Origin: Chlamydiota bacterium
Lineage (GTDB): Bacteria; Chlamydiota; Chlamydiia; Chlamydiales; JACKPQ01
Reading direction: 5' to 3'
Assembly: GCA_021772435.1 (NCBI GenBank)
Contig: JAJFLZ010000037.1
Location: 129,260 to 193,259, forward strand
DNA length: 64,000 bases
Shown here piece by piece: positions 1 to 64,000 of the stretch. The position numbers were made by a program, and so were the translations under genes. Positions within the stretch are counted from its first letter, which is position 1. Every line of letters starts with the position of its first letter. The notes beneath the pieces are model-generated. The model was not told the DNA's origin. It did not search any database and worked only from the letters and a program-made list of their open reading frames with translations.

Positions 1-2133
1 ACTAAGTTAAGAGAAATTGAAATCTTAAAAAACGGACTGATAGAGCATTTTGTTAATAAGCCACTAAAACCATGCGATGTTCTTATTCTAGCGCCTAATA
101 TCGCAGAGTATGTTCCCTATATCCAAAAAGTTTTTGGGGATCAGTGTCCATTTAATTTTGTCATTCACGATGTACCGAAACTTTTCGATCGGGCTTTTTT
201 GAAAGCATTAGAAGGACTGATGCATCTTGTTAAGAGCCGAACCTCGCCGCAGGATGTTTTGGATTTTTTTGCAAACCCGTGCGTAAAAAAACAGTGTCAG
301 ATTTCAACAGAAGATCTTTTTTTACTTGAGAAATGGGCAAAAGACTGCGGTGTGCACTGGGGTTTAGATCATGAAGATCGAGATCAACTGCTGGCTTTAC
401 CTGAGTTTGAAGACCCTATGCTAGAAAAGTCTGATTTAGGAACATGGCGATACTGTTTTGATGGATTACTTGCAGGCTTAGCTGTCATTGCAAATGAGGA
501 CGAGCCATGCGATCTACATCCACTCGATTTAGTTGAAAATTCTGTTGCAGAAACGCTTGGTAAATGGATTTGCTTGATACAGAGTTTGCAGCAATCATTC
601 GAACCTATGACTCTCACTGATTGGAAAAAAAGATTTTCATCTTTTGCAATGCAATTTATCGACCCGAGCATCGATCCCGGAGGCTATAAACTCTTTGCTG
701 ACGCATTAGAAGGTTTATCATGTCAAAATAGCTATGTATTGCCTTTTGACTCATTTTGGCAGCGCTTAAAAAACAGCTTAGAAACAAAAACGGGAACTGT
801 GCACGGCAATGATTTAAATGCAGTGCCATTTTGCTCAATGAAAACTGGGCGGGCTTGTCCTGCATCGCTAGTTTGGTGTTTAGGACTGCATGATGGAGCT
901 TACCCTAGATTGCCAACTTCAAATCCGCTTGATGAGATGGGCTATAGTGGTGATCCATGCCCTAGCCATGCAGATGAGGACCGGCATTTGTTTTTGGAGC
1001 TTGTGTTATCCGCTCGCGATACCTTCTGCGTGAGCTACCTCTCAAACTCTGACGCTGATGGAAAACCTCAGGGACTATCGATTGTGGCACAAGAGCTTTT
1101 AAATTATGTGCATTTAGACCTGGCCATTTACCACCCTAACCAAGGGTTCAACCCCTGTTATTTTTCAGGTAATTCTGATTTTAACTCATATGATAAAAAC
1201 GCATTTTCCATTGCAGCAATGGATGAGCAAAAAACAGCGCATTTGATTCCTCAATTTTTTACTAAAGCAGAAAAATCTAGAAAAATAATCCCAAAAGATA
1301 CTCATTTGAGTGTTGAAGATATTGCAGCTTTTGCAAGGCATCCTCTTGCTTATTTTATAAAAAAACGGTTAGGTGTTTACCTGGAGTATGAAGAGGAAGA
1401 TGGAGAATTTCAACTTTCTAGTTTGCACCACTTTCTAGCTAAAAAAAGCCTGTTACACGGCGTGAAGGGCGAGGTGATATCAAGTCTTCAAAATTCTGGA
1501 ATGTTGCCACTTGGTCGATTTGGTGAACTTGCGGGAAAACGTCTTCAGATTCATGCTGAAAATTTCAAGCAAAAACTGGAAGAATTTAACGTTAAAAAAT
1601 CAGATCTATTTCAAATACAGCTACATAAAGCAGATGTAAAGCAGTTTTACATTGGCGAAAAAGAAGTGGGTTTACATGCTCTTGAATTAACGTTATCTGA
1701 TGGAACTGGTGTGTCTATTCATGGAAACATAACGGATGTATCACCAGAAGGTTTATGCGTTCAGAGTAGGGCAGACCTTTCCAACCAAGTTAAAATATGG
1801 CCCCTTATGCTCATCTTGGGTGTTTTGGATGTTTGCAAGCCCCAAGCATTGTTTTTGGAGGACGGTAAAAAACTCGAAATTGATCAAACAAAGGCCAAAG
1901 AGGCTTTGCAACGTTACATAGAATATTTCTTAAGAGCTCAAATAGATCCCTCGCCGTTTATTCCTGGATGGGCAAGCGCTTTTTTAACAAAGTGTCCGAA
2001 TGATTTGAAAACTTCCGATCTTGAAGATCCTTATTTTAAATGGGCCATTGGTGATGATGATAGAATCGATAAGGCGGCATTGTTTGTACGTTGGCAAAAA
2101 GATTTGCAATACGTATTTGAGGATTTAATCTGA
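1..2133 (+). CDS. recC: RecBCD (exonuclease V) gamma subunit RecC, C-terminal ~710 codons; the 5' end lies left of the window
   Basis: Frame 1 is open from nt 1; the ORF-track start at 199 is an internal TTG. Stop TGA 2131-2133 overlaps the recB ATG (TGATG). The call rests on length and on the recC-recB-recD operon context. No sharp motif is readable by eye. Confidence 0.75.
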   Translation, partial: TKLREIEILKNGLIEHFVNKPLKPCDVLILAPNIAEYVPYIQKVFGDQCPFNFVIHDVPKLFDRAFLKALEGLMHLVKSRTSPQDVLDFFANPCVKKQCQISTEDLFLLEKWAKDCGVHWGLDHEDRDQLLALPEFEDPMLEKSDLGTWRYCFDGLLAGLAVIANEDEPCDLHPLDLVENSVAETLGKWICLIQSLQQSFEPMTLTDWKKRFSSFAMQFIDPSIDPGGYKLFADALEGLSCQNSYVLPFDSFWQRLKNSLETKTGTVHGNDLNAVPFCSMKTGRACPASLVWCLGLHDGAYPRLPTSNPLDEMGYSGDPCPSHADEDRHLFLELVLSARDTFCVSYLSNSDADGKPQGLSIVAQELLNYVHLDLAIYHPNQGFNPCYFSGNSDFNSYDKNAFSIAAMDEQKTAHLIPQFFTKAEKSRKIIPKDTHLSVEDIAAFARHPLAYFIKKRLGVYLEYEEEDGEFQLSSLHHFLAKKSLLHGVKGEVISSLQNSGMLPLGRFGELAGKRLQIHAENFKQKLEEFNVKKSDLFQIQLHKADVKQFYIGEKEVGLHALELTLSDGTGVSIHGNITDVSPEGLCVQSRADLSNQVKIWPLMLILGVLDVCKPQALFLEDGKKLEIDQTKAKEALQRYIEYFLRAQIDPSPFIPGWASAFLTKCPNDLKTSDLEDPYFKWAIGDDDRIDKAALFVRWQKDLQYVFEDLI
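1634..1652. repeat. Palindromic element copy (ATGTAAAGCAGTTTTACAT), inside recC, read in frame as DVKQFYI
   Basis: 7-bp arms ATGTAAA/TTTACAT with a 5-nt loop. It is the reverse complement of the copy at 17855-17873. Confidence 0.9.
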
Positions 2134-5100
2134 TGGAAAATTACAACTGCTTAGATCAAAACCTAAATCTTTGGGGACATCATTTTCTAGAAGCATCCGC
2201 AGGTACTGGAAAAACCTTTACGATTGAGCATATTGTTCTGCGACTCCTACTTGAAAAAGACCCTATCGATATCGATCAAATCTTGATTGTCACGTTTACA
2301 AGAGCTGCTACAAGAGAGCTGAAACAACGCATTCAAAATCGACTAAGAGAAGGGCTTAGAGCATTAGAGCAGGGTGAAATTAAATATCCGTATTTAGATC
2401 TTTGCGAAAAAGACAAGGCGTATGCGATCGAGCGTTTAAATTTAGCACTTAGCTGCTTTGACAAAGCTCAGATTTATACCATTCATAGCTTTTGTCATCG
2501 CACTTTGCTTGAAGAGGGTTTTGAAGCGGGAGTTTCGCTTGATCTATCAAACCCAGATGATTTAGGGACCTTTGCATTTCGCGAGTCGCAAATAAAAGAT
2601 TTTTTGCGAACAGGAATAAAGCCTGAGTTGTTTGCCCCCAGCCAAATTGAAAGAGTACTCCAGGCATGTGGAGGTAAAATCCAGAGATTAATTGCACGAA
2701 TTTCTCAACTGGACGATGAAGCTCAGCCTATTGCTCTACCAGTACAAGAGACGCTTAAGCAATTTAATTTAGCTTTAAATATGCTGCCTGAAAAAGCAGA
2801 GTGTGTGTTTGACGAACTTTGCCTTATCACAGGTCAATTTAAAGGAGTTTGTGATCGCAGTGGAGCATTTATATCATCAATTGAGCTACAAATTAAGCTT
2901 TTAGCTGAGATCATCGAATCGCAGAAGATCACATTGGATCAAATGGATGTGCTTTTGGGATCTAGTCCTAACTTGATCTTGCAATTGAACCTGGACAATC
3001 GAAAAAAAAGAGATTTTGAAAAGGTTTTACCTTTGTACCATGCTTGGATTCTTGCAAATATTTATCCTTTAATTGACGAGGCAATCAATCCAGATCATAT
3101 TCTTAGACATATGGGTGTGCTTTGCAAAAAACGCCTTGAAGTTGCCAAAGAAGTACATGGAGTCATCTTTCCCGATGATCTATTGCAGCAGATGCACTGT
3201 GCTTTAGAAAACCCTTTAGTTGCAGAAAAAATCAGGCAAAAATACAAAGCAGCTATTGTCGATGAATTTCAAGATACAGACTCTATTCAATGGTCGATTT
3301 TTCAAAAGTTGTTCATGTTTCCCAGTAGTGAAATTCCAGCATTTTATCTGGTTGGAGATCCAAAACAGTCCATTTATGCCTTTCGAAAAGCGGATCTTTA
3401 CACCTATTTAAAAGCGCAAGAAAAACTGGGTTTACAAAGCAGAAAAATGCTCAATACGAATTATCGAAGCTCAAAAGAGCTCATCGATGGGCTCAATACT
3501 TTGTTTGCACATGAAAAAGCCGGCAGCTGGTTACAACTTCCCTCTAAAGAGGCTTGTATTCATTATCAGCCGGTTTTATCAAGCCAAGAAACTGAGCCGC
3601 TTGGTGACGATAAAAAAGCTGTGCATATTTTAAAAATCGATGATCCTAAGGCACGTAGCGTACCTTCAAAGGATCTCGAAGAGCGAATACTTTTTCCATA
3701 CATTGCATCTGAGATCAAAGCGTTGGGCTTGGGATTTTCATCTTTTGCCATTTTGATCAAAGACCGCTATCAATCGATGCGCCTCCAGAAATATTTTAAG
3801 CGCATTGGCATTCCTGCAATCACACAAAGTGGTATTTCCGTATGCGCATCTAAGGTTTATTTATTTTTGAATGCTCTTTTAGAAGCGGTCATTAGACCGA
3901 GTAACCTTGGAGCCATTAAAAAGCTTTTATCAGCTCCTATTGTCGCTTGGAATTATCTAGATCTTTTGCCGGAAAATCATGGTCAACGCATTGTTGACAT
4001 CTCTTCAGAGCTTCATAAGTTTAAAGAGATCTGGGAAACGCAAGGGTTTGCAGCGTTTATCAATGCAGCGCAAGCTTACTCATTTGGTCACGACATGAAT
4101 TTGATTCAGCTGCTTGCAGTTGAGAAAGAAAATTATGTCGATTTCACTCACCTGATCGAACTGCTACTGGAAGAAGAAGGTAAAAGACCTCATTCGATGC
4201 GTGATTTGCATCAGGTATTTAAACGTTTTAAACAGATCAATCCAGATCACCATCCTCATATGCGACAGCGCAAAGTCTTTGATGAGAGTGCTGTCACCAT
4301 CATGACAACGCATATGAGTAAAGGACTTGAATTTGATGTCGTATTTGCATTGGGAATGGGGTGTCGACATAGTGGGCTTGCAGATCTTGAACTCGAAGCA
4401 GAAAAACTAAGACTATTTTACGTTGCGCTAACAAGAGCCAAAAGACGTGTTTATTTGCCAGTCATTAGCACATCAGGAAAGCCATCTCTGCCGTTTTGTG
4501 CGTCTCCTGCTGAAAAGTTTTTTGAGGGTTTTGAGGATTTAGAAGAGTTAACCTCGTCTAGTATAAGCGTTGAGGAACTTAATGAGACAATTCAAAGTCC
4601 CAGCTTTACATGTATAGAGAAACCCCAACTGGCTCCTCCAAAAGCGCATGGACTTCATTTTGCGAGACGCTCAATTTCGTCTTATTCTGGGCTCGTTACA
4701 TCTGAATTTGATTTCAATGCTCCAAGACAATCGAAAGATTTTACAGAATTCAATTTACATACCCTGCCAGCAGGAGCTGACACAGGAGTGCTTTTGCATC
4801 ATCTTCTGGAAAAAACCATCGAGATGGGGCTATACCGCGATAGTGAAATCACACGCATTCAAAAATTCGTGCAAAACCAATTGAAGTGCTCTAGTCTACG
4901 ACAGTGGGATGTGGTCATAGCAAAAATTATTTTTGGGATCATGCAAACTCCCATCGACGGTTTTTCCCTAAAAGATGTGCCAGAAAACGCCATCACTCAA
5001 GAGATGGAATTCTTACTTCCGATGGATACTGATTTAATGATTAAAGGATTTGTCGATTTGATTTTTCAATATGAAAACAAAACCTATATTATCGATTGGA

Positions 5101-5336
5101 AGTCAAATTGGCTTGGAGAATCAGCAGATGACTATACAGCAAAGAATTTAAGTAATGCGATGGAACACCATGAATACACCTTACAAGCGCGTATTTATGG
5201 AGCAGCACTTGTAAAATGGTTACAAAAATATGAGAGCCGGCCTGCTAGCAGTTTTTACGGCGGAGCTTATTACGTATTTTTAAGGGGAATTGAAAACGAG
5301 GAAACCCATGGTATCTACCACTATCGAAATATCTGA
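2133..5336 (+). CDS. recB: RecBCD helicase/nuclease beta subunit RecB
   Basis: 1067 aa. UvrD-type helicase motifs: EASAGTGKTFT (Walker A), AAIVDEFQDTD, YLVGDPKQSIYAFRKAD, LNTNYRS, TTHMSKGLEFDVV, LFYVALTRAKRRVYL. C-terminal PD-(D/E)XK nuclease motif: IKGFVDLIFQYENKTYIIDWKSN. Confidence 0.93.
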   Translation: MENYNCLDQNLNLWGHHFLEASAGTGKTFTIEHIVLRLLLEKDPIDIDQILIVTFTRAATRELKQRIQNRLREGLRALEQGEIKYPYLDLCEKDKAYAIERLNLALSCFDKAQIYTIHSFCHRTLLEEGFEAGVSLDLSNPDDLGTFAFRESQIKDFLRTGIKPELFAPSQIERVLQACGGKIQRLIARISQLDDEAQPIALPVQETLKQFNLALNMLPEKAECVFDELCLITGQFKGVCDRSGAFISSIELQIKLLAEIIESQKITLDQMDVLLGSSPNLILQLNLDNRKKRDFEKVLPLYHAWILANIYPLIDEAINPDHILRHMGVLCKKRLEVAKEVHGVIFPDDLLQQMHCALENPLVAEKIRQKYKAAIVDEFQDTDSIQWSIFQKLFMFPSSEIPAFYLVGDPKQSIYAFRKADLYTYLKAQEKLGLQSRKMLNTNYRSSKELIDGLNTLFAHEKAGSWLQLPSKEACIHYQPVLSSQETEPLGDDKKAVHILKIDDPKARSVPSKDLEERILFPYIASEIKALGLGFSSFAILIKDRYQSMRLQKYFKRIGIPAITQSGISVCASKVYLFLNALLEAVIRPSNLGAIKKLLSAPIVAWNYLDLLPENHGQRIVDISSELHKFKEIWETQGFAAFINAAQAYSFGHDMNLIQLLAVEKENYVDFTHLIELLLEEEGKRPHSMRDLHQVFKRFKQINPDHHPHMRQRKVFDESAVTIMTTHMSKGLEFDVVFALGMGCRHSGLADLELEAEKLRLFYVALTRAKRRVYLPVISTSGKPSLPFCASPAEKFFEGFEDLEELTSSSISVEELNETIQSPSFTCIEKPQLAPPKAHGLHFARRSISSYSGLVTSEFDFNAPRQSKDFTEFNLHTLPAGADTGVLLHHLLEKTIEMGLYRDSEITRIQKFVQNQLKCSSLRQWDVVIAKIIFGIMQTPIDGFSLKDVPENAITQEMEFLLPMDTDLMIKGFVDLIFQYENKTYIIDWKSNWLGESADDYTAKNLSNAMEHHEYTLQARIYGAALVKWLQKYESRPASSFYGGAYYVFLRGIENEETHGIYHYRNI

Positions 5337-6795
5337 AGTTGATCAGGCATTTGCTGAAATGATCATGAGGCGCTATGACCTAAATGACAGCTGGCTACGA
5401 AGTTTTTTAGCTGAGATGATGGCAAAAACGCGTCATGGCCACATATGTATAGACATATCTCAAGAAACTATTGCGCGGTTACCTGATTGTTTACTTGCAA
5501 AAGGTGACCTAGCTGATCGTTTGCTCAAAGTAAGAGGACCTCATCTATATTTCCATCGCTATTGGCATCTAGAAACAAAGCTCCTCTTGCCAATAGCCAG
5601 AAGACTAAAGCAATGTACCAAGATGGAAAGCGCTGCAATTGAAGGCCTGAATCAAATGCAGTGTCATGCAGTTTCAAGCGCTCTTACTCACGCGCTCACT
5701 TTGATATCAGGTGGGCCTGGTACGGGAAAAACACACACGATTTCCCACATTGTCAAACAGTTTTCAGGTAAGCGGATAGCGCTTACAGCACCCACTGGAA
5801 AAGCTGTTAGCAAGTTAAGTGAAAGTATTGTAAACCCAGAATTTTTCTTTGGAACGCTTCATAAGCTCCTTGGAATTAAGCGTGCTAAAGATGTACTGAA
5901 AACGCCCTCTTTACTTCCATATGATGTTGTCATTGTCGATGAATGCTCCATGGTTGATATTGGTATGTGGGGAACGCTTTTCGAAGCTTGCTCTTCTGAG
6001 ACTAAATTGATTTTGGTTGGGGATGCAAACCAACTGCCTCCGGTTGAAGGGGGAAACATTTTTCAGCAATTATGCGCTTTTTTCAAAAAAACAAAACAGA
6101 CAGGCTATAGCGAACTCACAACCTGTATGCGAACAGATAAGAAAGATTTGCAAGCTATAGCAAGCCTAATACTCAAAGGCTCATTTGAAGACCTTCCACG
6201 CATAGATATTCCTCCCGTACGGGAGCTAGTTAATATTGTAAACCCAGTGTTTACTCGTAAACTAGACGACCACATATCAACTGAGCTGCTGCTTATGGAA
6301 GCAAAAAAGTTCCAGATTTTGAATGCACTTAGAAGAGGACAGCTAGGGTGTGATGCGCTAAATCGTGCACTATTTCAGATCATCAAAGGCAATATACAAA
6401 AGAATGATCGCTTAGCAATTCCCATTATTGTAACCCGTAATGCTCCTGATTTAGGTCTTAGTAATGGAGATATGGGTATTTGGATTCATGGACCAGAAGA
6501 ACAGGTCCTATTTAAGGATCAGATTATACCGAAGGCACTGGCGCCACCCTTTGAGCTTGCTTATATTTTATCTGTCCATAAGAGCCAGGGTAGTGAGTAT
6601 GAGGATGTTTATCTGCTGCTACCTCCGGGATCTGAGCATTTTGGTCGAAGTGTGTTATACACTGCTGTCACTCGGGCTCAAAGCCAATTGACAATTGCAG
6701 GAAGCTGTGAGACTGTGCAATTGTGCGCTCAAAATAATGTGATGCGCCTTGCTGGTTTATCTGAAAGACTAGGAGAAATACTATGCGTAGATTAA
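5308..6795 (+). CDS. recD: RecBCD alpha subunit RecD (SF1 helicase)
   Basis: Motifs ISGGPGTGKTHT (Walker A), DVVIVDECSMVD (Walker B), LILVGDANQLPPVEGG, SVHKSQGSEYEDV, LYTAVTRA. I prefer ATG 5308 (GAGGA 5 nt upstream) over the ORF-track TTG at 5290. Either start overlaps the recB 3' end. Confidence 0.9.
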   Translation: MVSTTIEISEVDQAFAEMIMRRYDLNDSWLRSFLAEMMAKTRHGHICIDISQETIARLPDCLLAKGDLADRLLKVRGPHLYFHRYWHLETKLLLPIARRLKQCTKMESAAIEGLNQMQCHAVSSALTHALTLISGGPGTGKTHTISHIVKQFSGKRIALTAPTGKAVSKLSESIVNPEFFFGTLHKLLGIKRAKDVLKTPSLLPYDVVIVDECSMVDIGMWGTLFEACSSETKLILVGDANQLPPVEGGNIFQQLCAFFKKTKQTGYSELTTCMRTDKKDLQAIASLILKGSFEDLPRIDIPPVRELVNIVNPVFTRKLDDHISTELLLMEAKKFQILNALRRGQLGCDALNRALFQIIKGNIQKNDRLAIPIIVTRNAPDLGLSNGDMGIWIHGPEEQVLFKDQIIPKALAPPFELAYILSVHKSQGSEYEDVYLLLPPGSEHFGRSVLYTAVTRAQSQLTIAGSCETVQLCAQNNVMRLAGLSERLGEILCVD

Positions 6796-8231
6796 CGAAT
6801 CTTTTGTGTTTAATTACATTTTTATACATTCCCTTATTCGCTGGCACTCGAGATAAGCTTACGATTTTAAAAAATGATATCGAACGCATTATTCACCATG
6901 CTGAAAAAGGCGCAGTTGTAGGTATTGATGTTGTTTCTGTCAAAACAAATGAGCGGATCTACAGCAAAAATCATAAACAACGATTTATCCCTGCCAGCTT
7001 GATTAAAATTTTAACCCTAGGTGCTGCGCTCGATATTCTAGGTATTGACTATGCCTATAAAACGGGCATTTATACCGATGGGAAAATAGAAGATGGCATT
7101 TTGCATGGCAATTTGTACCTGAAAGGGAGCGGAGACCCTAGTTTAGTGACCAATGATTTAGAGCACTTGGTTAAAAATTTACATATGATTGGTATTGAAG
7201 AAGTGAAGGGGTCACTTGTTGTCGATGCTTCTGCTTTTGATTCAACAGCGCTGGCTCCGGGATGGATGGTTGAAGATACGACATTTGTTTCATCAGCCGT
7301 TCCAAGCGCGCTTTCAATCAATCAAAGCTGTTTTGACATCTGGATCAGACCGGCTAATGCTGAATCAGCACCTGCTGTTGTTTTAAGCGATCTGCCTAAC
7401 GTTGAATTGCCATTCCTTATTGATAACCAGACATTGACGCTTTCAAATATTCAAGATAGTAAGCAATTAGAAATTACGACTGACAACAAAGGCAAACAAG
7501 CTGTTATCCGAATAGCCGGAAATTTGAATTTGCAAAGCGCGCCACAGCTGCGGCGCGTTCCAATAAAAGATCCGGCGATCATGGCTGGATCGATTATAAA
7601 AGAGTTTTTTAAAAGACATCAAATGACTTTCCGCGGAGCCGTGCAAGAAGGCATGACACCTGTCAATGCCTTGGTTCTTGCAGAGCACTCCTCAGACTCA
7701 CTGCTATCGATCGGTCAAAAAATGTGCAAGGAATCGGATAATTTTTTTGCACATTGCTTATTTAAGACTTTAGGCAAAGAAGTTCAAGGTCCTCCAGGTT
7801 CATGGCAGTCTGGAAGCCAGGCTTTGCGAGAGTTTTTAGCAAATAAGGTGCGACTAGAACCATCTGACATGGTTCTTTTAGATGGAAGTGGTTTATCGAG
7901 ATACAATTTAATGACACCCGCGCAAATTGTCGAATTTTTATCTTGGGCTCATCACAATGTCTCAATTGGCTCAGAGTTTAAAACGACATTTTCCATGGCA
8001 GGCATTGATGGGACATTAAAAAACCGTCTGCAGCCATTGCAGGGAAAACTGCGTGCTAAAACAGGTACGATGACAGGTGTTAGCAATCTTTGTGGATATG
8101 TTTTCACAAAAGACGGCGAAGAGTTGGCTTTTACGATTATGGTTAACGGATCGACAAAAGAATCTAAAGAAATATATAAGCAACTTATTGACCCCATTTG
8201 CATGGAACTTGCCAATTTTACAAGGCGTTAG
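6783..8231 (+). CDS. dacB: D-alanyl-D-alanine carboxypeptidase/endopeptidase, PBP4 (peptidase S13) family
   Basis: Hydrophobic N-terminus LLCLITFLYIPLFAG. Penicillin-binding triad: PASLIKILT (SxxK), KESDNFF (SxN), RAKTGTMTG (KTG). AGGAG lies 7 nt upstream of the ATG. The start overlaps the recD end by 13 nt. Confidence 0.8.
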   Translation: MRRLTNLLCLITFLYIPLFAGTRDKLTILKNDIERIIHHAEKGAVVGIDVVSVKTNERIYSKNHKQRFIPASLIKILTLGAALDILGIDYAYKTGIYTDGKIEDGILHGNLYLKGSGDPSLVTNDLEHLVKNLHMIGIEEVKGSLVVDASAFDSTALAPGWMVEDTTFVSSAVPSALSINQSCFDIWIRPANAESAPAVVLSDLPNVELPFLIDNQTLTLSNIQDSKQLEITTDNKGKQAVIRIAGNLNLQSAPQLRRVPIKDPAIMAGSIIKEFFKRHQMTFRGAVQEGMTPVNALVLAEHSSDSLLSIGQKMCKESDNFFAHCLFKTLGKEVQGPPGSWQSGSQALREFLANKVRLEPSDMVLLDGSGLSRYNLMTPAQIVEFLSWAHHNVSIGSEFKTTFSMAGIDGTLKNRLQPLQGKLRAKTGTMTGVSNLCGYVFTKDGEELAFTIMVNGSTKESKEIYKQLIDPICMELANFTRR

Positions 8232-9001
8232 TTTTTTGTATTAAGCAGCATTTGCTCTAGAATGTATTTTTTTCCCCAAAGGTGGACGTAATGGACGATA
8301 ACAGTAGATGGGTCTTGCGCATGGCGTAGCCTAGCGTTGTATCCCATCCGCATGCGATGAACTGGGAGACGGTGACGATGGATAATGCGAGATAGAGCGT
8401 CTTGATCTCCTAAATAATTTGTATGGTGTGAAAGAACCTCGTCTTTCCATAAGTCAATAATTTTACAGCCCTGTTTGTACCCAATCACGCCGCTGTTGTA
8501 GACGATTTCTCCAGGCAGCAAATAACCTTTAGATTCTAGCAAACTTTGATAATCAGGCATCTCTGGCACAATTGTAAAGCCAGTCGAATTGTCAATAAAA
8601 CTAAATATGTCATCTAACTTACCTTGGATCTGACAATCTAGATCAATCCAGATTGTCTTTTCAAAAGGTGTATGGGCTAAGCCAAAAGGCTTTAGCATCC
8701 AGATGGGATGAATGTTTTGAAGTTTTCCAGAGTAAAGCTCTTGCCAGGAGGTTTCTTTTTTAGGGCAAAGGGTTTTGTTAAATAGTTTTAGTAGAGAGGT
8801 CTTGTCAAAGTCAAGTACTGTACCGATCTGTTTGGCTTTTGTTAAGCCGTTTTTCGATAGTCCAAAGTCGCAGATAGCAATCGGGTAATCACAATATTTT
8901 TTGTAATGTGCATACCACCAGCCTAACATCCACTCTTGTGTTTTATCTGCACCAATGATGACTCCTTGAGAAGCGATAAGATGAGAATTCCACATAACCA
9001 T
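8228..9001 (-). CDS. Putative glycosyltransferase, GT8-like (nucleotide-diphospho-sugar transferase fold)
   Basis: 257 aa with IWIDLDCQI (DxD), NSGVIGY, GDQDALS and a late HYVH..GKK motif. This order matches GT8 enzymes. The stop codon overlaps the dacB stop on the opposite strand. Confidence 0.45.
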   Translation of the reverse strand: MVMWNSHLIASQGVIIGADKTQEWMLGWWYAHYKKYCDYPIAICDFGLSKNGLTKAKQIGTVLDFDKTSLLKLFNKTLCPKKETSWQELYSGKLQNIHPIWMLKPFGLAHTPFEKTIWIDLDCQIQGKLDDIFSFIDNSTGFTIVPEMPDYQSLLESKGYLLPGEIVYNSGVIGYKQGCKIIDLWKDEVLSHHTNYLGDQDALSRIIHRHRLPVHRMRMGYNARLRHAQDPSTVIVHYVHLWGKKYILEQMLLNTKN

Positions 9002-9118
9002 TATTTTTTTAATACTGAAAAAATAATTATATGGAAAGAGTTCAGGTTATTTATACCGAAGTAGATTTAAAGACAGAAGTTAATCAAAGGAGCTCTTCAA
9101 ATTTTTTAATTGAAACAA

Positions 9119-9143
9119 GGGACGTTATCCATAGATAAGTCCC
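9119..9143 (-). terminator. Candidate hairpin terminator downstream of rpsT
   Basis: GGGACGTTATC-CATA-GATAAGTCCC is an imperfect 10-bp stem with one bulge. It lies 46 nt past the rpsT stop and is followed on the minus strand by the T-rich TTGTTTCAATT. There is no clean U-tract. Confidence 0.35.
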
Positions 9144-9188
9144 GTAGTGAAGACGGAAAATTTGTACGAGAGTCTACGCTGTTAAAAA

Positions 9189-9494
9189 TTACTTGGCTGT
9201 AGCAGCAGTCTTCTTTGTGAATCGAGCTTTAACGCGGGCAGCCTTATTTTTTTTGAAAATACCTTTTTTGACACCCTTGTCCATTAAGCTATAAATCGAC
9301 TTCAGAGCAGCAATGCCTTCTTCTGCACCCTTGGCTAGAGCGGCTTCGAAACCGTTAACCGTTGTACGTACATTAGATTTAAACGCGCGGTTTTGGTTGC
9401 GTTTACGAATATTTTGCATGTCTCTTTTTAAAGCAGTCGGGCGTTTTTGGACTTTTTTGTCTTTTTCGCCATTTCCTTTTTTTTCATTTGCCAT
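9189..9494 (-). CDS. rpsT: 30S ribosomal protein S20
   Basis: 101-aa basic protein. KRPTALKRDMQNIRKRNQNRAFKSNVRT..A is typical of the S20 N-terminal region. Confidence 0.93.
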   Translation of the reverse strand: MANEKKGNGEKDKKVQKRPTALKRDMQNIRKRNQNRAFKSNVRTTVNGFEAALAKGAEEGIAALKSIYSLMDKGVKKGIFKKNKAARVKARFTKKTAATAK

Positions 9495-9555
9495 TATTCA
9501 ATAGCCCTTGTTTTAATCGGTTTATGTGCTCTTAGTGTAGCAGCAAAATGGAATT

Positions 9556-10029
9556 ATGTCGATAGCAAAGATAAAAATTGAAAAGGGATTGATCGTATGG
9601 GCTCTGCTTTTAGGTGTGAGCTTCGGAATGGTCTGTTGGTATGGCTGTCAATTTCTTAAACAATTTTATATATACAAAACCCTGACTGCCGAAACACCTG
9701 CTCAAGTAACAGCATGGGGTATCGATAAGGTCAAAGAGGGTGAATTCATTGTATATGCTAAATACACTTATTGGTTGAACGAGCAAGCTTTTACTGGGAC
9801 GACAGCATTTAAAAAAATAACTTTTACTAATCAATTGGCTGCAAAAGAGCATCTGCAGAATTGGAAAGCCGACAACTGGATTACTTATTATAACCCTAAG
9901 AAGCCGTCAATATCTACGCTCCAAAGACCCTTTCCATTAAAAATATTACTACACATGCTGATTGGTATTGCCGTATCGATTTATTTTCTGTACTTGAAGC
10001 GGTATCTAGCTGCGTTTCGCGTTGCGTAG
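9556..10029 (+). CDS. Hypothetical membrane protein (TM, ~100-aa soluble domain, TM; DUF3592-like topology)
   Basis: 157 aa. N-terminal TM segment LIVWALLLGVSFGMVCWYG and C-terminal TM segment ILLHMLIGIAVSIYFLYL. No catalytic motif. Confidence 0.5.
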   Translation: MSIAKIKIEKGLIVWALLLGVSFGMVCWYGCQFLKQFYIYKTLTAETPAQVTAWGIDKVKEGEFIVYAKYTYWLNEQAFTGTTAFKKITFTNQLAAKEHLQNWKADNWITYYNPKKPSISTLQRPFPLKILLHMLIGIAVSIYFLYLKRYLAAFRVA

Positions 10030-10929
10030 AAGTGCTGCTTTTAAATGTTTATCATGTAAAGCCACGATATTTTTAAAAAGAGTTATCCATATTTTTTTAG
10101 TTTTTTGTCTTTTTCCTTTTTTTTCTAAATGGGTTAAAAGGTCGGAAAAATCAGGATCACGCCATATACGAAACAAGAGATCTCCACTGAAAAAAACGGG
10201 CCAATTTTCAATTCTGTCAGTCAAAGATTTGGGGGACTTTTGAAACATATCTTTTTTAAAATAATAGTGTTGCGTTAGATGAATTGGGCATTTTTTGCCA
10301 ATGTAAAACCGCTTTACATCTGAGATGAGCTCGAGTTGGTCGTATATCCACCCTTTTCCCCTAGGGTCAATGTTTGTATAGTAGCTTGGGAATTTTCGCA
10401 GATGCCTTTCAGAATCGGATAATCTTCGCTTATTAAAATTTTTTTCATGCAAAATCCAAACCAATAAATACCCCGTTCTTGCATACGCTTTTTGTCTGGC
10501 TCTCACTTCAAATAGTGAGATCGGTGAGCATTGGACTTCAAAAATGAGTTTTTTTGATGGCACGACGACATCAGCAAAGCGGTTAACTTCAGGAAAGTAA
10601 TGTTCCATATGTGCATCGGGAAATATTTTTTTTAACCGGAGCTGGGTTTGTAGGTGGTAAGGACTTTTGCTGTGATTTGTGCAGTTTGTTTTTGGATTAG
10701 GGTGGAAAAAGTGCAGCTGATATTGCTTTCCTCCTCGCAAACGAACAGTTCCCTGGCACCCGGGACAGGTGTAGTCTTTCCCTTTTTGGGCATAAAGCGC
10801 AATCACGCTTTTTCCGTCTTCTAGCGCTATTAGTTGCATAGATAACCGATTGTAAAGAAATGTTTGTTTTTTTGGTGCTAAATATATATGATCCGGGGGA
10901 TTGACAAAAAGCGCCTCAATGCGAGACAA
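10006..10929 (-). CDS. coiA: CoiA-like competence protein family (zinc-ribbon plus PD-(D/E)XK-like nuclease core)
   Basis: YTCPGCQGTVRLRGGKQYQLHFFH, SPYHLQTQLRL, EHYFPEVNRFADVVV, LIFEVQCSPIS, GYLLVWIL. These follow the motif order I recall for streptococcal/Bacillus CoiA (CPxCG..V.LR.G....HF.H; ES.EH; E.YLPEI.Q.ADVLV; EVQCSPLS; GY.V.WLL). Confidence 0.7.
   Translation of the reverse strand: MSRIEALFVNPPDHIYLAPKKQTFLYNRLSMQLIALEDGKSVIALYAQKGKDYTCPGCQGTVRLRGGKQYQLHFFHPNPKTNCTNHSKSPYHLQTQLRLKKIFPDAHMEHYFPEVNRFADVVVPSKKLIFEVQCSPISLFEVRARQKAYARTGYLLVWILHEKNFNKRRLSDSERHLRKFPSYYTNIDPRGKGWIYDQLELISDVKRFYIGKKCPIHLTQHYYFKKDMFQKSPKSLTDRIENWPVFFSGDLLFRIWRDPDFSDLLTHLEKKGKRQKTKKIWITLFKNIVALHDKHLKAALLRNAKRS
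10301..10319. repeat. Palindromic element copy (ATGTAAAACCGCTTTACAT), inside the coiA-like gene, read in frame as DVKRFYI
   Basis: The 32 nt at 10292-10323 match the reverse complement of 1630-1661 at 29/32. Confidence 0.9.
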
Positions 10930-10968
10930 TTACCTTCCCAGGCAGTGCCATTTTCATTTTAGGAGCCT

Positions 10969-12630
10969 ATGAGCAAACCCAGTTTTGGAACCTTTGACCC
11001 TCAGCATCAACAAAAAATTGAAGAACTTGTTGCAATTGCTAAAGATCAAGGGTTTGTCACCTATGAAGAAATAAACGAAATTCTTCCCATGACTTTCGAC
11101 TCCCCTGAGCAGATTGACCACGTGTTGATCTACCTCAGTGGAATGGATATTCAAATCCTCAATCAAGCGGAAGTGGATAGACAAAAAGAGCGGAAGAAAG
11201 AAGCCAAAGAGATGGAAGGCTTACCGAAGCGCACTGAAGGATCATCGGATGATCCTGTACGCATGTATCTCAAAGAGATGGGATCGGTTCCTCTACTCAC
11301 GCGTGAAGAAGAAGTTGAAATTTCAAAGCGTATTGAAAAAGCGCAGCTTCAAATTGAAAGAATTATCATGCGTTTTCGCTACTCTGCTAGAGAAACCATT
11401 TCAATCTGTCACTACCTTGTTTCAGGAAAAGATCGCTTCGACAAGATCATTGCAGAAAAAGAAATCGAAGACAAAGCTGTCTTTTTAAAACTACTTCCAA
11501 GATTACGTGAACTGTTGCTCGAAGAAGATCAAATGCTAGAGTCACAACTTGTTCAATTGCGTAATAACAAGCTGAAAAAAGTTGATCGCGTTAAAATCAC
11601 TGAAGAAATCGAAAAGAGCCGTATTCGTACCCAAGCTTATCTTCGCCGCATGCACTTTCGCCATAATATTATTGACGACTTTGGTGAAGTCATCATGGCA
11701 GCGTATGAGCGATTTACCGCTCTAGAAAAAGAAATTCAAGAATTGGTGCCCAGAGCAGAGAAAAACCGCTTTGCAGCAGCTAAACTTAAGGCAGCACAGC
11801 GCCGGCTTTACAAGCGCGAGCTAGCTGCAGGCCGCACACTAGACGAGTTTAAAAAAGACGTGCGTATGTTGCAACGTTGGATGGATAAGAGCCAAGAAGC
11901 CAAGCGCGAAATGGTCGAATCCAACCTCCGTCTCGTTATCTCGATTGCGAAAAAATACACTAACCGTGGTTTGTCTTTCCTCGACCTGATTCAAGAAGGC
12001 AACATGGGCCTTATGAAAGCGGTAGAAAAGTTTGAATATCGCCGAGGTTACAAATTTTCAACTTATGCCACTTGGTGGATTCGCCAAGCAGTCACACGAG
12101 CGATTGCAGATCAAGCTCGCACGATTCGTATTCCAGTGCACATGATCGAAACGATCAATAAGGTGCTGCGGGGTGCAAAAAAGCTCATGATGGAGACAGG
12201 CCGTGAACCCACTCCAGAAGAGCTGGCTGATGAGCTTGGTTTAACTCCTGAGCGTGTTCGCGAGATTTACAAAATTGCTCAACATCCGATTTCCCTCCAG
12301 GCTGAAGTTGGCGATAATGGTGAAAGTACGTTTGGTGACTTTTTAGAAGATAAAAATACGGAATCACCATCAGAAGCAACTGGTTATGCGATTTTGAAGG
12401 ACAAAATGGGTGAGGTTCTCTCAACACTTACAGATCGAGAGAGAACAGTCCTCATCGAGCGCTTTGGCCTGCTCGATGGTAAACCTAAAACTCTGGAAGA
12501 GGTCGGCTTAAGATTCAACGTGACAAGAGAGCGCGTGCGTCAGATTGAGGCTAAAGCGCTACGTAAAATGCGCCATCCTACGCGAGCTAAACACTTAGAA
12601 GCTTTCATGGAAATGATCGAACACGAGTGA
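10969..12630 (+). CDS. rpoD: Primary RNA polymerase sigma factor (sigma-70/sigma-66)
   Basis: [41 protein letters not shown] (region 2). [30 protein letters not shown] (region 4.2). AGGAG lies upstream of the ATG. Confidence 0.95.
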
Positions 12631-12672
12631 TACTAGTTATCAGAAGATAAGTTTCAGAATGGGTTGATCGTA

Positions 12673-12745
12673 TGGAGCGTAACGGAGTCGAACCGTTGAC
12701 CTCAACAATGCCATTGTTGCGCTCTACCAACTGAGCTAACGCCCC
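12673..12745 (-). tRNA. tRNA-Ala (anticodon GGC)
   Basis: Reverse complement: GGGGCGTTAGCTCAGTTGGTAGAGCGCAACAATGGCATTGTTGAGGTCAACGGTTCGACTCCGTTACGCTCCA. It has a 7-bp acceptor stem with the G3:U70 Ala identity pair, anticodon stem CAACA/TGTTG, loop AT-GGC-AT, T-loop GGTTCGACTCC and discriminator A. The 3' CCA is not encoded. Confidence 0.93.
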
Positions 12746-12798
12746 TTGTGGGGAATGTCCATTTTACCACATAATGGGGTAACAAGACAAGGACTTGC

Positions 12799-13983
12799 AT
12801 GGTATTCGACCCTTTTGACCGTTACGATATCACTCCCCCTGACCCTATTTTTTTTATCAGTTCTCAAGCAGCAGCAGATCAAAGACCCGAAAAAGTTGAT
12901 CTAACCATCGGTATTTACAAAACAGCTGAGCTCAAATCGATGGTTTTTAAAAGCATCAGAGAAGCTGAAAAAAAACTGCTCGAGAATGAAACAAATAAAG
13001 ATTACTTATCGATTAGCGGTCATCAAGCCCTAATTGATGGATCGATTGATCTTGTTTTTGGTAAGGATCACTGTGAAAGAGCAATTTGTGGGATACAGGC
13101 TTTAGGTGGAACTGGAGCGCTATGTCTTGGAGCCAATTTACTTGCTGAAACCCTTAAGATGCCTGTCTATGTATCAAAGCCCACATGGGTCAATCATCAT
13201 AATGTTTTTTCTAGCGCAGGCTTTATGGTCAAAGATTATTTTTATTACGACCAGAAAACCCAGTCTCTTAATATTGATGCATTTTTTGAGGCCCTAAATA
13301 GAGCAGAAAAAGGTAGTGTTGTCGTTCTCCATGGATGTTGCCATAATCCAAGTGGTGCAGATCCCGATTTGGAGCAATGGAAAGAAATTTCTGATTTATG
13401 TAAAGCCAGGCAGCTAATTCCATTTTTTGACTTAGCTTATCAAGGGTTTGGTCAAGGATTAGAGCAAGATGTGAGAGCTATTCGACTCTTTGCAAAAGAT
13501 GGACATTCCATGCTTGTTGCCCAATCCTTTTCAAAAAACTTAGGGCTTTATGGAGAACGTGTTGGGACTTTACTTGTTTTAACATCTGAAAAAAGTGGTG
13601 TGATAAGTCATTTAAAAGCTATTGCAAGAGCTTCATATTCAAATCCTCCTCGTCATGGTGGATTGATAGCAGCTCACGTGTTATCAGATCCTCATTTGCG
13701 ATCTATCTGGGAAGATGAATTGAATTATATGAGACAAAGAGTTAATTCCACGCGTGAACACCTAGCAGATGCTTTAGCAAAGTCTTGTCCTAATCACGAT
13801 TTTAGTTATTTAAAAGAGCGCAATGGGATGTTCTGCTACCTGGACTTAACAAAAGATCATATTGAAAGTTTAAAAACTGAAAAAGCTATTTATTTGACTC
13901 AGTCGGGCCGCATTAATGTAACAGGGCTAAATGAACAAAATGTCGTCTACGTAGCTGACTCAATCGCGAGTGTTTTGGAATGA
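12799..13983 (+). CDS. aspC: Aspartate/aromatic-amino-acid aminotransferase (class I, AspC/TyrB type)
   Basis: HGCCHNPSGADP, SFSKNLGLYGERVG (PLP lysine motif), YSNPPRHG. Confidence 0.9.
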   Translation: MVFDPFDRYDITPPDPIFFISSQAAADQRPEKVDLTIGIYKTAELKSMVFKSIREAEKKLLENETNKDYLSISGHQALIDGSIDLVFGKDHCERAICGIQALGGTGALCLGANLLAETLKMPVYVSKPTWVNHHNVFSSAGFMVKDYFYYDQKTQSLNIDAFFEALNRAEKGSVVVLHGCCHNPSGADPDLEQWKEISDLCKARQLIPFFDLAYQGFGQGLEQDVRAIRLFAKDGHSMLVAQSFSKNLGLYGERVGTLLVLTSEKSGVISHLKAIARASYSNPPRHGGLIAAHVLSDPHLRSIWEDELNYMRQRVNSTREHLADALAKSCPNHDFSYLKERNGMFCYLDLTKDHIESLKTEKAIYLTQSGRINVTGLNEQNVVYVADSIASVLE

Positions 13984-15023
13984 AAAAACCATTTTTTCGG
14001 TCATATTTAATTTTAGGAGCATTTCTTTTTCTATCATTATGTATGCCTGAAAAAGGTTCTAATTTGCTGCGCTCTGGTTTTGTAGGACTATCGATCCCTC
14101 TTTTTAAGACAGCAAGATGGATTGCGCATTCTAGTCTATCGACAACCTCACCAATTCAATCTCAAAAGTTGCAAGAGCAAGTCGAAAAATTACAAATCGA
14201 AAACTTAACTCTGCGCACCCAAATTGATCGAATGTATGCTTGGCTTGAACAAGAAGAGCATTTGGAAAGCATTACTGAAAACGAAAGACTATCCGACGAG
14301 AGAGTAGGTGCGGTAAAAGCAGCTCTGCAACAACAGAGTCAGTTTCTGCCTGCGAGGGTCGTTTTTCGCGAACCAGCATCTTGGAGTAGCTTTGTTTGGA
14401 TCGATATTGGAAGCTGTGAAAATAAACGGATAGGTTTTGACTTAGTAGCAGAAAATAGCCCGGTGATATCTGGATCTGCATTGATTGGACTTGTTGAATA
14501 TGTTGGTCATAACCGCTCAAAAGTCAGATTGATCACAGACAGGCTATTAACACCTGCCGTGACTATTACAAACCATCAAGCTCAGCATAGATTTTTGTTA
14601 GACCATATCGACCCGCTTGTGCGATTACTTCCCCTTCAGCAACACTTGTTTCAAAATGATGACTGCGCTGCAAGTGTTCAGGTTTTGAATCGCATCCAGG
14701 AGCAGATTGTGACCAAGGACGGATCTGCACGGCCAGCAAAAGGCTTTGTCGAAGGTTTAAGTGAACCTCTTTGGCGACTTGGAAATCAAAAGCTGAAGGG
14801 TCTTGGCTTTTTTCAAAGCGACACATCTCAATTTAATGTCGGTGATCTGATTCAAACATCTGGATTAGATGGCGTTTTTCCAGCTGGACTAATCGTTGGT
14901 GCTATTTCAAACGTAGATACAATTAAAAAAGGCGACGCTACCTATCGCTTTACCGTAGAGCTGGCCGTTGCTAATTTAGACGAGCTTGCAACTGTCCACG
15001 TCATCCCTCCATGCCGCCGGTAA
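13980..15023 (+). CDS. mreC: Rod-shape/cell-wall organizer MreC
   Basis: N-terminal TM, coiled coil LQEQVEKLQIENLTLRTQIDRM, C-terminal GDLIQTSGLDGVFPAGLIVGAI. The ATGA start overlaps the aspC stop. Confidence 0.8.
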   Translation: MKKPFFRSYLILGAFLFLSLCMPEKGSNLLRSGFVGLSIPLFKTARWIAHSSLSTTSPIQSQKLQEQVEKLQIENLTLRTQIDRMYAWLEQEEHLESITENERLSDERVGAVKAALQQQSQFLPARVVFREPASWSSFVWIDIGSCENKRIGFDLVAENSPVISGSALIGLVEYVGHNRSKVRLITDRLLTPAVTITNHQAQHRFLLDHIDPLVRLLPLQQHLFQNDDCAASVQVLNRIQEQIVTKDGSARPAKGFVEGLSEPLWRLGNQKLKGLGFFQSDTSQFNVGDLIQTSGLDGVFPAGLIVGAISNVDTIKKGDATYRFTVELAVANLDELATVHVIPPCRR

Positions 15024-15030
15024 TCTCATA

Positions 15031-15076
15031 ACTGATGTTACGCGCAAATGAATCCAGATATGCGCGTAAGGTCAGT
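15031..15076. mobile_element. Collapsed 46-bp copy of the MITE-like element found at 44645-44806
   Basis: Arms ACTGATGTTACGCGCA / TGCGCGTAAGGTCAGT match at 14/16 as inverted repeats, separated by 14 nt. The reverse complement of this copy matches the first 34 nt of the 44.6-kb copy at 30/34. CATA lies immediately on both sides. Confidence 0.55.
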
Positions 15077-15119
15077 CATAAGTTGTGGTTAACAGCATCT
15101 TTTTGGTATCCTAAGCGTC

Positions 15120-16091
15120 ATGATTTTTTTTGAAGGTGTCAGCAAACATTTTCAAGATGGTTTAAGTGCAGTCAGCAATCTATCCCTTAACATCGAGAAA
15201 GGTGAAACACTGGCTCTCTTAGGGCGTAGTGGCAGCGGCAAAACAACCATCATGAAAATGATTAATCGTCTCGTGGAGCCAAGTTCAGGCAATGTCTGGG
15301 TGGATGGTCAAGATATTATGACCACATCACCCATCGATCTTAGACGTAAAATTGGTTATTCGATTCAATCTATCGGGCTTTTTCCTCATTTAACCGTTTG
15401 TGAAAACATTGGGCTTGCTCCTAAGTTGCAGGGATGGAATGTTGCAGATATTGAAGAAAGAGTAGACCACTTGCTAGCCCTTATTGGTTTAGAAGAGGTC
15501 AAAATGCGCTATCCACATGAGCTTAGCGGCGGGCAAAAGCAACGTGTAGGTGTGGCAAGAGCACTCGGTGCAGATCCACCTATTATTCTCATGGATGAGC
15601 CCTTTGGAGCTCTTGACCCTATCACTAGGCGCGAGCTGCAAGAAGAGTGTCAACAATTGTTTTCTGATTTGGGAAAAACCGTGGTTTTTGTTACACATGA
15701 TGTGTTCGAAGCTGTCTTGATGGGCGATCGCGTCGCTTTACTTGATCAAGGCAGCCTTATCCAATTATCTTCTCCTGAAGAGCTGATTGAGAATCCCCAC
15801 AACGAGATTGCTTATCAATTTATCGAACATCACCGTTTTCAGCTCTCTCTTTTGACACAAACATTGAAAAAAAGGTTAAAGCTACTACAAACAAAACCTC
15901 AGCAGGATTTGGGGTACAAGCTGACAACCCGCGACTCTCTAATCGAGGCGTTAGACTTATTTAAACAAACAGGACAAAATTCATTGCCGGTTTTTTCTGG
16001 CAAGAATTACTATGGCATTTTGCGAAAAGATGTTCTTCTAGATGAGATTATTGATTTGCTCATGCGTGAAAAGCAGGAGGTGGCATGTTAG
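15120..16091 (+). CDS. ABC transporter ATP-binding protein, osmoprotectant (OpuCA/ProV-like) type with C-terminal CBS-like region
   Basis: GRSGSGKTT (Walker A), LSGGQKQRVGVARAL (signature), ILMDEPFGALD (Walker B). The C-terminal ~90 aa resemble a CBS module. Confidence 0.88.
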   Translation: MIFFEGVSKHFQDGLSAVSNLSLNIEKGETLALLGRSGSGKTTIMKMINRLVEPSSGNVWVDGQDIMTTSPIDLRRKIGYSIQSIGLFPHLTVCENIGLAPKLQGWNVADIEERVDHLLALIGLEEVKMRYPHELSGGQKQRVGVARALGADPPIILMDEPFGALDPITRRELQEECQQLFSDLGKTVVFVTHDVFEAVLMGDRVALLDQGSLIQLSSPEELIENPHNEIAYQFIEHHRFQLSLLTQTLKKRLKLLQTKPQQDLGYKLTTRDSLIEALDLFKQTGQNSLPVFSGKNYYGILRKDVLLDEIIDLLMREKQEVAC

Positions 16092-16732
16092 AGGACATTG
16101 TCATTAAAACATTCCATCACTTAGAGCTCACATTTATTTCGCTATTCATTGCAATGGCTTTGGCTGTTCCCCTGGGTATCCGTTTAGCTCGCATCCGTTC
16201 TAAAAAACTAGCTGAAATTATCCTGCGATTTATCGCTATTTTGCAAACCGTTCCAGGACTTGCACTGATGGCTTTGATTATCGTTCTCCTATCCGTGATT
16301 CGACCCATTCTTCCTCTGCCGACAACTGGCGTTTTACCATCCACGATTATACTCACTGTTTATGCGTTTATACCTATCTGCAGCTCTACCTACACTGGAC
16401 TCAAACAAGTGAGTCATTCCATGATTGAAATTGCTGATGGAATGGGAATGACGCAGCGCCAAAAACTTTTCTGGGTAGAAATCCCTCTAGCGTTACCCGT
16501 TGTCATGGCGGGCATACGTATGGCCTTAGTTTGGACAATAGGCCTTGTCACGCTCACAAGTCTTGTTGGCTCTGGCGGTCTCGGTGATCTTATTTTGCAA
16601 GGTTTGCGCACCATGCAGCCAAAACTGGTCTTAGCAGGCACGCTGCCTGCGGCAGCGCTTGCGGTCCTATGCGATTGGTTACTCGATAAAGCCGCAACCT
16701 GGATTGTGCCTCAAAAGTTATGCAAGAACTAA
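16085..16732 (+). CDS. ABC transporter permease (OpuCB/ProW-like)
   Basis: 215 aa with about 5 TM segments. EAA-loop motif IEIADGMGMTQRQKLFWVEIPLALPVVMAGIR. The start overlaps the ATPase gene by 7 nt. Confidence 0.85.
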   Translation: MLEDIVIKTFHHLELTFISLFIAMALAVPLGIRLARIRSKKLAEIILRFIAILQTVPGLALMALIIVLLSVIRPILPLPTTGVLPSTIILTVYAFIPICSSTYTGLKQVSHSMIEIADGMGMTQRQKLFWVEIPLALPVVMAGIRMALVWTIGLVTLTSLVGSGGLGDLILQGLRTMQPKLVLAGTLPAAALAVLCDWLLDKAATWIVPQKLCKN

Positions 16733-17271
16733 TCTCAGGTGTCTACTATGGCTCAGCACATGGGCTTTACCGTCCGACAAAAAAACTGCCTATTTTATCC
16801 CATCTCGTAACAAATTATTATGCTCTTGGATTGCTCAATGTTGCTTTAAAAAATAGTGAGCATAAACAACTTTCCCTAAAAGCGCGGCTTCTCATAAGTA
16901 GTGGTATGACGCTAGCTTCAATTGGCATCTGTGCACTTGCTGACGATGAAAAGGTCACCACGTTCATGCTGCATATTCCAGGCATCATCGCATCATTTAG
17001 TGCTCTTTATGTGGGAGGACCCTTTGGGGCTTATACGCTGTTTACGATTCATTTCAATTCGCTTTTAGAATTCTGGCCAGAACAGACCAAACTCAAATCA
17101 TGCCGCGTGGCGCTTGTGCACTTTTCGATATTAGCACGTGGATCAACCCTCGAAAAAACGGTCGTTTTAGGTCGATATGCGCTCTTTCCCTTTGCTGGTT
17201 ATGATAAAGGCAAAACGATTATTATGGGCAATATATTAGAAGCTGGTCAGACAGTTTTAGAGATCATCTAG
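16720..17271 (+). CDS. Hypothetical integral membrane protein
   Basis: 183 aa with several hydrophobic segments. It overlaps the permease stop by 13 nt and sits where a substrate-binding protein gene would be expected, but it does not look like one. Confidence 0.45.
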   Translation: MQELISGVYYGSAHGLYRPTKKLPILSHLVTNYYALGLLNVALKNSEHKQLSLKARLLISSGMTLASIGICALADDEKVTTFMLHIPGIIASFSALYVGGPFGAYTLFTIHFNSLLEFWPEQTKLKSCRVALVHFSILARGSTLEKTVVLGRYALFPFAGYDKGKTIIMGNILEAGQTVLEII

Positions 17272-18342
17272 TTCAGAATAGGTATCGAAATAGTTTGCTA
17301 TAAGTGTTGTCAGAGCATTTTTGATTGTTTCATCATCTGCTGGATCAAAGGTGTAATCGTAGAGATTTTGACGGGCTGTTTGGAAGGCACTTTGGTCCTC
17401 TTCTAAATGGTCTTCCATGATGGAATAGATCTCATGGACTGAATCCATGGGGACGGACAGGCCACAGCGCTGAAGAGGGTTTTCTCTTTCTGGGCCGATG
17501 AAGAACATAGGACGGTTGTAGGTTAAAAAGTCGTAGCCAATGGATGAGCGATCGCCCATGTAAACCCGGATGTTTTCCAAAATAGGGTAGATGAGGGGAA
17601 ATTCGGAAACGAAGTGGACTGATGGGTGATGTTCGTATCTAGCCAAGATCCGTTCCACTTCCATGATGTGTTGAATGCTTAGGTTGGGATGAATTTTAAC
17701 GATGAGGTTATACTCGTCTGGGAGCTCGTCGATGAGTGTTGGGCAGGCGTCGAAAAAGGTCGTAGGCTCGACCCCATCTGACCAAGTGGGTGCATAGAGG
17801 ATAAATTCTTTTTTTTCAGCAAATTGCGATGCGATTTCAGTCTCAAATAAGTTCATGTAAAACTGCTTTACATTACTATGGAGCCGGTGGCGGTAATTAC
17901 CAAGGCCAACTGTCCCCTGCAGATTGTCAAAAACATTGTGATCACGGAAAAAGTCCCGCATCTTCTGACCGTAGACCAATGCATACTTTTCATCCTTGAG
18001 ACTCTGGTTCGAAAGAGATTTTGTGCCCTTATCAGAGCTGCCGTGTGGACACCAGATCGAAAGAACGTGCTTGCCGTAGAGGTGTTTGACACTGAAAAGG
18101 AGTTTAGATAGGAGCATGGTTGGGAGACAGGAAAATACAACGTCGTAGTGCTCTGCAATATGCTTTGCAAGTTCTACTTCATCGACATGAAACACGATGA
18201 GCGTGGGATAGTATTTTTTGGCTATTTGAGACAAGGACTCTTCTGTGACAAGCAAAGGCATTTCCAAAAGAATGCACAAAGGAGCAATGTGATCGAGATG
18301 ATGGAGAGCCTGGCCGTAAATAAATCCAACAGGTGTTCTCAT
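17257..18342 (-). CDS. TagB/TagF-like CDP-alditol phosphotransferase family protein (paralog 1)
   Basis: 361 aa. LYAPTWSDG, KIHPNL and GDRSSIGYDFLTYNRPMFF match the order of Glyphos_transf motifs (YAPT(W/F)R, HP, D.SS...D(F/Y)..L.KP). CPHGSSDKG is shared with the neighbouring paralog. Confidence 0.55.
   Translation of the reverse strand: MRTPVGFIYGQALHHLDHIAPLCILLEMPLLVTEESLSQIAKKYYPTLIVFHVDEVELAKHIAEHYDVVFSCLPTMLLSKLLFSVKHLYGKHVLSIWCPHGSSDKGTKSLSNQSLKDEKYALVYGQKMRDFFRDHNVFDNLQGTVGLGNYRHRLHSNVKQFYMNLFETEIASQFAEKKEFILYAPTWSDGVEPTTFFDACPTLIDELPDEYNLIVKIHPNLSIQHIMEVERILARYEHHPSVHFVSEFPLIYPILENIRVYMGDRSSIGYDFLTYNRPMFFIGPERENPLQRCGLSVPMDSVHEIYSIMEDHLEEDQSAFQTARQNLYDYTFDPADDETIKNALTTLIANYFDTYSELDDL
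17855..17873. repeat. Palindromic element copy (ATGTAAAACTGCTTTACAT), inside TagF-like paralog 1, read as NVKQFYM
   Basis: An exact 19-mer shared (as reverse complement) with the recC copy. Confidence 0.9.
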
Positions 18343-19376
18343 CCAACCTCCAACGGGCTTGTTGTTTGAATAGCAGCTAGAATATCAGAGCGGATATCTT
18401 TTGGTGTACGTTTTTCTCCAAATGCATCCTGGTACAGCTCGTATTGAGCTTGCTTGTATGCATCTGTTTGGATAGTCGTGATGGTATCAAATGGATTTTC
18501 GCCAATTGGTATGCCGCAAACATCCAAGGGTGTTTTGCGGTCTGCTTTATGGAGGAAAAACATGGGTTTGTTAAATGCTAGCACATCGTATCCAATCGAT
18601 GAATAGTCTCCTAAATAAGCGCAGCAGCGATTCAGAATGGGATAAATAGCGGGATAATTGAGCAAGGCTTGAATATTAGGATATTTTTTGCAGTGCTCTA
18701 AGATGTAGTAGGTGTGAGCTGGTTGGTATTTTTCAAGCAACGGATGCAGTTTAATAAGCAGGTTAAAATGTTTTGGCAGAGCTTGAATCATCGACTGGCA
18801 ATGATCTAAAAAAGAGGTGCTATTTTCCGAATCTTTCCAGGTTGGCGCATACAAAATAGTCGGTTGGTTTTTTTCAAACTGAGAAAAAATCTCTCGCTCT
18901 GCTAAGTCGTCAAAATGTCTTTGAAATTGCTTGTAAAATCTGTAGCGATAATTACCGGTGATGACAGTCTTTTGTATCTTTTCGAGCACATTGTGCTGGT
19001 CCAAGTAGCGCAGCATTTGCGGTCCGTAGACGAGATGAATATCGTGTAGCAAATGGGGGTCGATGTGTTTAAATCCATATGTCTTATCAGAGTTGCCATG
19101 CGGACAATAGATAAACCTCATTTGACCACGAAGCAGATGAGCCAGTTCCGTTGTCCATCTTTTTCCTGAAATAAAAAGTGTGTCAAAGTTGGTCTTTAAA
19201 AAATCATGGCCAAAGCTGAGGTGATCGCAATAGATTGTTTCAATTTGTGGATAATGGTTTAATGATAGCTCATACAACGCCGGATCAGTAATGATCAGGG
19301 GTATGTCCATCATATGGCAAAGAGGTGCTAGATGGTCAGGGTGTGTAAAGCTATTGGTTACAGCAGCAGCTCGCAT
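18339..19376 (-). CDS. TagB/TagF-like CDP-alditol phosphotransferase family protein (paralog 2)
   Basis: 345 aa. LYAPTWKDSENS, KLHPLL, GDYSSIGYDVLAFNKPMFF, CPHGNSDK. A 4-nt overlap with paralog 1 indicates co-translation. Confidence 0.55.
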   Translation of the reverse strand: MRAAAVTNSFTHPDHLAPLCHMMDIPLIITDPALYELSLNHYPQIETIYCDHLSFGHDFLKTNFDTLFISGKRWTTELAHLLRGQMRFIYCPHGNSDKTYGFKHIDPHLLHDIHLVYGPQMLRYLDQHNVLEKIQKTVITGNYRYRFYKQFQRHFDDLAEREIFSQFEKNQPTILYAPTWKDSENSTSFLDHCQSMIQALPKHFNLLIKLHPLLEKYQPAHTYYILEHCKKYPNIQALLNYPAIYPILNRCCAYLGDYSSIGYDVLAFNKPMFFLHKADRKTPLDVCGIPIGENPFDTITTIQTDAYKQAQYELYQDAFGEKRTPKDIRSDILAAIQTTSPLEVG

Positions 19377-19396
19377 GCTCCTAGTATATCATAAGA

Positions 19397-28428: not shown

Positions 28429-30727
28429 ATGGATTTTACTGTGCGCTGTGAGCGTGCATCTTTTTGCTGAGACGATCGAGGAGAAACGCGCGGCGTGCCT
28501 GAAAAAACATGAAGAGACAGCAGATCAGGGAACAGCGTTTTTAAAAGATTTAAATGGTGAGCTCGAGCGGTTGCGCGCGGATTTAAAGCAGGCGTACAGA
28601 GAGGCCGAGCGGGCGTATTCGCTGGGTGGCGATGTCAAAGATTGGCTCGATGAGGTGAATCATTTGCGCTTGGATGTGGCAGCACTCGAAGATCATTGGC
28701 GCAGGCTAAACGTAGAAGAAGCAGAGCGTGGCGAAGAAGGCTATGGGCTGTGGGATCAGGAGGAGTCGACGCTTGGCCAGCTGGTGATGGAGTACGGCGC
28801 CCCCGATTATTTGTATGTGATTCCACCTGAGGTGATGAACCAAAAGATCAGTTTGCACTCGATGGTGCCAATTCCCCGCCCGTCATGGAGCGAGTTGTTA
28901 GAAGTCATCTTGGCACAAAATGGCGTGGGCGTAAAACAGATGGGCCCGATGGTGCGCCAGCTGTATCAATTTAAGCAAGATCTGATGGCTACGTGCGATA
29001 TTTTGGCTGAGCGCAAACGACTCGATCATTTTCCTGACCATAAACGCGTGCTGTTTGTGTTTAGTCCAAAGTCAGAAGATATCAAGAGTGTTTTTTATTT
29101 TTTTGAACGATTCCGCGACCCCAAGCGCACTTACGTGCATCAGGTCGGTAATAAGGTTGCAATTGTATCCACAGTAGATGAGGTCAAGAAGCTGCTTGCT
29201 TTGTACGATGCTGTCTGGGAAGAGGGGCAGGAGCGAATCATGAAGGTGGTGAGCTTGAGTAAGTTGTCGCCGCAGGAGATGGAGAAGGTGCTTAAGGCAT
29301 ATTTTGGCGCATCGACCGACATGGGACGTATGACAGTGGCTAAGGGCGGGGCGCATTTGACGATCTTGCCACTGAGCCAGGAAGGATCGCTTGCTTTGGT
29401 GGGCATGAAAGATACGGTAGAGCGCGCCGAGAGTTTGATCAAGGAGATGGAAGCGCAAATTCAAGATCCGCAGGAGATGACGGTGTTTTGGTACACATGC
29501 CGCCACAGCGATCCAGTGGATTTATCCGATGTGCTAGAAAAGGTGTACTCAACATTGGTTCACTCATCTGTTGAAGGTGCGGTGGAGCAAGCGAAAAAGT
29601 GCGCGGTTAAACCAGATGTAGAGGTAAATGTTACTCCGCCCTCGTTTGGTATTCCCACAGCGCCTGCGCCTGTAAATCCCAAGCCAATCGAGCCAGGGCG
29701 TTTATCCTCACAGGTGCAAAAATCTAAATCGCTGAATTTTATTCCGTATACCAAGACCGGCTCAATCATGATGGTGGTGCGTCGCGATACGTTGCCAAAA
29801 CTCAAAGAGCTACTTAAGAAACTCGATGTCCCAAAAAAGATGGTACAGATCGATGTGCTGATTTTTGAGCGCAAGTTAAATTCAGAAAACAATTTTGGAC
29901 TCAATATTTTAAAGATTGGATCAGCGGCATCCCAAAAGCACAAGGCAGGGCTGTCTTACGAAGATTTTTCAGGTGCAAAAAATCCCGGTATTTTGGACTT
30001 TTTCTTGAGTCGAAAAGCATCGAGCTTGCTTCCAGCTTTTGATTTGGCCTACAGTTTTTTGCTCTCTCAAGAGGATATTCGAGTGAACGCCGCACCGCAA
30101 ATTACGACGATTAACCAGACGCCAGCTAAAATTTCGATCGTAGAGGAAATTTCGATCAATAATGGCGCGGCGCCCATTGACAGTAACGGCGTGACGGTAT
30201 TTGAGAAGTCTTTTACGCGTAATCAATTTGGTATTGTTTTGGTGATTACACCAACGGTACACGAGCCAGAGTTAGAAGATGGCAAGAGGTATGTGACGCT
30301 GGAGACCAATATTACATTTGATAATCCGCAGGAATCATCGCGCGAGGATCAACCCAATATCGACCGCTCGAATATCGAAAATCAGGTGCGTGTTTTAGAT
30401 GGTGAGACGTTAATTTTAGGCGGCATTCGCAGAAAAACGGCTGAAGATACGAATGAAAAGCTGCCGTTTTTAGGTGAGATTCCAGGTGTTGCAAAACTGT
30501 TTGGTACATCGCGTATGACTGATAAGATGCGCGAGCTATTTGTATTTATCACACCGCATGTGATCGTCGATCCAAGCGAAGATGCTAAGCGGCTAAGAGA
30601 AGAGTCGCTGAAAAAACGCGCCGGCGATATCCCCGAATTTTTACAACGCCTTCAAGAAGCGCAAGATAGGCAAAAGCGAGATAAGCTAGCCAATAGTTTT
30701 GATGTGATTTTTGGCTTAAAAAAATGA
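28421..30727 (+). CDS. gspD: Type II secretion system secretin GspD
   Basis: Signal-like N-terminus. C-terminal secretin domain VRVLDGETLILGGIRRKTAEDTNEKLPFLGEIPGVAKLFGTSRMTDKMRELFVFITPHVI. I prefer ATG 28421 (GGGGGAG 6 nt upstream) over the TTG at 28418. Confidence 0.9.
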   Translation: MIRWILLCAVSVHLFAETIEEKRAACLKKHEETADQGTAFLKDLNGELERLRADLKQAYREAERAYSLGGDVKDWLDEVNHLRLDVAALEDHWRRLNVEEAERGEEGYGLWDQEESTLGQLVMEYGAPDYLYVIPPEVMNQKISLHSMVPIPRPSWSELLEVILAQNGVGVKQMGPMVRQLYQFKQDLMATCDILAERKRLDHFPDHKRVLFVFSPKSEDIKSVFYFFERFRDPKRTYVHQVGNKVAIVSTVDEVKKLLALYDAVWEEGQERIMKVVSLSKLSPQEMEKVLKAYFGASTDMGRMTVAKGGAHLTILPLSQEGSLALVGMKDTVERAESLIKEMEAQIQDPQEMTVFWYTCRHSDPVDLSDVLEKVYSTLVHSSVEGAVEQAKKCAVKPDVEVNVTPPSFGIPTAPAPVNPKPIEPGRLSSQVQKSKSLNFIPYTKTGSIMMVVRRDTLPKLKELLKKLDVPKKMVQIDVLIFERKLNSENNFGLNILKIGSAASQKHKAGLSYEDFSGAKNPGILDFFLSRKASSLLPAFDLAYSFLLSQEDIRVNAAPQITTINQTPAKISIVEEISINNGAAPIDSNGVTVFEKSFTRNQFGIVLVITPTVHEPELEDGKRYVTLETNITFDNPQESSREDQPNIDRSNIENQVRVLDGETLILGGIRRKTAEDTNEKLPFLGEIPGVAKLFGTSRMTDKMRELFVFITPHVIVDPSEDAKRLREESLKKRAGDIPEFLQRLQEAQDRQKRDKLANSFDVIFGLKK

Positions 30728-32301
30728 ATGCAAAGTACGCCCTTTTAAATAGCGAAGACGAGATCGAGGCGCTGAAACTTGCCGAGCGGTTTGGCTTAGA
30801 GGTGGCTTTTGAGGTGATCGATCGGCCCCTCGTGGTCAGCCACAGCCGCAAGGTGCCGTACGCGTTTGCTAAACAAAAAAGTTTGTTGCCTATTGACGAG
30901 ACAGAAGACGGCACGCTCGTTGTTGCTTTTTCCAAGCCAGCTGACTTGCAAGCGATGGAAGAGGTGCGTTGTTTAACCGGACTGCCTATTTTAGAGGTTT
31001 TTTGCCCTAAAAGTCAGCTCGATCGCGCGATTGAAAAGTGTTATCGCGCCCAGGGCGATGAGATGTTGCATCATCTAGAAGATGAGGCTAAAGGTGAAGC
31101 AAACGATGAGGAGTACGATCTTTTAGAACAGGGCTCTAACTCCCCTGTCATTCGCATGCTCAATGCGATTTTAGCCGAAGCGATTCAGCAAGGCGCTTCT
31201 GATATTCACTTTGAACCGCAAGAGCGCGGGCTGATTGTGCGGTTTCGCATCGATGGAGTGCTGCAAGAGCGGCATACGCCCTCGCGCGAGATTCAAAATC
31301 AGCTGCTCACGCGTATTAAGGTGCTTTCAAAATTAGATATTGCTGAACACCGCCTGCCTCAAGATGGGCGCGTTAAGCTAAAACTCGGCGGACGCGAGAT
31401 TGATTTTCGGGTGAGCACCGTGCCGGTAGCTTACGGTGAGCGGATTGTGCTCAGGATTTTGGATAAAGGCAATGTGACGCTAGGACTTGATAAAATTGGC
31501 ATGCCCGATATTAAAGCATTTAAACGTTGCATCACCCAATCGCAAGGAATCGTGCTCGTCACAGGGCCCACCGGTAGCGGAAAGACGACGACGCTGTATA
31601 GCGCACTCTCAGAGCTGCAGACACCAGAGATCAATATCATGACGATTGAAGATCCGGTTGAATACAAGCTCCCCGGCATGGCGCAAATCGGCGTTAATCC
31701 AAAAATTGGCTTAACATTTGCCAAAGGCTTGCGCCATATTTTACGTCAGGATCCAGATGTTGTGATGATCGGTGAGATCCGCGATCAGGAGACAGCTGAA
31801 ATTGCAATCCAAGCATCGCTGACTGGGCACCTTGTGCTCACGACTTTGCACACAAACGATGCGCCGTCGGCGATTACACGTCTTGTGGACATGGGTATTG
31901 AACCCTACTTGCTCTCATCGTCAGTGATTGGTGCTCTAGCGCAGCGGCTCGTGCGTCAGATTTGCTCGGACTGCAAAGAAAGCTACAAACCTTCCGATGA
32001 GGAATTGTTAGAGCTAGGCATCAAGCGCGCGCAACTAAAAGCTGGAAAGCTCATGCGCGGCATGGGTTGCGCCAAATGCTTTGGGTCGGGCTATCGTGGA
32101 CGCCGAGGCTTGTACGAGCTAATGTCGATCACGCCTGCAATCAAAAAACAGTTGCTTGAGAGTGCCGACGCAAGCGCGTTGCAACGGATCGCCCTAAATG
32201 ATGGAATGGTCGATCTAAGAGCGCGCGGCGCCGAGCTTGCCATTTGCGGTGTAACATCCTCTGCTGAAGTGTTGCGCGTGACGCGTCAAATAGAGTTATA
32301 G
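30724..32301 (+). CDS. gspE: Type II secretion ATPase GspE
   Basis: VTGPTGSGKTTTLY (Walker A), DPDVVMIGEIRD, TGHLVLTTLHTN, and the tetracysteine CSDC...CAKC motif. The ATGA start overlaps the gspD stop. Confidence 0.95.
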   Translation: MNAKYALLNSEDEIEALKLAERFGLEVAFEVIDRPLVVSHSRKVPYAFAKQKSLLPIDETEDGTLVVAFSKPADLQAMEEVRCLTGLPILEVFCPKSQLDRAIEKCYRAQGDEMLHHLEDEAKGEANDEEYDLLEQGSNSPVIRMLNAILAEAIQQGASDIHFEPQERGLIVRFRIDGVLQERHTPSREIQNQLLTRIKVLSKLDIAEHRLPQDGRVKLKLGGREIDFRVSTVPVAYGERIVLRILDKGNVTLGLDKIGMPDIKAFKRCITQSQGIVLVTGPTGSGKTTTLYSALSELQTPEINIMTIEDPVEYKLPGMAQIGVNPKIGLTFAKGLRHILRQDPDVVMIGEIRDQETAEIAIQASLTGHLVLTTLHTNDAPSAITRLVDMGIEPYLLSSSVIGALAQRLVRQICSDCKESYKPSDEELLELGIKRAQLKAGKLMRGMGCAKCFGSGYRGRRGLYELMSITPAIKKQLLESADASALQRIALNDGMVDLRARGAELAICGVTSSAEVLRVTRQIEL

Positions 32302-32303
32302 CC

Positions 32304-33488
32304 ATGCCAATTTTTGAATACACAGCAGTTAAAACAAATGGGAACAAGCAAAAAGGCTACGTTGATGCAGATTCGGTCGAAATGGCAGGAGAAAAACTAG
32401 CGGCGCAAAAGCTTTTAGTGACCATGCTTGAAATACATAAAAGCAAGGGCAAAAAGCACCAGCTTTCCCCAAGTTTAGTTTTAAATCTAACGCGCGATCT
32501 AGCGCAGCTTCTCAAAGCGGGGCTGCCGCTCTACGATAGTTTGATTGCCATTGAAGAAAAATATCAAGGACACAAAGCGCACTTTATTTTTCTCGATTTG
32601 TGCGATCAGGTCAAGCACGGCACGCAACTATCGCAAGCCTTAAAACGTTATCCAAAAAGTTTTGATAGCATCTACATTGCGATGGTCGCAGCTGGAGAGC
32701 GTAGCGCTGGACTTGCGGGTGTATTCGACGAGCTTGCAAGTCTTATTAGCCGCAGCCAAAAACTCAAAAAACAAGTCACATCAGCGATGATCTACCCGGC
32801 TTTTATCGGCTCGTTTTGCTTGATTGTGATCAGCGTTTTGCTCTTTTTTCTCGTGCCGTCCATGGCAGAATTATTTGAAGACAGGCCGCTGCATCCGATG
32901 ACAGCTGCTGTGCTAGGCCTCAGTCATTGGCTGCAGGAGTATGGCGTTTATCTACTTGTTGGCATACTGACTTGCCTGCTTGGAATTTTGGTGATCTGGA
33001 AAAAGCCCGCTGTATATCGCACACGTGCTAAACTACTATTGCACCTGCCCATTATAGCAGAGTTAACAACGCAAGCTGTGATGATCAGATTTTGCAAAAC
33101 ACTATCTCGATTACTGGATAGTGGCGTGCCCTTGCTCGAAGGGCTGCAACTAGCAAGGAGTGTGATGCATCACCCCATGTTCGAAGAGGCCATTCTCAGC
33201 TGCGAGAGCAAAGTGATGGAAGGTAAGGGACTAGCTGAGCATCTAAAAGAACAGGCAATTATCCCCAAATCGGCTGTGCGGATGCTTGCTATTGCAGAAG
33301 ATGCCGGCACAACAGCCGAAATGCTAGGCTCGATCGCTGATTTAAATTCAGAAGAGCTAGAAAAAAATTTAACGCGCCTAACAGCGTACTTGCAGCCGGT
33401 GGTGCTACTGGTGCTAGGCGTTATCGTCGGCGTGATACTACTGTCGGTCCTCTTGCCGCTTACCGACGTTAGTTCATTTTTAGAATAG
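32304..33488 (+). CDS. gspF: Type II secretion inner-membrane platform protein GspF
   Basis: 394 aa. Duplicated T2SSF domains (TRDLAQLLKAGLPLYDSL and FCKTLSRLLDSGVPLLEGL) and 3 TM segments. Confidence 0.92.
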   Translation: MPIFEYTAVKTNGNKQKGYVDADSVEMAGEKLAAQKLLVTMLEIHKSKGKKHQLSPSLVLNLTRDLAQLLKAGLPLYDSLIAIEEKYQGHKAHFIFLDLCDQVKHGTQLSQALKRYPKSFDSIYIAMVAAGERSAGLAGVFDELASLISRSQKLKKQVTSAMIYPAFIGSFCLIVISVLLFFLVPSMAELFEDRPLHPMTAAVLGLSHWLQEYGVYLLVGILTCLLGILVIWKKPAVYRTRAKLLLHLPIIAELTTQAVMIRFCKTLSRLLDSGVPLLEGLQLARSVMHHPMFEEAILSCESKVMEGKGLAEHLKEQAIIPKSAVRMLAIAEDAGTTAEMLGSIADLNSEELEKNLTRLTAYLQPVVLLVLGVIVGVILLSVLLPLTDVSSFLE

Positions 33489-33498
33489 GAGAAACAAC

Positions 33499-33879
33499 AT
33501 GTTAAAAAAGAAAAAAAAGCGCAGCATGACACTGCTTGAAATCATGGTCGTCATCTTCATTATCGGAATTATCGGTAGCGTGATTGGCTACAACATGAAA
33601 GGCAGCATGAAAAAAGGCAAACAATTCAAAACAGACTACGCCGCAGCCAAAATCGCTGAAGTCCTCACCATGGAATGTGAATTAAACGGTTTAAATCCGC
33701 ACGCTGTGGCCAAAGACTTTGAAAACGTACTAAAAGAATCAGGCATGGTCAAAGATGTCGGTAAACTCATCGTCGATGGTTACGGAGAAAAATATAAAGT
33801 CTCCTATGTTAAAGACACCTTTAAGGTCACATCCAGCCATGTTACAAAAGAAAAACAGACGACCACTGACACTGATTGA
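33499..33879 (+). CDS. gspG: Major pseudopilin-like protein (GspG-like)
   Basis: 126 aa. Basic leader MLKKKKKRS followed by MTLLEIMVVIFIIGIIGSVIG. This is a type IV pilin-like N-terminus with the conserved Glu, but it lacks the canonical Gly-Phe cleavage context. Confidence 0.75.
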   Translation: MLKKKKKRSMTLLEIMVVIFIIGIIGSVIGYNMKGSMKKGKQFKTDYAAAKIAEVLTMECELNGLNPHAVAKDFENVLKESGMVKDVGKLIVDGYGEKYKVSYVKDTFKVTSSHVTKEKQTTTDTD

Positions 33880-34294
33880 GATCCTGCTTTGTGTGGGACT
33901 CATTGCTATGGCGGGTTCGCTCTTTGGTGTTAAAGGCAAGCAGCTATGGAAGCGGCATCAATTTTTTTCTAGCGTCGATAGACTGTGTGAAGAGCTGACT
34001 CTAACGCGGCACTTTGCACAAAGTCTGCGCGCTGATGTCGATCTCTATCTAATCAAAGAAAAAGATGGCGTGCGCTTGATCCGGCAATTTGACGAGCCGG
34101 GAATGCTCAAGATGAAAAACGCCTTTCCAAGTGAACTATTTTTCAAAAACATAGTCATCACCGACGATCAAAACCTATTTTTTTACGGCAACGGATGGCA
34201 TGATATCGACGAAGAAATACGCATAAAAGGCGTAGAAAATATCACCATCTCTCTTTTACCAGAAAAATTTGCTGCAAAAAAAATTGTAAAATAA
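33839..34294 (+). CDS. Minor pseudopilin-like protein
   Basis: Starting at ATG 33839 gives MLQKKNRRPLTLIEILLCVGLIAMAGSLFG, a pilin-like N-terminus. The ORF-track start at 33755 would bury this motif 28 residues in. Confidence 0.65.
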   Translation: MLQKKNRRPLTLIEILLCVGLIAMAGSLFGVKGKQLWKRHQFFSSVDRLCEELTLTRHFAQSLRADVDLYLIKEKDGVRLIRQFDEPGMLKMKNAFPSELFFKNIVITDDQNLFFYGNGWHDIDEEIRIKGVENITISLLPEKFAAKKIVK

Positions 34295-34358
34295 AATTTT
34301 ATTATTATATAGATGGGTTAAAAAGAGAAAAAGAAAAACTCATTAGGAGGAAAAGCTA

Positions 34359-34766
34359 ATGGCTGCAGCAATTCATCTAGCCAGAATTTTTGGCCCACTA
34401 TTATTAATTGTTGGTATTTGGCACTTGTTTTATCGCCATAAGGTAATGCAAGCTGCAAAAGGTTTAAAAACGAACTCAACCGTGATGTACTTGCATGGCA
34501 TCATTAACCTCATTGTAGGTTTAACAATTGTGACCATGTTTAATCACTGGGTATGGGATTTAACACTGCTTGTAACACTTTTCGGATGGTTCCTAATCGT
34601 TCGTGGTGTACTAGCACTTTACTGGCCGGATGTTCTTGTCAGTTTACAACTCAGTTCAGAAGGTTGCCTAACTTTCTGGGGAATCGTGTGGATCGTTTGG
34701 GGTTTCTTCATGACATGGCTTGGCTACTTCTGCGAGATGGGCCGTCATGCAATGATGAACCGTTAA
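34359..34766 (+). CDS. Hypothetical small integral membrane protein (4 TM)
   Basis: 135 aa, Trp-rich hydrophobic segments. AGGAGG lies 8 nt upstream of the ATG. A strong terminator follows. Confidence 0.6.
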   Translation: MAAAIHLARIFGPLLLIVGIWHLFYRHKVMQAAKGLKTNSTVMYLHGIINLIVGLTIVTMFNHWVWDLTLLVTLFGWFLIVRGVLALYWPDVLVSLQLSSEGCLTFWGIVWIVWGFFMTWLGYFCEMGRHAMMNR

Positions 34767-34801
34767 AAATTAAGGCTCAAGGAAACTCAATTTTTCCTTA
34801 G

Positions 34802-34831
34802 ACGGGGCTTATCTAAGCCCCGTTTTTTTTT
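34802..34831 (+). terminator. Rho-independent terminator ending the T2SS-side transcription unit
   Basis: ACGGGGCTTA-TC-TAAGCCCCGT is a 10-bp perfect stem, followed directly by T8-9. Confidence 0.85.
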
Positions 34832-34832
34832 A

Positions 34833-35084
34833 CGAGATAATCTTTTAACGCATTTTAAATCCTTGCTCGGGGGTCTGCCTAGAGGCATGACCACCCTCGC
34901 TACGGACGAGCTGCTAGCTCGCCCGCGGGTTTAAACTGCATCTAAAATCTAGATCTCGTAAGCGAGCGAGATAATCTTTTAGCGCATTTTAAATCCTTGC
35001 TCGGGGGTCTGCCCAAAGGCATGACCACCTTCGCTACGGACGAGCTGCTGGCTCGCCCTCGGGTTTAAACTGCATCTAAAATCT
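34833..35084. repeat. Two tandem 118-bp units (34833-34950 and 34967-35084, 112/118 identical) with conserved internal hairpins
   Basis: Direct reading shows a period of 134 bp and a 16-bp linker. Each unit has an outer stem GCATTTTAAATCC/GGGTTTAAACTGC and two inner hairpins, GGTCTGCC-TAGA-GGCATGACC and CGAGC-TGCTA-GCTCG. Confidence 0.9.
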
Positions 35085-35206
35085 TAATTTCGTTTCGTCT
35101 TCTTCCAATAATTTTGTATAAGGGATGTACTCCATCTAGCTAGGCTGGTTGTTTGTTTTTCTACGATGATTTAGAATGAAAAATTATTAATCGTAGGAGA
35201 TGTGAC

Positions 35207-37807
35207 ATGAAAAAATTTGCTTTAGCTGTTTTATTATCAAGTGCTGTGCTGTTTGGAGAGGCCAAGGCGCCGGAACCGGCCAGGCTGAGTAAGCACCTGC
35301 AAATGCGTGCGCCTGAATGGCGAGCTGAAATGGTGGCGACTTACCCTAACGGCAACCCGCAAGAAATTATTTTTCATGGACCCGATTTAGATGGTCAAGA
35401 ACACCCTCAAAAACGCATTCGCTTTTTTGAAAACGGTAAGCCGTATGAAGAAGTGGATTTAGCCGTTGTCAGTAAAGATTCTAAAGCTTTTGAGCTTCAC
35501 AAATCGATTATGGTACCGCATGGGTTGTCTGTACAGTTTAGCGATAAGAATGAACTGGCCGCATTGCGTGAATTCGAGCAAGGTTTGCCACATGGTTACT
35601 TGCAAACGTTTTATTCTGGTCGCAAGTTGCAAAGGCAGCTGCATTACGTTGATGGCGAATTAGATGGCACTGCAATTAGCCATTACGAAAATGGAAACAT
35701 TGCTGAGCAGGCAGAATACAAAAACGGTAAACTGCACGGCGAGCTAGCGCGTTACTACGAGAGCGGACAAAAAGCTTTGCAAGTGACGCATGTTGATGGT
35801 CTGATGAATGGCCAAGCGATCGAGTGGTACGAAAATGGCAACACCAAAGCGACTCAATTTTTTAAAGACGGCAAACTCGATAAAGATGGACACAATCCAT
35901 CGGTGATCGCCTACAACGATGAGCGCCGCATCGTCGAGGTGCGCGATTACAAAGAGGGTGAGCTCATTGGCACGCACATCCGCTACCACGACAATGGAAG
36001 AGAAGCTTATCGCGTTGCCTACAAAGACGGCAAAAAAGAGGGCAAAGAAGTTTTCTACTCTGAAGACGGCAAACTGCTAGGTGAAGGACGCTTCAAAATG
36101 GGCGTTCCCCAGGGCAAACATTTTAAAAACCACCCTAACGGCCGCAAAGCATTTCTTGCGACATATGACAAAAAAGGCAACATGAAAGGATCTGCTGAAA
36201 GTTTCTTTGAAAATGGACAGTTGCAAAGCCGCTACCGTTTAGCCGATGACAAACAGCAAGGACCCTTCCAAGAATGGTACGAAAACGGCACGCTTAAAGC
36301 GGATTTTAACTACGTTGCTGGACAGTTCGAAGGTGAGCAAAAAGAATTTTATGAAGATGGACAGATTAAATCTATCGGCGCCTACAAAGATCAGAAAAAA
36401 GATGGCCACTTCCAAAAATGGTTTGAAGATGGCAAGCCAGCATATGACATGTACTTTACTGCCGACAATCAAGACGGCGAAGCTTTTGAATGGTATGAAA
36501 ACGGCAGCTCAAAACTAGCGCACAATTTCCGTAACGGACTTTTAGAAGGCGTGCAGCGCCAGTGGCATGAAAATGGTCAAATCAAAGCTAAAATCAGCTA
36601 CAAAGACGGTAAAAAAGACGGAGAGCACCTTGTTTTTAGCGAAAATGGTGAGCTCATCTTTGAAGCGCAGTACCTAAACGATGGCGCGCATGGCCTCGCG
36701 CGAACATTCTTCAGCAAAGACACATTAAAAGAAGTCGCTGTTTACCAAAACGGTGTACGTGAAGGATCCTACGATGAGTACTACGAAAACGGTCAGCGCA
36801 AAGTCAAAGCGTTTTACAAAAACAACCAGCCCGACGGCAAAATGCAAGGTTGGCATGACGATGGAAGTTTAGCCTTTGAGCGCAACTTCCTAAATGGCAA
36901 ACTTGTGAGCGACCTCGCTGAATACTACAAACTATCTGATACAAATGGTGAGCAGCGCATGGCGCGCCACTATCACTATGATAACCTTGGCAGATTAGAT
37001 GGCGAGCAGTTGCAATACTATCCAAATGGACAAATCCGCACGCTACTTTCCTATCGCGAAGGCGACATGCACGGACCCAAGCGCATGTGGAACGAGCAAG
37101 GAGATCTGCTAGAAGATGCAAATTACACCTTTGGTAAACTGCAAGGTAAATTCTTTTCCAAAGATCAGCAAGGGCGCGAGATCGTCTTTCACTACGTCGA
37201 CAACAAACGTGAAGGCGCACACGAGATCTTCTATCCAGAAAACGAAGAAGGCACCAAGCAAAAAGCATTAGATGCTAACTACGTTGATAATTTCTTCGAG
37301 GGACCTGTTACAGAATTCACACCTGAAGGCAAAATCCTATCGCAAATCCAATTTGAGAAAGGGCTTAAAAACGGTCTATGCAAATTCTACGATCCCAAGG
37401 GGCATCTCGCGATGGAAGTGGAATACCAAAGTGACAAAAAACAGGGTCTAGCGATGCAATTCTTCCCAAATGGTCAGGTGCTCAAAAAAGCTCTATTTCA
37501 AAATGATCTCAAGTGCGGCGATGAAGAAAGCTACTATAAAGATGGAACGTTAGCTGCTGTAAATACATACGTTGATGGCAAACTAAATGGTCTATCACGT
37601 CACTGGAGTCAAGATGGCACACTCGTTTTTGAGGGTGAGTACCTAAACGACTTGCGTCACGGTAAGTTCAACAAATTCTACGACGACGGCAAGCCCAAAC
37701 TGCAACAAACTTTCATCGAAGACAAGCTAGACGGCGTCAAACGCTTTTTCGATCGCGACGGCAACGTCCTAGAAACCCACTACAAGCTGGGCGAAAAACT
37801 CGATTAG
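35207..37807 (+). CDS. Secreted MORN-repeat (MORN variant / YwqK-like repeat) protein
   Basis: 866 aa. Signal peptide MKKFALAVLLSSAVLFGEA. More than 25 copies of a ~23-aa repeat of the type YENG..K....Y.NGKL.G. Confidence 0.85.
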   Translation: MKKFALAVLLSSAVLFGEAKAPEPARLSKHLQMRAPEWRAEMVATYPNGNPQEIIFHGPDLDGQEHPQKRIRFFENGKPYEEVDLAVVSKDSKAFELHKSIMVPHGLSVQFSDKNELAALREFEQGLPHGYLQTFYSGRKLQRQLHYVDGELDGTAISHYENGNIAEQAEYKNGKLHGELARYYESGQKALQVTHVDGLMNGQAIEWYENGNTKATQFFKDGKLDKDGHNPSVIAYNDERRIVEVRDYKEGELIGTHIRYHDNGREAYRVAYKDGKKEGKEVFYSEDGKLLGEGRFKMGVPQGKHFKNHPNGRKAFLATYDKKGNMKGSAESFFENGQLQSRYRLADDKQQGPFQEWYENGTLKADFNYVAGQFEGEQKEFYEDGQIKSIGAYKDQKKDGHFQKWFEDGKPAYDMYFTADNQDGEAFEWYENGSSKLAHNFRNGLLEGVQRQWHENGQIKAKISYKDGKKDGEHLVFSENGELIFEAQYLNDGAHGLARTFFSKDTLKEVAVYQNGVREGSYDEYYENGQRKVKAFYKNNQPDGKMQGWHDDGSLAFERNFLNGKLVSDLAEYYKLSDTNGEQRMARHYHYDNLGRLDGEQLQYYPNGQIRTLLSYREGDMHGPKRMWNEQGDLLEDANYTFGKLQGKFFSKDQQGREIVFHYVDNKREGAHEIFYPENEEGTKQKALDANYVDNFFEGPVTEFTPEGKILSQIQFEKGLKNGLCKFYDPKGHLAMEVEYQSDKKQGLAMQFFPNGQVLKKALFQNDLKCGDEESYYKDGTLAAVNTYVDGKLNGLSRHWSQDGTLVFEGEYLNDLRHGKFNKFYDDGKPKLQQTFIEDKLDGVKRFFDRDGNVLETHYKLGEKLD

Positions 37808-37886
37808 GAAATCACTGAGATCTCAAGAGCGCTGATGCGACCGAAGGTATCGGAAATATAGGATTGCACTTGTTTGTTACGGTTTT

Positions 37887-38450
37887 TTAGATGAATCTTG
37901 CGGTGCATCGGTTAGTTTTTTGTCTGAGTTCAAAAAGAGTTGTGTCGCCATACTTGCGCTCATCAATATAGATAAGATGTTTTAAAGCCTTAAGTTTACA
38001 TGAGGAGCGCTCTTCTAGAAAGATGCGCGTGTTTGGATGGTAGAGAGAGCTTTGATCGAGCAGGTCGAGGATTTTAAGATCACCGCCGTAGGGCGGATCG
38101 ATGTAGATGATATCAAAACATTTGTCTTTAAGCTTTGGTATGGCGCGCTCTACTGTAATTGGATAGACATCGGTGCAGTCTGTTAGGTTTAACTTTTTTA
38201 GATTGCTGAGCAGGCAGGAAATAGCTTCCCTGCTCTTTTCGACAAAGCAAGCGGAAGCGCCGCCGCGGCTGAGAGCTTCAATACCCATCTGACCACTGCC
38301 GGCAAAGAGATCGAGAAAATGACAATCCTCTAAGTCATGCTTACAAATATCAAACAGAGACTTTTTGACTTTGCCTATGGTCGGACGAGTGGATAAGCCT
38401 CTCGGTGCTTTGATCACTTGTCCTTTAAATTTTCCTGCAATTACCTGCAT
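37887..38450 (-). CDS. rsmD: 16S rRNA (guanine966-N2)-methyltransferase RsmD
   Basis: FLDLFAGSGQMGIEALSRGA (SAM-binding site) and IIYIDPPY (the DPPY catalytic motif). The size is typical for RsmD. Confidence 0.88.
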   Translation of the reverse strand: MQVIAGKFKGQVIKAPRGLSTRPTIGKVKKSLFDICKHDLEDCHFLDLFAGSGQMGIEALSRGGASACFVEKSREAISCLLSNLKKLNLTDCTDVYPITVERAIPKLKDKCFDIIYIDPPYGGDLKILDLLDQSSLYHPNTRIFLEERSSCKLKALKHLIYIDERKYGDTTLFELRQKTNRCTARFI

Positions 38451-38470
38451 GTAAAACCGCGCCTACATCT
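38449..38470. repeat. Degenerate palindromic element copy (ATGTAAAACCGC-GCC-TACATCT) between the VWA gene stop and the rsmD start
   Basis: The left arm and loop are identical to the 51-kb copy. The right arm carries GCC in place of TT. It overlaps the rsmD ATG by 2 nt. Confidence 0.6.
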
Positions 38471-38516
38471 CATTTAAAATAATGATAGCCAAAGTGATGA
38501 AAAAGTAAAAGTCGTT

Positions 38517-41500
38517 TTACAGCAGTTTGCTGCCGCCGTAGCGAAGGAGGAGAGCGTTGGTTTTGGAAAGGGGATCGGAGTCTTTGGTTTGTAGGAATTC
38601 GAGGAAGTAGGTGGCAGCTTGGAATCTTGCGCCTTGGGCTCGGAAGGATTGGGAGCTGGTGGTGTTTTGGTCGAAGGTGATTTTTTTGGAAATGTTGACA
38701 AAGGATGAACCGAATCTGCCTTGGATCATGAGGTTGATATCGGAGAGTGTATCCATTTCGCCGTAGATCACAAGGGGTTTGCTCGCATAGAAGGTTGGCA
38801 GGCGGGGCGATTCTGTAAAGAGTTTGCAGTTAGCATTTGGGTCGGTTGGCATGACAATGGCATGGAGGTCGCGGGCAATAGGCTGTTGGTGCTTCTTGAC
38901 AAAACCAGCAAATTTGCGTGGAAAAGGCGCTAGGGTGGGACAGTGCATGACTTCACCGCGCTGGAGGGTGGCTAGCATGTGGATGAAGGAGATGTGGTTG
39001 TCGCCTCCGATGCAGGTAGGATAGATGTTAAAGGTGTTTTTATTGGAGGTAATGAGCGTGTTCACATCGGTTAGGTGTTTGTTTAGATCGAGTAGGCCGT
39101 CACCGTCTGTGAAGAGGTAGATGGTGTGTAGCCCGGGGACGTTTTCTAGTGTTTTGCAAAGGGTATTTAGCTGAGCGTAGACGTTAGATGTTTTGTACGG
39201 GTGAAAGAATTTTTGTTTTTCTAAGTAGTCTCTGGCTAGTGTTTTGGTGGTTTGTGTGACAGAAAGGTTAGTTGGGCTCATCGCGTGGAGCTGGTCGTCG
39301 ATGGTAAAGATGTTAAAACGATCGTCTTTATGGATGTAGGGAAGAGCTCTTGTGACGGCGCTTTTGTAGGCGCTTGCTTTGCCTTTGTTGATGGATGTGG
39401 AGTTGTCGATGATGAAGTAGACGTTTTGCTCTAAACGCTCAAAATGGGTATTGGGAGTTGGCTGCATGGTGATGGAGAACAGATATTTCCCGTCGGTTGT
39501 TTTGGGCAGCCACGATACATGTGTTGTAAATTCGTGATTGAGCGTGGCGGTTTCTAAGTCGAATAGGCTGGGAATGCGAGCTAAGTTTGTGGCTGTTACG
39601 CGGTGCTTGCGGTTGAGTTTATCTGAGCGTCTTTGATGTCTGCGCTCGGCAAAGTTCGCTTGCGATCGGATGTCTTCAACAAGAGATGGATCTTCCCATA
39701 GATAGGGGGTGCCGCCCTGAATGGGTTCAAGAGAAATGGGTTGAATTGAAGTGGTGTCTACGTTGAGTGTATGTTTTTCGGGAGTTGGAAAGTGGCCGTA
39801 TTTGCGGATGTATTGATCGGGTGTGAGGCGCTTTTTTGCTAAGGCTTGTTGGTGGTTGGCGTCAGCAACGAGTGTAGCTTGGAGCTGGGCTGGTATGCTT
39901 TTTGTGCTTGCAGGATGCAGCAGCGGATCCGTCTCTACAATGAGGTGGTTAAAGAGGTTCAGACGATCTAGTCTGTACTTGCGCATTTCAGTTGGTAAAG
40001 TTGTGGGCGGGTTTAGACAAATGTAGGTTGAAGCAGGGATAGTATTGATGGCATAGGTTTCTGTCGATGGCAGAAAAGCGAGTTGTTTAGGTTGTTCGAT
40101 AACGAGGGTAGTTTCTGCAGGTACATCAATCGCATTTGCTAACTGAGATTGAAAGCGATGCATTTGAGATGGTGGCGTGGGTTTTGCCGTCATATACAGG
40201 TAAATAGCTCTTGGATCTGGAGCGCTGCTAACGAAAAAGCTTGGGATTTGTGTTGGAGCGCTGCCGAGTATAAGCGTTTTTAGATGTATGTCCTGGTTGA
40301 TCCATTCTAGGTTATCAGGTTCGATAGAACGGGGCCTCGAGTGGCTAAGCGCAAACAGCGGGCGCGGACTTTTGACAAGCTGAGCAAGAGGCATGTCAGT
40401 CATTTCGATGAGGGCTTGCAGGTTAACTGTAGAGCGCTGGTATTTGGGATAGTCTTGTGGATTAAGGGATGTGGTGTTTTGTTTAAAGTGGTCTTTTTTG
40501 ATTGTAAAGCCAGCATCTTTGAGCGTTGGAAGAGTGACAGTTAGACCAACCATGCCGAGTGCAAGGGGTTTGATTTTATCTGACTGATTAAAGGCAAATT
40601 CAGCAGCTTGCGTGCTTGCTGTGAGGCTTGTTTCTAACAAATGGTCTTGAGGTGGTGTTTGCAAAAGCCTGTCAATGTGGGGAATCGGAGCATAAGCTGG
40701 ATGTTTTTTGAAGGAGTAGGCTTTGGGACGGTGGTGTGGGAGTTCTCGTAAAAGTGTGTTAGCATCGTCACAGCCCAGCGAATCTGCAACTGTAATGGGT
40801 GATGGAGTCATGGTCGAATGCGCAACGGAAAGGAAGTGATCGTACGATGGTATTGATATGGTGTGAATTTTTTCTGGTTGCATATGAGGGGAGGTGAAGG
40901 TAAATGGCGTATCTTCAATTGGAAGAGTAGATGGATGTTGCAAAACGGCAACAGAAAGCTGTTTTTTGTGAAATTTTGCTATGGGGGCGTTATGGAGGCG
41001 GGATGGAAAGCTAAGCTTTTCAAAGGGCACAAAACATGTGCTGGATGTGATCGGTAATGGTGATATGAAGGCTGTGATTAAAACGTCTTTGAACGGATGC
41101 TCTGATAAGGTGAGGTATGTTGATTGGTTGCTTGGATCTGGCGATAAAAAATCAAGAGTGTTTTCAACCCATGGATAGTCGGAATCGTTATTTGCCTGCA
41201 GGTGAATGGAAGAGAAGCTGAACCGGTGGTGAGCAGCTGGCTTATGGTAGGCAGGACTGGAAAATGTGAATGGCTCGTTTGGAGCTAGGTTAAAGCTTGA
41301 TGAGTTAGAAACGCTCGGATGCGTCACGGTATAGGGTGTGATTTGTTGCTGGATTAAGTGGGACGGCGTTTTGCTTTTTTCTAAAAATGCGATGAGCGGA
41401 AATTGCATCGGATCGGCATCGGGTACACATAAAGGTGAAACTGATGGTGTCCATGTTTTTTTAAATGAGTTTTGTTTGGCTAGATGTATTTTTTTGCAGT

Positions 41501-41816
41501 TATCTGGATTTGCCGTTGCAATTTTGAAGTCGATGTATGGAACAAATAGGGAACGTGTTTTGTAGGAATGGGATTTTGTGATGACAAAGTGTGAAAGTGA
41601 CCAAGCATCGATTGAAAATACAACGGGTTCTCGCAGTGCTTTGTTTGGAAAGTAAGGGAACTGGCTCTCATCCTTTAGAGCTTCAAAAGGGTGCTGTATA
41701 GGAAGTGCATTGATCGAGACGTGATGCTCGCGCGCTCGCTTAGGCGCTGCTAGCTCAGCTAGCAGCGCTGTTGACATGGCCAAGGCACTGAGGAAGGCTC
41801 CCGTGCGGTTTTTCAT
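38517..41816 (-). CDS. Large secreted protein with a C-terminal von Willebrand factor A (VWA) domain
   Basis: 1099 aa. Signal peptide MKNRTGAFLSALAMSTALLA. P/S/T/H-rich N-terminal ~750 aa with recurring PFTF(S/T)SP motifs. The VWA domain has the MIDAS motif YFIIDNSTS (near nt 39.4 kb) and a later IYLFTDGDG. Confidence 0.75.
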   Translation of the reverse strand: MKNRTGAFLSALAMSTALLAELAAPKRAREHHVSINALPIQHPFEALKDESQFPYFPNKALREPVVFSIDAWSLSHFVITKSHSYKTRSLFVPYIDFKIATANPDNCKKIHLAKQNSFKKTWTPSVSPLCVPDADPMQFPLIAFLEKSKTPSHLIQQQITPYTVTHPSVSNSSSFNLAPNEPFTFSSPAYHKPAAHHRFSFSSIHLQANNDSDYPWVENTLDFLSPDPSNQSTYLTLSEHPFKDVLITAFISPLPITSSTCFVPFEKLSFPSRLHNAPIAKFHKKQLSVAVLQHPSTLPIEDTPFTFTSPHMQPEKIHTISIPSYDHFLSVAHSTMTPSPITVADSLGCDDANTLLRELPHHRPKAYSFKKHPAYAPIPHIDRLLQTPPQDHLLETSLTASTQAAEFAFNQSDKIKPLALGMVGLTVTLPTLKDAGFTIKKDHFKQNTTSLNPQDYPKYQRSTVNLQALIEMTDMPLAQLVKSPRPLFALSHSRPRSIEPDNLEWINQDIHLKTLILGSAPTQIPSFFVSSAPDPRAIYLYMTAKPTPPSQMHRFQSQLANAIDVPAETTLVIEQPKQLAFLPSTETYAINTIPASTYICLNPPTTLPTEMRKYRLDRLNLFNHLIVETDPLLHPASTKSIPAQLQATLVADANHQQALAKKRLTPDQYIRKYGHFPTPEKHTLNVDTTSIQPISLEPIQGGTPYLWEDPSLVEDIRSQANFAERRHQRRSDKLNRKHRVTATNLARIPSLFDLETATLNHEFTTHVSWLPKTTDGKYLFSITMQPTPNTHFERLEQNVYFIIDNSTSINKGKASAYKSAVTRALPYIHKDDRFNIFTIDDQLHAMSPTNLSVTQTTKTLARDYLEKQKFFHPYKTSNVYAQLNTLCKTLENVPGLHTIYLFTDGDGLLDLNKHLTDVNTLITSNKNTFNIYPTCIGGDNHISFIHMLATLQRGEVMHCPTLAPFPRKFAGFVKKHQQPIARDLHAIVMPTDPNANCKLFTESPRLPTFYASKPLVIYGEMDTLSDINLMIQGRFGSSFVNISKKITFDQNTTSSQSFRAQGARFQAATYFLEFLQTKDSDPLSKTNALLLRYGGSKLL

Positions 41817-41827
41817 AAGCAGGGTCT

Positions 41828-44614
41828 CTAAATTCCCATTTCGTCTAAAGAGGTTTTAATCTCTTTAGCTTGCGTTTTTACAAAGGACGTAGCCATTTTG
41901 TCTGATCTAACTTCTTCTAATAGACGTCCTGCTTTAAAAACGTGCTCTTGGGCAGCTTCGATGTTTTTGTTTGCTAAAGCAAGCTTGCCTTCAAGCTGTA
42001 GGATTTCAGCGTCTACTAAGCGCATGTAAAGCTGGAAGATATGGTTTTGTTCGGGGTTTTGTTGTAGCGCTGTGTAGTATTCTTGTGAAATAGGATCGTC
42101 ACTTGGACTAAAGTCTTCTTTGATCCGCTTTAAGAAGAATAAGTGACGCTCATCGCGCTCACCTTTAGCTGTAAGTTTTGTTCGAATGTGGGCGTAGTCA
42201 AAAGCAGCTTCTAGGTGCAAAGGCTCCGTTGCTACGTGTTTTTTGATTTGCAGCTCTTTGAGGTTGTTTAAGACACTTACCATTTCAGGATTGTCTTCGG
42301 TTTTACTTTGTTCGTGCATTCCAGCAAAACGCAAGCGTGCTTCTTGTAAGAGCGCTTGATAAGATAGAGGTGAGGGGCTGTATTGCGATGTCTCTGTGAT
42401 GAAGCTGTAGGTGTCGAGAGCAGAGGTGCGATCTCCAGTTTGTTCGTAGGTTTTAGCTAGTTCTAAAAGCGTGTGCCGTTGAAATTTCCATTCCCATTCG
42501 GGTTGAGCATTTTGGTAGGTGGCTAAGCTTTTTAGCAAAGTGATTTTGGGTCCATATTCTCCCCTTTCGTTTAAAAGCTCTGCTAGTTTGAGTGTTTCAG
42601 CTTCTAGAAAGAGAGAGTCTTCGTCGATAGCATTGACTTCCCAAGTGTTTTCATCTGCGAGCACGCCTTTAAACAGGTAGAAAGCTCGCTGGCTTGCTAG
42701 CTGCTCACCATCTTGCGATGTGTTGTTTTTTGCTTGTTCGTAAAAGTAGTTCGCAAGCCACAAACGGTTTTCAGCTTTAATGGTTTGCGTGTCTTTTGAG
42801 ATGGCAGCGTACAGATGTAAAGCCGCTTTACATAGGAAGGCATCGCCGCTTTGACTCAGTGTAGATAATGTGAGGTAAGCATTGTAGAGTTCAAGATGAA
42901 CACTTGCCGTATCGTAATAGTCTGCACCGAGCTCTAATGCTTGTTCGAAGTGTTTGCATACAGGCTGCAGGTCGTGATTGATCTCTTTTGAAGATAGACC
43001 CGCGATAAAGTGCGCTTCAGCAAGGGATGGGTCATCCTGGTAGTCGTTTAAGTAATGTTCCAGTTTGCGATAAGCCACATCGAACAAGTCAAGCTCATAT
43101 GCAATTTTAGCTTGCAATAAGCGGTATTCGCGCTTCTCATCGACGCTCAAGATTCCATCGTTATCTAAAACACGCGAGAGATCATCGTAAAACGAACCTT
43201 TTGAGTAATGGATTTCATCGTTTGTATTCGCTGCTTTAAAGAGATTTAATGATGAAGAGAAAAAGTAGCGCCACGCAATATTAGCACGATCAGATTGGCC
43301 GTAGTAATTTAAAAAACTGCTAAATGATTCGTATGCCTTGCCCCAATCTTGATGATCGTATGTGAGTGAAGCATATTCAAATAACAGACCTTCTTGATCG
43401 TCGTAATCTGGATAGCGAGTCAGTAGTAGTTCTAAATCATTTTGCACAGCCATACGGTCTCCGGCAGCTTTCGCTAGCATAGCGTGTGTAAAAATGGCTT
43501 TAGGCATTTCAGAATCGTCTGAAAATTGCTCACGGAACCTATCAAATGTCAGATTGAAAAGAGTTGGATCGCCTTGATGGTAAGAGGCTGTCATGAGCAT
43601 GAGTAGTGCATTTTTTAAGGAGGGTGTCGCTGCTTCTTCCACTGCTGTGTAGTATTTTAAGTGCTGGATAGCATTTCCGTAATCTTCAACACTGAAGAAA
43701 CTTTTTCCCACGATGAGATTGAAAAGAGGCTGTTTGTCTTCTGGAATGAAGCTGTCGACGTTTTCATATGCGTTAATCACTTCGTTGTAGTGGCCGAGTT
43801 GGTAGTAGATGAGCAGGCGGTTAAAAGTTGCTTCACTAGCTCTATTTCCGCTCATACCGATGATAGTAGAAAAAGTTGTGATAGCTTGGTCTGGCTTAAA
43901 TTGTGCTTGCAAATTGGCGGCGTGGAAGAGGAGCTCTTCGCGCTGGTCGGTGTATTTTTCGGCTAGCTCAAGGTAGATTTTTGCAGCTTCTGGATAATCA
44001 CCAAGTGTGTTGTGAATTTCAGCTAGGGCAAAGCTTGAGATGTCAAAATACGCTGTATTGCTAAGTGATTCATAAAGTGGTTTAGCTGCATTTGATAGGT
44101 GTTGTTTTTGCTCAGGATTAGCAGAAGTCAGTGATCTGCGGAAATAGGCTTCTGCCATGAGGAAACGAAATTCATCACTGCGCTCGTCGATCGATGGATT
44201 GCTGTGTAATAGGTAGGGCTCGCCCTCATGCGTAATGGCTTCATATTTGCCGAGCTCGTAGTAACACTGCAATTTGTTGATCAGGATTTTTTCTCGTACG
44301 TCGCGATTACCAATTTCGGAGTAGAGTGAGAGAGCGTAATCGTAGTTGTCTTTCTGCAAATACAAATCGCCTAAAATTCCCTTTAAATGGTCTTTGAGTT
44401 GGCTATCGGGGTATTTTTCCAAAAATGTCATGATTTGTGATTGAACGATTTGGTAATCGCCATCTTTCCAAAACTCTGCGATGCGTCTGACTAGAAATGC
44501 CTCTTCGTCGCTTTGAGGTTGCATCGATAGGATTTTCACTTGATCTCTTGCGCTCAGCGGTGCTAGGGATGTTATAAGCGTACATGTTGCATATACAAAC
44601 CAACGAATTTTCAT
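41828..44614 (-). CDS. Large secreted tetratricopeptide-repeat (TPR) protein
   Basis: 928 aa. Signal peptide MKIRWFVYATCTLITSLAPLSA. TPR-like helical pairs run throughout (..A.F..A..YY..G.Y..A..). Confidence 0.75.
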   Translation of the reverse strand: MKIRWFVYATCTLITSLAPLSARDQVKILSMQPQSDEEAFLVRRIAEFWKDGDYQIVQSQIMTFLEKYPDSQLKDHLKGILGDLYLQKDNYDYALSLYSEIGNRDVREKILINKLQCYYELGKYEAITHEGEPYLLHSNPSIDERSDEFRFLMAEAYFRRSLTSANPEQKQHLSNAAKPLYESLSNTAYFDISSFALAEIHNTLGDYPEAAKIYLELAEKYTDQREELLFHAANLQAQFKPDQAITTFSTIIGMSGNRASEATFNRLLIYYQLGHYNEVINAYENVDSFIPEDKQPLFNLIVGKSFFSVEDYGNAIQHLKYYTAVEEAATPSLKNALLMLMTASYHQGDPTLFNLTFDRFREQFSDDSEMPKAIFTHAMLAKAAGDRMAVQNDLELLLTRYPDYDDQEGLLFEYASLTYDHQDWGKAYESFSSFLNYYGQSDRANIAWRYFFSSSLNLFKAANTNDEIHYSKGSFYDDLSRVLDNDGILSVDEKREYRLLQAKIAYELDLFDVAYRKLEHYLNDYQDDPSLAEAHFIAGLSSKEINHDLQPVCKHFEQALELGADYYDTASVHLELYNAYLTLSTLSQSGDAFLCKAALHLYAAISKDTQTIKAENRLWLANYFYEQAKNNTSQDGEQLASQRAFYLFKGVLADENTWEVNAIDEDSLFLEAETLKLAELLNERGEYGPKITLLKSLATYQNAQPEWEWKFQRHTLLELAKTYEQTGDRTSALDTYSFITETSQYSPSPLSYQALLQEARLRFAGMHEQSKTEDNPEMVSVLNNLKELQIKKHVATEPLHLEAAFDYAHIRTKLTAKGERDERHLFFLKRIKEDFSPSDDPISQEYYTALQQNPEQNHIFQLYMRLVDAEILQLEGKLALANKNIEAAQEHVFKAGRLLEEVRSDKMATSFVKTQAKEIKTSLDEMGI
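42815..42833. repeat. Palindromic element copy (ATGTAAAGCCGCTTTACAT), inside the 928-aa TPR gene, read as LCKAALHLY
   Basis: The arms extend to ATGTAAAGC/GCTTTACAT. The reading frame differs from the other CDS-embedded copies. Confidence 0.85.
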
Positions 44615-44644
44615 GGACCCACCTGTGTGTTAAGTGTGTTTTTA

Positions 44645-44806
44645 ACTGACTTTACGCACATATCTGAATTTATTTGCGGAGCTAGCAGGCACCAATCTAC
44701 TGCATCATCCTCCTCGCCAAACTTCTTGGAGTTTGACTCGTCGGCTTCTTTGTATCTCGGCACCTTCACTGGCGCATCTAAATCCACCTCTGTGCGTAAG
44801 GTCAGT
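44645..44806. mobile_element. MITE-like non-autonomous element (162 bp) with 16-bp terminal inverted repeats
   Basis: Terminal inverted repeats ACTGACTTTACGCACA (44645-44660) and TGTGCGTAAGGTCAGT (44791-44806) match at 15/16. TTTTA lies directly on both sides (44640-44644 and 44807-44811). A second, collapsed copy is at 15031-15076. Confidence 0.65.
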
Positions 44807-44816
44807 TTTTAAGTCA

Positions 44817-45866
44817 CTATAACGACAGACTGGAAGAATTTGCAAGTAACTTCCGCAAAGAACTTTTATAAAATTTAAGCAAATCGTTTGCTTTGGGATA
44901 AGACATGCGTTTTAGATGCTGATAAATCTCCAACGCTTTCGCATTAAAACCTTCTTGAAAATAGAGCACGCCTAGGCGATAGCTACTATCTAAATCTTCG
45001 GGACATAGACGTAATATTTTTTCATACGCAGCGATTTCTTCTTGCGGCATTTTTAAGTGGTGATAGCAAGCCGCTAGTTGTGAATGCACCCATGCATCGT
45101 TAGGTGCGTAGGTGTCTAAAATGGTAAATTCTTCTACAGCACTTTTTGAGGCTTTGTCAAATTTGTCTTTTAGCTCCCCTGCAAAGGTGCTTTTTTCGCT
45201 GTAATGAAGCTCCCCTTTTCTGAGGCGTTGCGATGGTTCGAAATAGAGATGGGACAAAGAGACAAAAGCATTGGCTAAATGTGTGTGCAGTTCGATATCA
45301 GTGGGCTTATCCGGAACAAGTTGAATGTAATGATCAATAGCGCTGAGCAAGAGCACTTCTTTCATTCTCAATACATCGCGCCAGTGCAAAAAACAACTGA
45401 GCTTGGGAGTCAAAGGTGTTTTGAGTAGCGGATAAAAATGATGCTCTTGATGTTGCAGTAGAGCTACGAGGCGCTCCGCACAGCGAGCTTGCGAAAAATG
45501 GTGTTCAGAGACTCCGAGGTGCCTAGATGTTTTGCCGCAAGCGTCCAAATACGATTTTTTTAGTCGCCAAAATTGTTCGGTTTTTTTCGTTTGAAAAGTT
45601 GCAACCAGGACAATGTAGATAAATAGCGTTAAAATAAAGGCTGCCAAAGGAAATGCCAACATAAATGAATGGGACCAAAAAGAGAAAAACAGACTGAATA
45701 AAGCGCATTCGATTCCAATGACAAGAGCAAAAAAACAATGGAACATTACATGGGCTTTACATAAACGCATAAAGCGCCCTAACGCGCGCTCCATGTATTC
45801 ATCGACATGGCGCTGTCGCTCATTGACTTTGAGCTTATCTAAGGACGGGGTATCAGTGGTCTGCAT
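44817..45866 (-). CDS. Membrane protein with a bilobed hydrophobic domain and C-terminal TPR repeats (Inc-protein-like topology)
   Basis: 349 aa. Two adjacent long hydrophobic segments (VMFHCFFALVIGIECALFSLFFSFW and FMLAFPLAAFILTLFIYIVLVATF) lie ~40 residues from the N-terminus. The C-terminus has TPR-like repeats (AWVHSQLAACYHHLKMPQEEIAAYEKILRLCPED...). Confidence 0.6.
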   Translation of the reverse strand: MQTTDTPSLDKLKVNERQRHVDEYMERALGRFMRLCKAHVMFHCFFALVIGIECALFSLFFSFWSHSFMLAFPLAAFILTLFIYIVLVATFQTKKTEQFWRLKKSYLDACGKTSRHLGVSEHHFSQARCAERLVALLQHQEHHFYPLLKTPLTPKLSCFLHWRDVLRMKEVLLLSAIDHYIQLVPDKPTDIELHTHLANAFVSLSHLYFEPSQRLRKGELHYSEKSTFAGELKDKFDKASKSAVEEFTILDTYAPNDAWVHSQLAACYHHLKMPQEEIAAYEKILRLCPEDLDSSYRLGVLYFQEGFNAKALEIYQHLKRMSYPKANDLLKFYKSSLRKLLANSSSLSL

Positions 45867-45898
45867 ACCCCGTACTGTATCTTCTTATTCTTAACTTT

Positions 45899-46345
45899 TC
45901 AAGTGCGCATCATGTAGTTGATGACGCTATTAGATACACCGGCGCGCTGCAGTTTATCGATATCTTTCATCTTCAAATAGTATCGGCTATTAGTCTTTTG
46001 CATCAGCTCGATGATCTTGTCATCTGAAATACTAGCATCATGCAAGGAGATGACATCGTCTACTGTCAATTGCTTACCGCTATCGATCCGCCTAGCTGTT
46101 TTGGGGCTTTGAGATTCCAGGTTTCTCTGATCGCGTGAATCTAAAACAGCACCGATGATTCCGCCGGTTAAAGCGCCAGCTCCTGCTCCAATCGCAGCAC
46201 CAGCTCCGCCTCCGACAACACCTCCGACAACAGCACCTGTGGCACCACCTGCTAAGAATCCCGTTCCGGCTTTACTTTCACATCCAGATACGCACAGCAT
46301 GCTAACGGCAATTGCAAGCACACTAAACATCATTCTTAATCTCAT
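45899..46345 (-). CDS. Glycine-zipper lipoprotein (17-kDa-antigen-like Gly-zipper family)
   Basis: Starting at ATG 46345 (GGAGG 5 nt upstream) gives MRLRMMFSVLAIAVSMLCVSGC, a lipobox. GGATGAVVGGVVGGGAGAAIGAGAGALTGGIIGAV is a glycine zipper. Confidence 0.7.
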   Translation of the reverse strand: MRLRMMFSVLAIAVSMLCVSGCESKAGTGFLAGGATGAVVGGVVGGGAGAAIGAGAGALTGGIIGAVLDSRDQRNLESQSPKTARRIDSGKQLTVDDVISLHDASISDDKIIELMQKTNSRYYLKMKDIDKLQRAGVSNSVINYMMRT

Positions 46346-46534
46346 AACTACCTCCATTATTTTGATAAATAACATAATAATATTTAAATAATATAGATTT
46401 TATTCAGGGTTGAGGTTGAAATATTTATGAAGTAATTAATATAAATACACCTATTTTTAAGGTGCATATAGATTGAAATAGCTTGATTTTCGGTGATAGC
46501 ATTTGTTAAAATCAAGTTAAATTAGAAGGTTTGT

Positions 46535-47776
46535 ATGACACATAAGTATATTAACAGATTGATTAGTAACAGGTTAAAGAAGCTTTTTGCTAATTTTCCG
46601 TGTTTGGTTCTTATTGGAGCCAGGCAAGTTGGAAAATCAACACTTTTAAAACATTTATTTCCGGATATTCCATGTGTTGTTTTTGACCCTGTGCATGACA
46701 TCCAAAATGCTAGAGGGGATCCTGAACTCTTTCTAAATAATCACCCACCCCCCTTGATATTAGACGAGGTGCAATTTGTCCCTGAGCTTATTCCTGTGAT
46801 TAAACGCCGTATCGATAAAGATAGAACAAATTCTCAATATATTTTGACAGGTTCGCAACAGTGGGGTGTTCTAAAAAATGTATCCGAAAGTTTAGCAGGG
46901 CGTGCTGTATTAATGCAGCTTGAAGGATTTTCATTGCAGGAAATTGCAACTGTACAGCCTGATGAACCTTGGCTAAAAAGGATGTTGACTGATCAAGTAG
47001 CGTTTTTCAAAGAAAAGCATAAACGTCTTGACTTAACGAATACGTTAAATGGTCAACTCTGGCGAGGATTTTTACCGGAAACTCAATTTTTAGATGCCGA
47101 CATTATTCCTGATTATCATTTTTCTTATCAAAGTACCTATATTGAAAAAGATGTGCGTGTTTTAGGAAATATTTCAGATTTGCAGTCGTTCTCAAGATTT
47201 GTGAAACTATCTGCAGCATTAATCGCAAGAGAGGTTAAATACACAGATTTTGGGAAAGATATTGGCATTACACCGCAGACGTCCAAAAGATGGTTAGAGT
47301 TACTGATTCAAACCTTCGAGTGGTTTGAAATACCGCCCTTCTTTGGTAATGCTGTCAAACGAGTGAGCCAAAGATCAAAAGGTTATTTTTCTGATACGGG
47401 TCAAATTTGTTTTTCTCAGATGATTTCTACACCGAACGCTATCACTTCGCACCCACTTTGGGGATTGATTTATGAAAACGCGGTGATAAGTGATTTACGT
47501 AAACAAAGTTTTTTGATGGAGACACCTCCTCGATTTTATCACTGGCATGTGCACAGCGGTGCTGAAGTTGATTTGATTTTGGAGAGGGACGGTATACTAT
47601 TTCCTATCGAAGTAAAGTCAAAAACCCGCCCTACAAAAAAAGATGCATCTGGATTGGCTGCATTTCGAAAACATTATTCGAAAAAAAAGATTGCTAAGGG
47701 AATTATCATAGCTCCAGCTGAAGAAGTTTATGCAGTTACCGAAGACGATTATGTTATTCCCTGGGACTTGGCTTAG
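46535..47776 (+). CDS. AAA-family ATPase with C-terminal DUF4143-type domain
   Basis: LIGARQVGKSTLLK (Walker A) and LILDEVQ (Walker B). The ~410-aa architecture is typical of the AAA_14/DUF4143 family. Confidence 0.75.
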   Translation: MTHKYINRLISNRLKKLFANFPCLVLIGARQVGKSTLLKHLFPDIPCVVFDPVHDIQNARGDPELFLNNHPPPLILDEVQFVPELIPVIKRRIDKDRTNSQYILTGSQQWGVLKNVSESLAGRAVLMQLEGFSLQEIATVQPDEPWLKRMLTDQVAFFKEKHKRLDLTNTLNGQLWRGFLPETQFLDADIIPDYHFSYQSTYIEKDVRVLGNISDLQSFSRFVKLSAALIAREVKYTDFGKDIGITPQTSKRWLELLIQTFEWFEIPPFFGNAVKRVSQRSKGYFSDTGQICFSQMISTPNAITSHPLWGLIYENAVISDLRKQSFLMETPPRFYHWHVHSGAEVDLILERDGILFPIEVKSKTRPTKKDASGLAAFRKHYSKKKIAKGIIIAPAEEVYAVTEDDYVIPWDLA

Positions 47777-48974
47777 CAAGGATGCTCGCATTTGAGAAGA
47801 GGATGCAAGCAATAGCTAAATAGATCGCGTTGGTAAGAAAGATGACGTGGAGATTAGCTAAGCCGAGATAACTGCTGATAAGGGGAGCTAGGATCATCGC
47901 TAGAGCGCCGACTGATTGATTGAGACCGAGCACTTTGCCTTGGAGGGATGCATCGCTTTTAAGAGAGATTAAGCTGAGAGTGTTTGTCCAGGCAATGGCC
48001 GATGCGCCGCCGGCGATGCAAATAAGTGGAATAAAGGTAAAGAGGCGATAGGGAAAGACAGCAGCTAGGAGGCAAAGGCTAAATGTTGGCAATGCAAACA
48101 GCAGGATTTTACGATTGGAAAAATGGTTGATAAGATAGTGGTTTGCAAAGCTGGAGCTAAAGGCCCACACAATCCCAAGAAGGGCAAAAACACTTGTAAT
48201 GATGAGTGGCGTGGCGTTGTAGTCAAGATAGAGGAGGGGTGAGAGGAATTGCAAGGTGGGCATCCAGGCGAGCATGAGGAAGAAGTAGATGATGTAAAGC
48301 CGGCGAATTGGGCGGTATTCCGGTGTGGTAGCAATTTTTTGCAGATTGCGAAAAGGATGACGTAATGATTTTTTCCCTGTCTCCTTGAAGATAAACATGA
48401 CGATTAAAAGATTGAGAAATGTCAGTGCTGCTGTGATCCAAAAAGGATTGGCGGGATTGAAGTTGGGATTTAGGTTAGCGTTGGATAGTAATCCTCCAAC
48501 TAAAATGGCGATGATGAAACTTGACCCCCCTGCCATCATGAGCAGTCCAAAAGCTTTCGACCGCTTTTTTTGAGTTCCGTAAAGGTCTGCGAAAACGGCT
48601 AAACAAACGGTGAGATTCCCAGCAAAGAAGCCCGTCCATAGACGACTGAAAAAAAGCAGGGTAAAGCTAGCTTGCGAGATGGCATAGGCAGATAATGTAA
48701 AGCCGAGAATTTCGGCGATGAGCGTTAGGAAAAAAGCTTTTTTTCTGCCCCGTCGATCAGCAAAGCCACCGATAATGGGCGCTCCAAAAAATTGAGCTAA
48801 GGGAAAGGCTGCGATGAGAATACCAAGATAGATAATTCGGCCTGTGCCAATGTTGGATAGCAGGTGAGAATTTTGACCAAAGAGCAGTGGTGTAAAAATG
48901 GGGTACACAACAGCTAGCGCAAAATTATCTAGAAAGTAAACGGAAAGAGCTGCAAGGGCAGAGCGATTTTTCAC
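47754..48974 (-). CDS. MFS transporter (drug:H+ antiporter-like)
   Basis: 406 aa with about 12 TM segments. MFS loop 2-3 motif GGFADRRGRKKAF. Confidence 0.85.
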   Translation of the reverse strand: MKNRSALAALSVYFLDNFALAVVYPIFTPLLFGQNSHLLSNIGTGRIIYLGILIAAFPLAQFFGAPIIGGFADRRGRKKAFFLTLIAEILGFTLSAYAISQASFTLLFFSRLWTGFFAGNLTVCLAVFADLYGTQKKRSKAFGLLMMAGGSSFIIAILVGGLLSNANLNPNFNPANPFWITAALTFLNLLIVMFIFKETGKKSLRHPFRNLQKIATTPEYRPIRRLYIIYFFLMLAWMPTLQFLSPLLYLDYNATPLIITSVFALLGIVWAFSSSFANHYLINHFSNRKILLFALPTFSLCLLAAVFPYRLFTFIPLICIAGGASAIAWTNTLSLISLKSDASLQGKVLGLNQSVGALAMILAPLISSYLGLANLHVIFLTNAIYLAIACILFSNASILAKPSPRE

Positions 48975-48976
48975 GT

Positions 48977-49678
48977 TTAAGCTGGCTGCTTGTCACTTGT
49001 AAAACGGTAGCCGACGCCTCGAACGGTTTCAATACACTTAAAGCTGGGACCAAGTTTTTTCCGAAGAGCAGCAACGTGAACGTCAATGTTTCGATCAACA
49101 ATGAACGAATCGTCATTATTGACATCGCTCAGAAGTTGATTACGCGTTAAAACTTTGCCCTGGTTAGAAATAAGTCTGCGCAGAATGCCAAACTCGGAGA
49201 GGGTTAAGTTAATCACTTTGTCGTTTTTACGAAGAAGGTAACGGTCAGTTTCCATCGTAAATTCGTCGAAGCTGAGTGTTTTTTGCGCTTTTTCAGTATC
49301 GCGGCCACGTCTTAAAATCGCTTTGATTTTGGAAAAAAGAATTTTTGGAGAGAAGGGTTTGGGAACATAGTCGTCAGCACCGAGTTCTAACCCTAGAACG
49401 ACATTGAGCTCTTCGGCTTTTGCAGAAAGAATGACGACGGGAATGTTTTTTGTTTCTGGATGGCTCTTGATTTTACGACACACGTCAAATCCATTTTGCC
49501 CAGGTAGCATGACATCCAAAACAACTAAGTCTGGTTTTTCTCTTAGAACAGCGTTAAAGCCGTTTATTCCGTCGACTTCGACATGGAGCTGATATCCAAA
49601 AACTTCTGCTTGGAGTTTGAGTAGCGATGCAATATCTTCTTCGTCTTCGATTAGTAAGATGCGTTTTTTTTGACTCAT
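48977..49678 (-). CDS. OmpR/PhoB-family response regulator with intact phospho-acceptor residues
   Basis: ILLIEDEED, LVVLDVMLPG (acceptor Asp), ILSAK, PKPF. C-terminal winged helix ...TVRGVGYRF. No histidine kinase gene lies next to it. Confidence 0.9.
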   Translation of the reverse strand: MSQKKRILLIEDEEDIASLLKLQAEVFGYQLHVEVDGINGFNAVLREKPDLVVLDVMLPGQNGFDVCRKIKSHPETKNIPVVILSAKAEELNVVLGLELGADDYVPKPFSPKILFSKIKAILRRGRDTEKAQKTLSFDEFTMETDRYLLRKNDKVINLTLSEFGILRRLISNQGKVLTRNQLLSDVNNDDSFIVDRNIDVHVAALRKKLGPSFKCIETVRGVGYRFTSDKQPA

Positions 49679-50205
49679 GATTGTTCCCCCTTATGATCCT
49701 GAGACAATTGGAATGCTAGGCCAGCAAGTTCTTCTACGGTTTGTTTAATCTTGCTAATTTCTTCTATCTTTTGATTTTGAGCAGCGATTTTGTGTTCTAC
49801 TTCGGTGATTTTTTCTTGGTATTGAGACAGTGCAACTTTTGTGTCTCCAGATTTTGTCGAGAGTTCTTTTAAATCGCTGAGTGTATCAGATTGTTGTTTG
49901 CCCACTTGTTTGTATTGTTTTTCAAGCTGTGCAATAGCGATAGCTAGGGCATCGATTTTGGTTTGTTGCGCGCTGATGGCATCTTGCTTTAGACTAGTAA
50001 GGGCAAGTTCTTGATTACCTAATTTATTTTCGAGTATTTGTATCTGCGCTTGAGTTGAATTTAGATCACAACGCAGCTCTTCAACATCCGTTCTTGCTTT
50101 ATGCAACGCCATCTCTGTTTGGTGTTGGCTGTTTTTAGAACTTCCAGTAAGCGCTGCTGCACAGCTAGTTAAAAACAGTGGAATGATGAAGCAAAAATAT
50201 TTCAC
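49675..50205 (-). CDS. Coiled-coil lipoprotein in the CpoB/YbgF position downstream of pal
   Basis: Lipobox MKYFCFIIPLFLTSC, then ~150 aa of heptad-like Q/E/L/K sequence with no TPR part. The junctions overlap pal by 1 nt and the response regulator by 4 nt. Confidence 0.55.
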   Translation of the reverse strand: MKYFCFIIPLFLTSCAAALTGSSKNSQHQTEMALHKARTDVEELRCDLNSTQAQIQILENKLGNQELALTSLKQDAISAQQTKIDALAIAIAQLEKQYKQVGKQQSDTLSDLKELSTKSGDTKVALSQYQEKITEVEHKIAAQNQKIEEISKIKQTVEELAGLAFQLSQDHKGEQS

Positions 50206-50864
50206 TATTTTCCCTCGAATAATTTAAATTCAGCTCGTCGATTTTGTTTCCATGCAGCTCGCGTATGACCCATATCTGCTGGATGCTCTTTTCCATATGA
50301 TGTTGTAAAAATTTGATTTGGGCTTACACCGGCTTTAACTAGCTGCTCACGTACGTAATTTGATCTGCGAGTGCCTAAGGCTAAATTGTAAGCTTCAGAA
50401 GCGCGCTCATCACAATGGCCTTCGACAAAGATATAAATATTGGGGTGTTTTTTCAAATGGCTAGCTAACCGTTTGATTCCTTGTAGGTCTTTTTCTTCTC
50501 TCAAGATATGTTCATCTGTATTAAAGTGCATTGTTCTAAATAGAGCAGCGATCTCTCCAGCTGGCTTGACAAACATTTCGATGCCAGGAACTCTACCCTC
50601 ACCGGGACTTGTCTTCGGTTGAGGAACAGCGAGATGTGCTTTGAGATCTTCGTCTTTAAGTGGAATAAACTCTTCCTCGATTGGACCATAAAAGTCATCA
50701 CCTTCGGCTACCATGCGCGATTCTGATGTTTTGCCAAACAGGGCTTTTCCTTTTCTCTGCAGATATCTAGATGCTGTTTTCGTGTCTTCCCAAACGGCAC
50801 CCGATGAATTTTGGCAACTCGTTATGATGAAGCAAAGTGCTAGTGCAAAAAGCGTTTTTTTCAT
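50205..50864 (-). CDS. pal: Peptidoglycan-associated lipoprotein Pal (OmpA-like C-terminal domain)
   Basis: Starting at ATG 50864 gives MKKTLFALALCFIITSC, a lipobox. OmpA_C motifs: HFNTDEHIL, IFVEGHCDERASEAYNLALGTRRSNYVREQLVKAGV. Confidence 0.9.
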   Translation of the reverse strand: MKKTLFALALCFIITSCQNSSGAVWEDTKTASRYLQRKGKALFGKTSESRMVAEGDDFYGPIEEEFIPLKDEDLKAHLAVPQPKTSPGEGRVPGIEMFVKPAGEIAALFRTMHFNTDEHILREEKDLQGIKRLASHLKKHPNIYIFVEGHCDERASEAYNLALGTRRSNYVREQLVKAGVSPNQIFTTSYGKEHPADMGHTRAAWKQNRRAEFKLFEGK

Positions 50865-51001
50865 GGTATTCCTCTTCAAAAGTGATCCTTCACTCGCTGT
50901 AGCATTTTTAACTGTTTATTATTTTTTCCGCAAGCGTAGTCACTGTTTCGTTGTAAAACAAGGGTAATATATTTGTTGTCAGAGGTTTGAGAGCCAAATT
51001 T

Positions 51002-51028
51002 GCAGATGTAAAACCGCTTTACATCTGC
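51002..51028. repeat. Longest palindromic element copy (GCAGATGTAAA-ACCGC-TTTACATCTGC) in the tolB-pal intergenic gap
   Basis: 11-bp perfect arms. It starts 3 nt downstream of the tolB stop codon on the minus strand. Confidence 0.92.
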
Positions 51029-51030
51029 AC

Positions 51031-52341
51031 TTAGTGCTGTGACCAATTCGGATAATGCTTAAATCCAGGGCCAGATGTAATTTTAATCGGCTTTGCGTTG
51101 TTGATATGCACAAGATAGAGATCGTATACGTCGCCATCGGTTGTATTGTAGATCAAATGCGCGCTATTTGGTGCCCAGGTGGGGTTTTCTTTGTTGCCGG
51201 CACCTGTGGTTAGCTGTGTTGTGAAGGCGTCAGCTACGTTGTAAACCCAGATCTGACGAACACCGTCGATCTTTGCTGTATACGCGATTTTCTGTCCGTC
51301 TGGCGACCAAGATGGGCAAACACAGCTATTGTGTTTAGTTGTCAAAAGCTTTGCATCAGGCCTTTTGCGTGCATTATCAGGTGTGTCAATGAGGTAAATC
51401 TTGGGATTGCCCGATTGATCGGATACAAAAGCAATCGTTTGGCCATCAGGGCTAAAGGCTGGTGATGCGGTTACAGATTTTGGATAGGCGTAAATTTGTT
51501 TGGGTTTTCCCGATGGCCAGCCGTCGGTTAAGTGCTGCAGAAATAAGTCATTGCGCCCTTGATTATCGGATGTAAATGCAAGAAGGTTTTTGGTTTTGTT
51601 AATTGTTGGGTGGAATTGGTTCCCTCCGAGATGGATAAAGGATTGGCCTAAAAGCTGACCTTTTTGGCCCACAAATATTTTAGTTTGACCTGATTTGTAG
51701 CAGGCATAAAGAAAGTGATCGTCGCCAACTGCAATGGGAGTTAAGCTTTGTACGCCTTCTTTAGTCAGTGGATGAGGATTACCACCGTCGTAATCACATT
51801 CCCAAATCTCAGAGTCTGATCTTGTTTTGGTTGCTTGGAATGCATAGAGAATTTTTGTTGCTGCTATGCCTTGTTGCTTGAATATGTCTTGGAATATTCC
51901 ATCACTTAATCGATGAACCGATCTGCGATCATCACAGAGTCTTCCTGTCAGATCGATAGCTTTGAAATGTTTGATGACAGAAGATGCAGAAAGATAAACA
52001 GCGGTTTGCAGTTGTTTGTTCACAATTTTAGCTTTGATTACGTAAGGCGCTGAAATGTCTTGCCATATTTTGGGATAAAAAGCTTTTTGGTAGTTTTCGT
52101 CAGCAAGAGCAGTTTCATATTTTGGAACACGCGGCATGAGGTGTGTTCTGCCGTTGTGCTCAAAATCAAATAGTAGAATGCCTTCGAGCTCTTGGCAGTA
52201 TTTTGCATCAAAGGGGCTGTTATGCGCGTGGATTGCCGAGATATAAATCGGCTGCAATTGTTTTTGCGTTGGCAATTGCACTACGATTTCTTCTGCTGTT
52301 AAAAGGCTAAGGCAAAGAAAGAAAAGACATCTAATCATCAT
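51031..52341 (-). CDS. tolB: Tol-Pal system beta-propeller protein TolB
   Basis: Signal peptide. Repeated propeller blades PAFSPDGQTIAFVSDQSGNPKIYL, PSWSPDGQKIAYTAKIDGVRQIWV, PTWAPNSAHLIY. Confidence 0.92.
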   Translation of the reverse strand: MMIRCLFFLCLSLLTAEEIVVQLPTQKQLQPIYISAIHAHNSPFDAKYCQELEGILLFDFEHNGRTHLMPRVPKYETALADENYQKAFYPKIWQDISAPYVIKAKIVNKQLQTAVYLSASSVIKHFKAIDLTGRLCDDRRSVHRLSDGIFQDIFKQQGIAATKILYAFQATKTRSDSEIWECDYDGGNPHPLTKEGVQSLTPIAVGDDHFLYACYKSGQTKIFVGQKGQLLGQSFIHLGGNQFHPTINKTKNLLAFTSDNQGRNDLFLQHLTDGWPSGKPKQIYAYPKSVTASPAFSPDGQTIAFVSDQSGNPKIYLIDTPDNARKRPDAKLLTTKHNSCVCPSWSPDGQKIAYTAKIDGVRQIWVYNVADAFTTQLTTGAGNKENPTWAPNSAHLIYNTTDGDVYDLYLVHINNAKPIKITSGPGFKHYPNWSQH

Positions 52342-52936
52342 GGCAAAACGTTAGGGTAAAGGTGTGTTGTTTTTTTCCTGAAAGCTCCGCTGTAAACATT
52401 GGAAACCGCATTTTTGGAATTTCTATTTCCAGGTAAGTGGCATTGTCAGGGCTTTTTGATGATAACACTTTGACTTCAATCACTTCACCTGAATTTTTCA
52501 ATGTCACCTCTAGTCGCACATCTCCTTCTTCTGGCAGATGCAATGCACTTTTGAGTTTTTGCACCAAAAGCTGTGGATATTGAGGTTTTACTTTTGGTTT
52601 TTCAACGGGTTCAAGAGCTACTTTTTTTTGGTCTTTTTGCGCTTTAGCCGTTTGCGTACTTTGCTTTTTGTTATCTTTCTTTTTTTCTATTTTGGCAATA
52701 TTCTTCTGCACCTCACTCATCACATCGCTAGCTTTTTTACGTGCAGGCTTTGCAGGTTTAGCTTTAGGTTGCACTAATTCTTTTGGCTGGGCAATTGCGG
52801 GCTTGGGCAGGAGGTATGTTTTGACAGCAATGAGTGTTGGTTGACTGACGGGTTTAGTTTTTATTGAGACCATGGCAAATAGCAACACACCCAAGTGGGC
52901 AGCTACAACAAAATAGATAATCTTTTTCAACATCAT
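52331..52936 (-). CDS. TolA/TonB-like energy-transducer protein
   Basis: N-terminal TM IIYFVVAAHLGVLLFAMV, a Lys/Pro-rich linker (PKELVQPKAKPAKPARKK...KPKVKPQYP), and a ~70-aa C-terminal domain. It sits between tolR and tolB. Confidence 0.65.
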   Translation of the reverse strand: MMLKKIIYFVVAAHLGVLLFAMVSIKTKPVSQPTLIAVKTYLLPKPAIAQPKELVQPKAKPAKPARKKASDVMSEVQKNIAKIEKKKDNKKQSTQTAKAQKDQKKVALEPVEKPKVKPQYPQLLVQKLKSALHLPEEGDVRLEVTLKNSGEVIEVKVLSSKSPDNATYLEIEIPKMRFPMFTAELSGKKQHTFTLTFCHDD

Positions 52937-53325
52937 TTTGGTTTCAAGATTAAATCGAGCTCATCAAATCCAGCTGTCTGAGCCGCATTTTTTATCGCTT
53001 GAAAAGTGCCAAATGGCGCTTCCTTATCGTGGAATAGTTGGGGTCGCTCGTCTGGATACTGAGACTTTAAACTTTTTAGGTATGCAGATAGGTTTTCTAA
53101 TTTTACAGGCATTCCATCGAGAAGGACAGTATTATCTTTTCGCACGACAATGGATATGGGACTTTTTTCTTTTAGCTGAAGCACTTGTTCATCTTTCAAG
53201 GGCTTAGCTTCTGCTAAGGCAACCTTCTCCACATCTAGCAGCGGTGCAATTAAAATAAAAACGATTAAAACAACAAAAACAACGTCGATCAAAGGCGTGA
53301 GATTAACATCGGGATCATCTGTCAT
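52933..53325 (-). CDS. tolR: TolR/ExbD biopolymer transport protein
   Basis: 130 aa. DVNLTPLIDVVFVVLIVFILIAPL is the ExbD/TolR signature TM region. Confidence 0.88.
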   Translation of the reverse strand: MTDDPDVNLTPLIDVVFVVLIVFILIAPLLDVEKVALAEAKPLKDEQVLQLKEKSPISIVVRKDNTVLLDGMPVKLENLSAYLKSLKSQYPDERPQLFHDKEAPFGTFQAIKNAAQTAGFDELDLILKPK

Positions 53326-54038
53326 TTGAGATCGACTTGGCGGTATTGCAGTTCTACTTGAGATGTGAGATAGCTGCCAAAATCTTCCATCTCTTTGGAG
53401 TAATGCTTAATGGTATTTTTTAAGTAGTTGTAGCCGACTAAAGCCGGAATGGCAATAAGTAAACCCAGCACGGTCGTTGTTAGGGCAGTCGATAGTCCGC
53501 CTAAAAGAGCGGTGCTTGATCCAAGCGATGCGCCGCCTTGCAACTCGTTAAATGCGACTAAAATTCCCCACACCGTTCCAAGTAAACCTAAAAAAGGCGC
53601 TAACGTTACAATCGTTGATAAAATGAAGAGGTTTTTCTCTAGCTCTTTACAGCTCTTTGCAATGGAGGCACTGACATCATTTTGCACAGCATGGACATCG
53701 GTATTCGATAAGTAAACAGGTGCATTTGAACTCTTCTGAAAATATTGGTTTTTAGCTAAAAAATCCTGGGTTTTTTTCTTGAGTGAAAAATAGATGCTTT
53801 TAAAGGGATGGGGGGTGTCTGTCTTTGGCATGTGATGCTCTTTCAAGTGAAAAAGATTCTCTTTTTGCTCTTTGATAAAGCTTGCAAATTGCATCGATCC
53901 CGCTTCAATTTTTTTTAGCAGAAGAAACTTATGCACTAATATGACCCACGACACGATCGAAAGGGCGAATAAACTTAGAAAAATTAACTTACCAAAGCCG
54001 TCTGCTGTTGCAAAAGCTGTTAAAAAAGGACTCATCAT
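53322..54038 (-). CDS. tolQ: TolQ/ExbB proton-channel protein
   Basis: 238 aa with 3 TM segments. APFLGLLGTVWGILVAFNEL is the MotA/TolQ/ExbB signature. Confidence 0.9.
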   Translation of the reverse strand: MMSPFLTAFATADGFGKLIFLSLFALSIVSWVILVHKFLLLKKIEAGSMQFASFIKEQKENLFHLKEHHMPKTDTPHPFKSIYFSLKKKTQDFLAKNQYFQKSSNAPVYLSNTDVHAVQNDVSASIAKSCKELEKNLFILSTIVTLAPFLGLLGTVWGILVAFNELQGGASLGSSTALLGGLSTALTTTVLGLLIAIPALVGYNYLKNTIKHYSKEMEDFGSYLTSQVELQYRQVDLK

Positions 54039-54079
54039 TTCACAAAACTAAAGGTTAAAAATGTTAAACTCAAACTACC

Positions 54080-54955
54080 ATGAAGCATCCATCCATCGCA
54101 AGCATCATCAGTTTTTGCTCATTAGATGAGCACTTTTTGCCCTATGCTATCGAAGCAGCTTTGCCTTTTTCCGATCAAATATTGATCTCGCTATGTGATC
54201 ATCGCTTTGATGGATCAAAAGAAAATAACCAAAAATATTTCGAAACCATCTCCGAATGCACATTTGTCGAATATGCTTTTTCTGATCGGCTTTACGGCAC
54301 AGAGCAGTTCATAGATCCAGGCAGTCTGCTTTATCACCACCACTGGCATAACACTTCCCGACTTGTCCCCACTTATTTTCTGGATTCCCAAATCGAATGG
54401 GTTCTATTTTTAGATGCTGATGAGATCATCGATACGGATCGTTTCATGCAAATGACCTGGGAAGAAGATGTTTACCGCTTAGCCTCTTATTGGTATTTCA
54501 GAGAAACTTTTTTACAAGCAACGACTTGGCCAGATAGCGCCGTTTTAATGCCCCGTCAGTATGTAACCCCAGACACTTTATTACATCCCAAAGAGAGATC
54601 GGGATGGATCAAGTCGCTTGGTGGTCAAAACATGGTGCTTGGTCAAGATCAAAAACCGCTTGTCCATCACTACAGCTGGGTAAGGTCAAAGCAAGAGATG
54701 CTTCAAAAGGTGAATTGCTGGGGGCATGGCAGTGAAGATAATTGGGAAGCACTCATCGAAAAAGAAATGGAACAAGACTTTTCCGGTACAGATTTTGTCT
54801 ACGGTTTTGATTACAAAAAAGTAAAACCCTTCATCGATCCCTTTAAACAGAAAGTTTATCCACAAGGCAATCCTTCAGTGGTGCACCGCGTGACACCCAA
54901 AGATATTTACAACTTAGAGGTACAAAGATGTTTTTTGACTCCCACGCTCACTTAA
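54080..54955 (+). CDS. Putative glycosyltransferase (DxD-containing, GT2/GT17-like)
   Basis: 291 aa. VLFLDADEII (DxD). The late motif VHHYSWVRSKQEMLQKVNCWGHGSE resembles the GT17-type (G.H.S......I..K...F.H.E) pattern. Weak call. Confidence 0.4.
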   Translation: MKHPSIASIISFCSLDEHFLPYAIEAALPFSDQILISLCDHRFDGSKENNQKYFETISECTFVEYAFSDRLYGTEQFIDPGSLLYHHHWHNTSRLVPTYFLDSQIEWVLFLDADEIIDTDRFMQMTWEEDVYRLASYWYFRETFLQATTWPDSAVLMPRQYVTPDTLLHPKERSGWIKSLGGQNMVLGQDQKPLVHHYSWVRSKQEMLQKVNCWGHGSEDNWEALIEKEMEQDFSGTDFVYGFDYKKVKPFIDPFKQKVYPQGNPSVVHRVTPKDIYNLEVQRCFLTPTLT

Positions 54956-55689
54956 CAGCAGATAGTGTCTATCCGCAAATCGATCAAATCCTAGAGCGCG
55001 CCAAAGCAGCCGGCATCGATCGCATCGCCAATATTTGCACTGACCCCAAAACGTTAGAAAGAGGCCTTACCCTATCTGAGCAAAACCCCTGGGTTTACAA
55101 TGTCGGTGCTACAACACCACATGATGTCGACAAAGAAGGAGCTGAGGCTTTTCCCATCTTTGAAAAAGCAGCTCGCGCTGGCAAACTTGTGGCAATTGGC
55201 GAAACTGGCCTGGACTACCACTACGAGCATTCAAAAAAGGAGTCGCAGCAAGATTATCTCAAACGGTATTTTGCCTTAGCGCAAGAGCTTTCTCTTGGAG
55301 TTGTGATCCATTGTCGTGATGCCTTTGATGATTTTTTCGCCTTAGCCGATAAGCATTACGCTCAAAAAAACCTGGTTTTACATTGCTTTACAGGAACGAT
55401 GGATGAGGCAAAAGAGGTCATCAAGCGCGGCTGGTATTTATCTCTTAGTGGCATTGTGACCTTCAAGCGATCCGAAGTGTTACGGGAAGTTGCCAAAATC
55501 ACACCTCTTGAGCAGCTGCTGATTGAAACCGACACACCTTACCTCGCTCCTGTTCCTTATCGCGGCAAGCAAAATGAACCCGCTTACGTGGTAGATACCG
55601 CCAGATGTATCGCTGCAGAAAAAAACATCGACCTAGAAACACTTGCGACAACCACATACCAAAACGCCTGCCGTTTTTTTCAGATCTGA
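54928..55689 (+). CDS. tatD: TatD-family metal-dependent hydrolase/DNase (YcfH-like)
   Basis: FFDSHAHL, IGETGLDYHY, VIHCRDAFDD, LHCFTG, LIETDTPYL. Confidence 0.92.
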   Translation: MFFDSHAHLTADSVYPQIDQILERAKAAGIDRIANICTDPKTLERGLTLSEQNPWVYNVGATTPHDVDKEGAEAFPIFEKAARAGKLVAIGETGLDYHYEHSKKESQQDYLKRYFALAQELSLGVVIHCRDAFDDFFALADKHYAQKNLVLHCFTGTMDEAKEVIKRGWYLSLSGIVTFKRSEVLREVAKITPLEQLLIETDTPYLAPVPYRGKQNEPAYVVDTARCIAAEKNIDLETLATTTYQNACRFFQI

Positions 55690-55762
55690 TCTGAATTTGT
55701 CTTTAAATAATTCCCATGATAGTGCTTTTGGCACTCTAAAGAATGGATGGCTTAGGTTCACG

Positions 55763-64000: not shown

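Follow-up and report, generated by a model that had tools for sequence, protein, structure and literature searches.

The parS sites of chromosomal ParABS systems, such as Spo0J/parS of B. subtilis, are short near-perfect inverted repeats, which number from a few to a few tens per chromosome and cluster regionally. Copies are often intragenic, where they are conserved at the nucleotide level, and one lies in or beside the par operon. The KorB operator of the IncP plasmid RK2 has the sequence TTTAGCSGCTAAA; such operators are dispersed at promoters and elsewhere and serve both regulation and partition. Chlamydial plasmids are without parB (PMC7846284), and their maintenance requires Pgp6 (PMC7846284; 10.1101/2024.11.14.623704).

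Here we describe a 19-base palindrome, present in a 64,000-nucleotide stretch of DNA from a Chlamydiota bacterium (the window), that resembles parS in the features just given for parS. It is real, non-random and conserved across the phylum Chlamydiota. We propose, with a probability of roughly 0.6, that it is a candidate centromere-like DNA site of a chlamydia-specific partition module formed by a ParA ATPase and a CT583/Pgp6 protein. We could not find a description of such a chlamydial site in the literature searched, and the sequence itself is not described there, in line with an initial annotation of this DNA that had recognised no known repeat family.

Results

The window contains six exact matches to ATGTAAARCNGYTTTACAT, at positions 1634, 10301, 17855, 23975, 42815 and 51006. 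The chance expectation is 0 (shuffles of the window, mean 0.00), and a window scan at 1-3 mismatches detected zero additional copies. The copy at 1634..1652 (ATGTAAAGCAGTTTTACAT) lies in recC (plus strand), within a lineage-specific RecC insertion, and encodes DVKQFYI. All the other genes carrying exact copies are on the minus strand. The copy at 10301..10319, in a CoiA-like gene, encodes DVKRFYI and has 32 nt in common with the one at 1634; that at 17855..17873, in TagF-like glycerophosphotransferase gene 1, encodes NVKQFYM, and the orthologous position in another genome (L103) has a site too. In the 928-aa TPR gene, the copy at 42815..42833 (ATGTAAAGCCGCTTTACAT) encodes CKAALH, with its nucleotides kept in orthologues. 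At gene ends, the copy at 23973..23995 (core 23975-23993) abuts and overlaps the stop codon of a 748-aa pentapeptide/amidotransferase gene, and that at 51002..51028 (core 51006-51024, 11-nt arms) begins 2-3 nt past the tolB stop, with an orthologous site in the relatives L202 and L203/L204. Finally, a decayed copy with four mismatches to the family consensus is found at 38449..38470, between the stop of a VWA gene and the start of rsmD; it is intact at the same position in L202 (17019).

These coordinates and gene contexts (recC, coiA-like, TagF-like, TPR, 748-aa gene, tolB) are all as initially annotated, and the six exact copies plus the decayed one bear out the claim of at least seven copies not due to chance. 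Neither an IS nor a cas gene was found in the window, again as annotated. The same loop had also been reported for six of six scorable copies. Five of the six sense strands do read GCNGU, but the copy at 42815 reads GCGGC; because this copy is symmetric except for its central base, the orientation count was slightly overstated. The asymmetry of the loop is true within the window, where it represents a local dialect. Across the family, position 8 is G and position 12 is C, and the consensus in other Chlamydiota is a perfect 9-1-9 palindrome, ATGTAAAGC-N-GCTTTACAT.

When the pattern search was extended beyond the window to 185,579 species genomes, the motif proved specific to Chlamydiota: approximately 106 of 116 matches came from chlamydial MAGs of several families, the remaining ∼10 being consistent with chance. 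Among 49 non-redundant junction sites from a motif-blind sample (see below), positions 2-7, 13, 14, 16 and 17 were invariant, while the centre was free. Approximately 55% of the copies in chlamydial loci lie inside ORFs and ∼45% are intergenic. Intergenic copies lie close to where the upstream gene ends (-6 to +20 nt from its stop codon), and 13 out of 51 sit between divergent genes; most sites overall are intragenic or at gene 3' ends, not in promoters.

Site density reached six in 51 kb in the window (∼1 per 10 kb) and four in 23 kb in the relative L202, compared with roughly one per 65-110 kb in chlamydial DNA sampled elsewhere. Moreover, 18 of ∼104 motif-selected loci of other genomes were orthologous to window genes, versus ∼3-4 expected. 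The palindromes are regionally enriched and unusually dense in the chromosomal neighbourhood of the window, which may lie close to the replication origin, since the gene order of Chlamydiaceae would tie hemB and oriC to the window gene set. GC-skew showed no switch across the window. In C. pecorum, oriC is located upstream of hemB (PMC3932018).

Comparison with orthologous loci in relatives showed that the TPR, tagF, tolB and VWA/rsmD positions carry sites elsewhere, and that sites last at orthologous positions amid saturated synonymous flanks. In the TPR gene, four orthologues of 62-80% amino-acid identity share 20 of 20 constrained codons at the site, whereas codon identity at conserved residues over the whole gene was 0.44-0.48 for the same four and 0.41 for L205. 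Drift at the site is confined to the central base, which makes the centre codon, GCN, variable. The site is kept at the nucleotide level in L053, L098, L009, L202, L203/L204 and L207; in L205, the one TPR orthologue without it, the synonymous positions there have drifted too. Selection on the palindrome acts on nucleotides, not on protein. We read the palindrome as a cis site that is found throughout the phylum and kept at orthologous positions, rather than as a mobile repeat family of one genome.

A motif-blind sample of 80 metagenomic loci (813 kb), picked solely for encoding a CT583/UPF0137 (Pgp6-like) protein, linked the palindrome to an operon. In 46-50 of the 80 loci it lies between the parA stop and the start codon of the CT583-family gene: 46 loci have a site (≤3 mismatches) no more than 75 nt upstream of this start, typically 29-36 nt, and about four further loci have one within 260 nt. 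Elsewhere in the same 813 kb just ∼11 sites were found. Thirty of the 80 operon loci showed neither a junction site nor an alternative palindrome. In the junction ('home') copy, the ATG-TAA doubles as the final codon plus stop of parA, and the ribosome-binding site of the CT583-family gene comes right after the palindrome. In the reverse direction, the operon was present in 6 of ∼104 motif-selected 8-kb loci, versus ∼0.4 expected. It is absent from the window, and in other genomes window-like genes rarely lie within 10 kb of it. Accordingly, the earlier remark that no ORF is associated with the palindrome holds inside the window, but not for the family as a whole.

Related palindromes accompany the operon on plasmids. 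In pPNK, three copies of (A/G)TGTGTAAC-S-GTTACACA(T/C) flank the plasmid parA-CT583 operon, lying upstream of the par promoter region and downstream of the operon; this 145-kb plasmid has a single weak copy of its palindrome elsewhere. In pSn, ATGTACAAC-T-GTTATACAT is located ∼100 bp upstream of parA. Plasmid and chromosomal palindromes have in common the 9-1-9 plan and the outer ATGT...ACAT, and pPNK also the CAG/CTG flanks. They differ in their inner bases, as distinct partition specificities would predict. No comparable palindrome was detected in the 7.5-kb Chlamydiaceae plasmids examined. An inverted repeat physically associated with a parA-adaptor operon, a mark of centromeres, is thus found at 46-50 of 80 loci and on pPNK and pSn.

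The CT583 family (UPF0137) is the chromosomal paralogue of plasmid Pgp6/pGP6-D. PF03677 was its sole family match, and a search against PDB sequences gave zero matches. The structural model shows a disordered N-terminal tail with an invariant K/R-containing peptide followed by an all-alpha body, a predicted architecture compatible with a ParA-stimulating adaptor. Foldseek with this model returned nothing at E ≤ 0.001, and no significant structural or sequence match was obtained to ParB, KorB or known DNA-binding proteins; the best DNA-binding structural match was Spo0J-parS (4umk_C, E = 6.3, TM 0.35/0.43). On the basis of the PF03677, PDB and Foldseek results, identification of the adaptor as a ParB/Srx-HTH protein was rejected. 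The true partner of ParA, or even the palindrome binder, could be canonical ParB, for which most chlamydial chromosomes have a gene (PMC7846284). CT583 of C. trachomatis scored as secreted in one of three assays (PMC12671076).

The parS consensus TGTTNCACGTGAAACA gave one 3-mismatch match in the window, which is chance level. In 1.76 Mb of chlamydial loci there was none at ≤1 mismatch, and 2-mismatch matches equalled the shuffled count. As the palindrome does not match TGTTNCACGTGAAACA, its identity as a canonical parS was rejected.

Discussion

Taken together, these observations suggest that a dimeric protein binds the palindrome as double-stranded DNA. This protein would belong to a partition module specific to Chlamydiota, in which a gene of the CT583 family (Pfam UPF0137) follows that of a ParA-type ATPase. 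The CT583-family protein is the probable binder. The extra chromosomal copies, six of them in the window, would load the same protein as the junction copy and act as centromere-like (parS-like) sites worked on by ParA, and the junction copy could double as an autoregulatory operator. We infer that the function is partition, not regulation alone. If the palindrome were purely a DNA site, copies would not be expected to sit so close to stop codons.

A dimer-type perfect palindrome conserved at the nucleotide level would fit equally well an operator or nucleoid-protein site unrelated to partition, serving transcription control or chromosome compaction, for instance in the developmental cycle. Its binder might be the CT583-family protein, working solely to regulate or silence, canonical ParB whose parS has diverged, or a different nucleoid-associated protein; the presence of ParB on most chlamydial chromosomes together with the lack of canonical parS in the 1.76 Mb sampled speaks for this possibility, as do the 13 of 51 intergenic copies between divergent genes and the placing of the junction site where it could govern expression of the CT583-family gene. 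Nonetheless, it leaves aside the link with the operon of a ParA-family partition ATPase, seen on chromosomes and also on two plasmids without parB (PMC7846284), the location of most sites away from promoters, and plasmid modules with their own specificity variants, typical of partition and incompatibility determinants, and we consider it unlikely. The transcribed palindrome could also work, as the initial annotation implies, as a cis-acting mRNA hairpin (3'-end stabiliser, terminator, processing site or parA/CT583 translational coupler), with a sense-strand G.U pair fixing its polarity. G..U does stand on the sense strand in five of five asymmetric window copies, the ∼45% of copies that are intergenic hug the upstream stop codon, and the junction copy is inside the operon transcript. 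In addition, the two gene-end window copies, with their extended arms, reach -9.0 and -15.7 kcal/mol (z-scores -3.4 and -5.4), and a few intergenic copies elsewhere have 5-6 additional complementary flanking bases. However, the orientation with transcription noted in the initial annotation fails outside the window: of 12 scorable asymmetric copies that other chlamydial genomes carry within genes or at their ends, 9 have the opposite polarity, and at the orthologous tolB-stop site it is opposite in L202 and the same in L203. At the motif-blind junction sites, pairing on either strand is impossible for 27 of the 51 non-Watson-Crick pairs, and G.U-compatible versus A.C-type changes on the mRNA strand number 15 versus 9; there is no compensatory variation, so that sequence, not structure, is conserved. 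Intragenic hairpins are weak (-4.6 to -8.2 kcal/mol, three of four no better than shuffles), no U-tract follows the copies, and an Rfam search gave zero family matches. More than half of the copies are mid-ORF, where a terminator or processing site would be harmful, and pPNK carries sites not just downstream of the operon but also ahead of the par promoter region. A structured RNA or intrinsic terminator was rejected on the unpairable pairs and the lack of covariation, U-tract and Rfam match, and the mRNA hairpin in its broader form appears distinctly improbable.

A mobile or recombination element (a miniature transposable element, abutted terminal inverted repeats, or a recombinase or insertion target) is suggested by the recC site of the window and the recB sites of L025 and L080, which lie within lineage-specific insertions of 7-19 residues, by the 32 nt common to the window copies at 1634 and 10301, and by the perfection of the six window copies, with none at 1-3 mismatches. 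At five to six loci, a ∼50-nt hairpin cassette adjoins the palindrome with a 15-32-nt direct duplication, forming a ∼95-bp composite. Against this, the same 19-mer occurs across families, whereas MITEs diverge fast; orthologous positions keep their sites despite saturated synonymous flanks; the gspD, tagF and TPR sites originated by substitution on pre-adapted peptides, without indels; solo copies lack target-site duplications; and no transposase or RAYT gene is present among the window proteins. We regard such an origin as very unlikely. Least credible is a DNA uptake sequence of the Neisseria DUS or Pasteurellaceae USS type, marking self DNA for competence, despite a clade-wide motif that occurs in genes and at gene ends, some copies in recombination/repair genes (recC, recB), CoiA-like and type II secretion/pseudopilus genes in the window, and a ComEC-dependent uptake pathway in C. 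trachomatis (PMC6686042). DUS/USS occur about once per kb, the palindrome once per 10 kb in the window and ∼1 per 65-110 kb in other sampled DNA, and half-sites are not in clear excess (17 ATGTAAA and 16 TTTACAT in 64 kb, the six palindromes included, versus an estimated expectation of ∼8). The functional unit is the full palindrome, and uptake would leave the par-operon tie and the plasmid variants unexplained.

Among known systems, REP/BIME and DUS/USS elements resemble the palindrome as short repeated motifs, many of them just downstream of genes and some hairpin-capable, but neither has a par-operon link. REPs, which go together with RAYT transposases, are imperfect and species-specific and lie outside genes; REP/BIME was rejected, with ∼55% of copies in ORFs, the same sequence across families and no transposase domain in the window proteins. 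DUS/USS are non-palindromic and ∼100 times denser, and were rejected on density (1 per 10 kb to 1 per 110 kb) and half-site counts. The sites of matS/MatP, SBS/SlmA and NBS/Noc are closer, with tens of palindromic sites in one chromosomal region, often intragenic, and matS is likewise an odd palindrome with a free centre; these systems differ in having no ParA-operon link, and no homologue of MatP, SlmA or Noc is implicated here. From parS, whose general features it reproduces, the chlamydial palindrome differs in its odd 9-1-9 architecture and in a sequence unrelated to TGTTNCACGTGAAACA, and the operon partner of ParA is CT583/UPF0137, with no detectable ParB/Srx or HTH similarity. KorB, in turn, is a ParB-family protein, which the CT583 family is not detectably, and the chlamydial system is chromosomal and phylum-wide, unlike that of RK2. 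Even so, as in plasmid type I partition cassettes and KorB operators, the pPNK sites flank a parA-adaptor operon and related modules differ in specificity variants, and KorB operators, too, are odd palindromes with a central S, with the AGCSGCT core in common.

Copies of the palindrome in the window

The pattern ATGTAAARCNGYTTTACAT has exactly six matches in the 64-kb window, at 1634, 10301, 17855, 23975, 42815 and 51006, and dinucleotide-preserving shuffles of the same DNA gave 0.00 matches. Raising the tolerance to three mismatches yielded no extra copies in the window. The initial annotation had counted at least seven copies; six are exact matches, and the seventh, at 38449, is a decayed copy. 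Pfam confirmed the host genes. Four copies are internal, in the genes for RecC, a CoiA-like protein, a TagF-like transferase and a TPR protein of 928 aa; the other two lie at stop codons, one belonging to a pentapeptide/amidotransferase gene and the other to tolB. In translation, three of the internal copies give (D/N)VK(Q/R)FY(I/M) and the fourth gives CKAALH, in the two frames that avoid the motif's own TAA. The sense-strand loop, initially described as alike in all scorable copies, reads GCNGU in five window copies and GCGGC in one.

The recC and coiA-like copies (1628-1662 and 10291-10325) have 32 nt in common, CAGATGTAAAGCRGTTTTACATTGGCRAAAAA, and the decapeptides read from them, DVK(Q/R)FYIG(E/K)K, are almost the same. 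This identity exceeds the need of the core motif and may come from conversion or from a common insertion. An AAA_14/DUF4143 ATPase gene (46535-47776, between glycine-zipper and MFS genes) is probably a recent insertion, because the syntenic loci of the window's relatives, L202-L207, lack it. A CoiA-like competence nuclease gene (10006-10929) and a GspD/E/F/G-type secretion (pseudopilus) operon (28418-34294) share the window with recBCD; they are relevant to chlamydial DNA uptake. In an Rfam scan of the window the sole match was one tRNA gene (12673-12745, minus strand, between rpoD and an aminotransferase gene), with no family for the palindrome.

A motif of the phylum

An exact-pattern scan of 185,579 species, with one genome per species, matched at least 116 stretches. 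Among the matches listed, about 106 are Chlamydiota MAGs spanning Parachlamydiales, Simkaniaceae, Rhabdochlamydiaceae, Anoxychlamydiales and unclassified bins, and the roughly ten non-chlamydial stretches are in line with chance for the amount of DNA scanned. The loop in other chlamydial genomes is mostly GCSGC, which makes the family consensus ATGTAAAGC-N-GCTTTACAT, a perfect palindrome with a weak extension c-a-A...T-t-g. The window copies are a hemi-asymmetric dialect of it, with a single transition at either position 8 or position 12. The literature searched yielded no account of the motif.

By a simple ORF call, 63 of 114 chlamydial copies fall within long ORFs, both open frames being used, and the remaining 51 are intergenic. 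The latter sit close to where the preceding gene ends, at -6 to about +20 nt from its stop codon; in nine copies the motif's own ATG-TAA forms the last codon and stop, and thirteen copies are flanked by divergent genes. Different species have copies at orthologous positions. Some copies were formed by substitutions in pre-adapted peptides (VKQLY in GspD, KAAxHLY in the TPR protein), and others lie within lineage-specific insertions, as in RecC and RecB.

A composite element of about 95 bp is found at mutually unrelated loci in different chlamydial genomes (L074 2405-2490, L086 1148-1232, L037 ~7140-7235, L063 ~7655-7740, L109 ~2520-2600 and, partially, L008 3619-3680) and is not present in the window. 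It joins a perfect palindrome to a conserved hairpin, GGGGYCCCYGAAAAYGCNTCRTTTTTGGGG, which shows compensatory changes and has a T-rich tail; another half-site, TTGTATTGCSGCTTTACAT, comes next. A direct repeat of 15 nt (32 nt in L037) covers the right arm of the palindrome and its flank, and it looks as if a terminator-like cassette of about 50 nt inserts beside the palindrome.

Association with the parA-CT583 operon

One position recurs in particular, where a ParA-type ATPase gene meets a UPF0137 gene (PF03677) that lies downstream of it. The ATPase belongs to Pfam AAA_31/CbiA, with partition ATPases as its best NCBIfam matches; the UPF0137 product, named 'CT583 family protein' by NCBI, is the chromosomal paralogue of plasmid pGP6-D/Pgp6. 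CT583 has been described as a Chlamydiales signature protein (PMC1403754). The operon occurs in 6 of about 104 motif-selected 8-kb loci, against about 0.4 expected. In an unbiased sample of 80 metagenomic loci (813 kb), fetched by the UPF0137 protein alone, 46 loci have a palindrome with 0-3 mismatches in the 75 nt that precede the UPF0137 start, typically beginning 29-36 nt upstream, and about four more have one within 260 nt of that start. Only about 11 other sites were found across the 80 loci. Usually parA ends on the motif's ATG-TAA (or TTG/GTG-TAA), which serves as its final codon and stop, and the CT583-family gene's ribosome-binding site comes directly after. Thirty of the 80 operon loci have no site, and no alternative palindrome dialect was found in them. 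The home of the palindrome is the chlamydial parA-CT583 operon.

Selection on nucleotides and alternative readings

A search with the TPR protein returned 120 homologues, among which FLCKAALHLY is confined to the window's own clade (62-68% identity), more distant homologues having xKAAxHLY. Of the listed loci, the closest relative comes from a 'Chlamydiales bacterium' MAG, whose version of this protein is 80% identical in amino acids. DNA was obtained for four TPR orthologues picked via protein alone. L202, L203/L204 and L207 carry an intact 19-mer, as does L053, a further chlamydial locus. At this site the five constrained codons are identical in 20 of 20 comparisons, the central GCN codon varying among GCG, GCC and GCT; gene-wide, codon identity at conserved degenerate residues is only 0.41-0.48. 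L205 has lost the site (FLSKAASHLY), and its synonymous positions have drifted. The tolB-stop site is also found in L202 and L203/L204, and the VWA/rsmD site, decayed in the window, is intact in L202. On these comparisons, selection on the palindrome acts on nucleotides. The palindrome shows that a DNA-level site can keep synonymous codons fixed in unrelated genes over long evolutionary times.

L203 and L204, near-identical contigs from different sequencing runs, differ in the central base (G versus C) of the TPR-gene copy at 11782-11800, a population-level polymorphism at the sole unconstrained position.

A protein motif was rejected: the peptides vary with reading frame (VKxLY or CKAALH), and codon conservation goes beyond the protein's need. 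Readings at the RNA level were weighed on the strand and on folding. The initial annotation had the motif oriented with transcription, a claim that does not hold beyond the window: polarity relative to the gene is reversed from that of the window in 9 of 12 scorable copies elsewhere; even at the orthologous tolB-stop site, polarity is not the same among relatives. The 49 non-redundant junction sites, collected without reference to the motif between the parA stop and the CT583-family start, are invariant at positions 2-7, 13, 14, 16 and 17. Their 51 non-Watson-Crick pairs comprise 15 G.U on the mRNA strand, 9 A.C and 27 unpairable on either strand. Two gene-end copies with extended arms fold at -9.0 and -15.7 kcal/mol; the intragenic hairpins reach -4.6 to -8.2 kcal/mol, three of four being no better than shuffles. 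An intrinsic terminator was rejected on these weak intragenic hairpins and on the lack of any U-tract after the window copies. Readings as an uptake sequence or a REP element were likewise rejected. The palindrome is not an oriented RNA element; it is more than a local repeat, being a conserved, nucleotide-constrained DNA site of the dimer type.

Regional density

Sites number 6 in 51 kb of the window, 4 in 23 kb of L202 and 2 in 23 kb of L203; other sampled chlamydial DNA has roughly one per 65-110 kb. Of about 104 motif-selected loci in other genomes, eighteen contain orthologues of window genes (recBCD, tagF/mutY, gspDEF, rsmD-VWA-TPR and tolQ-tatD-sdhAB), against 3-4 expected, and match positions on long contigs are suggestive of clustering among the matches listed. 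GC skew is positive throughout the window, with no switch, and in 8-kb pieces of long contigs it is too noisy for locating an origin. We take the window gene set to correspond to CT570-CT640 in C. trachomatis numbering, hemB included. The oriC of C. pecorum lies upstream of hemB (PMC3932018). From these points, an origin-proximal neighbourhood is plausible but unproven.

Plasmid versions

The Protochlamydia naegleriophila plasmid pPNK bears three copies of (A/G)TGTGTAAC-S-GTTACACA(T/C) around its parA-CT583 operon, two of them upstream of it and the third 15 nt past its downstream end. These ATGTGTAAC-S-GTTACACAT palindromes lie at 2752-2770, 2827-2845 and 4558-4576 of the fetched locus L208 (NZ_LN879503.1: 126159, 126084 and 124353), with flanks such as CCAG...CTGG similar to the window's CAG...CTG. 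The rest of the 145-kb plasmid has only one further copy, with three mismatches, and the chromosomal-type motif was not found on it. On Simkania pSn, ATGTACAAC-T-GTTATACAT stands about 100 bp upstream of the plasmid parA (L199 4991-5009). The chromosomal, pPNK and pSn versions have in common a 9-1-9 plan and outer ATGT...ACAT, and differ in their inner bases, as would be expected of partition systems that must not cross-react; the two plasmid palindromes are candidate centromeres. No comparable palindrome was found on the 7.5-kb Chlamydiaceae plasmids examined, and a plasmid Pgp6 query for the chromosomal CT583 of Chlamydia species returned plasmid paralogues only. ParB is missing from chlamydial plasmids and present on most chromosomes, ParA/Pgp5 and Pgp6 trace to an ancestral chlamydial plasmid, and Pgp6, whose function is not established, is essential for plasmid maintenance (PMC7846284).

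A possible segregation system

In an AlphaFold2 model of a CT583-family protein (mean pLDDT 79), the N-terminal 40 or so residues form a disordered tail, which contains an invariant peptide bearing K/R, and the body after it is entirely helical. A PDB sequence profile search and Foldseek gave no significant match, a Spo0J-parS complex chain appearing only at E = 6.3 (TM 0.35/0.43), and lenient Pfam scans (E <= 10) returned UPF0137 only, with no ParB or HTH. We therefore infer the binder from gene linkage, not from fold.

The best-supported mechanism is one in which a putative CT583-family adaptor would bind the palindromes, the complexes acting as centromere-like elements and/or as an operator. 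We give a probability of about 0.4, short of even odds, to the reading that the CT583/Pgp6 family is an unrecognised class of ParA centromere-binding adaptors and ATGTAAAGC-N-GCTTTACAT the Chlamydiota chromosomal centromere motif. Chlamydiae lack FtsZ, and pathogenic Chlamydia species divide by polarised budding. Under the centromere reading, the site array, in a neighbourhood that is conserved and probably near the origin, would serve to organise the chromosome and to segregate it in bacteria dividing without FtsZ, and plasmids would bear their own specificity variants. The need for Pgp6 in plasmid maintenance would then be explained.

For work on how chlamydial chromosomes and plasmids segregate, a phylum-conserved 19-bp cis site offers an experimental handle by EMSA or ChIP of CT583/Pgp6. 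The palindrome could also be used to follow origin-region dynamics, to stabilise chlamydial shuttle vectors and to provide a genomic landmark for the many uncultured chlamydial MAGs.

Canonical parS, TGTTNCACGTGAAACA (no more than one mismatch), was not found in the window or in the sampled chlamydial loci L003-L207 (1.76 Mb), nor did a regular-expression search for ParB motifs find any in the proteins of the motif-selected loci. Because the sequence and adaptor-family tests both fail, the palindrome falls outside the canonical ParB-parS family; by analogy, it would work like parS or the partition sites of plasmids.

Follow-up and report, generated by a model that had tools for sequence, protein, structure and literature searches.

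In the closest described systems, the DNA uptake sequences (DUS) of the Neisseriaceae (GCCGTCTGAA) and the USS of the Pasteurellaceae (AAGTGCGGT / ACAAGCGGT), a word of 9–12 nt exceeds its expected count more than any other oligomer of the genome. Both strands carry it, mainly within genes and in any frame that tolerates it; it forms inverted doubles at the 3' ends of genes and is clade-specific with variants between lineages; single sites turn over and genes of competence type are present. The element that we describe here in a 64-kb window (i.e. the whole stretch of DNA analysed) shares these properties, the over-representation being measured on the window and its relatives (~124 kb) and the lineage variants being TGTAAACCCAG and a CAG extension. 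Like the USS, it is followed by a weak T-tract. It differs from both in its host phylum (Chlamydiota, obligate intracellular bacteria), in its density (~1 per 2–4 kb vs ~1 per kb), in inverted pairs that overlap by exactly one base to form a true 19-bp palindrome, in the fact that these palindromes hold orthologous positions through saturated divergence, and in its abundance in a phage family. The heptamer AAGCGGT, in common with the Apl-type USS, is probably a coincidence.

Other systems are comparable in part. The parS/ParB, Noc NBS, SlmA SBS, MatP matS and KorB OB sites are also perfect palindromes of 13–19 bp, in some cases around an odd central base; they often lie within genes, are conserved across species and number tens to hundreds of copies per genome. 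Unlike the present element, they show no excess of isolated half-sites, and they usually lie within one chromosomal domain, the present sites being spread over many contigs. HIP1 of cyanobacteria (GCGATCGC) is likewise an over-represented palindrome of unknown function, found in coding and non-coding DNA, held at orthologous positions beyond neutral expectation and with a centre resembling a methylation site (GCNGC in our case). In contrast to HIP1, our element has 19 bp instead of 8, is much rarer per kb and includes an asymmetric half-site class. Chi, too, is a word in excess in the core genes of genomes with RecBCD, and its density is comparable; our element differs from it in that no replication-strand polarity was found, in its longer word and in its palindromic form. 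Lastly, the Rickettsia palindromic elements (RPEs) are, as here, palindromic DNA of an intracellular bacterium read in frame in unrelated proteins. They are however mobile insertions of 100–150 bp that lengthen the host protein, whereas the present element has 19 bp, is accompanied by no length change in three testable families and has no conserved body outside the palindrome.

The initial annotation had reported that positions 1630–1661 (gcagATGTAAAGCAGTTTTACATtggcgaaaa) match, as reverse complement, 10292–10323 at 29 of 32 bases. We confirm this match as well as the presence of a third copy at 17855–17873. The genes concerned encode the C-terminal part of RecC (ORF 199–2133), a protein with a CoiA nuclease domain (PF06054; ORF 10006–10839, minus strand) and a TagF-like glycerophosphotransferase (Glyphos_transf, PF04464; ORF 17257–18342, minus strand). 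The reading frames are also those announced, i.e. KADVKQFYIGE, ISDVKRFYIGK and HSNVKQFYMNL respectively, but the argument drawn from this common frame is weak: frame 0 of the motif reads ATG TAA, i.e. a stop, on either strand, and with only two frames left open three proteins would share one with a chance of ~1/4. Outside the 19-nt core, 11 of 13 bases match between the RecC and CoiA flanks; part of this match is TGGCnAAAA, coding for IG[EK]K, and part is a lineage-specific CAG extension. IGKK is ancestral in CoiA, and IGEK in RecC is found in this lineage alone. A short-tract gene conversion of this flank from CoiA to RecC is possible, the data being explicable without such a conversion.

The core of the motif is a 19-bp palindrome, ATGTAAAGC-N-G(C/T)TTTACAT, of which the window has six copies against 0.14 expected; none of 100 shuffles gave as many. 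The recC copy (ATGTAAAGCAGTTTTACAT, 1634–1652, plus strand), read DVKQFYI, is kept at the orthologous place in three relatives (L199, L200 and L201). That of the coiA-like gene (ATGTAAAGCGGTTTTACAT on the minus strand, 10301–10319), read DVKRFYI, covers residues 174–180, which in the AlphaFold model form the turn of a beta-hairpin and its second strand; the C-terminal part of RecC aligns only weakly to E. coli RecC (1W36) and its segment could not be placed. The TagF-like copy (17855–17873, minus strand), read NVKQFYM, is retained without indel in an ortholog of 50% identity (L096). A perfect palindrome, ATGTAAAGCSGCTTTACAT (42815–42833, minus strand), is found in the TPR gene (41828–44614, minus strand); there the other open frame is used, giving CKAALH, and the orthologs of L049, L093 and L007 (60–80% amino acid identity) retain the site. 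The last two copies are intergenic. One (23975–23993, minus strand) is immediately 3' of the stop codon of gene 23994–26240 (minus strand) and 67 nt before folB (23524–23907), its palindrome being extended to AGATGTAAAGCTGTTTTACATCT; the other (51006–51024, minus strand) is between tolB (51031–52341, minus strand) and pal (50205–50879, minus strand), with a palindrome extended to 27 nt (GCAGATGTAAAGCGGTTTTACATCTGC). Both follow closely on stop codons. The copies at 23975, 51006 and 42815 are additional to those of the initial annotation, as are the isolated half-sites described below.

The palindrome, ATGTAAAGC-N-GCTTTACAT, is made of two inverted units of 10–11 nt, (a)TGTAAA(G/C)CC(A/G)G, sharing one central base. 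This overlap is exact in every inverted pair, the geometry being fixed at 9-N1-9. Beside the full copies the window contains 23 isolated half-sites, which makes 29 sites in total (~1 per 2.2 kb). In the rec genes they are at 1669–1676 (recC, minus strand, TGTAAACC (catgTAAACCCac)), 3429–3436 (recB, minus, TTGTAAACCCAG), 4603–4610 (recB, minus, ATGTAAAGCTGG; common to L199 in the same alignment column), 5829–5836 and 6237–6244 (recD, both plus, TTGTAAACCCAG). Others are in the TagF-like gene (17559–17566, plus, ATGTAAACCCGG), in the TPR gene (42025–42032, plus, ATGTAAAGCTGG; L049 has one at the matching place), in tolB (51240–51247, plus, TTGTAAACCCAG) and in ORF 60438–63998 (61183–61190, minus, ATGTAAACCCAG), or in the sense orientation of an aminotransferase gene (13399–13406, plus, ATGTAAAGCCAG) and of ORF 44817–45866 (45754–45761, minus, ATGTAAAGCCCA). 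Antisense half-sites occur in ORF 8228–9001 (8573–8580, plus, TTGTAAAGCCAG), coiA (10055–10062, plus, ATGTAAAGCCAC), rpoD (11805–11812, minus, TTGTAAAGCCGG), mutY (20915–20922, minus, GTGTAAAGCCGT), folKP (22820–22827, plus, ATGTAAAGCCAG), ORF 38517–41816 (40503–40510, plus, TTGTAAAGCCAG), ORF 47754–48974 (48293–48300, ATGTAAAGCCGG, and 48696–48703, ATGTAAAGCCGA, both plus) and ORF 57724–59616 (58386–58393, minus, ATGTAAAGCCGG). The list is completed by 55092–55099 (minus, TTGTAAACCCAG), 55385–55392 (minus, CTGTAAAGCAATGTAAAACCAGG, two overlapping words) and a half-site-like word of weaker match at 19344–19351 (plus, GTGTAAAGCTAT). Together recBCD, coiA and mutY (13% of the window) hold 9 of the 29 sites, a weak and post-hoc observation.

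When k-mers are ranked by over-representation, the half-site word comes first at k = 8–11: ATGTAAAGC is counted 16 times for 0.97 expected and CTGGGTTTACA six times for 0.03. The over-representation data come from ~124 kb of four related genomes, in which there are 48 isolated words, and from 8-kb loci (a biased sample). Single words have a density of ~1 per 2–4 kb, the genome-wide density and evenness being extrapolated from the 64-kb window and ~60 kb of relatives. As for DUS and USS, there is thus a huge excess of a short word, on either strand and in coding as well as non-coding DNA. The strict-form half-sites (TGTAAAGCC) are all in coding sequence (27/27), on both strands and in every stop-free frame. 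The isolated half-sites have a consensus of their own, CC[AG]G plus a weak downstream T-tract. Conservation ends at ~21 bp when 119 sites are aligned, and likewise for the six window copies, 4–5 of which carry the lineage-specific extension cAG-ATGTAAAGC.

The exact 19-mer was searched in 185,579 species genomes; among the matches listed, those with a name are nearly all Chlamydiota MAGs. In the motif-bearing MAGs, whose locus GC ranges from 0.28 to 0.59, sites are spread over many contigs, with up to 6 per MAG, and half-sites are enriched in some of these MAGs only. The motif is essentially missing from 399 kb around coiA of more distant chlamydiae. The word is therefore, as a DUS or USS, common to a clade with lineage variants, and its positions turn over. 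Among 132 chlamydial full sites 72 are inside ORFs. The non-coding ones are at gene 3' ends or supply the stop codon: out of 50, 39 lie between tandem or convergent genes and 11 between divergent ones, and those between tandem genes are much closer to the upstream stop than to the next start. REP/RAYT elements, which are extragenic only, are rejected by the 72 intragenic full sites and by the 27 strict-form half-sites. Viral stretches, at least 120 in number, carry the 19-mer as well; among them is a family of ~40-kb podophages whose genomes have 1–3 full sites each, mostly intergenic, and a five-fold excess of half-sites; the phage sites are convergent in 19 cases and divergent in 4. We found no nucleotide similarity between phage and chlamydial loci, and no close relative of the podophage family among known phages. 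A literature search on the motif sequence, on uptake sequences or palindromic repeats in Chlamydiae and on tailed chlamydial phages gave nothing relevant.

Four genomes retain the site in both RecC and CoiA, with an identity of only 38–44% at third codon positions. The codons of the orthologs are exact at the site (GTA-AAR-CNG-YTT-TAC-AT) and neighbouring synonymous sites are scrambled: Val is always GTA and Tyr always TAC, and in the window GTA represents 16% of the Val codons and CTT 19% of the Leu codons. The residue given by the free central base varies (Q/R/P), as does the first one (D/N/H/Y, i.e. any NAT codon). In the window the four instances of the peptide patterns are all encoded by the motif. 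The synonymous codons and the variable central residue lead us to reject protein-level conservation: with codons fixed amid saturated synonymous sites, the peptide is a by-product of the DNA word. A peptide conserved without the palindrome, which the initial annotation would have taken as a sign of ancestral protein sequence, was not seen in the orthologs. Its proposal of a DNA-level event thus holds in that the shared peptide reflects a feature of the DNA and not protein homology, but not as to the insertion of a mini-element. Full sites are kept at four of four orthologous positions and half-sites nearly all at one of four. Most isolated half-sites are thus specific to one lineage, which is what one expects of a word maintained for its density. 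As judged from these alignments, the force that keeps the copies evidently acts on the DNA sequence itself, the full palindromes holding fixed orthologous positions across synonymously saturated genomes, and single words evidently turn over yet remain at ~1 per 2–4 kb.

The same comparisons make it clear that copies arise by point substitution where the local sequence is already near the word. The site is gap-free in 26 chlamydial CoiA homologs, of which the 11 closest show [DN]VKR[FL]YI[GV] and remoter ones a divergent segment of equal length, e.g. xxxRR[LF]FKG. The alignments of the TagF-like and TPR orthologs are also gap-free at the site. CoiA R177 is near-invariant and the ancestral peptide of the phage terminase is Y[DS]VK[QN][IV]YI; sites therefore appear where the peptide was nearly compatible beforehand. 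The stop-free intragenic frames read [DNHY]VK[QRPL][LF]Y[IM] and CKAALH, and frame-0 copies survive solely at the end of a gene, where TAA doubles as the stop codon. In RecC the site is within a ~21-aa segment, larger than the motif, that is missing from RecCs of ~25% identity, a distance at which the alignment is unreliable.

An in-frame insertion of RPE type, as the initial annotation had suggested, is consequently rejected for the CoiA, TagF-like and TPR proteins, whose orthologs show no indel at the site. A mobile mini-element in the broader sense (RPE or MITE, inserted in frame or spread by gene conversion) would account for the high nucleotide identity between unrelated genes, for the presence of the palindrome inside a ~95-bp composite element with unrelated flanks in other chlamydial MAGs, and for the RecC flank IG[EK]K, unique to this lineage and equal to the ancestral IGKK of CoiA. 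We nevertheless hold it highly improbable: ortholog lengths are unchanged, the conserved stretch ends at ~21 bp, the recC and coiA sites are ancient (orthologous in four genomes) and the composite element is absent from the window. Unlikely too, but less so, is an origin of the kind proposed for HIP1, in which repair or methylation with a sequence bias would make the word accumulate, without any function, in all DNA that replicates in these cells. GCNGC, at the centre of the palindrome, is a known methyltransferase and restriction motif, host and phage DNA are both affected, half-sites turn over, and the distribution looks limited by tolerance (open frames, 3' ends, intergenic gaps). But a specificity of 19 bp far exceeds any known very-short-patch repair context, and full sites fixed through saturated divergence need a sustained constraint. 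The word could also be a Chi-like signal for the chlamydial RecBCD, the palindrome guarding both directions and phages carrying the word against degradation. The window encodes RecBCD, a density of ~1 per 2–4 kb, in genes and in all frames, resembles that of Chi, and carriage by phages would make sense. Such a role is quite improbable, since the polarity relative to the G-rich (leading) strand is not significant (48 vs 35, p = 0.19), so that a Chi- or KOPS-like polarity is rejected, and since Chi has neither an exact palindromic overlap nor a deep conservation of position. Known Chi sites have 5–8 nt; our word is longer and far more over-represented.

The position of non-coding copies right behind stop codons could suggest an RNA-level element, i.e. 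a hairpin acting as intercistronic terminator, processing site or mRNA stabiliser. The tolB-pal copy is the only one to fold strongly as RNA (-15.7 kcal/mol, z = -5.1), and the strand compatible with G.U pairs is the sense strand in 5/5 asymmetric window copies. This signal disappears in larger data (22 vs 27 for viral sites; 16 vs 9 for chlamydial sites, which include non-independent orthologs), hence our rejection of a sense-strand G.U hairpin. Besides, no U-tract follows the site, the core alone is weak (-4.6 to -9 kcal/mol, often no better than shuffles), and most chlamydial copies and all isolated half-sites are intragenic, in both orientations. An intrinsic (Rho-independent) terminator is rejected for lack of a U-tract and because most stems are weak; the Rfam scan of the window found only a tRNA. 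An RNA-level element thus seems improbable. A site for a homodimeric DNA-binding protein, either a global regulator or a nucleoid organiser (Noc/SlmA/MatP/KorB style), position-specific and exploited by phages through the same factor, has a real though limited chance of being the answer. It would fit the perfect 9-N1-9 palindrome of fixed geometry, the conservation over MAGs with locus GC of 0.28–0.59, the full sites at 4/4 orthologous positions, the absence of RNA-strand bias, the sites that phages retain in scarce intergenic space, and a degenerate copy at the junction of a parA-like and a UPF0137 gene in L199 and L200. The centre AGC-S-GCT also resembles the KorB operator TTTAGCSGCTAAA. Against a dimer site, the isolated half-sites follow a distinct consensus (CC[AG]G plus T-tract) instead of being decayed palindromes, their strong enrichment in genes and turnover between lineages are not predicted, and the spread over many contigs speaks against a single parS-like cluster; canonical parS, whose matches in the window do not exceed chance, is rejected. 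Non-coding sites hug 3' ends and not promoters, so that a promoter operator is rejected as well (11/50 chlamydial non-coding sites divergent, tandem sites close to the upstream stop, 4 divergent vs 19 convergent phage sites).

Our best guess, unproven, is a recognition word read as double-stranded DNA and behaving like a DNA uptake sequence. We thus tentatively see in the 32-nt RecC/CoiA match two copies of a clade-specific recognition word, for which a DUS-like uptake tag would be the likeliest role. A sequence-specific protein would bind with one subunit per half-site and two per palindrome; DNA bearing the word would be preferentially taken up by the chlamydial competence machinery and recombined, and the word would accumulate and persist by molecular drive, as for DUS and USS. 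Among the competence-related genes, coiA, a secretin gene and a T2SS/T4P-type ATPase gene with adjacent genes are in the window, and Chlamydia trachomatis is documented to take up DNA in a ComEC-dependent manner (PMC6686042). Several observations fit this uptake reading less well. The exact one-base overlap suits a dimer binding site more than loosely spaced DUS pairs, the conservation of full sites over deep divergence fits a site-specific function better than pure drive, half-site enrichment is confined to some motif-bearing MAGs, and it is not obvious how drive would act on the DNA of phages other than temperate ones.

A wider and more doubtful proposition is that the 11-nt word and its 19-bp double form a sequence-specific DNA uptake or self-recognition signal of a clade of environmental Chlamydiota that would also tie the ~40-kb P22-portal podophages, a large and previously unassigned family, to chlamydial hosts. 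If true, a signal of this kind would be without precedent both outside Proteobacteria and in obligate intracellular bacteria, and these podophages would be the first tailed phages of Chlamydiota; the word is a sequence tag that may assign hosts to this abundant uncultured family. If the word is a recognition signal, it would open a way into the gene exchange and chromosome biology of environmental chlamydiae, which need hosts to be cultured and for which genetic tools are few. Were it an uptake signal, it could make transformation more efficient and would account for barriers to recombination between lineages; were it a protein-binding site, it would point to a new global factor that binds DNA. 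For annotation, the case shows that a short peptide found identically in unrelated proteins (DVK[QR]FYIG, CKAALH) can be the shadow of a DNA word and should not be taken for a protein motif or an insertion. On long contigs, the positions among the matches listed hinted at regional clustering; yet many contigs carry sites in each MAG. RecC of JACKPP01 also has a site, at ~713.9 kb, which is not among the matches listed.

The segment 1630-1661 of recC (ORF 199-2133) is identical at 29 of 32 positions to the reverse complement of 10292-10323, which lies in the coiA-like gene (PF06054; 10006-10839, minus strand), and the same core recurs at 17855-17873 in the Glyphos_transf (TagF-like) gene (17257-18342, minus strand), as the initial annotation had described. 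A search of the window allowing up to three mismatches found six copies of the 19-nt core ATGTAAARCRGTTTTACAT (starts at 1634, 10301, 17855, 23975, 42815 and 51006) for 0.14 expected, a number matched by none of 100 shuffles. The observation is thus confirmed, and the palindromic feature is larger than first noted. Four of these full sites are genic, the fourth being in a TPR protein gene (41828-44614, minus strand). The two others lie directly 3' of stop codons, one behind gene 23994-26240 and the other in the tolB-pal gap, and have longer palindromes. The GC skew is positive throughout the window (1-64000) and its cumulative curve rises monotonically, which places the window inside one replichore.

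No oligonucleotide bias in the region is stronger than that of the single word, or half-site. Among the 9-mers of the window, ATGTAAAGC is the most frequent, with 16 copies counted over the two strands where Markov models predict about one; the top words at k = 8-11 are all variants of it, among them CTGGGTTTACA, which occurs six times for 0.03 expected. In the window together with three syntenic relatives reached via RecC (loci L199, from JACKPP01, L200 and L201), 124 kb in total, we obtained 48 isolated half-sites with the consensus (a)TGTAAA(G/C)CC(A/G)G, followed 5-8 nt further on by a weak T-tract. Decay of palindromes is not their origin, since half-sites have G at position 11, where palindromes have C. 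The strict form TGTAAAGCC is in coding sequence in 27 cases out of 27, covering both orientations and all frames without a stop. Both classes together make 29 sites in the window, about one per 2.2 kb, and the overlap of inverted pairs is a single base without exception. Nearly all half-sites are present in only one of the four genomes per alignment column; this comparison shows that palindromes hold their position while single words turn over with their density maintained. A second word, (T)TGTAAACCCAG, is found six times for 0.03 expected (3429, 5829, 6237, 51240, 55092 and 61183), once in the 23-kb locus L199 together with two TGTAAACCCGG variants, and in neither L200 nor L201. It looks like a lineage-specific half-site variant.

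A scan for the exact pattern across 185,579 species, each represented by one genome, matched at least 116 stretches, a lower bound within single contigs as well. Among the matches listed, those named are nearly all Chlamydiota MAGs (Parachlamydiales, Simkaniaceae, Rhabdochlamydiaceae, Anoxychlamydiales, some labelled Verrucomicrobia), with sites on up to six contigs per MAG and a locus GC of 0.28-0.59; most are perfect palindromes whose central base is C or G. Not all chlamydiae have the motif: among 80 metagenome loci reached via coiA (399 kb) it was present only in the two closest relatives, at the orthologous coiA position. The half-site excess is found in the clade of the window and in a small number of MAGs outside it. 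Elsewhere among chlamydial MAGs the palindrome forms the left end of a composite element of about 95 bp, followed by 5-20 nt, the hairpin GGGGCCCCCGAAAACGCnTCGTTTTTGGGG and the variant site TTGTATTGCSGCTTTACAT (L033:7112-7263, L059:7630-7770, L070:2379-2530, L081:1121-1272, L102:2493-2630 and L116:1-140). Its flanks are unrelated between loci, giving it a MITE-like look, and in L033 its inner part is flanked by a 32-bp direct duplication; this element is absent from the window. Exactly where a ParA-like gene meets a UPF0137 (pGP6-D family) gene, two genomes keep a degenerate copy with two mismatches (L199:1329-1347 and L200:2232-2250), which overlaps the stop codon of the first gene and is just 5' of the ribosome-binding site of the second; the counterpart region precedes the first base of the window.

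On either strand, frame 0 of the motif reads ATG TAA, and only two frames are translatable: xAT GTA AAG CNG YTT TAC ATx, giving [DNHY]VK[QRPL][LF]Y[IM], and TGT AAA GCN GCT TTA CAT, giving CKAALH. The frame shared by RecC, CoiA-like and TagF-like, on which the initial annotation relied, does agree between the three proteins; it is nevertheless weak evidence, since just these two frames are open, and the TPR copy, unlike the other three genic copies, is read in the second. Of 126 sites, 44 use the first open frame and 33 the second; the other 49 are outside long ORFs. The 50 classifiable chlamydial non-coding sites among the matches listed occupy 29 tandem, 10 convergent and 11 divergent gaps. 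In tandem gaps they usually lie 0-25 nt 3' of the upstream stop, or the TAA of the motif is itself the stop codon. This placement fits a word tolerated in frame 0 solely at a gene end.

It had been proposed that the 32-nt segment common to RecC and CoiA-like could be a mini-element tolerated in frame after insertion or gene conversion. The orthologs of CoiA, TagF-like and TPR argue against an insertion, as they have no indel at the site. The alignment of CoiA with 26 chlamydial homologs and one streptococcal sequence has no gap there; the 11 closest (48-69% identity) carry [DN]VKR[FL]YI[GV], and farther homologs a different segment of equal length, of the type xxxRR[LF]FKG. The site is also kept in a TagF-like ortholog (50% identity) and in TPR orthologs (60-80% identity). 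For RecC, [DN]VK[QRP][FL]Y[IM] is present in all four closest homologs (33-54% identity), and the site is inside a segment of about 21 aa, bigger than the motif, that is absent from RecCs of about 25% identity, for which the alignment is unreliable at this place; E. coli RecC gave no usable alignment across the site-bearing part. This segment, NVKKSDLFQIQLHKADVKQFY (window 1580-1650, residues ~835-862 of the 1021-aa protein), is shared by four chlamydial RecCs of the clade, is a gap in more distant ones and has the motif at its C-terminal end.

In the AlphaFold model of CoiA (mean pLDDT 91) the peptide is part of a well-ordered beta-hairpin (strands 165-173 and 176-185), where it lies at the turn and the second strand, and R177, the product of the central codon of the motif, is near-invariant. 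The word is fitted onto a CoiA peptide that was already compatible. It likewise overlies a compatible older peptide in a phage terminase, for which the ancestral peptide is Y[DS]VK[QN][IV]YID and only 7 of 120 homologs are motif-compatible. Copies of the word arise through substitution where the sequence is already compatible. Outside the motif, RecC and CoiA both have TGGCnAAAA (1650-1661 and 10292-10300), encoding IG[EK]K. The ancestral form in CoiA is IGKK, and IGEK in RecC belongs to this lineage alone (other RecCs have MSAN, MDNI or MGDQ); this flank may stem from short-tract gene conversion between the two inverted copies, 8.7 kb apart.

The nucleotide identity had also been taken as the sign of a DNA-level event. 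The constraint does act on DNA, the codons being kept; the insertion of an element is not supported. In the codon alignments of RecC (four genomes) and CoiA (six sequences), all members have GTA-AAR-CNG-YTT-TAC-AT, flanked by codons that vary freely at their synonymous positions. The two full sites persist in 4/4 genomes; third-position identity between the window and its three relatives is 38-44% over six genes. These codons account in the window for 16% of Val (GTA), 28% of Lys (AAG), 19% of Leu (CTT) and 49% of Tyr (TAC), and the peptide patterns, which occur there four times, are encoded by the motif each time. The free central base yields Q, R or P, and the first residue is that of any NAT codon. 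As judged from these alignments, the constraint bears on the DNA sequence, the peptide being a by-product.

At least 120 stretches of IMG/VR contain the pattern, for about 10 estimated by chance. Of these loci, 54 belong to one related family with 35-43-kb genomes, a P22-like portal, a large terminase and a major head protein. ORFs cover 89% of the phage loci and hold only 30 of the 127 classifiable sites (4 more are at locus edges); the non-ORF sites are in 74 tandem, 19 convergent and 4 divergent gaps, and a site typically fills the space that separates a stop codon from the following ribosome-binding site. About one quarter of the loci have a second site, and with full sites masked the half-site is still 5-fold over-represented. 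Since outside this family the word is almost restricted to Chlamydiota, the podophages may be chlamydial phages, possibly the first tailed phages of this phylum. The podophage loci (L202-L321 from IMG/VR, and L322-L325) carry one to three copies of the 19-mer, mostly in tiny intergenic gaps, with genes for the P22-like portal, TerL, ERF/YqaJ recombinases and a small OMP beta-barrel; their terminase has 1858 relatives at E<1e-20. At L322:20500-20518, the same as L323:13189-13207, two convergent genes both terminate within the palindrome, the Met-stop of each being one of the two ATG-TAA readings. Paired sites 25-45 nt apart are found at L252:9720-9800, L232:7169-7212, L267:6709-6752 and L235:1156-1216, those of L252 in a 45-bp tandem repeat that also holds the half-site cttgtaaagccagcc.

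The word is clade-specific, has a palindromic double form, is kept at the DNA level and also occurs in a phage family. We infer that a sequence-specific protein reads it as double-stranded DNA. An RNA element was rejected: the G.U-compatible mRNA strand is not preferred among single-mismatch variants, no U-tract lies downstream and only the tolB-pal copy folds strongly; Rfam has no family at the sites, its sole match in the window being a tRNA (12673-12745, minus strand). Also rejected were a Chi- or KOPS-like word (G-rich strand 48 vs 35), canonical parS, at chance level in the window, and a classical operator, as the sites avoid promoter-type regions.

The pattern is closest to that of DNA uptake sequences (DUS), and we tentatively propose that the word could act as a signal of this kind. 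Like these, its density is maintained on both strands and in all tolerated frames, it is doubled at gene ends, it has lineage variants, and competence-type genes (coiA, secretin, ATPase) are near it. The main alternative, the site of a dimeric DNA-binding protein with a site-specific function, is favoured by the fixed geometry of the palindrome, its deep positional conservation and the phage copies, though we consider it rather unlikely; that repair or methylation drives the word seems improbable, and the remaining explanations are less likely. As regards uptake, Chlamydia trachomatis has ComEC-dependent DNA uptake (PMC6686042); no uptake sequence is mentioned in a review of gene transfer in chlamydiae (PMC8936141). 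In the literature on the sequence and related concepts we found no description of it; by analogy, it would join over-represented genomic recognition words (DUS/USS, HIP1, Chi) as a new, undescribed case. The region 27130-34766 of the window encodes a secretin (28418-30727) and a T2SS/T4P-type ATPase (30724-32301). Downstream of the ATPase are ORF 32304-33488, which we take to be the platform protein, and small ORFs (33499-34766), presumably pseudopilins. This secretin/ATPase cluster and the coiA-like gene could be parts of a DNA-uptake apparatus.

Follow-up and report, generated by a model that had tools for sequence, protein, structure and literature searches.

The palindromic elements of Rickettsia (RPEs) are found in intergenic DNA and now and then within conserved genes, whose reading frame they keep, according to the work of Ogata et al. 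(2000) as summarised in PMC10969869 and PMC2229807. The Correia or NEMIS elements of Neisseria form stem-loops in transcripts and have no known partner transposase (PMC2229807), and Correia elements have ends of about 24 bp and a TA duplication (PMC2229807, Table 1). Co-transcription with neighbouring genes has been described for ERIC and YPAL of the enterobacteria (PMC2229807), and mRNA stability depends, in the case of ERIC, on which way round the RNA hairpin lies, according to De Gregorio (2005), as related in PMC2229807. QMITE1 and QMITE2 of Coxiella burnetii have duplications of 2-3 or 7-11 nt, and their sRNA output has been shown (PMC5896051). The element analysed here occupies positions 44645-44806 of a 64-kb stretch of DNA (the window; C31:129260-193259, C numbers being contigs) from an uncultured Chlamydiales MAG, G000 (1.80 Mb, 48 contigs, 92.6% complete). 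We consider it very probable that this segment is one copy of a 162-bp family of non-autonomous cut-and-paste transposons, that is, a bacterial MITE moved by a transposase in trans; the family is called family 1 below. The element is an ordinary kind of selfish DNA, and family 1 has the features of a bacterial MITE: 162 bp, no transposase gene, inverted ends, target duplications, dispersed copies and empty sites.

Both flanking genes are on the minus strand and encode TPR proteins, of 349 aa upstream (44817-45866) and of 928 aa downstream (41828-44614), and the spacer that holds the element runs for 202 bp from the stop of the former to the ATG of the latter; the earlier note on this DNA, which was made from the sequence alone, had correctly placed the element between a gene start and a gene stop. 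On the minus strand the locus reads TAG TGACT TAAAA (162 bp) TAAAA ACACACTTAACACACAGGTGGGTCC ATG, with the TAG 5 nt from the duplication and 10 nt from the element and the ATG 30 nt past the element. The terminal inverted repeats, ACTGACTTTACGCACA at 44645-44660 and TGTGCGTAAGGTCAGT at 44791-44806, are reverse complements at 15 of 16 positions, as that note had read them, and were found alike by direct reading, pattern scan and copy alignment; the boundaries of the element were set by aligning every copy in the genome. TTTTA, or TAAAA on the minus strand, is read at 44640-44644 and again at 44807-44811, at both ends of the element. Its interpretation as a target-site duplication, also put forward in the note, holds on comparison with other copies, which have 5-bp repeats of their own, and with a sister genome, where the TTTTA site is single.

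BLAST recovers about 16-17 near-full-length copies of family 1 in G000 together with deleted forms and fragments, among them a 98-bp internal-deletion form at C24:29433-29530, so the further copies that the earlier note had proposed to look for exist (about 16 near-full-length matches besides fragments). Pairwise identity ranges from 70 to 98% with a median of 86%; with 97.5% identity to C38:3804-3965, the window copy ranks as one of the youngest. Boundaries are exact across the aligned copies (ACTGAC[C/G]TTACGC...GCGTAA[G/C]GTCAGT), divergence starts directly outside them, and the end sequence ACTGAYSTTACGC is conserved at both ends of all copies. Perfect direct repeats flank 11 of 17 copies; they are nearly always of 5 bp, occasionally of 4 or 6, and all AT-rich, and as expected of target duplications in the note's reading their sequences differ from site to site (TTTTA, CAATA twice, TACTA, TAATC, TATTT, TAAAA, TTAAA(A), TACA, TACCA and TATG). 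The most diverged copies have lost theirs. Three copies contain a nested member of a second MITE family, at the identical point in each. Most copies are intergenic, several of them 0-11 nt from a stop codon; because the element starts with A, insertion after a target that ends in TA re-creates a TAA at the left junction, and the ACTGA end also provides TGA in another frame. Orientation relative to neighbouring genes is mixed (++ 12, -- 11, +- 14, -+ 14), and the bias that was sought as a sign of mRNA-level function was not found.

For the empty-site test, the flanks of all 17 copies were joined, one copy of the duplication was dropped, and the product was searched against the sister genome (G001, JACKPP01, the same-genus MAG HK-STAS-VERR_A-4). 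The 349-aa TPR gene has an orthologue in G001 with 83% protein identity, and the 928-aa gene has one in JACKPP010000001.1 with 80%. Between the orthologues lies a spacer of 33 bp that consists only of TAGTGACTTTAAATTGAACTTACCATAGGTGGATCCATG and reads TAG TGACTTTAAATTGAACTTACCATAGGTGGATCC ATG; when the element and one TAAAA are removed from the spacer in the window, 35 bp are left, colinear with the sister genome, where the single-copy target site reads TAGTGACTTTAAATTGAAC. The joined flanks of the window copy are contiguous across the junction in the sister genome (77% over 598 bp), as are those of C18:112592, C3:2393, C31:17858 and C24:17107, and C38:3804 is a sixth site that is without the element there. 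The sole trace of family 1 in the sister genome is an eroded 76-bp remnant at a different place, which together with the empty sites indicates that the family expanded in this lineage after the split. The window copy was inserted after the species split from its sister species. An empty site in a related genome, another of the checks suggested earlier, is thus present at this very position, and copies, duplications and empty sites together support the note's view of the element as a non-autonomous MITE.

Two of the about 17 copies, C18:112592-112751 and C3:2393-2554, lie in frame within genes, where each adds 55-56 residues, and both inserts are read on one shared strand and frame of the element. 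The host gene on C18 (C18:112215-112958) encodes an RluA-type pseudouridine synthase (PF00849), in which the insert SLTLRTEV...RNVS falls between the regions aligned to E. coli RluA 16-103 and 142-215, just before the TGRxHQIR strand, and the catalytic HRLD motif is intact despite it. The host gene on C3 (C3:2266-2979, insert KLTLRTEV...VRSV) encodes a conserved 237-aa protein and adjoins an ABC ATPase gene. Intact orthologues of both genes in G001 are without the insert. A canonical insertion adds 162 + 5 = 167 bp, which is no multiple of three and shifts the frame, whereas the in-gene copies amount to 165 bp, the element having lost 2 bp, and 168 bp, with one base gained in a T/A run at the junction; we infer that only length variants survive within genes. 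The two in-gene copies are older ones, and their behaviour, by analogy, resembles that of the Rickettsia elements.

Searches with the consensus (BLAST) find diverged copies of 67-80% identity in other family-level Chlamydiales lineages. The end pattern is matched 90 times in the genome G041 and 71 times in G055, as against 0 for the reversed control, and these genomes hold about 45 and about 35 copies of the element, respectively. We aligned 32 copies from six genomes (alignment A1) as the basis of a covariance model (R1). The ends are invariant in A1 and the central core is conserved in sequence (AAGATACAA..GACGA..CAACTC..GAGTTG..GAGGAG..GCAGTAGATTG); the sub-terminal arms vary by lineage with their complementarity kept, and of 48 consensus pairs given by RNAalifold, 28 have compensatory changes on both sides. 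The core of the window copy, delimited by invariant and near-invariant columns of A1, spans approximately 44692-44759 on the minus strand and reads ..GAGATACAAAG..GACGAG..AACTCC..AAGTT..GAGGAG..GCAGTAGATTGG; the core contains tandem G.A mismatches and a GACGA/GAGGAG internal loop. R1 scores the window copy at 129 bits on the minus and 43 bits on the plus strand, and it matches 71 of 400 Chlamydiales genomes in 56 of 216 genera, mostly at full length; it has no match to the other MITE families of G000 and the sister genome. The window itself holds four matches to the degenerate end pattern, against 0.06 expected from shuffles, and the third and fourth are the ends of a 46-bp internal-deletion derivative of the same family (15031-15076, plus strand; flanks (T)CATA; R1 35.5 bits, E = 8e-6), in which both ends are kept with 14 nt between them. 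The exact 24-mer of the element end has no match in 185,579 genomes, and a literature search returned no description of a chlamydial MITE and no paper with the family-1 end sequence.

The claim of the earlier note that the element encloses no credible ORF stands in part. No reading frame is conserved among the relatives in G041 and G055, but this copy, like the consensus element, is open in three of six frames. A coding explanation of the conserved core is rejected, the G041 copies having stops in most frames, and the conservation of the core is not coding-based. A core of this kind would not usually be seen in an element derived from an IS by simple deletion, and in this respect it counts against the MITE reading that we prefer.

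Elements with the same ends are found in other phyla. The pattern ACTGAYSTTACGC-N125-145-GCGTAASRTCAGT is present at more than 115 loci among the matches listed, with hosts that include Chloroflexota, Latescibacterota, Cyanobacteria, Thiotrichaceae (relatives of Beggiatoa and Thiomargarita), Methylococcaceae, Bacteroidota, Campylobacterota, Armatimonadota and others, and one 6.5-Mb Latescibacterota chromosome has 114 ends. Among the matches listed (loci L151-L265), no interior is related to another or to the chlamydial core, and what the elements have in common is limited to the 13-14-nt ends ACTGATGTTACGC(A) and the duplication of 5 bp at T|TANTA|A. All of those listed measure 151-171 bp, and for 96% of them the folding energy is -45 kcal/mol or lower. 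A perfect 5-bp duplication with the consensus TANTA accompanies 62 of the 112 listed elements, and 20 further ones have a 6-bp duplication by ambiguity; in the same listed matches T precedes the duplication in 60 of 62 cases and A follows it in 62 of 62, so that the target is the palindrome TTANTAA. A model with a 7-bp duplication, in which the element would be CTGA..TCAG, is less likely, given that A precedes CTGA at 390 of 396 ends among the matches listed and that the outer T or A sometimes differs; the sequences favour ends of the form ACTGA...TCAGT with a 5-bp duplication. Heptamer repeats of TAACTGA have been described as abundant in Beggiatoaceae, Cyanobacteria and Bacteroidetes (PMC4679880). 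Because TAACTGA equals the TA of the preferred target followed by the first five bases of the MITE end, these repeats and the MITE end may belong to one system. Tandem TAACTGA repeats are absent from G000; G055, which represents another chlamydial family, has three tandem heptamers at L094:976-996.

The earlier note had remarked that no transposase gene is in the window, and PF01609 and PF00665 have no match on the contig of the window as a whole. Its proposal to look for a full-length IS with matching ends met with no success in G000, its relatives or two complete chromosomes of other phyla. The genomes searched for an autonomous IS with family-1 ends, with none found, were G000, G001-G003, G041, G055, G259, G291, G384, G401 and G402, mostly draft MAGs, from which multi-copy IS are often missing. 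All occurrences of the family-1 end in G000 with at most three mismatches are either paired at about 160 bp or solo, with no parent IS. G055 has no match to PF01609 at all despite its about 35 copies of the element. Longer end-to-end spans of 272-519 bp in G041 and G055 have no ORF that reaches 110 aa; they are probably composite or nested elements. A PF01609 locus of G001 with two end-like 12-mers was rejected, the 12-mers being coding sequence of an IS5/IS1182-like transposase, as were two cross-phylum spans of about 2.3-2.5 kb between ends among the matches listed, which have host genes inside. The solo ends of the complete Latescibacteria chromosome have no IS and mostly a degenerate partner nearby, and an IS701/IS4-like IS of that chromosome has different ends.

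Several mobile elements of G000 itself were considered as the partner and rejected on their ends: two IS982-like elements, IS-A (ends ACGCGAATCATGGATCAACTC) and IS-B (ends ACCCAAGTTGTGACCTRG), the ISAs1-like IS-C, an IS4-family C-terminal remnant at C43:56462-56980 and a weak rve pseudogene. The remnant comprises 172 aa with an intact Y-2-R-3-E-6-K motif (NF033591, E = 1e-30), its upstream part having decayed. The CTGA tip of family 1 may recall the ends of the IS4 family. IS982-family elements have ends beginning with AC and duplications of 3-9 bp, traits which the AC ends and 5-bp duplication of family 1 fit, but there is no end-sequence match to the IS982-like IS of G000: the two multi-copy ones begin with AC and continue differently (ACGCGAATCATGG.. 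and ACCCAAGTTGTG..). One of the two makes 6-7-bp duplications ending in TA, and the AC termini and the AT-rich duplication ending in TA of family 1 may bear a slight resemblance to these elements. The IS982-like IS with a 305-aa transposase and ends ACGCGAATCATGGATCAACTC accounts for at least four assembly breaks (C38/C14, C31/C12, C18/C11 and C17/C33), at which contig ends are paired by matching 6-7-bp duplications (GCAATA, TAAGCTA, TAATTA and TTTCTTA); by these, the start of C31 joins the start of C12 across one copy of the IS.

Other repeats of the genome are of different kinds. The long repeats of G000 are not IS; they are coiled-coil, LRR or ankyrin tandem-repeat genes. Coding tandem repeats lie at C5:17690-19419, C45:1-1597, C25:3470-4226, C1:66465-67249 and C27:13872-14691, their products being coiled-coil proteins (periods of 36 and 35 aa), LRR and ankyrin-repeat proteins, and two of them run off contig ends. 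The second MITE family measures about 163 bp, has the ends ACCTGAACTCTGGGTTT and is represented in G000 by 43 full and 61 partial BLAST matches (for example C15:20323-20485, C42:6558-6678 and C10:54423-54589), none of them in the window. It lies at most contig ends and so breaks the assembly, it has 5-bp duplications at the same TANTA-type targets in 27 of 36 cases, and unlike family 1 it is also present in the sister genome, in at least 20 copies. Two tandem structured units at 34821-35093 of the window (C31:164080-164352), downstream of T2SS genes, were considered as a locus-specific duplicated sRNA and turned out to be copies of a dispersed family, which has 12-16 copies of about 160 bp each with ends CGAGATNAT...AGATCTCG.

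On the MITE reading, the transposase would be provided in trans; it would recognise the conserved ends ACTGAYSTTACGC and insert the element at AT-rich T|TANTA|A sites with a 5-bp staggered cut, and repair would yield the 5-bp duplication. The window copy came to lie in the former 33-bp spacer between the co-directional TPR genes, 5 nt past the stop and 4 nt past a promoter-like -10 box, and the insertion left the downstream ribosome-binding site and ATG intact. The promoter-like sequence, TTGCAA-N18-TATAGT (44816-44845, minus strand, from a consensus scan), lies in the last codons of the 349-aa gene and ends 4 nt before the duplication. It is weak on its own, no better than chance, because the scan finds one such site where 1.9 are expected; both hexamers are identical in the sister genome. 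Inserted 4 nt past the -10 hexamer and 30 nt short of the ATG, the element would open any transcript that starts there, and its position in the spacer would place it inside any read-through transcript of the TPR gene pair. Transcripts crossing the spacer would carry a hairpin of roughly 160 nt and about -68 kcal/mol with no U-tract. As minus-strand RNA the whole spacer has a predicted energy of -73.9 kcal/mol (z = -6.85 versus shuffles), and the element alone has -68.0 kcal/mol on the minus and -50.6 kcal/mol on the plus strand, so that the long hairpin which the earlier note had envisaged for the terminal repeats is borne out, as a predicted RNA fold, for the whole element. No U-tract lies 3' of the element stem and a terminator scan of the locus returned nothing; a role of the predicted hairpin in processing or stability is likelier than one in termination. 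DDE-type transposition in trans, and any effect on expression, are what we infer from these data.

The strand on which the element folds is not accounted for by a double-stranded DDE mechanism alone, and this counts against our preferred reading in its simplest form. When 63 chlamydial copies were oriented by their asymmetric core rather than by energy, the same strand, which is the minus strand of the window, was predicted to fold better in all 63 with RNA parameters, by about 21 kcal/mol (means of -77.4 versus -56.1 kcal/mol), and in 62 of 63 with DNA parameters. Consensus helices contain 179 G.T/T.G against 28 A.C/C.A pairs, in the same direction in six of six genomes, the cells of this count being non-independent through shared ancestry. 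The most abundant MITE family of G000 has the same one-strand bias (-73.9 versus -54.1 kcal/mol), whereas the same-end elements of other phyla, among the matches listed, fold equally well with little asymmetry (mean difference 4.8 kcal/mol). Asymmetry is unexpected because a palindrome that decays neutrally, or is under selection as double-stranded DNA, should change symmetrically, and since the copies are unoriented relative to neighbouring genes, selection via host mRNAs is insufficient as an explanation. Candidate causes are an element-borne RNA or a single-stranded intermediate. It is conceivable, though rather unlikely, that the Chlamydiales elements go beyond passive DDE-type MITEs, their one-strand hairpin and core being selected as single-stranded nucleic acid, and that the 13-nt end ACTGAYSTTACGC, common to more than ten phyla, marks a widespread unrecognised transposase-MITE system. 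The selected form may then be a structured RNA borne by the element, for instance a processing or stability module or a factor-binding RNA, or a single-stranded DNA intermediate of transposition.

The covariation in the hairpin, the strand asymmetry favouring G.U pairs and the conservation of the central core across chlamydial families could also be explained if the sequence were in the first place not a transposon but a duplicated gene for a structured RNA, or a cis-regulatory RNA, with the repeats as helices of a functional molecule. We think this improbable: the copies have target duplications and empty sites, their orientation versus flanking genes is random, some lie within coding regions, there are nested and deleted derivatives, and a search of Rfam at E <= 1 comes up empty. 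A mobile element may in addition have a role at the RNA level. Transposition as a folded single DNA strand, as in REP/REPIN with RAYT or in palindromes derived from IS200/IS605, would account for a strand-specific hairpin (all 63 copies under RNA parameters, 62 of them under DNA parameters) and for the excess of G.T over A.C pairs (179 versus 28). Single-strand transposition by HUH/Y1 enzymes works with asymmetric subterminal hairpins and produces no duplication, whereas family 1 has clean 5-bp target duplications and symmetric terminal inverted repeats, and the asymmetry is slight, 4.8 kcal/mol on average, in the listed same-end elements of other phyla; such a mode of movement is very unlikely. 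A chance inverted repeat or a terminator or attenuator hairpin specific to the TPR gene pair, for which the position between co-directional genes and the strong fold might speak, merits almost no credence, already refuted as it is by about 17 copies elsewhere and by an orthologous sister spacer without the sequence, to which the missing U-tract after the stem and the empty terminator scan may be added.

Read as a MITE, the element explains a 202-bp 'structured' spacer as a recent insertion. It adds to the evidence that this small chlamydial genome is riddled with MITEs, of at least five families, one of which has about 100 copies and lies at most contig ends, and such elements affect annotation (through spurious ORFs, altered gene ends and in-frame inserts), binning and assembly. 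With matches in 71 of 400 genomes the family is old and widespread in the order Chlamydiales. The tolerance of in-frame copies in conserved enzymes is a parallel to the Rickettsia elements in another obligate intracellular lineage, and the shared ends and target (T|TANTA|A, with a 5-bp duplication) give a concrete handle for finding the responsible transposase.

In all the features that define a bacterial MITE, apart from a known partner, family 1 qualifies as one. It works like Correia, ERIC and RPE elements but by sequence, ends or duplication length lies outside all three. The 5-bp AT-rich duplication is common to family 1 and the Tn3-derived inverted-repeat miniature elements (TIMEs), but the Tn3-type ends of TIMEs are about 38 bp long and begin with GGGG, in contrast to ends that start with ACTGA and are conserved over only 13-16 nt. 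REP/REPIN and palindromes derived from IS200/IS605 differ in that family 1 has duplications and symmetric ends. Its likeness to QMITE1 and QMITE2 lies in a MITE family of about 50 copies or fewer in an obligate intracellular host, in overlap with ORF ends and 3' regions and in conservation between strains (PMC5896051); duplication length, size and sequence are different. With ERIC and YPAL it shares the imperfect palindrome and the 127-168 bp size class, and the orientation effect of ERIC, so far as it is related in the source cited at the outset, parallels the strand-specific fold, whereas family 1 differs from these elements, which have TA at their termini, in sequence and hosts and has no orientation bias versus genes. 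Correia/NEMIS elements are likewise MITEs of about 100-160 bp with terminal inverted repeats, a long predicted stem-loop, positions near gene ends and promoters and a conserved internal segment (in Correia, that of the long form), but family 1 duplicates 5 bp rather than TA, and its ends are unrelated to the Correia ends of about 24 bp. As far as the summaries of the Rickettsia elements go, those too are hairpin repeats of about 100-160 bp in an obligate intracellular host, intergenic with some in-frame copies in which the element frame is open. Within the same limits, family 1 differs from them in belonging to another phylum, in its sequence, in its clear 5-bp duplications and 13-16-bp conserved ends, in being intragenic in just two of about 17 copies and in having relatives without a conserved open frame. 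Family 1 may thus be said to work like the Rickettsia elements, a likeness of behaviour by which no sequence membership in RPE-1 to RPE-10 is claimed.
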